Position numbers and translations under genes: made by a program | Part shown: positions 1-37,682 of the stretch, piece by piece | Layout: each line of letters opens with the position of its first letter | Position numbering within the stretch: the stretch's first letter is position 1 | The notes under the pieces: model-generated | Seen by the model: the letters and a program-made list of their open reading frames with translations, nothing else | Database searches by the model: none | Told to the model about the DNA's origin: nothing | From: Moniliella sp. 'wahieum' | Taxonomy: Eukaryota | Direction of reading: 5' to 3' | Assembly: GCA_003971905.1 (NCBI GenBank) | Contig: RSEE01000033.1 | Coordinates: 620,001-657,682, forward strand | DNA length: 37,682 nucleotides

Positions 1-1
1 T

Positions 2-427
2 CTCCCCATCGCCCAAGCCCTTGTTGGGTGTGGAATCGGCGACGGGGGAGCATCGAAGCATGACAAGCTTGGCTCCCCATTTAGCTCGCCACAAATGTCC
101 AAGGCCACTTTAGCCGGCCCACCCACTCCCCCGCGGTCTCCTTCGAGCCGTCATCGAGCCCAGCTTTCGGGGTATCCAAACGGTACCTCTAGCTACCTAC
201 ATGTTCCTACCTCAACAAGCGCCGGACCTGGGAAGCAAGCTCTCACTCACTGCTCCTCTACTTCTGCTGTCTCCAGCACCCGGGCAAAACCCGTACGGTG
301 CAAAGCCCCTTGGTCACCTACGCTGGACACGTCTCCTCCCCTTTCTCCCCCCCTACCACTTTCCCCCCCAGCCCAGTGTTTTCCAGTTTTTCCTCCAATC
401 AAGACGCAAGAATCCACCGCTGGTTGA
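2..427 (+). CDS. 3' end of an unidentified Ser/Pro-rich protein (partial, runs in from the left edge)
   Basis: The frame of ORF 95..427 is open from base 2 (LPIAQALVGCG...PPTPPRSPSS...SPPLSPP...STAG*) and is followed by T-rich 3'UTR-like sequence. No recognisable domain. Confidence 0.5.
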   Translation, partial: LPIAQALVGCGIGDGGASKHDKLGSPFSSPQMSKATLAGPPTPPRSPSSRHRAQLSGYPNGTSSYLHVPTSTSAGPGKQALTHCSSTSAVSSTRAKPVRCKAPWSPTLDTSPPLSPPLPLSPPAQCFPVFPPIKTQESTAG

Positions 428-1044
428 ATCACATGGCAGAGGCCACGCCGCCTGGCTCATGATCAGAGCCTCACGCCATCATCATTCCCCCCTCCCATGT
501 CGCTGTTTCTGCCCTTTTGTTTATATCTCTGTGTTGTATATCTGTGTGTTTCCCTCTGCGTGTATATCTGGGAAACCGGCATCAGTACCGTTCATTATAT
601 TAAGGGGATATATCTCCTTCTCCCCCCCTTCCCTGATGTTACAGCATGAAACGAGAGGAAACGTAATGCAGAGCGTCCGGTTTGTCCCCACCCACCCACC
701 CACTTATCTTGGATTGATCAATAGGTGGATTAAAGCAGCAACAAACGAGAAGAAGAACGATAAACAGGAAGGCTAGGACTAGTATGGGCGACCCCTGCAG
801 GTATTGGAGCAGCTCGCAGGCTTTCCAGCTGGTCGTTAGCCTGAATGCGCGACATGTTTGCCAATAAATCATTTGTCCCGCGACTTGTGTTTTAGCCGAT
901 GATCCTTTGTCAGCACCCCTCTTTTACAACCGGCAAAGCTAGCAGGAGCGATATGCTGTGGAGCCAAAAACGTCTAGCAAGTGGCTGTGCATGCACTACA
1001 AAAGACACCGACATAGGTAGTAGCTATACACATCGATAAGAAAA

Positions 1045-2228
1045 CTAGTTGTTCTCCAGGGCGGCAACCGTGGTACCAGCTGCCTTGGCGCGTTTGCGCA
1101 GCTTGTCAGCCGACTTGTTACCACGCACACCACCGCCCCAGTGACGACGACTCTCCTCGTACTTGTCGACGTAGTTAGCCTTCGCCGCCGACACAAGGTT
1201 GGCCAGCTCACGTTGGTCTTCCGCCCGCACATCCTGGACGACGGCGATGGCAGCCGTCTTCTTGTGCACGACCTGGCCCAGACGAGCCTTACCACCCTTA
1301 ACAATCACCCAAGGGATACCCATCTTGCGGCAGAGAGCGGGAACGGCAACGACAAGCTCGATAGGGCGACATCGTCGGCAAGAACGACGAGGGACGCCTT
1401 CTTGGCCTCAATAGAGCAATGGCATGGTTGAGACCGTACTTGACAAAGAAGGCTTCTTGCCATCGGCCTTGGGGTCCGCCTTCTTGCCAGCAGCAACATC
1501 GGCAGCAATCGCAGCTAGACGGGCCTTCTTTTCCTGCTTGCTCTCGGGGCGGTACTTGTTGAGAAGCTTGAACAAGGCGGTGGCTGTGTTCTTGTCAAGG
1601 GTGTTGCTGAACTGGGCCAGGGCGGGGGGGACCTTCAAGCGAGAGTTGAGGATGACACGCTGCCGCTGAAGGCGAATGTATTCGGGCCATTTCACAAAGC
1701 GGGTCAAATCGCGGGCTGGCTGAATGTTCTGGCCAATACCAAAGTGGCGGGGACGAGCCTCAAACAGGGGTTGGCCTGCTTCTTGCTCGACGACGACGCC
1801 TTGAGGTTGGATGGGAGCTTCGGGTTCTTTTTGCTGGGAGCCTAAAAAATTAAGAAGGCAGAAAAAAGTCAGCAATGCGAACCAAATGGGAGGAACGTGG
1901 ATCATTGAGCAGGGGTGGTGAGGATGCCTAAGCCACGTCGCATACGTCGGGCCCCCGTACATCCCCATCGGGCTGGGCCCGATGAGGATGGCTCTATCGG
2001 AAGAGCCGCACAAAAGTAGACGTTCCCCATTACGGGTACTAGCCCACTTCATAGCAATCTCTTCCCCACATCACGTCAACACTTGGGGCCCATGCCCCAA
2101 GCTCAGCTGTCCTTCTTATCCCCCGCTTCTGCAGAAGTGGGGAGATTCTCTGCACGCATACAAGCGTGCAGGCGAGGGTTGAGGCCGATAGTCGTTTCAA
2201 GGGCGGGCGGATTGACGACACCTACCAT
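1045..2228 (-). CDS. RPL8: 60S ribosomal protein eL8 (yeast L8 / L7a), L7Ae family
   Basis: Exon 1 is ATG only (2228-2226); intron 1842-2225 (GTAGGT...GCTGAC...TAG). Exon 2 encodes [39 protein letters not shown]...[14 protein letters not shown]...[23 protein letters not shown]...RRHWGGG, spread over frames by single-base indels. Stop at 1045-1047. Confidence 0.97.
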
Positions 2229-2460
2229 AGCAAGAATCGAGACGAAAGGTGATGGTGAAAGGATAGGAGGGGCGATCATACCACCTGATTTAACTCGAAA
2301 ACTCGCCGCAGCACAAAAAAAACCCCTCGCTATCGATAGATTCCGCGCAACAAATTTCAGAGACGCGCGGAAGATAAGATTGCACCGATTCCCCAAAAAA
2401 GTTGGCCTCCCTTGGTCCCACATGACACGCTGCACAATTCAAACACCCCCGCAGCTAGCA
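2229..2460. promoter_or_regulatory. Short bidirectional promoter shared by RPL8 and RPA49
   Basis: About 230 bp between divergent ATGs. Contains AAATTTCAG (2352-2360, RRPE-like) and A-tracts. Confidence 0.6.
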
Positions 2461-3922
2461 ATGGGCCCGAAGGACTCGCACGACAAGAAGCGCAAAGCAT
2501 GCAGTAGTGATGCATCCAAGCCCAAGGCTAAACGCACCAAGTCGGCTGACACAGGCGCCACTGAGGCTGTAATCCAGGTGGATGACCGGCCTGAAACAGG
2601 CCCTGTCTTGGTCAGTTGCCCGGACTTTGACGTGCCAACCGAGACCCCTTTTACGCTCTACACCGCCCCTCCTATGGGGGAGGAGGGCATAGAGGATGAC
2701 CATGACCAGAACCTTCTTGTGGGAGAATACGACGTGATGCGTTACATTTCTAACAATGGTGACTGGTCTATTTTCACAGAAGAAGAGCGCGGCATGGGTC
2801 GTGTCCGCGAGTATGATGGCGAATACATATTGGGTGTATATGATCCAGATAAGAAGACGGTAACCCTGCGTCGGGCTCCGCTCTTATCCATTCGTCGCTC
2901 TGTTCGTGCGCATGCGGAACTCAACTCCATGGCAACGGGTTCGAACGACTACGCGGCTCGCCAGCTGCAGCGTAGGCATCTCGGCGACCTATTTGGTAAC
3001 CGCAAGATGAAGGCAAAAGCATCCAATGCAGACCGGATGAAAGTCGAGGGCTCTTCGGCAAGCATGCAACGAATTCTTACCCAGGTTTCTACTGGTATCC
3101 AAACTGTCAGTGCTGATAATGCCCAGGAGACCAAAGCGGTGCACGGGGAACAGGAAGCCGCCGCTCTCGCTGCAGGCGTACCCGCAGAAGTGTTGCGTTA
3201 TATCCCTATGCCCAATTTGAGCGCCGAGCACCCAGAGGAGGTCTATTCCTTCTCCTCTTTGGTCCCGACTGAGATCCTGCGCATTCTGAAAATCACCTGG
3301 ATCAATTCGGTTGAGACAGAGGCCGATGTGTCCAAATCCCTCCCCTTCCCTGCCCCTGCCAAGAGCATTACATGCGTGCGCGTGTGCTCGAAACGATCAA
3401 AGCGTACAGGTCCAACCCTTTAAGCCAGATGTTGGAAGATCGAGTTCACTTAGCTTATTTCGGGGCCTTACTTTGGGGCTTGCTCTTCTCTGAGCGTTTG
3501 CTCAATAACCGCAAGGCCCTCGCTCAACGACTTAAGCTCAATGACCCCGCCGGTAGCTCCACCGTGCTGAACCACATGTACCTTCATTTTACTGAATCCC
3601 AGCGCGGAACCAAAGAGCGTCGGATCACCACCTTTATGAAGACCAAAATGCTTGCCTACATCGCCGCCATTTTGCTTCATCTCGACGCCTTTGCAGTTGA
3701 CTATGGGCGAGTATCGGCGGAGTTGGAACTTACACCAAAACGGTGCGCTCTTTGGTCTCTTTTCTACTGCATTCTAACTGACCCCACATATTCAGGATGG
3801 CCGACATCTTTCATTCCTTGGGATGCAAGTCGTCAATGGTCAAATCCACCACCGAGAACAGGGCGATCAATAAAAGGGTACTCCGTTTGCCTTTGTCGTG
3901 GCCAAAGGCCAAGGCGTTCTGA
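2461..3922 (+). CDS. RPA49: RNA polymerase I subunit A49 (RPA49/PAF53 family)
   Basis: YILGVYDPDKKTVTL, RRHLGDLFGNRKMK, IPMPNLSAEHPEEVY, KMLAYIAAILLHLDAFAVD and ADIFHSLGCK match the A49 family pattern. Frameshift near 3370; intron 3743-3795 (GTGCGC...CTAAC...CAG); stop TGA 3920-3922. Confidence 0.85.
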
Positions 3923-4508
3923 GTGCATTTTCGACGCTATTGCTCACAAGGAATTCTTGGATGTTTCATGTGGACTAGGACATGCCTGTAGATCGATCGC
4001 ATTGAGCCCTTTGAGTGGAAACATGAGATCATGAGAGCTGATGAGGATCGGACCTCTACAATGCGGTTGTCCACCCCCGGATGTCAGAACATCACTTGAT
4101 CGCAGTGTACATCTGACTTTCTTTGGAGCTAATTGCCGATTGTTAAGCGCGTACGTTAAGCGTTGATTGTTGAGGAGGCCCGTGAAGCTTGAAGGTAGAG
4201 ACTGCTTCCACGTGACGCGTGATGCAAGAAGTGTCCATTCTTATTCTCAGGCGCTACTTGTGAATGCCCGTCTCAGTCCCTGCTTTGTCTGTCTCGGCGG
4301 ATGATATCTTCTTTTGCTACCACCTCTTTCTCCTCTTATTCTCTTTGGGCTCGACTTGACAACACTTGTGAACCAATATCTGCCGGGTGAATCGTTTTTC
4401 TCAGCGGCTAAGTGACAGAAACTCAAGTGCTATGCTATGCCCCTTGTTTCGTTTCAAAAGAAACCACACCATAATAGACTCTCTTTCATGCACCTGGCCG
4501 AGCAGGTT

Positions 4509-4516
4509 AAAAAAAA
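4509..4516 (-). terminator. Pol III oligo-T terminator of tRNA-Gly
   Basis: T8 on the minus strand one base past the tRNA discriminator. Confidence 0.8.
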
Positions 4517-4517
4517 G

Positions 4518-4614
4518 TGCGGCCGCCGGGAATCGAACCCGAACCTTCAGCTGCCCCCTGTCAGATTGTAAACCAACTTGGAAGGCTAAAATTCTACCTT
4601 TAAACTACAGCCGC
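4518..4614 (-). tRNA. tRNA-Gly(UCC) with a 26-nt intron
   Basis: Minus strand: acceptor GCGGCTG/CGGCCGC-A, D arm GTTT-AAAGGTA-GAAT, anticodon arm TTAGC-CT-TCC-A..A-GCTGA with the intron at 37/38 (4553-4578), T arm TCGGG-TTCGATT-CCCGG. Confidence 0.93.
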
Positions 4615-4875
4615 TGTTGTTTGCAAGCGGCATAATACTATAGATGTGGAAGCTATCCTGTAGCCACCTTCTTTAGCGCCCAGAGTGATCACCTTAACTT
4701 CATAACCCCACCCACCCATCTAGCAAGACTGACACCAAGACTGACACTGCTAGCCAGTAATATGTTCCCCTTGACTAGCATTACAGCGCGACTGCAAATC
4801 CACACAGAAGACAGCCCAGCTATCACTTGCCAGAGATTGCGGATGATATGCATGACAATTGATGCTCCTACTACG

Positions 4876-7085
4876 CTACTCGGATTTGGACACGCCCTGC
4901 TCCTCTGTCCCAGTCGTACGGAATGACGCCATGTTGGGCGTCTGGAATAGATCCGAGTCCTCCGGATCGGGTGTGACTCCAGTATGCGCGTGCACTAGTG
5001 CTGCCTCACTCTCCTCATTCAACAGGGAGGAAGGCAAATCTCCTACTGGCGCCGTCGCCATTGGCGCATCCAGCTGGCTCTCCTCTTCCACTTGCGTTTC
5101 CGACAGAGCCACTTCGGGGGCCTGGGCTGCTGCCGGCGAGACAGCAGTACGTTCCAAAGCACTGTCCCCAGGGGAGAGGTTGAATGTGCCGTCCCTTGAT
5201 GCCCGGACACAGTGGTGGAGGTGAATACCGCTTGGTTGGCATCTGAAGTTGGTATAGCTGAAGGATGGGGCGGGACACCAGTCCTTTCTCCCTCAGAACG
5301 AGCTTCCTCGTCGGGTCGTACTGCGTGGGGTTCAGCATGGCCCGGAACACCATGTTGATTCGGTTGGGAAAGAGGGGCCGGAGAATGCTCATCCTCTGCC
5401 ACTGCCCCTCGTTCTTGAGGCGAGTCACTAGGTGAAGTATTGGCGCCTATAGGCAACGAAGGAGAGGTTTGCTTCGGCGGGAGAGACAAACAAGGGTCGG
5501 CTGGCGGATCAGATTCCACGCCAAGTTCCACTGATTGCTCCAGTTTGGCTGTAGGGGAAATGTTTGGTCCCGCCACCTCCCCCATGGAAGCCACCGTTTT
5601 GGGGGAGCGGGGCTCCCGGGCAGAAAGTGCATCCTGGGTTCCAGGTGAACCACCCGTAACGCCAGGATCTTGGTGGGGAAGGTCTGTGGTGGCGGGGGCT
5701 TGATCGTCAAGAGTTGGTTCACGATGAGGGTCGGCAAAGTCCTTCTTCCCAAGGTCACCATCCAGGACGGGGTCGCCTTGGTTCACAGGACCTGGGTTGA
5801 CTCCAGTGGATTGGTCAAGCAGCTTCTGCCCAGGCGCTGGAGGTGCACCTTGCAAGACAGACGTAGCCTTGGTGCTGCTGATGGGTTGGATGGGTGCCTC
5901 CTCTGGCTCGCCATTGCTGGGGTCGGTGGTGCTTGCTCGTTTCCTGCGAGGCTCACGGACGATCTCGATTTGCTCAGAGGCAGCGCGAGGTTGGCTTCCC
6001 TCCCTGCTCAGTCGGGGCCTCTTGGTTTGCGGCTCGAGAGTTGATTCAGACTGTACCACGTCTTGTACTGGTGCCAGACCTGTACCAAAGGGAATAAGGT
6101 GGGGATGCACCTCAGCCTTGGTGGGCCTGTGAGGTGATCGGTGGTCGCCACGTGAATGAAGGAACCAGCGGCGCAGTTTTCGGTCGTTGGATAGGATGGG
6201 GGGAGGTGCTTCTCCTTCTGTGATGCGGTCCAGGTCTGCTAACCCCTCGCGCTCAATCACCTCCAGCTGCATATCTCGAGTTGGGTTTCCCCTCCACTGT
6301 TCCCCATACATCGGCCCCACATCCAACATTACCTCCCTGATCGTGACAGGATGAAGGGGCAACTGGCCTGGACGGGCATCGCCGCCCCTCATACGCGCAC
6401 GGATGGCTTCGAGCCAAGAAGGGGGGCGGAGGAAGGGGCCAACCCAAGCTCTGGTCTCCAGACGGGCGCATCGATTGGGTGTACCCATGATGGAAGAGAT
6501 GGATGCAGGCGCTGGCGGGCATTGTTGACGGCGTGGCATAGGGACTCCGAGGTGTCGCTCACGACTCGGCGGTGGTCTATGAATACTGCGTTCGAGGTCA
6601 GGAGGGGGCCGTACGAGAAAGGGGATATAACCTACTTGAGTCAGAAACAGAGAGAAGGCTGTGTGCGGTATATTCCCACTCACTCCCGCGCTGATCGGCT
6701 GAGGCATGAGAGGGAATGCAGTCGTCTGGAACGGCGCCCATGTCGTTGAGGAGCGGGCCTAGGTGCGACAGCGTCGTGCCCCAAATGTCGTTGGGCGCAT
6801 CCTCGTCGCCAAACGGGGGGGGGTGGAAAGCCCATGTTGGGTGCGCTGGAGGCGGTGCAGAGCGTTGGGAAGGGCACCGCTTTGGCCCAGCAGTTCCAGC
6901 GCGGAGAAGAACTGCTGTGCGTGAGACGAGACGCGGTCGGGGTCGACGGCCGGGGAGAGCGTGGAAGGTGGCGGGGATGCGGGCGGGGAGAAGCGAGCGA
7001 GGCGGTGGCTGAGGTGGTCGATGTAGGGGACCAGATCCCTGTCCGCCAGCGAAGGAAGGAGCGCGAGCGGGACGGACTCGCTCAT
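4876..7085 (-). CDS. Hypothetical protein with a helical N-terminus and a long Pro/Ser/acidic disordered C-terminus
   Basis: Overlapping minus-strand ORFs 6759..7274 (from MSESVPLALL at 7085), 5043..6707 (554 aa) and 4876..5157 join through frameshifts into one ~730-aa reading. No family recognised; ends are approximate. Confidence 0.6.
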
Positions 7086-7480
7086 CGCACCGGCGGTGGC
7101 GGGCAGACCAGCAGTGGCGGCGGCAGACCCGATCATGCCGAAGCCCAACGCGGCCGGGCGAGGGGGGCTGAGGCTGAGGTCAGCCGGTCCCTGGCCGGCG
7201 ACGCGTGACATGTGACACGTAACCGCGTAAGCGCGTAAGCGGAACGCGTAACTCCTGCTCACTCTGAGCGTCATCGATCCGATCGATCATCGACGGACAG
7301 GACAGGCAAGGGACCGCCTGCATGAATGAACATTTCAGTTCTCGCTGATGCGCATGCCGTTCGCGCGTTCACGCAGCGTCACGTGATGGTTGCTCGCCCG
7401 CCACAGCGGTCGGCCGCTCCAAACACTTCCTGCGTCGCCGCCTGGCTTGTCCGCCCATCCCACCACCCACCGCCCCCGCC

Positions 7481-10195
7481 ATGGACGAGGACGCCTACCT
7501 CAGCGACGGGTTCGACCCGCGCAGCGTCACCATCCCCCGCCTCCGCTCCATCCTCCTCCGCCACGGCCACGCGTTCCCCTCCTCCGTCCGCAAGGCCCAG
7601 CTGGTCCAGGCCTTCGACACTCACGTCGTCCCCCGGCGCCCTGCGCTGCGCGCCCAGGCCCTGCGCGCCGCCCGCATCCAGACACGCCCGAGCGAGGTCA
7701 GAGACATGCGCACCGACCCAGGCGTGCAGACGGTGTCCGCCTCGCCCCGGGCATCGCTTACTGCCTCAGCCTCAGCCCCTGCCCCGCCGCCCGCCCGCAG
7801 CTCACCCCGCCGCTCTCTCAGCTCTGACTCTGGCACCCCCCCGCTCTTCCCCTGCCCTCGCCCCCATCGCCTCCACCCCAGCTGGAAAGGGCCGAAAGCG
7901 GCAGCAAGCGAGCATGCGCCAATCTCCCGGCCCCAAGCTCCAGAACGCTGTGCTTTCTCCCGCCCATACCCAAGAGGACACCGCCAAACCTCGCAGAAGC
8001 AACCTTCGTGACCACAGGGAAGAGAGAGCCCCGTAAGCTTAAGGGACGCGCCTCAGTCACGTTCAATGATAAGGTCGAGTACTATGACGAGGATGCAGAC
8101 AAGAGCAACTTTTCCCATTACAATCCCTTCCAGAACCCTTCTCCCAACCAATCCCACGAGTCCATCAGCGCGGTACGTCCCCCCCCCGCCCCCCTTCGAT
8201 CCTTCCATTTCTGAGTAGAAGTGACACTGACAGACTCGAAAAAGGTTTCCCCAAACCCGAAGGGCAAGATTCAACCCAAGAGAAGAAGAGGACGAGCTTG
8301 CAGACCAGAGTAGCAGTTTTGCCAGCTCTGTTCGTAACGTTCTTCCCACCACTTTGCTTTCACCCCTGGCTGGGTGAGCCAGATTCAAGCTCGGCTCGCC
8401 GGGAAGAAACAACCACTTTCGATTCATCGGATACATCTGAGGATGAGTATGAGGATGAGGATGAGGATGAGGATGAGGATGAGGATGAGGATGAGGATGA
8501 GGATGAGGATGAGGACGAGGACGAGGATGAAAATGATGACGATGATGATGAGTCCGAGGAGGACGATGCCCCGCACTTGGAGGATGACGGCGAGGAAGAT
8601 GCTGTGCAAGATGGACAAGAATGGGCTGTTTCGGATCTGTCCTCATATTCAACCAGTTTCGACCGCTCTTTTGATCCCACAACTGACCTAGCCCCTCGAT
8701 GCACGCGTGGCGCGCGCGGCAACAAAAACAACCGACCCCTCGACCCATCGGACGGGTGACCAAATGGGTGGCCTACTTTGTTCATATCCTCACTGTGCTG
8801 TTGTTCTGTTCGGTGGCGGCCTACGTGTCGATTGTGTACTTCGTTCGAGCCCGGGAGTCCCGCGCGATCGGGTACTGTGATACCGCTACCGACTCGAACC
8901 GAGAGCTGGCCCGACGGCGGTTGATCCCTCACAATACGGACTTGCAGGACCCGTGCCTGCTTGACCTTGTTCCCCCTCTTGGCTACCCAACTCGTGCACC
9001 CCCTGCCCGGCGTATGGGGAATGCCGCCATGGCACGTTCCTCGGATGCTCTACGGCCGACTATCTCCGTTCTGAGTCCATGTGGTGGTCCCTTCCGCCTG
9101 TGTTGCGGACCTTCCTTCCCTCGACTTGCTGGCGCCTAGCTGTGTCCCCGACACCCACAAGCTACTCCTCGCCCTCGAGGTGGCGGGAGAGGTGGAAAAT
9201 GTCCTTGCCACTTGGAATGGGGGGTCAAGTGTGGATTATCCCCGCCGTTTGACACTGCAGCCGGAGGCAAACTCTCCGGGGCGGATCGCACGGATGCCGG
9301 GGCGCTACCCACATCGCAACTTCAGGAGGACCTGTGGGACCGCACCGAGAGTCGGCTGGACCAAGACTACTTCATCAGCTCTGGGACTTGGGGCTGACCG
9401 AGTTGAGACGAACGGGTGCGATCCAGACGGTTCCTGGCTCGAGCGAGGGCCCTATGGTGAGATGATCTATACCCCCCGGGCCATCATGCCATTCAAGTGC
9501 CGCACCCGTTTAGCGGTACGGGCGTTCCTGCGTCGCTTCCGTTTACTGGGCGGGGCAGTCCTCCTGCTGGTTCTTTCGGTCTTGTGGCTGAGGCATCGCT
9601 TGGCCTCTACTGCCCAGACGCGGGCCAAAGTGCGCCGGCTGGTGCGCGTCGCACTGGACCGCCTTATCGATGCCGCAAGACAACACATGCTCAACCCTAG
9701 CCTGCATCCGCACGCGCACTCGCTCGCACCACTCAACTCCGTGACGAGGTGCTGATGCATGAGCATAGTGTCGGTCAGCGTAAGCGGCTCTGGGCCAAGG
9801 TGGCCCGCATTGTCGAGGAGAACACCAATGTGCGTACAAGACAGGCCAAGTTGGCTGGCGATTGGGTCAAGGGCGTGGGAATGGATCGGAACGGTGCCCA
9901 GTGCGCTTCCCATCGAGTCGCCCGCCGCCAGCCTGGGACCCGACCCGGACGTCACGGGCGCGTCCTTGGCTCCGAGGTTTTCTTCACGACCAGACCGGAC
10001 CGGACTTTCGGGTTGAGGCCAGTCATCCTTCATTCCGACCCGGACCGTACTGGTATGTCGGCCATTGAGACCAGTCGCTTCCTTCAGACCGATGACGCCG
10101 ACCGGACAGGCGTGTCAGCGATCGAGGCCAGTCGCTTCCTCCAGCCCGTGGGACAGGGAGATGTTTCGCTTCTACTCCTTACTGTTAATCTGTGA
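7481..10195 (+). CDS. SRC1: Inner nuclear membrane HeH/LEM-domain protein of the Src1/Heh1/Man1 family
   Basis: N-terminal HeH motif YLSDGFDPRSVTIPRLRSILLRHG...RKAQLVQAF; intron 8173-8233; acidic tract; TM1 then IGYCD and a Cys-rich lumenal domain; TM2; C-terminal Man1-Src1 motif RKRLWAKVARIVEENTNVRTR...WEWIG. Several indels; true stop is 10016 or, more likely, 10195. Confidence 0.88.
8439..8528 (+). repeat. (GAGGAT)n hexamer microsatellite encoding a poly-ED tract in SRC1
   Basis: Ten perfect GAGGAT units (8451-8510) flanked by GAGTAT/GAGGAC variants, in frame as EDEDED. Confidence 0.95.
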
Positions 10196-10301
10196 TCTGA
10201 ATTCTGCGTTTCTAGGATCTCGCAGCGTTGAACGAAAGTGTACATAAAGGGTATCACGCGGTGGGGAGGAGGGGAAGAGGGTAGGGTAGGCAGGGCAGGG
10301 G

Positions 10302-11091
10302 CTAGGTGAACATCCGCAGATAAGCCAACAACAGGGCTGCCGCCCCCGTCGTCACTCCAAATAGGTACTAGTAGGTCCTTGTCAGATTGTCCTTCCTGGG
10401 CACAAGGTAGGCTGCACCCTGCATCACACTAAACGGGCACTTTGGATCTCGGTCCTTAGCTGGGCAATCTCCGCCTCGATCCTCGTCTCAATTTCCTTGA
10501 TCTTGAGGGCATGGACCGAGGACTCGTCTCGGATCCGTCCTGCACCACCGTGGCCACGTCAGCGCCTCCTCTCCGGTATCACATCATCAATGCGCACGTA
10601 CCTTTTTCCAAGTTGAGGTCAAGCCGTACCCCAGCTTGGGTGCGGGTGATGTCCTCACGGAGCTTGACCTTGACCCGCTCAATGTCGCTCATCAGACGTT
10701 CGTGGGCGGCCTTCATCACCACAAAATCATGATGCTCCAACAACTGCATCTCGGAACTTGAGCTGGGCAAAGGGGTCTTGCGCGCCAGGCGCCACTTTTC
10801 GGCATCGGGGCGCGACACCAAGTCGCGCTCCACTGTGGCAAAGCTCTCGTGGATCGTGTCCCGCAGGCGGCGCGAGCGCGTCAGCCTGCGAAGCGGCCAC
10901 TCCGGCCTCGTGTAGGCGCGCACCAAGCGCGACGTGTCGTAGGGCGCAGGCCCATGCGTCGCACAGGCCCGCGAGCTGGTCGTGATCAGGCGCACGCCGA
11001 GGGCGCCCGGCTTGGGCAGCGTGGCGGATACCAAGCGACATGGGTGGCGATCGACCGGTGGTTCGCACAGGAGGCTGTCACGAATGGCCAT
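10302..11091 (-). CDS. FMP32: Mitochondrial DUF1640 / CCDC90-MCUR1-like coiled-coil protein
   Basis: YDTSRLV...EMQLLEHHDF...KLREDITRTQAGVRLDLNLEK|GRIRDE...KIKEIETRIEAEI...GVTTGAAALLLAYLRMFT*. Introns 10540-10601 and ~10368-10418; TATA-like CTATAAATAA at 11121-11130. Confidence 0.88.
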
Positions 11092-11399
11092 GCCAGGTGG
11101 CAGGCGCAGGGGCCTGTGGCTTATTTATAGTAGGCGCTGGCAAAAACGCCAAGCGCTGGTCCATACCGCTAGTGCGCCCACAATTCCGCCTACTGCGGAC
11201 AGGCCCCGGGTATTTTGACGCACTTCGGTTCGTAACCCGTCTGTGTGTCTTTTGACTTCAGCAAAATGCACGCATCTCGTTCTCTGCCCAATGTACTAAC
11301 GCTCCAACATGCGATGATCCTTTCAACCCCTCCACCTGGGATGCACAGGAAGAAAGGTATTGTTTGCAGCCAGAGACGTTGTATATGCCGGCTGTTCAG

Positions 11400-12140
11400 T
11401 CACGACACAGGGTCAGACAGCAACGACACGCGATGTGTTGCTGCATTGCCACGACGAAGAGCACGAAGAAACAAGGAAATGAGTCCCAGGCACCCCCCAG
11501 GTGGAGCTATATCCGGCCTTGAGGTTGATAAGTACCTCGCTGTGTGGGAAATACCACACACGAATGCAGAGCCCCTGAGGTCGCGGTGTGCCGTTCTGAA
11601 GCTTGTCTGTCTGTCAGTGCCAGGGAAATGAAGCGGCTGGGTTGTTCTAGGCAGATCTCCAGAAGTCGATCTGAATACAGCGTCATCTAGTGGGTTAGTG
11701 GGATAGCTGTCGGCGTGTCATGATGGCACCCAGGTCTGGCACTGGACCAAAGCAATCCAAGGGAAGCCAGAAAATGCCTGTTGCGGCAGCTTCCCGGGCT
11801 GTGGCAGGCGGTGGCCGAGAGACGGTTTGCTCAAGCTGCGGTTGAAGGCCCAGGGCCTGAGCGCTAGACAGGATGCTGCCTACTGCCCCCTTGCCATACA
11901 TGAATGTGCCATGTTGCCGATCAGATTCTAAGGCTGCTGTGCGCAGCGCAGGGCCACGGACGGACATATAGCCACTAGCCATGCACACGTCGGGCACGCT
12001 GTATCGATCTTATGTATCGTAGATGCGTGCGACATGCCTGCAGCATGTATCACAGCGTAAAACTGAACAGGCCAACATTGATGCCTGCTCGAAGCACCCT
12101 GCCCGAACCCCACTAGCCTATCGACCAACATGCTTACCAT
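11400..12140 (-). CDS. Possible small spliced gene of unknown function
   Basis: ATG|GTAAGC donor at 12140-12132, a CTAAC...TAG acceptor at ~11687-11698 and ~100-codon open frames on either side. No homology recognised. Confidence 0.25.
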
Positions 12141-12299
12141 GACCACGACAAGTACTACAAAGGTAATGATTGCATGCTGCGAGCGGGCATATTTTTCTCG
12201 AGACGCGTCGGCTGGAAACGATCCCGTAAAGGGGTCAAGCTCGCTCTCTAGGCTTCGGTCCCCACTCCGATGGAGGGAAGACGAAAGGCATAAACACGT

Positions 12300-12700
12300 T
12301 TAGGTGTTGGGGTTCATGCGACGCTTGCCGTTGGGCGCCAGGGTGGCGTTCACAAAGCTGCGATACAGTCAGCATGTATCCTACAAACAGGAAGCACAAA
12401 AGGGTACGTACCGGCGCGTGTAGAGCAGACGCTTCTTAGCGCGGCCCTTGGGCAGCTTTTTCTTCTCCTGAGGCTCGACCTTGGGCGTCTGGCCCTTGAC
12501 CTTACCGGCACGCGCGAGGGATCCGTGAACCTTACCCCTGTGGAAAGTGGTGGGTCAGTGCCTGATCATGTGCAAACCGTGGTAGGTGGGGAAGCGAACG
12601 GCTCAAGAAGAGCGGCGCGAGATGATCCCAATAGGACTCTACCGGTAACAGCAGGAGCCATCCCGCGTCGTCCTACTGGGGGTGCAGAGAAGACGTACAT
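12300..12700 (-). CDS. RPS30: 40S ribosomal protein eS30
   Basis: [61 protein letters not shown]. Introns 12538-12698 and 12358-12411, both GTACGT...CTGAC...CAG; stop TAA 12300-12302. Confidence 0.96.
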
Positions 12701-13011
12701 GTTGATGGACTTGTGGAGGCGATTTGGTGGCGAGTCGGACCTGGCGTTGTAACCGGCTGAGGCCAGCTCATGCTGCGAATAGTAGGGTTTGGGCGTTTTC
12801 TCTGCAGCCAGGATGTGCTGCGGCAGCAACCCTACATTAAAATTTCAGGCGCTGTTTTGGGGATCAGATTGATCAGACCCCAGAACCTTCTCTTCAAACG
12901 TCACACGTGACGTCACGCTTCAGTTTCAGCACTGCCAAACCGTTTTTAGTCTAACCCTTGGCAACTCTGGTTGGCCCACACACAACACAAATCCTCCCTG
13001 CCACCCCAACC
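12701..13011. promoter_or_regulatory. Bidirectional promoter shared by RPS30 and RPS10
   Basis: About 310 bp between divergent ATGs. TAGGGTTT (12783-12790), AAATTTCAG (12840-12848), CGTCACACGTGACGTCACG (12899-12917). Confidence 0.6.
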
Positions 13012-13523
13012 ATGATCCCCAAGGACAATCGCAAGAAGATCTACTCGGAGCTGATTCAGGAAGGCGTCCTGGTCGCACCCAAGACTTTGAGACCGCTCAC
13101 CCTTACCTCGAAATCCCCAACTTGCAGGTGGTCAAGGCCGCCCAATCGCTCACGTCGCGTGGATACCTTAAGACCCAGTTCAGCTGGCAGTGGTATTATT
13201 ACACGCTTACTCCCGAAGGATTGGATTACCTGAGGGAATACCTGCACTTGCCTGCTGAAATTGTACCGGCGACCCACAAGCGACCGGCGCGCCCGGCTCG
13301 CGCGCTGCCTCCGCCGGTACACCTAGTGCCTACCGCCCTCCTCGCCCCTCGGGTGCCGGAGAATACCGCCGCAGGAAGCGCCCGCGGGCGACTACCGCCC
13401 CCGTTTTTCGGGTACCCGGGCGTGATACGGTACTGCGCTCAAAGCTGGATGGCTTCCCCGTTGGGCACCGTTCGGACCGCCGTGTCTTATTACCTCCCTC
13501 TTCCCGAGCGTCGGGTGGGCTAG
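13012..13523 (+). CDS. RPS10: 40S ribosomal protein eS10
   Basis: [11 protein letters not shown]...EGVLVAPK...[56 protein letters not shown]...EYRRR...GDYRPRF. Frameshifts present; conserved part ends near 13425 and the true stop is uncertain. Confidence 0.95.
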
Positions 13524-13749
13524 CCCTTAGTGCCCAACGGCTACTGTCCTGTTTGTATACTGTTCCGGGTGTCGCATATGCTGTCATGATCCTTTATGGT
13601 CGCATTTGTGTACGCTGTTGTTACTCGCGTGTAACATGTATACCTGTACTGTCAACCCTCCAAAGTGTTCGTAGTTGACTGTATACAGCTCAGTGTATTT
13701 TACACAAAATGGCGGGGTGTTGCTTGATATCTTCTATCCCGAGCATGAT

Positions 13750-14262
13750 CTACAAATGTACAGTACGCATAGCTTCCTTCCAGGTCCGACAATGGGCGTG
13801 AGGGGAAGGGGCGGCGGAAATAAGAAAGATGCCCGTCACTTTGGGCATACGCTTACACCGCGTCAAAATCGATCGCGTCCAGTCTTTTGCTTTCGGGTGT
13901 TCATCCTGGCGCTAGGGACGGAATCAGTTCCCCGAATAGCTCGTCTTCTCCCCACGCCAAAAGGATGCGACCGTCGCGATGAGGCCCAAGCCGCCAGTTC
14001 CAATCAGAAGCTCTTGCACTTGAAGCGTTTGCGGTTGAAGGTTCCCGCCTGTACCAGTCGTGCACCCACTTCCAGAATCGGAAGAAAAAAAGTGGCAACA
14101 GCGATAGCAACCCATGCACATGCCCATTTCGCCCAGCGAGCCGAGCCCGTGATGGGTGGCGGGGGGGACAGGACGCTGTGCATTATACTGATGGCGGTGA
14201 TAAGACAAGGGCCCACCGTCCAGAGTCTTGAAAGTTTGAACACTGACGGTTGCACCGACCAT
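13750..14262 (-). CDS. Possible small membrane protein divergent from ERB1
   Basis: Joining three minus-strand frames gives hydrophobic segments (WTVGPCLITAISIMHSVL; WAKWACAWVAIAVATFFLPIL; LLIGTGGLGLIATVASFW). Requires several assumed indels; no family recognised. Confidence 0.3.
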
Positions 14263-14338
14263 GTGCCTCGCCTTTTGTTGGCACACCTCTCCACACCACA
14301 TAGCTTTTCTTTTCTCTCGTCCAACCCGCTGCCAAACT

Positions 14339-17073
14339 ATGTCCCTCGCACGGGTCGATGGCAAGCGCAAACGTGTCCGCGAGCCAGTATCCGCTCCCCC
14401 AATCAAGGAGGATGTGAAGGACGTGTTGGGACAGACCGAGTCGGGCGAACTGGACCTGGCTGATGCAGGCACCTCGTCGGTGGAGGAAGCAACAGAGGCC
14501 GACAATGAGTCTGCTTCGGACGTCGAAGCATTGCCTGAGATTGACGCAGCCCCGCCGGATGATAAAACAAAGACATCGGGGAGTGCTTCAGATGAGGAGG
14601 ATGAGGATGACGGATTTGATTCGGAAGACATTGACAACTGGGACGGTTCCGGCGAGGAAGGGGAGGATGACCGGTTACGCGCCCTGGCCGAGGAGGAGGA
14701 TGAATCATCCGGGTCTGCCAGTGGGGAGGAGCCCGCCCCCGGATCCGTTGATGAAGCTTCCCTAATTAAATCACGTCTGTCGCGTGCCATACAAAAAGCA
14801 CGTGGGGGCGCCAAGCCCGAGGAGGGTGAAACGGAATACAACAAACTTGGTATTTGTCATAGTTTGGCTGATCTCGCTCCCATTTCCAATTTCTTCGTCT
14901 CGAGCGTCTCGCTCCTTCCCTGTTTTCTTCCACTTCGCACCATGTCCTCTGTTCTTGCTTCTTCCCCACGAACGATTGCTACACCCCTTGGCCTAGTCCG
15001 ATTCTGGTCTCCCTCGCCTTAGCCCCGACTGTGCTAACCCGCTGGGCTGCAACCAACATCGACCCTGCAAAACAAAATCCTGATGGGTCAAACAAGGGCG
15101 TGTTTACAGTGAGTGAGCTGACGGGTATACCCAAGCGCGTTTACCCCCAAATTGAACCTGAGTACGATTCGGATTCGTCTACAGAGGAGACGACGAACCG
15201 GATCGGGAATGTGCCCCTTGAATGGTACGATGATCTTCCCCACATTGGGTACGATGTGAATGGGAAAAAGGTGCTTCGCCTGGCCCAGGGGGATGCACTC
15301 GACAACTTCCTCGCCATGGTGGAGGACCCCGAAAGCTGGATGACAGCAGAAGACAAGCGCACGGGCGGTCAAGTGCGTCTGAGCGACTAGGAGCTAGACA
15401 TTATCCGTCGCTTGCAGAACTCAGAGATCCCCGATGCTTCCTACGATCCTTACGAGCCTACTGTCGAGTGGTTCACCGGCAAGGGGATGGAGATGCAAAC
15501 GCCCATGACGGCACGGCCGGAACCAAAGTCACGCTTTGTACCATCCAAATGGGAGCACAAGAAGATCATGAAAATTGTGCGGGCAATCCGAGAGGGAAGG
15601 ATTGTCCCGGCCACCAGCGCAAGAACGGCCTGAGTATTACGACGTATGGGAGAACGAGCAAGCGCGAGAAGACCACCCGATGCACATGCCCGCTCCAAAG
15701 CTCGCTCTTCCTGGCCACGTGGAAAGCTACAGCCCACCCGCCGAATACTTGCTGGACGAGGTGGAACGTAAGGCCTGGGAAGAAGCTGTACCTGAGGACC
15801 GCAAACTTAACTTCCTCCCGGCCAAGATGAGCTCGTTGCGGGTCGTACCGCGGTACGAGAACTCTGTCAGGGAGCGGATGGACGCTTGGACCTCTATTTA
15901 GCCCCACGCATGCTCAAGCGTAAGGTTGATGTGCCAAATGCGGAGGTAGTTCCCTGCACCCAAGGACCTTCGACCCTTCCCTACTATCGCAGCAGTCGAG
16001 TACAAGCATCCTTCTTCGCCTCGTGTGCGAGCAGCTGCACTTGACCCAACGGGTGCCTGGGCCGCTACCGGCGCCAAGGATGGTCGTGTTCGTCTGTGGA
16101 ACTTGACGACCGGACGATGCGATGCCGTACACGATTTGCACGCCTCTTCGGCTAAGGAGGACCGGACACCCGTGTATTCTCTTGCATGGTGCCCTAACAC
16201 AAGTAAGTCTCTTCTGGTTGCTAGCACCGTGGGCCGGATCGCAGTCATCGCCCCGCGGGAGGGCAATGTTGGCTTCCCTGCAACGACCAGTGAGTCGTTT
16301 CAATATGCGATTCAAGGCTTCCCCATTGGCGACGAGGAGAAAGATGAGCGCGCGTCTGCTGAATGGGTACGTCCAGCCAACGCTGAGCGCGAGCGTGGAA
16401 TCGCGGTCTACATCCACATCCCGGGCACAGCGCGCCAGGTCGCCTTTCACCCCAAGGGAGACTACTTCGTCACAGTGGTGCCTGATGCAACGCGGGGACG
16501 GGCAGTGTTGGTACACCAGCTGTCGCGGCACCGATCGCAGGCACCGTTCCGAAGGGTGGCCAAAGGTCGGCGGTCCAGCGCGCCCTGTTTCACCCCACTC
16601 GACCCCACCTACTGGTCGCGACACAGAGGTATGTGCGGATATACGACTTGGCGCAACAGGCGTTGGTGCAAACTCTCCAGACGGGGCTGCGCTGGATCTC
16701 GTCGTTGTCGGTGCACCCGAGCGGCGAACATGTGCTGGTCGGTTCATACGATCGCAAACTGCTCTGGTTCGACCTTGAACTCTCGACACGGGCGTACAAA
16801 ACGTTGCGATACCATTCTCGGGCGGTGCGGCAAGTGGTCTTTCACCCGTCCCTGCCACTCTTTGCGTCGGTCGCCGACGATGGCCACGCCCATATCTACC
16901 ATGCTACGGTTTACTCAGACTGGGCTCAGAACGCTCTGATTGTGCCACTGAAGATCTTGCGTGGCCACCAGATCAAGCAAGGGCTCGGGATCCTCGACGC
17001 CATGTGGCATCCTTCCAAGCCCTGGCTTATCACCGCCGGTGCCGACGGCATTGCCCGTCTCTGGTCCAACTAA
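14339..17073 (+). CDS. ERB1: Ribosome biogenesis protein Erb1/BOP1 (PeBoW complex, WD40)
   Basis: Acidic N-terminus; [96 protein letters not shown]40 end [14 protein letters not shown]...YHSRAVR...[12 protein letters not shown]...[15 protein letters not shown]. Intron roughly 14850-15050, many indels, in-frame TAG at 15388-15390. Confidence 0.96.
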
Positions 17074-17530
17074 TACACGATCCTAAGGATAATCGTTTGC
17101 ATTGTGTTTGAGTCCTGCATGAACGGATGTGAAGTGTATACATATAATTCTGCTGCACTACTACAGTAATACAGAAAGAAACCTGGAAGTAAAACATGCT
17201 CACCTTGGGACTACATGTGATGTGTCTAGGTAGCACCTCTGGACATGAGGTTGCATATAAACTGGATGTGTATAAGTTGCACCGAGGCATGACGTTGTAT
17301 ACAAAGGATTGTGCTAGTGTATATAAGGACAACGCCAAACAGAATGAAGATGACTTTGGCCAGAGCAGACCTTTGCAATCCACTGAAGGGGCATACAAGC
17401 AGGGGGCATACAGAGCAACCGTTCCGGGAGTAGAAATGGAGGTTATGCGTGAAGTCGTGAAGCCGGAGTGGCGATATCAGTGGGGGATAATATAGAGAGT
17501 GAGAGGACTCGAGTTAATTCGTGACCGACT

Positions 17531-19404
17531 CTAGTAGTTGTCCGGAGTAACAGAGGGCTCGGGCGTCTTGTCGCCAAGCGACGATTCAGCCGTATTGTCC
17601 TCCATGAGTTTCTCCTCTCCAATCTTCTCCATATCTTGGGCAGTGACCAAGGTGGAAATTTCACCCTGGACCAGAGCACGACGAGAAGTGAAGCCAGGAG
17701 GGCACCATGTACGGCTGTTCCAGGCCTTGCAGCTGGGATCGTGGTACATCAGGTCGACTTGCTCCAGGGTGAGGCCTTGGGTTTCCCGGACAAAGAAGAA
17801 AACAAGAAGAGCATTGACAATGTTCCAAGCGGCAAAGATGAAACCGTAGGCTGTAAGAGAATGGTGTTAGTGGGTTGAACATACGGCCAAGAGGGGCGAC
17901 GATAGACATACCATAGCCAATGTTGCCTGTAATAGGTTGGGTGAAGAACGCCAGAGCGAAGTTCCATGCCCAGTTGGTGGCCGTCGATAGGGCAGCTTGC
18001 TTTGCACGAGTACGCGAGCCAAAGTTTTCACCGCACCATACCCATACTGCAGGAGACCAAGTGCAAGCAAGGCAGAAGACAAAGAAGCAACCGGCAACGG
18101 TCATCAGATCGCCAACGCCCTTGGAGAGGTGGGGTTGACCCATGATGCCGCTCTCGTTACCAGCGACACCGGCAATAGCAAAGACAAAGAGCCATAGGGA
18201 GCATCCCAGCGCACCGTAGAATAGAGTGTTGCGGCGACCCCACGCTTCCACCATCCAGAGACCAGGGGCAGTGCAGACAAAGTTAACGGCACCAAGGATA
18301 ATTTGGGTGACATATGAGTCCTTAAGACCGGCGTTGGCAAACACCTGATTGCCGTAAAAGAAGAAGTCTGGGAGAAGAATCAGTCAGCACGAGAACGATG
18401 CGGAATAGGATCGATATCAACGTACAGTTACCGCCGCAAAGTTGCTGTCCCATCTGAAGTGCCATGCCCCATGTCCGGAAGCAGGTTGAGTTCTCGAATT
18501 TGAAGCAGTCAGCCCACGTGGCCTCGGAAGCGTTGCTAGCCTTTTCCTCCTCAATGGACTGAATCAAGTCATTGTACTCGGACTCAACTGAGGATCGTGG
18601 GCGTCAACGGATACACCATGCATCACAGCAATTGCCTTTTTGGCCTCGTCGTACCGGCCCTTTTGCGCGCTAATGGTGGGCGACTCGGGCGTCAACATCG
18701 CAACAGCACCCTGGAGCATGGCAAAAACAAAGCCGATGGCGGCCAAAACCCGCCACGATGCCGAATCATTGTTGCCTGCGTAACGGGTACCAATGGCAAT
18801 GGCGTAAGCCAATAGAATACCAAGGGTGGCAAACTGGAAAAAGCCGCCCATCATGCCGCGGATTTGCCGGGGCATCAGCTCCGATTGGTACACGGGAGCA
18901 AGGGCAGAGGACATGCCAATGCCATAACCAGAAACCAAGCGGCCAATGCCGAATTGAACCCAAGAGTTGACCGAAGCAACCTTGATGATGCAGCCAATGA
19001 TGATCCAGAGCGCAGAGATTTGGACACTGTGCTTGGTCCCCAGTCGGTTTTGCCAAATGTTGCCAGTAAGACGCCGACGCCGCATCCAATGGACATGAAA
19101 CCAGTGATCAGGCCCTGAAGCCAAGGCGACCAAGCCTTTTGGTACTTGCCATCGGTATACGTGACGCGCCCGTGGCAAAGCGACGCTGGAAGTCTTCCAT
19201 GGGGTACATACCGGCCATAATACCGGTTTCATACCCGAACTGTTCTCATCGACACACACGTGAATCATATCAGTGCGATGTTCTTGTTTGGCGCTAATGC
19301 GGTAGAAGAAAAGGAAGAAAAATGCGTACGTTAAGACCCGCGCCAATGGTCACCAGTGTGACCAGGTGGACCATGATGCCGACGGAAGTGCCTCCGAGTT
19401 TCAT
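17531..19404 (-). CDS. MFS sugar porter (hexose transporter family)
   Basis: FGYETG, GRLVSGYGIG, YQSELMPRQIRG, SWR, PESP, QQLCGGNYFFFYG, VEAWGRRNTL, NWAWNF and PETQGLTLEQVD. Introns 19240-19329, 18368-18425 and 17851-17911. Confidence 0.93.
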
Positions 19405-20381
19405 GATGAAAGCAGCGGAGCTAATCGAAAAAATGTAGGAGAGGGAGAGGGGAGGAAGGGTGGACCTCAAGGAGGTGATTGGCGGTGGTAGTGCGGCGGT
19501 GGGTTGTAAGAGAAGACTGTGCTGGGGAACGAGGGAAAAAAGAATGAGAGGTGCGTTCGAGACGCTCTGTTTTATACTCCAAAATTACCAGGACAACAAG
19601 CGAGGGGCGTTCTTTGTGCCAGATCAACAACTGGAAGCGCTATGCCAGTGCGTCGGTCAACGCCAACCACCGCCGCCAGTGGTGCGCGGCAAATAGCGAC
19701 TAGACAAGAAGTGACTACTGGCTGGCCAGTGGCAGGTGATTTTGCCGTGACAGGTGCCACGTGACAATGCAGCGGACTACTGAGACAGGTACTGGGTTCG
19801 GTCCCACAACGGCACAGCTTGGGCGCGGAGGCGGTCCGGGGAATCCAGCGGAGCCCCACTATGCTCCGGGTTTTACGTCTCAGACCCCAAAAGCCTCTTT
19901 GAGAGCTTTGCCACTCTATCCCGGTTCGTTCCTACTCTGCTCCTGCACACCCGCGATTGACTGCGGCGTCAGTGCGGATAGTAGGTACAGGGAGCTGCAA
20001 CATCGAGCCACCCCGCCACACCCCCGAAGAAGGTCTCATTTGGGTGAGCGAATCAAACCGCAACAGCCGCGGCTCAAGGTGAGTGTCCAACGACCAAGGC
20101 TCACAATGGTTGAAGATCCCCATGCGACGTTCTGTTGATCGATCATCGATCATCGAGCGATCATCTGCTGGGCCTTACTTTCGGACCTCCTGCCACGGGA
20201 CCAGTGTCGTAATGTGGCCCACTGTACAGGTGTCTCATCAATTCCGCCGGCACACCGGCTGTAACATGTAGCAAAGCAGGTAACATGTAAAGCAACTGAT
20301 GGCCATCGGTCAACGACCGTCCATTACCTGCATTACCGTCTGACAGACGCAGTCCCAGTGGCGAGAGATTCACTGATTACT

Positions 20382-20422
20382 AGTGACTATCACTCGTCAC
20401 TAATCACTAGTCACTAGTCACT
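20382..20422. repeat. Tandem heptamer array AGTCACT with an inverted copy
   Basis: AGTGACT (20382-88), then CGTCACT AATCACT AGTCACT AGTCACT (20395-20422). Confidence 0.85.
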
Positions 20423-20905
20423 TATGAAATCCAACAGTTTCTCTAACAGTGCCTGTGAAGCGACCCTTGATGACGAACAGTGATTGACTGCTCCCGCGGC
20501 GATGGATGTTTCAGTTCCCCACGGGATCGGCTGTTTTCTTTTGCACACTCACATACTCACATGTGTGCCCATACACACTCAACACACACATGGAGCGACA
20601 TTCGCACGTGGGACACCGCAAAGAGCGCGTAGACACATATGGTAGCGAATTTTGCATGGCCTTCTTTCGATCCACCGAGGTGGAGAATATTCTTGGGATT
20701 AGGATTTGGGAATGAATATGATCTCCTCTCCGGGAAGCAAACCAGCAGGTGGGGTTAGGTACAGAAACAGGACAATCGGGAAAGGGCCAATAGCAGGATC
20801 GACTTTTAGCTCTTAGCGCTAGCGCTTTAATATCACCAAACTATACGCGGCCTGGATGAGCCCATGGACATCTCGGAAAAAGTCCAAGGGGAAGAGCATT
20901 CGCGG

Positions 20906-21206
20906 GTTGAACGTGGAACGTGGAACGGTTGAACTCTCTTAACTCAAAACATTGTTTTCCGTACTTCGACTAGCTACCAGAAGTAACTCCTACTGAACGT
21001 TGAACTTCAACTCAGTGCACTCAGTCTGAGTACTGAACTGGTACTGAAACTGAACACTGAACTCAGTACTCAGTCTGAGTACTCAGTTGAGTGCTGAGGC
21101 GCTGAGGCAGACTGAGGCTCAGCGCGCCTAGCGCCTAGCGCTCACATGGCGCTCACATCTCACATGCCACATACCGCCTGCCACGCGCCACGTGTCACAT
21201 GTCACG
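20906..21206. repeat. Composite cluster of 7-bp quasi-palindromic tandem repeats
   Basis: GTTGAAC GTGGAAC GTGGAAC (20906-26); ACTCAGT ACTCAGT (21061-74); GCTCAGC..GCCTAGC GCCTAGC (21117-39); TGTCACA TGTCACG (21193-206). Confidence 0.85.
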
Positions 21207-22782
21207 CGTCAAGCCTTTGGATTCGTTCCTCGCATGGAGACAGTATCGATCGGTGGCACCTTGTTCGGATGTCTCTGTTGCACCGCCGGCGGATTTGAAC
21301 CTTGTGGCTTGCGACCGGCAACAGCCGGCGACCTTTGAGGCCGTGTTCACCGGTCACCAGTCACCGGTCACGCGGTCACGATAGGTATCGCACTATAGCA
21401 TACGCTGCCGTTCTACTGTCCCAGCAGGCCCCCGACAGCGTGCAAACATCATTAGCTCACAGTGGATACGGAGCTGGCACATATTGCACGAGTTGCGCGC
21501 TCGACGCCTGGGCCAAATCTCTCCAACGCACAACGTCCAACGTCCAACCCTCTCTCTCTCACCGACCTCACCCATACTCAAGATGAGGAGATGGCCCAAG
21601 CGCGGATTGGGCCACCATTGCTCTAGTCCGGGGGAGGTGGGGGGCGAACCGGAGCGAGAACACTACTGTTCCTTGCGCCATCCCGTCGAAAGATAAGGCC
21701 TAAGGGGTGAAATTTGAAGGGTGAAAAGGAAGCTTCCTACCCTGATGAGGCCTGAACCATATACTGACCCCCCCCCCCCCGCATTCTGTTGTGCCTATAC
21801 GGGCCGGGCCTGCCGGGCCACACGCCATTTCGTTTCCTGGCACCCATCATCGATCATCGGATGTGTACTTAGCCTACCTGCCCCGCTTTCCTCTGCACCC
21901 TGTCTCGGCTCCGCCCACCCACAGGAAAGGAAATCCAAGCAATCGTTCCATTTCCCAACACACTACCGCGCCTTCTTCCTCCCCAGTAACCAAATCACCG
22001 TGTCTGTGTCATGGGCGGGCCCCAGCCTGTGGGGGCCCGCTCTGAGGGGATTTCATGTTACAGGTGCAATCTCGAGAACGGAAGCGACATGTCTGTGCCT
22101 GGGCTTGTCGGTGGGTCCGAGCGGGAGGTTATAGTTTGGACGAGTGTCAGGCGAATTGAATATTGACCGGTGACCGGTGACCCTCTAAGAGTCCAGTCTT
22201 CTTGAAGCTTAGCGCTTACTAGAGCTCCGCGCTCCCAAACCCAACTAAGTATTATTTTGTTACGAGCGTGTGGAGCGGTTAAACTAGTATGTCTGGTGGT
22301 CCGTGGAGACACACTCGCTTCTTGCCGGTGTGGAAGGCGGAGGGAATGAGAGTGAGGTGGTTGTTCCATAGTCAAGAAAGGGGAATCTCAACAGAGGAGA
22401 AAGACACCAAAGGGAGAGTCAGAAAACATGGCCTGATTGGAAATGTTGGGGCATGCCGCAATCACGCCAACAGCAGAGCTGATTCCTACTATTTTCTGTT
22501 GTTACTCACACTAACGTTTCGTCCCCGGTGTTGGGTACGCAGCGCGGTAAGTGTTGAGTCTCCCCCCTCCCACCTCCGCCTTTTTCCCTGTCCTCAAGTA
22601 TGAACGGATCCAAACGTGTTTTACGACAGTGCCCCGCGTTCGGTGTCTACGCAGCCTTGCCTCTCATGAAAGCCACTCCTGCTATGCGCCTGATTGAAGG
22701 CATCTCCTTTTTGTATTTACTAGAGGACAACCGGGCCTACGGCCCGGTCAGCTTGGTGCTTGGTGCTTGGTCGCCACCTTAG

Positions 22783-23568
22783 CCACCGTTCCCCGTCGCC
22801 ACCTTAGCACAGCAACCTGCTGAGCTACATTGGCTCTCCACCATTCCATCCGCCCCGTGCCTCCGGCTCTCTGACAAGCAGATTCAGGTTGGTCTCCAGC
22901 TCCGCACGTTGTGCCGCTCCACGCGCAGCATGTGCAAGTGCGGCATGTCCTCGCTGGAGCACATCCTGACTGGCATCCGCACCCAGGCCAAGTTTGGTAC
23001 GTTGCATGAGGCAGTGCGGGAGCCCATTCTCCAACTCGTGCGCTCCATCCCTGGCACCCACATCCACAACGAACCTACTGTGGAGGAAGAGGATGGGACG
23101 AGGCGCGGGCGGAAGGCACAGGGCAGCGACTACCGTGTGATGGGGCCTGGAGCAATCGGAGGATCAGGAATGGAGGTGTACCACATGCTGCGCGACACGG
23201 AAACGCAGGAGGCGCAGAGCGCGTACCGGAGAGTGGTGCATGAGCACCGCGCCGCCTTTGTAACGCCGGGAGAAGGAGCTGCTTCGGCTGCTGGAACAAG
23301 CAGAGTGCGACAAGAACGCTAAGTACCCGGGACGCACTCAAGAGCCGTTTCGCCCCCTGGTTTTGACGACGCGAGGATACTACGGCACCAAGAGAGCGGG
23401 CAAGATGTTGCGCATTGGAAGGATTGGGCTACTGACTCTCAATGGAAATGGTTCCTCGCTCGGATGTCTACCATGTTCATCCATGTCCACAAGCGCTACC
23501 TTGGGTACGGGACCGGATGGCGAGCACCTGAGGGTCCCGATATCTTGGCGATCCCCCTGGTTCCTTAA
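22783..23568 (+). mobile_element. 5'-truncated, degenerate non-LTR retrotransposon fragment (C-terminal Zn-knuckle plus restriction-like endonuclease, CRE/Cnl1-like)
   Basis: HWLSTIPSAPCLRLSDKQIQVGLQLRTLC...MCKCG..LEHIL...LHEAV...NEP...GSDYRV; after a frameshift EQAECDKNAKY...FRPLVLTTRGYYG; then WFLARMSTMFI. This is the motif order of RLE-clade ORFs (WL..P, CCHC, RH, EP..R.D, K..KY, F.PLV..T.G). No RT domain in the window. Confidence 0.72.
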
Positions 23569-24698
23569 CATTGGTGGCGCTATCAGTAACCCATGCAAAA
23601 TGAACGGTTTGGGTTAGGCGTAGCGTTTCCCCCCCGTCCAGCCTTAAGCTCTGTCAATGATATGGATGCAGTACAGAGATAGGGGTACATATGAAATCTT
23701 TGGACTGAGGTCAATCGAAGCTACTCACGGTCTATGTCTCTCCTCATAGCCTGGTCGAACCGAGTGGGGTGTGTAGAGACGAGGGAGACACCCTCTAGTT
23801 GGGTGGCTACCTGCGTATACAAATGCCAAAGCCCAGATCCTACGATGACGAGGCAGTGTGCGTAGTAGGTCGTCAAATAGTCAGTTGAACTAGGGGTTGA
23901 GGTACCGCAGGGTAAAACGATGGCTGTTTGGTCGTTACCACTCTCAACGCCGTAGGGGCGGAATCAACCAGAGTCCTAACCAGGAACTAAAGAGAAAACA
24001 CTAAGCTACCCGAAGTAGTATCGCTGCGGATTGTAATATAACGGTGACCTTAAGTCGTACTTTCGTAAAGCATACTAGTGAAAGGAGTCAAGGACGAAGA
24101 AGGTAGAAGCGCAGGGTGACCAGAGTGCAAACCAGAGCTGGAGAGAGGTTGGAGTCGGTGAAAACATTAACAGAAGAGGATCATAAGCAACAGGATGGTC
24201 GAGAAGGGCCACAGAGCTAGTAAGCCTTGACAGAGGGCTGTTTACATACCGAAGAAAAGGGATCAAGCGATCAGGCCTTAGGACAGAGTATAAACATGTG
24301 TGTAAGGGCTTTCCAGAGAGATAAATACTAGCACACATCAATATATGCATTCAAAGGCGCTGACACTGCGCAGGCGGGCGCAGAAGATGAAGAGTTCAGC
24401 AAAGAATGAGCACGATGCCAGGGTACAAGGTTGTATCGATGAGCCCATTGGATGCAACCATGGCGGCTCGGAGAGTACTCGCAGTGGCATATCCGTAATG
24501 GATACTAACGAAGTTGCCCGCTGACTCTCTTTGGCTAGTAACTAATAATGTCTAACGGGACTGGCGTATGTTGGGAAGAGAAGCCGACTATGACATGCGA
24601 TGGGTGACATGTGCTACATAAGTTCGGGACCAGAAAGAGGGCACACTGATTGTGAAGTTTTGGCCAAAAGAAGAAGAAGAGGGGAATAAGAACGAGGA

Positions 24699-27120
24699 CT
24701 AGGAAGAAAATAGTAGACGACAGCGTAGAAGAGGGATGGGGGTGGGGATAGGGGTGGGGGTGGCGGGGAAATCAGAGAGGTAAACGTGGGTGCCCAATAC
24801 CTGACTCATCGGTATGCACAGTGACCCTCCTGGTCCGGCGGGGCCGGGCGTGCACTGGGACCCGGGCCCCAGAAGGTTGGTGGGTAGCATAGGTGAGGTC
24901 GGACGAGAAGCGCGTATACTTTCCTGGACGACCAGACTGACCCGGCTGGCCTGGCAGGCCAGAATAGAGGGATAGGCCTGGCCGAGCTGAAGGGGCGGGC
25001 GAACCAGAAAGGGTGGAAGGGGCATAGGACGCAGCAAAGCGAGAACGATCAGTATAGCCAGGCGATCCCAAAGAACGGGAATGTCCAAGGCGGCCAGAGG
25101 GCCCGGCTGAGTAGGGCTTCGGGAAATAGTTGAAGGACTACCAGGCTGCCCAGAAAGACCGTGCTGGTCAGGATGAGGGCCTGGATAATAACTAGATGAG
25201 CCGTATTGCCCAGAGGCGCCACGACCAGGATCCATATAAACAGAAGGCACAGACATGCGAGAAGACCCGGAAGAACGACTTGAAAGACCAGGCGGAGGAG
25301 GGCCTGGATAGCGAGAAGGACCAGGAGAAGAATCAGTATACGTAGAAGATCCCGAAAAGGCCGCGCGACCAAGAGTAGCAGGAGCAGGAAGGGGTGAAGG
25401 TCCTGGGAAATGGTCAGCGGTGCGAGGAAGACCAGAAACGTGGCGGAAGAGAGACTTGAGGGGTAATTTGCTGGAAGGCCAGAAGGGTGGCCAGAGATGG
25501 GATCAAGGAGGGGGGCAGAGTGCAGGCCAGAGCGGTGGCCAGAGATGAGGGGGGCAGGGGAAACGGGCCTAGTGTAAAAACCCAACGGGTCAGGCAAGGC
25601 AGAACCTGGAAGAGGTGACGTGCCTCGTGTGTGAGGCTCGCGGTTCCACCACATAGATGGTACACCAGGCTCGCCGTCCCACCGCGCGGGCGTCGCCGTT
25701 TGGGTCTGGGCGGGCGAAATCTCTTCAGGATGGTACGTTGGCGGCTTGGCTCGAGTATCGTGGTACCGCCGTTCCCATTCCCCGTCCACTAGGCCTTCAG
25801 ATCCAGGGAGCGGCTGGGCGTATCCATGGTCGCGTACGTCTTCTGGACCAGGCGCCACAACGGCTCTCATCTTTGACGGTGGGGTGGAGAGGCGTCATCA
25901 AGGAGTGCAGACGGTAGGGTGCGTGCCTGTGGTGCAAGGGGGTGCACAGCTCCCTCCATCCGAGGTACCTCGGGAGCAGCGACCTGAGCGACAGGGGAGT
26001 GATGTCCTTCGCGAGGAATGTAAATGATCCATGGCTCATATCCACCCCGTGCCATACGAGGGTCAAGAAACGTGTTCCCTGGCGGAGGTGGGGTGCGGGC
26101 CGAGGAGACGGAGGGGGAGTGCACGAGGTCGGTCTTGCCTATCGTCTAGCATATCTTGAGCAGAACGTTTACGGCGGGAACCCGAATTGTTGCGGATGCG
26201 AATCTTAAGCCCTTGGTCGGCAAAGGCGCGGGAGAGGGCGGAGGATTCAGTCATGCCCGGGAAGCGTTTGGGTGCATAGACGTGGAAATGGTTGGAGTAC
26301 TGGGAGGCGCAAAAGTAGACATGACTGCCAACCGTCTCATAGAGAACAAACTTGAGGCGGTACCAGCCTTCGACGCGGACTGAGAGGTCGGGGAAAACAA
26401 AAAGGCCTGATTCCTCCCATCCAAGTCTTTGAGACGGTGCAAACCCGACACACAGCTTCCGGTTGTGAATCTTCGATGGCCATCAGGGATGAGGTGCAGC
26501 TCCCGATTTTCGTTTGAAGCCGCGAGCATGGCATAGAGAAAGTAGCAGGGATTGTCCATGTACCACGTCCGGTCTTCCCAACCGAACCCCAGTGGCGTCT
26601 GACAGCGCTGCCCGCGAGAGATGAGGGCACCTACATCCAACGGTGTTGGGTGGTTCCGTGCGTATTCCGGTACCACTGCAGAGGCAACGTTGGTAACGGG
26701 CTGGGGATGGGCAATCACTCGCAGCTGCACGATGGGAGCGGGGTCGAGCGGACGGCGCTCATATCTCTCGCCCACACCACACATGCGCGATTGCAGTGGC
26801 TGCTCGCGGATGATTAGCTGGTATTCCAGTTGGTCGCGGCCAGTGACGATCTGGGGTACTGCCGCAAATGTGTAACTACTCTGGGTTGTGCTGGAGCGAC
26901 AAGTAAGAGCAGGTGCGCACATAGAAGAGCCAGAGCCACCCGCATCGCGGTCGCGATCACCATCTTCAGCTCCAGGTCCAGGTTCAGCTCCAAGTCCGGG
27001 TCCAACGCCAACTCCAAGCCCAGGTTCAGCGGCAAGAAGATGACCAAGACCCGGACCAGGCCCCATGCCAGCGCCAGGTCCAATCCCAGCTTTGCCCGAT
27101 CGACGGTGGTGCCGGGTCAT
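24699..27120 (-). CDS. Velvet-domain transcription factor, VosA-like
   Basis: YQLIIREQPLQSRMCGVG..ERRPLDPAPIVQL...TGSCVSGLHRLKDLDG...FVFPDLSVRVEGWYRLKF...YAPKRFPGMTESSALSRAFADQGLKIRIR, then a long Pro/Ser/Gly-rich tail over several frames. Gly/Pro repeat at the N-terminus; 3' end approximate. Confidence 0.92.
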
Positions 27121-27833
27121 GATGGCGGGGGCGGGGAGAATGGCAGGCTAGCGTGTACAGTGCTCCCTACAACACAGGCACGAACCTCGGAAGAAGAAGC
27201 AGGTGCAGTGGTCAAGGTGAGGAGGGTTGGAGTAGGGCTGGACAGGGGGGAAGGGGAAGGGAAGGCCAGGCCAAACCCAGGATGGAGGTCACGGCAGAGG
27301 GCAAGGCAGGAGGGCGGATGGGCAGCTGGGAAAGAAGACGCCGGGGTACGCCACCCGAGGTTACTGCCGAGAGGGGAGCGCTGATGCGGCCAGTGGGCCG
27401 GTGCCGTGTGCAGAGGTGTCTCGATCTCTGCCTGCGCGTTTGTACCGGGCGGCCAGCGTCACGATTACGCCGGAGGAATACGAGGGATGGGGCGGGGGCA
27501 CACGGACGTAGCTGCTAATACGACCTGCACGGCGGCCCAGAGTGCAGAAGAGAAACGTCTTCCGGTTGGAAAGAGGTACCGGTGGCGGTGGAAGAAGAAG
27601 AAAGAGGCAGGCAACGAGCGGTGGCCGAGATCCTGGCGAGGCAGGTTATGCTCCCGACATCCGCTCGGGCATAGTCGCCGGCCTCATTCATGCATGTGGC
27701 CTCATCAGCATCACCAAGCCCTGTCGGCATTCCCTCTGGTGTATGTGGTCCTTCTCGTGAGACACCCATACGTACCCACCTCGGCTGGGCACGCTGCCCC
27801 AGTAGGCCGGGGGCCTTGTTCTGGTACTATAGC

Positions 27834-27882
27834 CTTCAAGCTAAGCTTCAGGCTTCAAGCTTCAAGAGCTTCAAGCTTCAAG
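27834..27882. repeat. Tandem heptamer array CTTCAAG
   Basis: CTTCAAG CTAAG CTTCAGG CTTCAAG CTTCAAG AG CTTCAAG CTTCAAG. Confidence 0.9.
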
Positions 27883-28332
27883 CATGCTGGCTTTCTGGCG
27901 TTACTAGGTACATACACTGTGCGAGTCGTACACTATCCTGCCTGCTATTTGCCCTTTGCACGTCTGGGCCGCCCTTGCGGCAGATGGCAGGTAGTGGCTT
28001 GTCGCCGGTGCCTGACCCCACGGTCTAGCCCTCTGCCTCGCACAGCGTGCAGCCCGTATGCTGGTGGATGATTTGGAAGACGGGCGGGATAGTCGTGGGC
28101 AGGCTGGGGTGGCAGCAGGATGGCTCAAGCGCCCATCACATTCATCCACCCATGCACGCTAGCCATACGTAGCGCCATGAAATGAATGATGGGGTGGGCG
28201 TTGGACATGGTCCTGCACCCTGCCTCATCACTCGTCTCTATGGTTGAACACGGTGAACGCGTCCTGAGAGATCCTGGTGCTCTCCTAGATCCTAGGGCCT
28301 AGCTTGCCGGAATCCCCACATCACAGGGCCCC

Positions 28333-28560
28333 TGTCACATGTCACATCACATGCCACATGTCACACCTTTGCCTCGCCGGAGGGTCCCTCACATTGTCAC
28401 CCGCCACGCTGGCAAGTGACGCGTGATGTGTGACGAGTGCCGGCTTTGGTGTCACATGTGACCGGTGACATGTGACAGTGAAGCTGAAGCGGAAGGGTGA
28501 ACATGTGACGTGAGCATGTGAAGGGTGATACGGGACGTGCGATCGGTGATCTGTGACCGG
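28333..28560. repeat. Cluster of TGTCACA/TGTGACA/GGTGACC-type heptamers
   Basis: TGTCACA TGTCACA..TGCCACA TGTCACA (28333-65); TGTCACA TGTGACC GGTGACA TGTGACA (28450-77); further copies up to ~28560. Confidence 0.85.
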
Positions 28561-30017
28561 GACCTCAGGCGGCTTGCAGTTTGCAGGTGTTCCAGGCGCC
28601 ACAGGGCCCCACTAGCTCTCTGGGCCCATCACTGACCAGGACCCACTGACCGGTGACCACACCGACTGGCAAGTGATATGGATGTGATGGGGGATGTGTG
28701 ACCTGGTGTCACGTGTCAGTCATGGACAGAAAACTTCCCCAGCACCTGAGCACCGAGTCACCAGTCACTCGCCCTAGCCACCAGCCCCTGTGACTTGCAT
28801 GTGGCTAGGGAGTCACTTGCAGTAGCTTCGCTCGTTGCGGCAGCGCGCATGCTACCCGTTATCGGTTCCGCGTTGCGCTACGCGTTACCGGGTTGCCCAC
28901 GGGCCCCCAGGCCCTGCCCTACCAGACCTCGGCCCCCATCGACGTCGGCCATCCACCGTGCAATGTCATTTGCAATCTTTTGGCTGTTCTCATGGGTCAC
29001 CGGTCCCTACGAGTATACGATCATCGATCCTCGCTCACTGGCTCATGTATCTGAGGCCTGATGCACCTGAGGCCTGATACCTGATGGCTCCACAGTTCGC
29101 TCAGCCGCGCAGCACTCAGGCTGAGCTCAGCGCGCTCGCGCTCAGCGCTCATTAATCATTGTAGCCACTGCTCACTATATATAGCCAGTAGCTTCAAGCT
29201 CACTAGCTTCACTAGCTTCGCGGGGGACGGAGTCGTGAGTACGTGAACGTGTGACATGTGAACTGCATGTGAACACTGAGCCAGCCACCGGACCCCTATA
29301 GCCAGCCAACCCCTGGCCATTTCCCCGGTCCCGTTCCCGAGAGACCAGTGGCTGCGGGTATATGTGAATTGCGCTTTGTGTGCATTACACGCAATATGCA
29401 AAACGGCAGAGGTGACGGCAGTACAACCGCGACACCAAGATCCACATGCAACACTAGAAAACGTCTTGTCATCACTCGTCGATCAGTGTACATTAGTACA
29501 TCAGTCCATCAGCGCATCATCAGAAATGCACTGGTCCAATTTCCAACCAGTGTGCTGGGGTAATAGTATCCTCTGGTGCTGGCACACCCGCTGTATGCGG
29601 GCGTGATAGGGCCCAGAGCGGAGGACGAAAGGGACTGTGCGTGACATGGAATCCATACATATGGCGAGAGGCAATCTTGGCGAAGGAACCATGACACTAT
29701 ACACGCGTACCAGCCCCTCTCCACAGCTATAGGGATCGCGATGAGAATCGCCGACATCAGGCCAGTAGGAAAAAAACAAACTGTTTTGCTCCACACACAC
29801 CCGGCACAATCCGTCGAGAGCCGGTGAGCGGTGAGGGTGTAGGTTGAAGCTTTTACAGAGAGGCTATGCAAGCATAAGTGCACATGAGCATCGGTGCAGA
29901 AAGGTCAATATCTGAGCTCAGCGCTAGCAGGGAACGTTGGTGGTTGACGTTGGAGACGTTTAACTTAACTTTTAACGTTTAACGGGTTTTAACGTTGGGT
30001 TATAACCGCTGTGTTCT

Positions 30018-30053
30018 AGTGACTGCCAGTCACTAGTCACTAGTCACTAGTCA
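30018..30053. repeat. Tandem heptamer array AGTCACT with an inverted copy
   Basis: AGTGACT GCC (AGTCACT)x3 AGTCA. Confidence 0.9.
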
Positions 30054-31435
30054 TCTCCCCCCACACATACAGACCCACACCCCCGTTGGCACGAAGCATC
30101 CTTACGCGTTACGACCAGCCAGTAGGGTCTCATTGCATGAACCGCGCAGACGCAATAACCCGCCACAGTCGAGTTTTACGTCTCTGTCCTGTTGACCCTC
30201 CGGGGTCCGTAGAGAGGGTCACTATCGCCTCTTAAAGCTTAAACCATAATGCTGTTTTGGTCCCCTTTCTCTAAATGGCTGCGGGGATGTTAGACCGGGC
30301 TTTGGACCACATGCTGCCAGGAGTCACCACGGTTAACTCCTTCGCCTTTCTTTTCTCTTCTGGGCGTAGTCCCACATTCTGTCATTATTGAACCATATCA
30401 CCGCATTCATATCTTCTGTCCGAAGGAAAAAAGGACTCGCTGAGATATCTGGGCCAAAATTAATATGTCCAACATGCCGAGGTTTTGGGTAATGGAGTTA
30501 GAACTGTCCATGCTTCAAAGGCTGTGCTAATATAGAACGGATTTTTGGACGACGAGAGGGGCACCAGCGCTCTCAGTCTGAACGCCCAGCCTCAAAGAAC
30601 AGGGGAAACCCACACCCTCTCTCGGACAAGAAGACGACGCATGAGAAATTGCAGTAAACCCATGTGGATTGCAATTCTTTTAGACCCACGCAGGATCGGA
30701 GGGATAAACTAAGAGAGAGAGATGAAGATGAAGAAGGAAGCAAGGGGGTGCACAGCTTATGAGCGGAGAACGCTTCCACCCCCAACTCAGAAAGCGTCTC
30801 CAAAATTGTGGCGTCTGCGTATTTGAGTGAATCATGTTGGTGTCTAATACGGAGGAAACCTTAGATAAAATGCCATACACACCTATTACGGCATGCGCCC
30901 TTGGATGTAAGACCCGCATAGAACAGTTTGCGCTCTTGTCTCTTTGAAGCTAATGCGTCTCTCCTCAGATCTCAGACCTCAGGCCCTCTCGCAGGCCTTG
31001 CTGACCTCACCATCGAAGATCCCTTCCCCCAGAAAAAGATACTGCTGCGGGCCTCACGGATGGGTCAGACGGTGGCTGTGAGCGCTGACTCTCGTGGTGT
31101 GTGGATCAGAACTGATCTTGGCTTCCCAGCTGCGTGCCAAAAGTATACCGATATACCGACAGTGGGGGAGAGACGAGCGGTTGAGAGAATCCAGAGAGAC
31201 TATGATAAGAAAAGATGAGTACAACAGAAGCAGGATGAGATCTGAGATCTACAAGGAGAGGAATGGAACGATAGACCAGTGGAAGGAGAACTGGAATGGT
31301 GACGTTAGTGTGAATTTAGATGTGGCTGTGGCCCTCCGAGAGACCTGAGATCTGACCCGTGGTCGCGCGGTCAACAGTAAAGTAGTGTGGCGTATACAAA
31401 AGGTATATAGACGGGGGGTGGCGTCGCCGGAAAAG

Positions 31436-31671
31436 TGTGAAAATATAACGTTTGCCGTAACGCACGCCTTCTGTGGTTTTGTGCTTGGTGCGGCAGTGTC
31501 TGAGCCTGAGCATCGAGCACAGAGTACAGAGTCTCTTCTTTAATATAGCCCCTCCCCTCTGAGAGGAGCTGAGCGCTGAGCGTCTGAACTCCACAACGTG
31601 GGTGTGAGTGAAGTGGGTCCAAAGTGTGTGGGTTATTAGGTTCCGCCATTAAATCGACCCTATATTCCACA
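31436..31671 (-). mobile_element. Possible solo LTR
   Basis: Minus strand TGTGGAATATA...GGCTATATTAAAG...TATATTTTCACA: TG..CA ends with imperfect inverted termini and an internal TATA box. No target-site duplication. Confidence 0.3.
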
Positions 31672-32169
31672 ACGTCATTCTGTCTCGCCGGATACCACCG
31701 TTTCGGAACCGGCATGTGCACGCCAAGAGAGACCTCACCCACAAAGCAATGCTTTCTTCAAGTTGAAATCCCAAGTATATATTGTTCCCCTCCATTATTT
31801 GTATGCCGCAGGAACCGGTAATCAACAGTTTCCAACAAAACGTGTAATCTCCCAACCCCAAGCGATGACATTTGACCGGTCGACGAGTTTCGTGATGGGC
31901 GCGACGTTCAACGTACGCCGTTCAGCGCTATAATGTTAAACGCACGTTAACGAGCGTGTAACGTAACGTGTAACCCCTACTACGTATAGTTTGGCACAGA
32001 CAGAGTAACCCCGGGTGTATCGCGGTTTATCTCCTTTCAAATTTCACGAGAGATGAACGTTGCCAGTGGATGTGCTCAACAGGCAGTGTTAAATGAAGAA
32101 CGGTATAAAACACTCAGCTAGATAGTAGGCGATCCCCGTCGAGGCTCATAGGCAGGCATAATAACACTA

Positions 32170-32385
32170 CCGACCCCATTTTGATAGTGTACACGTCATC
32201 GATATCCACCGTGGCCTTGATGTCGCTGATGTCAGAAACCTTATTTATTCTGACATCCAGGATGTCAGCGCCATCTCGGCTCCCCCTTGCTATCCCTCGG
32301 GTCAAGGACGCGAGTGAGGTCAAATCTGTTATCGGCGACCACAAGGACATCAGTGCCATCAGTCTTCAAGCTTCAATGTTCAAGC
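32170..32385. repeat. Degenerate 9-bp-periodic GAYRTC tract
   Basis: Recurrent GATGTC/GACATC/GATATC, often 9 bp apart; reads ...DGADILDVR...SDISDIKATVDIDDV on the minus strand. Confidence 0.5.
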
Positions 32386-32540
32386 AAAAGGCAATGGTCC
32401 CTGGATCTGCTTATGCAACCTCGATGGTGGCCGGTCAGAGGGGCAGGCACCCTCGCATCGTATCTTTGGGCGAGGCGATGGCCCCGTGTTCCGCCGCTGT
32501 TCCGCCTGTTAGACTGTGATCCTGCAGCTGTTCTTATCCC

Positions 32541-32612
32541 GGCTCGATAGCTTAGTGGTAACGCATCCCTGGCCAATAGGCGATGACATGGGTTCGAATC
32601 CCATTCAAGCCT
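32541..32612 (+). pseudogene. Degenerate tRNA-like sequence (pseudo-tRNA or SINE head), nominal anticodon CCA
   Basis: GGCTCGA-TA-GCTT-AGTGGTA-ACGC-A-TCCCT-GGCCAAT-AGGCG-ATGAC-ATGGG-TTCGAAT-CCCAT-TCAAGCC-T. Canonical spacing, intact A and B boxes and a perfect T arm, but mismatches in the acceptor, D and anticodon stems and G instead of U33. TTTT follows at 32616-32619. Confidence 0.7.
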
Positions 32613-33127
32613 CTCTTTTCCTCACTGTTTCCCCCGGGTTGTGCCCTCCCACACCGCCTCCTTGGACGTGTTTGCCACGTATTCGCTGCTTCGCCACAGT
32701 TGACCAACGATGGGCCAGACATTTGTGCTCCATGCATCACACCACTACTTTTCTTTGCATCTCGTCCAAGTAAGCGATCTGTGGGCGACCGTGACGCGTG
32801 ACGAGACCTGGAGTCCAGATGGTCCTCGAGGGTGATGCAATCGCACTGGTGGTGGTGGTCTAAGCCAACCAGCAACGCCTACAGAGGAACATCAAGCAGT
32901 GAGTCGTCACCAGGGGCTAAGCTGCGGAACCAGGAAAAAACAGGAGAGAAAACAACGGAACTCCCAGGCCTGAGGAGAAACTGAAGGGGCATTGGCCAAA
33001 GCACGAGCCACCTGATGGCTCAAGACCGCTATGCGCCTCACTAGGAGACCACCGGGCCCACTGTTGCCACGTGGCTGGCTAGGTCTTCTGCAGTTAGCTT
33101 ACCTACTCAAAAGCTTTTGTTTCTTCT

Positions 33128-33277
33128 TGTAGCAACGCCTGTATTTGCCTTGCCTCCACCTGTATCCCGCTCCCGCTTATATACTCGATACTCCTCCTCT
33201 CTCTCTCCGCTGTATTCGCTGTCTGCATCGTAGAGACTGTTGTGTCTCGCTTGTTCTGGCATACTTGCGTCGCTACA
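33128..33277 (-). mobile_element. Solo LTR-like element (150 bp)
   Basis: Minus strand begins TGTAGCGACGC and ends GCGTTGCTACA (11-bp inverted termini, 1 mismatch, TG..CA), with internal TATATAAG and AATACA near the 3' end. No PBS, PPT or TSD seen. Confidence 0.6.
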
Positions 33278-33485
33278 CCACGGCCCGGTTTGCTGAGGCT
33301 TCGCCCCAGCCTGTTGGGCTGGGTCACCGTCGCCACCGTAGCCACCGTTCCCCCTAGAGATACGCGCTGGCTGGGTGGACTGGAACGTGGCACACATCAG
33401 CTGATGTAAAAGTGTACAGGGGCGTTTCCCATTTCCCGTTTTTTCACCCGGCCTCACGTAGTTCGAAGAGTACCAGAGTACTGGT

Positions 33486-33611
33486 AGAGCTAGTGAAGCT
33501 TGAAGCTTGAAGAGCTAGTGAAGCTTGAAGCTTGAAGAGCTAGTGAAGCTTGAAGCTTGAAGAGCTAGTGAAGCTTGAAGCTTGAAGAGCTAGTGAAGCG
33601 AAGCTTGAAGA
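33486..33611. repeat. 25-bp minisatellite (AGAGCTAGTGAAGCTTGAAGCTTGA) x ~5
   Basis: Four perfect units 33486-33585 plus a fifth with a 2-bp deletion. No spacers. Confidence 0.97.
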
Positions 33612-33940
33612 GATTATCGATTGGCATGAGATCCGAGATCGCAGTAGGTGATCAGTCGATGGATCCGCAAGCAGCAGGGCTGTACTGGTGCTGAGTGTAA
33701 GGTGAATCCCACGGCATCACAATATGGTGGGCGTGAGTAAAAAGGTCTCATCGATCATCGGCCTGAGCAAAGGAGCAACTCAAATAACGCAGGAGGCCCA
33801 GATCGCGTACCGGAAGGTGGTACATGAGAGCACTGCGACGCCTTTAAAGCTCTGACAATGATAGGGATGCAGTATAGAGATAACTCCACTCCTCTCAGTG
33901 GCATGGTTCGGCGTAATCGTAATTTGATGTCCTCGACCAA

Positions 33941-34823
33941 AGTTGCAGCACGGTGCTGAGCCACCATAATCGCCAAGTGGCGCCCCACAGTATGGTAAGG
34001 CGTAGCGCAAAAGCGCGAAACCTTCCTGGTTATTCCTTCCAATATTCCTTCTTAGGGGGCAGGAGTATTCTTTAGCCTCTGTATTTTCTTGACTCTTGAT
34101 ACGAGGCGCTGCGGTGTCTCCCGATGCAGAGCCCCTCATGTCATAGGCATCTCTTACTAGCACGTCTTCAGTCTCTACATAGGCTAGCAAGAGAGAGCTT
34201 ATCTATCCATGCAGCTGGCATCCTTCGCAGCCCGCTCAATATATGGGCGCATGAGTACGATGCTTTGTTCCCATTACGCCCACAGTCTTGGCAGAACCCT
34301 TTGTCTGCTGCGGCCCACCGGACCGCGGACTTGACAGAACAGACTGCGCTTTATGCCTTACTATTGTAGCTCTCTCTTGCTAGGCTATGTAGAGACTGAG
34401 TACTGACGACGTGTTTGGAAGAGATGCCTACGAAATGCGGGGTTCTGCGTCATGAGATACCGCAGCTCCCCGTACATCTCTGTAGCTCATGCGCTCATGT
34501 GCAAAATTATGCAACAATACACGTCAACTGACTGCTCTCTGGTCTTTCACATCATTACTCAGCCCACCGGACACGGTGCCGTGCGCTAGTATGTCCGTCG
34601 AAGCGGAGGGTGCACTACACAGTGCAAACTTGCGCTATCTATATATAACAGTTGGAGCACGGTTCCATGTGGCGTTATACTAGGCCAAGTGCCAGTCGCC
34701 AAGTGGCGCCACAGTAGGGTAAAGGCGCAGGCTAAGGGACCCTTCCTTATCATTCCTTCCAACATTCCTTCCTGGAGGGCAGGAGTATATTCTCTAGCCT
34801 CTACTGTAGCTCTCATGTGCAAA
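33941..34823. repeat. Diverged direct duplication (33941-34083 plus 34478-34505 versus 34650-34823)
   Basis: Shared AGTTG(C/G)AGCACGGT, TCGCCAAGTGGCGCC, ATTCCTTCCAA(T/C)ATTCCTTC, GGGCAGGAGTAT, TAGCCTCT and CTGTAGCTC..CATGTGCAAA in the same order. Confidence 0.85.
34084..34477. mobile_element. Foldback / MITE-like insertion with ~100-bp inverted arms
   Basis: Arms 34101-34199 and 34368-34473 are inverted copies; the inner 32 bp differ at one base. Flanked by the direct repeat CTCTGTA (34077-83, 34478-84) and absent from the second copy of the surrounding duplication. Confidence 0.6.
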
Positions 34824-36229
34824 TGTTTAGTAGTACTAGTATCAGTTATTAAGGGCGAGGCCAGCTCTTATTCATCCCACCTCCTGAACGCTTTCGGACC
34901 CCGCAAGTCTCGATATGGCTCCCATCAGACCCGATGTGGATATTTTGATGACAGCCAGTGGCCTAGCGAGGCAACCAGACTGCATCCAGGACCAACAGGA
35001 CGACATCCGCGCACACCTCGGCCATACGTTTTGTTCACCTCCAAGCCGACTTCCATGCCGGGGCCAGCCGCCCGTTGGAGAGCATGACGTGCCCGACACC
35101 CCATGTGGAGGGTCATGATCCGACTCCAAGATCAGGTCGCAGACGTTCGCGAAGCCCTAAGTGGAGTAAACGAAATGCAACATGAACTCCATGAAGCCCA
35201 AAACGGAAAATTCTTCATGAGATCATGACACGGACGGCCACGTCGCAGGCCACTACGAGCCAGGATGAAGACGCAGAAAAGCGGACTCGAGATGCTGTTG
35301 GCCAAGTCCGCCCTATATCTGTATGCCTCCATTTTTCATCTTCAGATGATTAATTTAAGGCTGACCACAGCATCTTTTCCGTTTAACCGCATTTTGGTTT
35401 TGCAGCGCAAGTACATTAAACAGCTAGTCATGCGTTGCATGAAGGCGCCTTGGGAAGCGTCTCATCTAGAAGGCTCCTGTGCGGTATGTATCTATCTTGA
35501 ATCGCTCGAGACCGAGCTTTCTCTGTGACAAAAGGATGGTTTGGTTGAGCAGGAATGGGCCAAAACTCACGTTGCCAAACCCAGGCCTCCTGGCACCGTT
35601 ATCGATGTTGCAACTGTGATGATAAAGGGTGCCTAGGCAAAGAAGAGTATGGGCAAGAATAACACGAGCCATAACGGTCATCCGCTATGAGATCCTAACT
35701 AATGTGCGTATCTTCATTTGGTTCCTTTCCCCTTCACGGTACGTTCTGAACGCTTCTGCCCGAATCCACTTGCAGGTGGAGACGCACCACTGAGAGTAAG
35801 TAAGGCACCGTGGGCCCACATCGGGTGCTGTCAGTGTCGCCTCATTTCAAAAGAAGGTTGTCAAACATAACCTGGGAGACTATGGCCGCAACCTCAAGGT
35901 GGAGGGCAGCAAGCTTGCGATGCGCATTCGCATCCTCCTTTATTTCTGATTCGATTTGCTGAATATACGACCAGGTGGAGAAGCTGTCGAACGGACTTTG
36001 AAACCAGCTGGGGCATTTCGCTGGATGCCATCCCTGACTCTGATGCAACGGTACCCGCTGAGGCAGCGGCTGTGATGCTAACCTTTCGAACACATGTGGC
36101 GACCAGGCCCGATATGCAATACCAATCTATCCAAATACCACAGATCTCCTTTTTTTGGTTTAATTATAGGATTAGCCATTATTATTGGATAGTCCCCCAT
36201 TGGCAAGAAACGTGTACGCAACAGGAGCA

Positions 36230-36640
36230 GTCATAGTCCTCGATGTCGATAGTGTCATCGGGAGACATTGATGTCGGGGTACCCGGGGACATCTATGCCA
36301 TTGTTGGAGACCTATTACCCCTATGGCATCACCACGTCAATGAGACCCCCGACGTCTAAGGCATCTTTGGTGGTGCTGTCATCGCCGACATATTTGACGT
36401 GAACCCTATCATTGATAGGGCGTAACCCTTTGATGTTTTCCCCGTCCCTGATGTCTTTGATAAATTGAGCGAGTCTCGCATCCATGTCGCCAATGACATA
36501 CATTTCGTATCTGACATCATGGACATCACTACCGTCCCCGCCATCGAGAACAGCTGCGTTATTTACTTGATGTCTATGACACCAAAGCTCTGGTCCTACA
36601 TCCATGACCGTCATGACCGTCATGACTGCCATGGATGTCA
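36230..36640. repeat. Degenerate 9-bp-periodic GAYRTC tract
   Basis: GATGTC/GACATC recurrences ending in CATGACCGT CATGACCGT CATGACTGC (36603-29); reads ...DGSDVHDVR...IGDMDA...KDIRD on the minus strand. Confidence 0.5.
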
Positions 36641-37682
36641 GAAAGGGGTCGGTAGTGAAGCATGTGAAAACGAAAAACGGAAGGAAGCGAATGTGAATCA
36701 GAGAGAGGGTGCGTGTTCTTCAAGTGTAGACCGGGGAAGTCTGGCAGTACAATAGTCTCTCGACAATAAAATATGGATGGTCGTGCTGATATCTATACTT
36801 TAGGAGGCCACCACGGACCTCTCCGGCCCGGCTTGGGTGCTGGGCCACCTTTCCCCCACCGTCCACCGTTCTACCGACCGTGTTGAGCCACAACGTGTAT
36901 CCCATAGTTGGTCCACCGGTTCACTGTTCCACCGTTCCACCGTCCCCCTTCGTGAATTTTCACCCACTGCCGGCGCTGTTGCAACCACAGGCTCGCGTGT
37001 GAAGTATGTAAGGATCGGCCGGCACGAGTGAGAGCCAAGATCAAAGGGAAGCAAAGGATGCACGTAGAGAAAAGGAAACAGGACCGGCGAAGAGGAGTGG
37101 AAAGCTTTGCCTGATTAGATAGCTAGAGGACCCTAACCTTGCTGTTCCTGCCATTTTTGCCCACAATTTTTGGGTCATGTTGAGAGGAAGGGTTGCGATG
37201 AGGGGGGGGAGCAAAAAGAAAAATTATGTTTGTACGACATGTTGGCAAGATCGACATATTATTGCAACAATGAGCCCACTACTACTCAATGCGAACAATT
37301 GTCCCACAGTTGGTCTTGATCGGCCTCGTCCACAGTCAGCTGGATCTTGCTTTTCGCCTTTTGAGTCACAGTCGATTCACTGGACACGGTTCTGGAATGA
37401 CTCACCAAGGCCCCTCCTATAGGTGAGGTAAAACTGGTTCCTTTGTGGGCCTTATAGTAACATTGCCATTAGAGAGACGAGACCGGCAGGACTACACTAA
37501 TGTGGATTGGCCTAGGTCCGTCAATCTTCGCCCGTGAACCTGTTTCAGCGATAGCCTAGCACCCCATGTGGGTAAAACCCGCGCTAGAATTTCAACCTCG
37601 TCATAGTAACCTCTTCCCACATCAGAGATGCCAGGAGAGTAGAAAGCTTTTCCATGTGTCAGCTTCCGACTGCGTTCCTTTT

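Follow-up and report, generated by a model that had tools for sequence, protein, structure and literature searches.

What process could have written, between the genes of one fungus, many different short tandem repeats that all share one geometry? The question is raised by one 37.7-kb window (the whole stretch of DNA that was analysed) of one assembly of the smut-like fungus Moniliella sp. 'wahieum', contig RSEE01000033.1. The original prediction for this DNA described window-wide intergenic arrays of 7-bp odd palindromes of the form xyTNAy'x', and offered repeated cutting, hairpin formation and repair as their candidate origin. Our analysis confirms that period-7 palindromic arrays are real and far above chance. 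We found no published description of the pattern in literature searches.

Period-7 arrays and their palindromic units

We counted as an array any exact tandem repeat of two or more copies, and took 100 dinucleotide shuffles as the null. The window holds 27 exact period-7 repeats against 2.04 (sd 1.54) expected. Two non-coding stretches, R1 and R2, contain 26 of these (0.60 expected), and the other 27.2 kb contain one (1.39 expected).

19400-22780, unstranded: R1, 3.4 kb without long ORFs or Pfam hits, with 11 exact period-7 arrays, bordered by an MFS sugar-transporter gene (17661-19349, minus) and an ORF (22783-23319, plus)
27400-34500, unstranded: R2, 7.1 kb without long ORFs or Pfam hits, with 15 exact period-7 arrays, upstream of a Velvet-domain gene (26251-27147, minus)
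32541-32613: tRNA-Trp, inside R2

In R1 and R2 together the neighbouring periods are much weaker (period 6, 11 versus 2.0; period 8, 4 versus 0.18), and none of periods 5, 6, 8 and 9 shows a peak comparable to period 7. Peaks of lag-7 autocorrelation are confined to R1 (0.310) and R2 (0.302) against a background of about 0.26, while outside them the autocorrelation shows period 3. The predicted period-7 enrichment therefore holds, but the spread is not window-wide: arrays are concentrated in the two long spacers and at three short spacer sites (4183, 4211, 7206). As predicted, coding DNA is almost completely free of arrays, as would be expected since a 7-bp insertion there is a frameshift. All the motif positions listed in the prediction are present in the sequence; near 20906, where a GTTGAAC repeat had been reported, the repeated unit (at 20909) is GTGGAAC, and GTTGAAC merely flanks it. 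Array decay is graded (73-100% matches), and mutated units such as GTGGAAC and GTCCAAC were duplicated again after mutation.

An odd-palindromic rotation exists for 18 of the 27 period-7 units, versus 10.8% by chance (binomial 7e-12), and for 14 of 23 once copies sharing one higher-order repeat or array are collapsed. The excess is absent at other periods (period 5, 12 of 52 versus 27.6%; period 6, 1 of 34; period 8, 0 of 6). Position 3 is T and position 5 is A in every palindromic unit, and with a single exception the base between them is C or G. The motif xyTNAy'x' is enriched in R1 (33 versus 11.2 expected, z 6.8) and R2 (70 versus 24.9, z 9.9), with 68 versus 83.9 expected in the rest of the window; odd palindromes centred on ANT, CNG or GNC, counted likewise, show no enrichment, so that the preference foreseen for T-N-A stands.

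Neighbouring TCA/TGA cores at 7-nt spacing form 80 pairs, 71 in the same and 9 in opposite orientation. Opposite arrays adjoin one another with no interleaving, contrary to the claim that orientations are mixed within arrays. The 4-nt spacers between the cores are palindromic in 52 of the 80 pairs (5 expected) and use 14 of the 16 possible 4-bp palindromes; even among same-orientation pairs with lag-7 identity below 7 they are palindromic in 24 of 43 (2.7 expected).

A five-nucleotide repeat with two mirrored nucleotides

The basic object is D-P-D, 5'-T(C/G)Aab-b'a'-T(C/G)Aab, where D is a 5-nt direct repeat and P is 2 nt mirroring the last two bases of D, for an increment of 7 bp. In every case P is exactly the reverse complement of the adjoining 2 nt; it always lies on the side away from T-S-A (S being C or G) and never derives from it. 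Since b'a'TSAab is palindromic for any a and b, many flank pairs give one geometry, and at least 20 distinct D sequences share it. With 5 nt repeated and 2 nt mirrored per event, the palindromes would be the product of the event rather than its chosen target.

Merged D-P-D loci number 44 in R1 and R2 versus 1.35 in shuffles, and those of T-S-A type 28 versus 0.04; a further five have T-A/T-A cores. The T-S-A preference is not absolute, because 16 of the 44 loci are without this core. Within D, the position weights are 67/82 for T, 66/82 for C or G and 67/82 for A. Enrichment is limited to structures with D+P = 7 (5+2: 67 versus 1.3), and other combinations rarely involve T-S-A sites. Outside R1 and R2, T-S-A sites are plentiful (about 30 per kb versus 39 inside), yet T-S-A-type D-P-D loci number just 3, each in a short spacer. 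The individual loci are as follows.

4183-4194, unstranded: TGAAG CT TGAAG, a D-P-D in a short spacer
4211-4222, unstranded: CGTGA CG CGTGA, a D-P-D in the same short spacer
7206-7217, plus: TGACA TG TGACA, in a short spacer at about 7180-7325 and within a 21-nt block that is found again, inverted, at 21190-21210
20138-20156, unstranded: GATCATC array, a 19-bp exact run
20404-20422, unstranded: TCACT-AG twice plus D, a 19-bp array in R1
20994-21215, R1: composite island with units ACTCAGT, ACTGAAC, GCTGAGG, GCTCAGC, GTCACAT and GTCACGC
21347-21379, R1: GGTCACC array
22155-22182, R1: chain of ATTGAAT, ATTGACC and GGTGACC twice
27834-27883, unstranded: CTTCAAG array, about 7 imperfect copies
28333-28365, unstranded: TGTCACA array
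28450-28481: chain TCA-CATG-TGA-CCGG-TGA-CATG-TGA, differing palindromic spacers side by side
28647-28658, plus: isolated 12-mer D-P-D TGACC GG TGACC, flanks unrelated
28763-28817, unstranded: 41-bp segment whose ends form a 10-bp inverted repeat (CCCTAGCCAC), a lead only
29138-29160, unstranded: chain of GCTCAGC, GCTCATT and AATCATT, the non-palindromic unit in the middle, spacers GCGC and TTAA both palindromic
30028-30053, minus: D(PD)3 array of 26 bp, AGTCA(CT AGTCA)x3, with an inverted copy AGTGACT 3 nt upstream
31236-31250, plus: TGAGA TC TGAGA (followed by TCT)
31568-31582, unstranded: GCTGAGC twice
32790-32803, unstranded: CGTGACG twice, with the bounds of two complete 7-mers, which few arrays have
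33486-33612, plus: 25-bp higher-order repeat in five copies, its unit holding the 19-bp array TGAAG(CT TGAAG)x2
34168-34172, plus: left arm of the inverted repeat 34100-34474, where TCAGT stands once (unoccupied site)
34395-34406, minus: right arm of that repeat, where the site is occupied (ACTGA GT ACTGA)

Among 41 exact arrays in R1 and R2, lengths of 12 bp (11 arrays), 19 bp (7, of which 4 come from one higher-order repeat) and 26 bp (1) follow 5+7k. The remaining arrays measure 14-15 bp (8, four of each, a class outside 5+7k), 10-11 bp (8), 13 bp (5) and 17 bp (1); lengths of 16, 18 and 20-25 bp do not occur. Boundaries of the asymmetric D(PD)k kind, starting at T-S-A and ending 2 nt past it or the mirror of this, are found in 15 of 42 arrays, and symmetric 7-mer boundaries in 2 of 42 (binomial 1e-4 against a 2/16 null). 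Three of four heterogeneous chains contain exactly one non-palindromic unit between two palindromic spacer kinds, which is what one original site growing in both directions predicts; in the chain at 22155-22182 the middle unit, ATTGACC, looks like that original site.

Within the window itself one site can be compared in both states, with the unit and lacking it, as the predicted stepwise addition of 7 bp requires. When the arms of the inverted repeat 34100-34474 are aligned, their sole difference is one 7-bp indel, D-P-D versus D, and the unoccupied left-arm site is non-palindromic. The arm difference in this lone pair could also be a 7-bp loss.

Possible origins of the arrays

We lean, tentatively, towards reading the arrays as the accumulated footprint of one stereotyped non-coding event, the work of a nuclease- or transposase-like activity encoded elsewhere. 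We make this attribution because of the 5-nt stagger and because 2 nt at one end are copied in inverted form with no loop; a tract of 2 nt corresponds to the offset at which Artemis usually opens hairpins. The event would start at a 5-nt site, usually with T-(C/G)-A first, and add 7 bp (TSAab to TSAab-b'a'-TSAab), duplicating 5 nt directly and mirroring 2 nt between the copies; either side of the core would be open to it. In the candidate mechanism, a break with a fixed 5-nt stagger would be followed by a hairpin or polymerase turn-around at one end and then rejoining, the agent being a sequence-preferring nuclease or a transposase-like activity whose gene would lie elsewhere in the genome. 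Recurrence on new copies, or slippage of copies, would give D(PD)k arrays, and chains would arise with one non-palindromic original unit flanked by palindromic daughters. As had been anticipated, no responsible enzyme is evident locally: we found no transposase or nuclease gene, and no TIR element with a matching duplication, within the window. One counterpoint is the one-sidedness of the mirrored bases, which a symmetric transposase dimer does not predict; another is the asymmetry of the target inside the duplicated 5 nt.

A possible though rather doubtful alternative needs no dedicated enzyme: replication error, by a short-range template switch followed by ordinary slippage that extends the arrays. 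The nascent strand would copy the opposite strand for 2-3 nt before returning 5 nt upstream; T-N-A may help, the copied T realigning on the upstream T, and quasi-palindromic units would favour slipped hairpins. The four-point model, with a return point upstream of departure, gives an exact description of the change from D to D-P-D, the 4-7 imperfect copies and re-duplicated mutated units fit slippage that is independent of unit sequence, and the window yielded no mobile element. Some array islands fold as single strands far better than shuffles (z -5.4, -4.9, -3.3), but other array segments fold no better (z -0.4 to -1.0). Moreover, nothing known about template switches or slippage accounts for a fixed 2-nt inversion, a fixed 5-nt return and a sharp period-7 peak; other complementary outer bases should realign equally, yet only T..A is seen, and the zero-loop turn-around requires a free template end.

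We consider it unlikely that the arrays are selected cis-regulatory or structural elements, kept for dimeric factors or for a DNA shape of 7-bp period. The long spacers do lie upstream of regulated genes (the sugar transporter and the Velvet regulator), on the apparent promoter side, and some units resemble what we take to be E-box/CDEI-like (GTCACATG) or MluI-box-like (ACGCGT) motifs. A 21-nt block of three units at 7200-7220 also recurs exactly, inverted, at 21190-21210; by a rough estimate such a chance match between arrays is not very unlikely, since their sequence space is a few dozen heptamers. On the other hand, a single geometry shared by so many D sequences and by spacer palindromes of 14 kinds, a trailing half-unit with no obvious binding logic, and the gain or loss of a unit in one arm of the duplicated sequence at 34100-34474 all speak against selection. 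The pattern acts like a mutational footprint, and we agree with the original prediction in rejecting binding sites for one factor.

The literal form of that prediction, a 7-bp staggered cut at palindromic nnTNAnn sites with repeated insertion and excision leaving tandem duplications, is quite improbable. Transposons with 7-bp duplications exist in Basidiomycota (PMC12730594), the 14-bp and 15-bp arrays suit it, and AGTCACT stands as a direct repeat on both sides of the 41-bp segment at 28763-28817, which occurs once in the window. Duplication of a pre-existing palindrome is nevertheless contradicted by the boundaries, symmetric in far fewer arrays than asymmetric, by length modes of 12, 19 and 26 rather than 14, 21 and 28, and by the non-palindromic unoccupied site, and palindromy for arbitrary flank pairs goes beyond any target preference. 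What survives of the cut, hairpin and repair idea is thus the zero-loop, P-nucleotide-like mirrored bases and the 7-bp steps, and not the symmetric 7-bp duplication. That the arrays, as seen in the assembled sequence, are an assembly, amplification or base-calling artefact is highly improbable given the graded decay, the recopied mutated units, a near-complete avoidance of coding DNA that no artefact would lead one to expect, and a sequence rule unconnected with homopolymers or contig ends.

Relation to known systems

The hAT chemistry proposed earlier fits poorly. With the hAT target preference nTnnnnAn it predicts A-N-T-centred odd palindromes, which are not enriched here, where one 5+2 geometry dominates; a hAT footprint has at its centre the complement of the element-adjacent base, and the pattern here is otherwise. 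The canonical footprint of Tc1/mariner elements (Sleeping Beauty), TAC(A/T)GTA, marks a vacated site and is likewise an odd palindrome of 7 bp whose central base is ambiguous. That palindrome, built from element ends and the TA duplication, never varies in sequence, whereas the arms found here derive from the local flank and are different at each site. Among PIF/Harbinger elements (Tourist, mPing/Pong), mPing prefers gene-upstream DNA. Their duplications are 3 bp and their excision is usually precise, in contrast to the 5 nt repeated and 2 nt mirrored here, with a middle base mostly C or G. We know of no D-P-D rule in the intergenic heptamer arrays of bacteria.

PIF/Pong-type elements make T-N-A duplications in which the middle base is free, and this core is what they have in common with the loci here (PMC4561436). 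The bacterial arrays (cyanobacterial STRR, Xanthomonas/Nostoc) share the 7-nt period and intergenic position, but they are prokaryotic and long, and any one genome has a single unit sequence or a few (PMC4692102). hAT7 of rusts and Kyakuja of Laccaria, with 7-bp duplications, share the phylum Basidiomycota and the 7-bp increment (PMC12730594); here the increment is 5+2 rather than 7 duplicated target bases, and no such element was found in the window. Four-point template-switch events create perfect inverted repeats adjoining their source and, with an upstream return point, appear as single insertions; the events described there vary in length and carry no 3-nt motif (PMC7954356), while here the geometry is fixed, with 2 nt inverted and 5 nt re-copied.

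Hairpin-forming transposases leave flank-derived palindromic nucleotides behind (PMC5873905, PMC5499845). Hairpin transposons (hAT Ac/Ds, MULE, Transib) and RAG joints resemble our loci in the direct duplication retained at the site and in extra bases that are an exact, loopless inverted copy of the adjoining flank. The 5-bp duplications of Transib and RAG equal D in length (PMC1131882), and breaks of this type share the 5-nt stagger and 2 P-like nucleotides. The differences are one-sided mirroring, an asymmetric target and no element seen in the window, and above all the single outcome here: Ac/Ds excision in Candida albicans gave a spectrum of deletions and P tracts, with 28 different footprints in 128 excisions (PMC5873905). 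The uniformity of D-P-D is far above that of measured hairpin or end-joining footprints. The small scars in the spacers of this fungus look like the trace of a cutting-and-repair or copying process.

Period-7 repeats and their palindromy

The window is nuclear fungal DNA with a G+C content of 55.5% over 37.7 kb. Its genes, listed below, come from matches of ORF translations, and their limits are our own and approximate, being drawn from ORFs, Pfam matches and 3-base periodicity.

Genes of the window with ORF translation matches
2020-4034: RNA polymerase I A49
7326-10195: HeH/Man1-Src1 protein
17661-19349, minus strand: MFS sugar transporter
26251-27147, minus strand: Velvet-domain protein
in the window: CCDC90-like protein
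in the window: ribosomal protein S10
in the window: BOP1-like WD40 protein

For the A49 ORF, the best relative with a name comes from Tilletiaria anomala (51% identity), which suggests that the fungus belongs to the Ustilaginomycotina. The BOP1-like WD40 exon, as query in a metagenome scan, found nine loci at 25-32% identity. There are two tRNA genes, and a 97-nt Rfam tRNA match on the minus strand at 4518-4614, absent from the ARAGORN output, probably contains an intron. The HeH/Man1-Src1-like gene carries a long GAT/GAG hexamer repeat at 8438-8548 (an acidic tract). Two stretches, 19400-22780 (R1) and 27400-34500 (R2), show neither a long ORF nor 3-base periodicity, and none of the 28 ORF translations tested there gave a Pfam match.

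The original prediction described arrays of 7-bp odd palindromes of the form xyTNAy'x', and the heptamers lie at every position where it had placed them. They also exceed what composition would give: the whole window holds 27 exact period-7 tandem repeats where dinucleotide shuffles lead us to expect 2.0, although array counts are partly non-independent, with copies shared between adjacent arrays and within a higher-order repeat, and were collapsed where stated. R1 and R2 hold 26 of the 27 (0.6 expected), and the remaining 27.2 kb holds 1 against an expected 1.4. The excess over shuffles in R1 and R2 is 25.4 repeats at period 7 and 7.8, 9.0 and 3.8 at periods 5, 6 and 8, respectively, and the autocorrelation has its sole peak at lag 7.

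An odd-palindromic rotation exists for 18 of the 27 period-7 units, against 10.8% by chance (p = 7e-12), with no palindrome excess at any other period. All of the palindromic units fit xy-T-N-A-y'x', nearly all with C or G at the centre. Heptamers of this form number 33 in R1 (11.2 expected) and 70 in R2 (24.9 expected) and are not enriched beyond these stretches; nor are palindromes with the other centres compared (A-N-T, C-N-G, G-N-C). The repeats do not behave like an ordinary microsatellite grown by slippage alone, since abundance does not fall smoothly with unit length but peaks at period 7, and since slippage also predicts an unconstrained unit sequence, with which the proportion of palindromic units does not agree. 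Outside R1 and R2, at 36603-36633, there is a period-9 repeat of about 3 copies, CATGACCGT, whose unit rotates to a 9-bp odd palindrome, TGACCGTCA.

The repeated object

What is actually being repeated? With the arrays cut into segments at their TCA or TGA cores (T-S-A, where S is C or G), three things stay constant: the core itself, a distance of 7 nt from one core to the next, and the palindromic nature of the 4-nt spacer. Neighbouring core pairs 7 nt apart number 80, the two cores having the same orientation in 71, and the spacer between them is palindromic in 52 where 5 would be expected; 14 of the 16 possible 4-bp palindromes are used. The pattern persists among the core pairs outside full 7-bp duplications, with a palindromic spacer in 24 of 43 (2.7 expected). 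In five places one core has two different palindromic spacers on its sides, and because these differ the unit between them is itself non-palindromic, an arrangement that duplication followed by point mutation cannot easily yield.

Exact array lengths are clustered, with 11 arrays of 12 bp, 7 of 19 bp (a single higher-order repeat accounts for four) and one of 26 bp; a further 8 arrays measure 14-15 bp, and none measures 16, 18 or 20-25 bp. In 15 of 42 arrays the boundaries run from the T of the core to two bases past a core, or are the mirror image of this, while only 2 of 42 are bounded as complete palindromic 7-mers. Together with the cores and spacers, these lengths and boundaries imply that the elementary object is 5'-TSAab | b'a' | TSAab-3', that is, a 5-nt direct repeat (D) around 2 nt (P) that mirror the last two bases of D, and that arrays have the form D(PD)k. 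Whatever bases a and b are, the sequence b'a'TSAab forms a perfect odd palindrome, which resolves the puzzle of how at least ten flank pairs could share one geometry; at least 20 distinct D sequences and 14 distinct spacer palindromes are built on this plan.

Over both strands of R1 and R2, merged D-P-D loci, in which D has a fixed length of 5 nt and P is the zero-loop inverted copy of its final 2 nt, number 44, against 1.35 in shuffles. In 28 of them D starts with T-(C/G)-A (0.04 expected), in 5 with T-(A/T)-A and in two or three with TAG, and the remainder are varied; 33 of the 44 have a T-N-A core. Among 82 cases with D in canonical orientation, the first base is T in 67, the second C or G in 66 and the third A in 67, and the sequence flanking D carries little information. 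The preference for T-N-A at one end is therefore strong without being absolute. The enrichment is limited to D + P = 7, and other combinations are seldom found at T-S-A sites; two rare 6+2 objects (period 8) are TGAGGC GC TGAGGC at 21095-21116 and TGACCG CG TGACCG at 21365-21386. The 7-bp increment is thus stereotyped: 5 nt are copied directly, and 2 nt are copied in inverted form with no loop.

hAT-type chemistry, invoked in the original prediction, does not fare well against these data. The hAT target preference is nTnnnnAn, and in odd palindromes left by hAT elements the centre is set by the complement of the base adjoining the element, giving A-N-T under this preference. Yet palindromes with A-N-T centres are not enriched (7 versus 11.8 expected and 17 versus 25.4), and a hAT element with a 7- or 8-bp duplication is further contradicted by the rarity of symmetric 7-mer boundaries.

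Several other constructions were tried and rejected. A 3-bp T-S-A duplication plus 4 bp from element ends would require 14 different terminal dinucleotides, and a 4-bp palindromic duplication with T-S-A as a remnant of element ends sits badly with chains that have unlike spacers round one core. Mirrored bases taken from the T-S-A end of D were never observed. Fold-back copying through the core predicts opposite core orientation, but neighbouring cores mostly share theirs. Readings as bZIP/AP-1 sites, heat-shock elements, E-boxes or three-frame stop codons would leave D-P-D unexplained.

Array growth and placement

An inverted repeat in R2 offers a direct comparison of two states of one site. 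This palindromic element of about 375 bp (34100-34474) has arms at 34100-34199 and 34368-34474 that are 80-97% complementary and separated by roughly 170-230 nt, and it showed no ORF family match and no clear target duplication. The arms align over about 100 nt, and the sole indel between them measures precisely 7 bp. In one of them a single TCAGT (34168-34172) stands alone, non-palindromic around its core, and the other has the D-P-D object ACTGA GT ACTGA (34395-34406). It follows that the unit of change is a 7-bp P+D block and that a palindrome need not pre-exist, gain and loss being alike possible with two copies only. A direct repeat of about 110 nt and 79% identity (33970-34080 and 34696-34802) flanks the region of this element.

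Events on both sides of one original core would lead to a chain in which a non-palindromic original unit lies between palindromic daughters. Such chains are seen cleanly at 22155-22182 and 29138-29160 and partially at 21193-21210, whereas the chain at 28450-28481 does not match two-sided growth and needs an extra change. The altered units GTGGAAC and GTCCAAC have been duplicated again, and therefore ordinary slippage or repeated targeting also lengthens arrays. At 33486-33612 a 25-bp unit occurs five times at 98% identity with a 19-bp heptamer array embedded in each copy, a higher-order repeat that is a later tandem duplication on top of the 7-bp process. Separately, 7200-7220 and 21190-21210 form an exact 21-nt inverted match of three heptamer units (GACGCGT GACATGT GACACGT) with dissimilar flanks, which could reflect either the copying of a module or convergence within a limited set of heptamers.

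T-S-A triplets occur at similar densities, about 30 per kb outside R1 and R2 and 39 per kb inside, yet only three D-P-D objects of the T-S-A type lie outside, all in short spacers (4183, 4211, 7206). We would ascribe the freedom of coding DNA from arrays to the removal, by selection, of frameshifts of 7 bp, but events directed to upstream DNA are no less possible. Two short conserved blocks recur in the same order at the right edges of R1 and R2, 22770-22794 with 33329-33353 (25 nt, 96%) and 23202-23259 with 33786-33845 (60 nt, 85%). These were the only common blocks when 22700-23420 was aligned with 33270-34010, the sequence between them being unrelated, and the alignment yielded no usable pair of filled and empty sites. 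The blocks could be remnants of exons or non-coding elements under conservation.

Possible mechanisms: break, hairpin or template switch

How could such an increment arise? We tentatively favor a sequence-preferring break followed by hairpin or turn-around repair, carried out by a transposase-like or other nuclease encoded elsewhere. The 5-nt direct copy would reflect a 5-nt staggered break, and the zero-loop inverted copy would come from a closed hairpin end opened two bases from its tip or, alternatively, from a polymerase that runs off the template end and turns round. Cutting, hairpin formation and repair had been proposed in the original prediction and are partly supported; its specific model, duplication of 7 bp at palindromic nnTNAnn sites, is not. 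As it had also stated, the window itself encodes no responsible enzyme: no transposase family appears among 70 ORF translations. No convincing element with terminal inverted repeats turned up there either, a scan for such repeats with duplications of 3, 4, 5, 7 or 8 bp giving counts near chance. The scan left one weak lead, which may be due to chance, a 41-bp segment at 28763-28817 with a 10-bp terminal inverted repeat (CCCTAGCCAC) and AGTCACT on both sides, present once in the window.

Hairpin-forming transposases and RAG provide the closest known chemistry. Transib and RAG make 5-bp duplications (PMC1131882), and hAT, MULE and Transib elements leave behind palindromic bases derived from the flank (PMC5499845, PMC5873905). 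Footprints of this hairpin type combine a direct duplication of fixed length with a zero-loop inverted copy, both of which are found here. However, they vary in the length of P, in deletions and in the flank that bears P, with 28 kinds among 128 Ac/Ds excisions reported in Candida albicans (PMC5873905), whereas here a single geometry prevails, P is found on one side only, and the target lacks symmetry. A T-N-A with free middle base is the hallmark of PIF/Pong-type duplications (PMC4561436), but PIF/Harbinger elements duplicate those 3 bp and here the repeated tract is 5 nt. hAT7 and Kyakuja are transposons of basidiomycetes that add 7 bp (PMC12730594).

A stereotyped replication template switch combined with slippage is somewhat less likely. 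A short-range switch with an upstream return point describes the product formally (PMC7954356) and needs no element; events so described make an inverted copy of adjoining sequence and return to the original strand, with neither fixed lengths nor motif dependence, and thus the fixed lengths and the T..A specificity seen here are left unexplained. As single strands, some array islands fold strongly and others no more than ordinarily (z between -5.4 and -0.4), and the ability to form hairpins is a side effect in part of the islands rather than a general property. That the arrays are selected regulatory elements is unlikely, as a transcription-factor array is expected to hold one or few conserved sites and not this diversity of D sequences and spacers. 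Literal duplication of 7 bp at palindromic nnTNAnn sites is more improbable still, given how few arrays have whole-7-mer boundaries. The evidence comes from one window of one assembly, and we give very little credence to an artefact.

The main texts of mostly open-access papers turned up no account, for fungi, of arrays of palindromic heptamers or of 5+2 insertions. Conceivably, though here we speculate, the arrays record a previously undescribed transaction of this lineage, in which a nuclease or domesticated transposase with a sequence preference would nick T-(C/G)-A sites upstream of genes again and again. Such an enzyme would resemble PIF in favouring T-N-A, and RAG and Transib in its hairpin chemistry and 5-nt stagger; one stereotyped mode of repair would then fill promoters with new palindromic heptamers and rapidly evolving arrays, and no mobile element would remain.

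If the rule holds genome-wide, duplication of 5 nt with mirroring of 2 nt at T-N-A would make a clean mutational signature that can be read by machine. If true, the rule shows the birth of perfect short palindromes and heptamer microsatellites out of non-palindromic DNA, and it would open a direct way to study, in a basidiomycete, a process of either break and hairpin or template switching; should replication prove to be its basis, the event would be a template switch of unusual stereotypy and a useful model of that mechanism. More generally, the finding raises the question of whether footprints can outlive, or exist without, their transposon, and the arrays would both mark where the process acts, in long upstream spacers, and be a source of rapid promoter variation.
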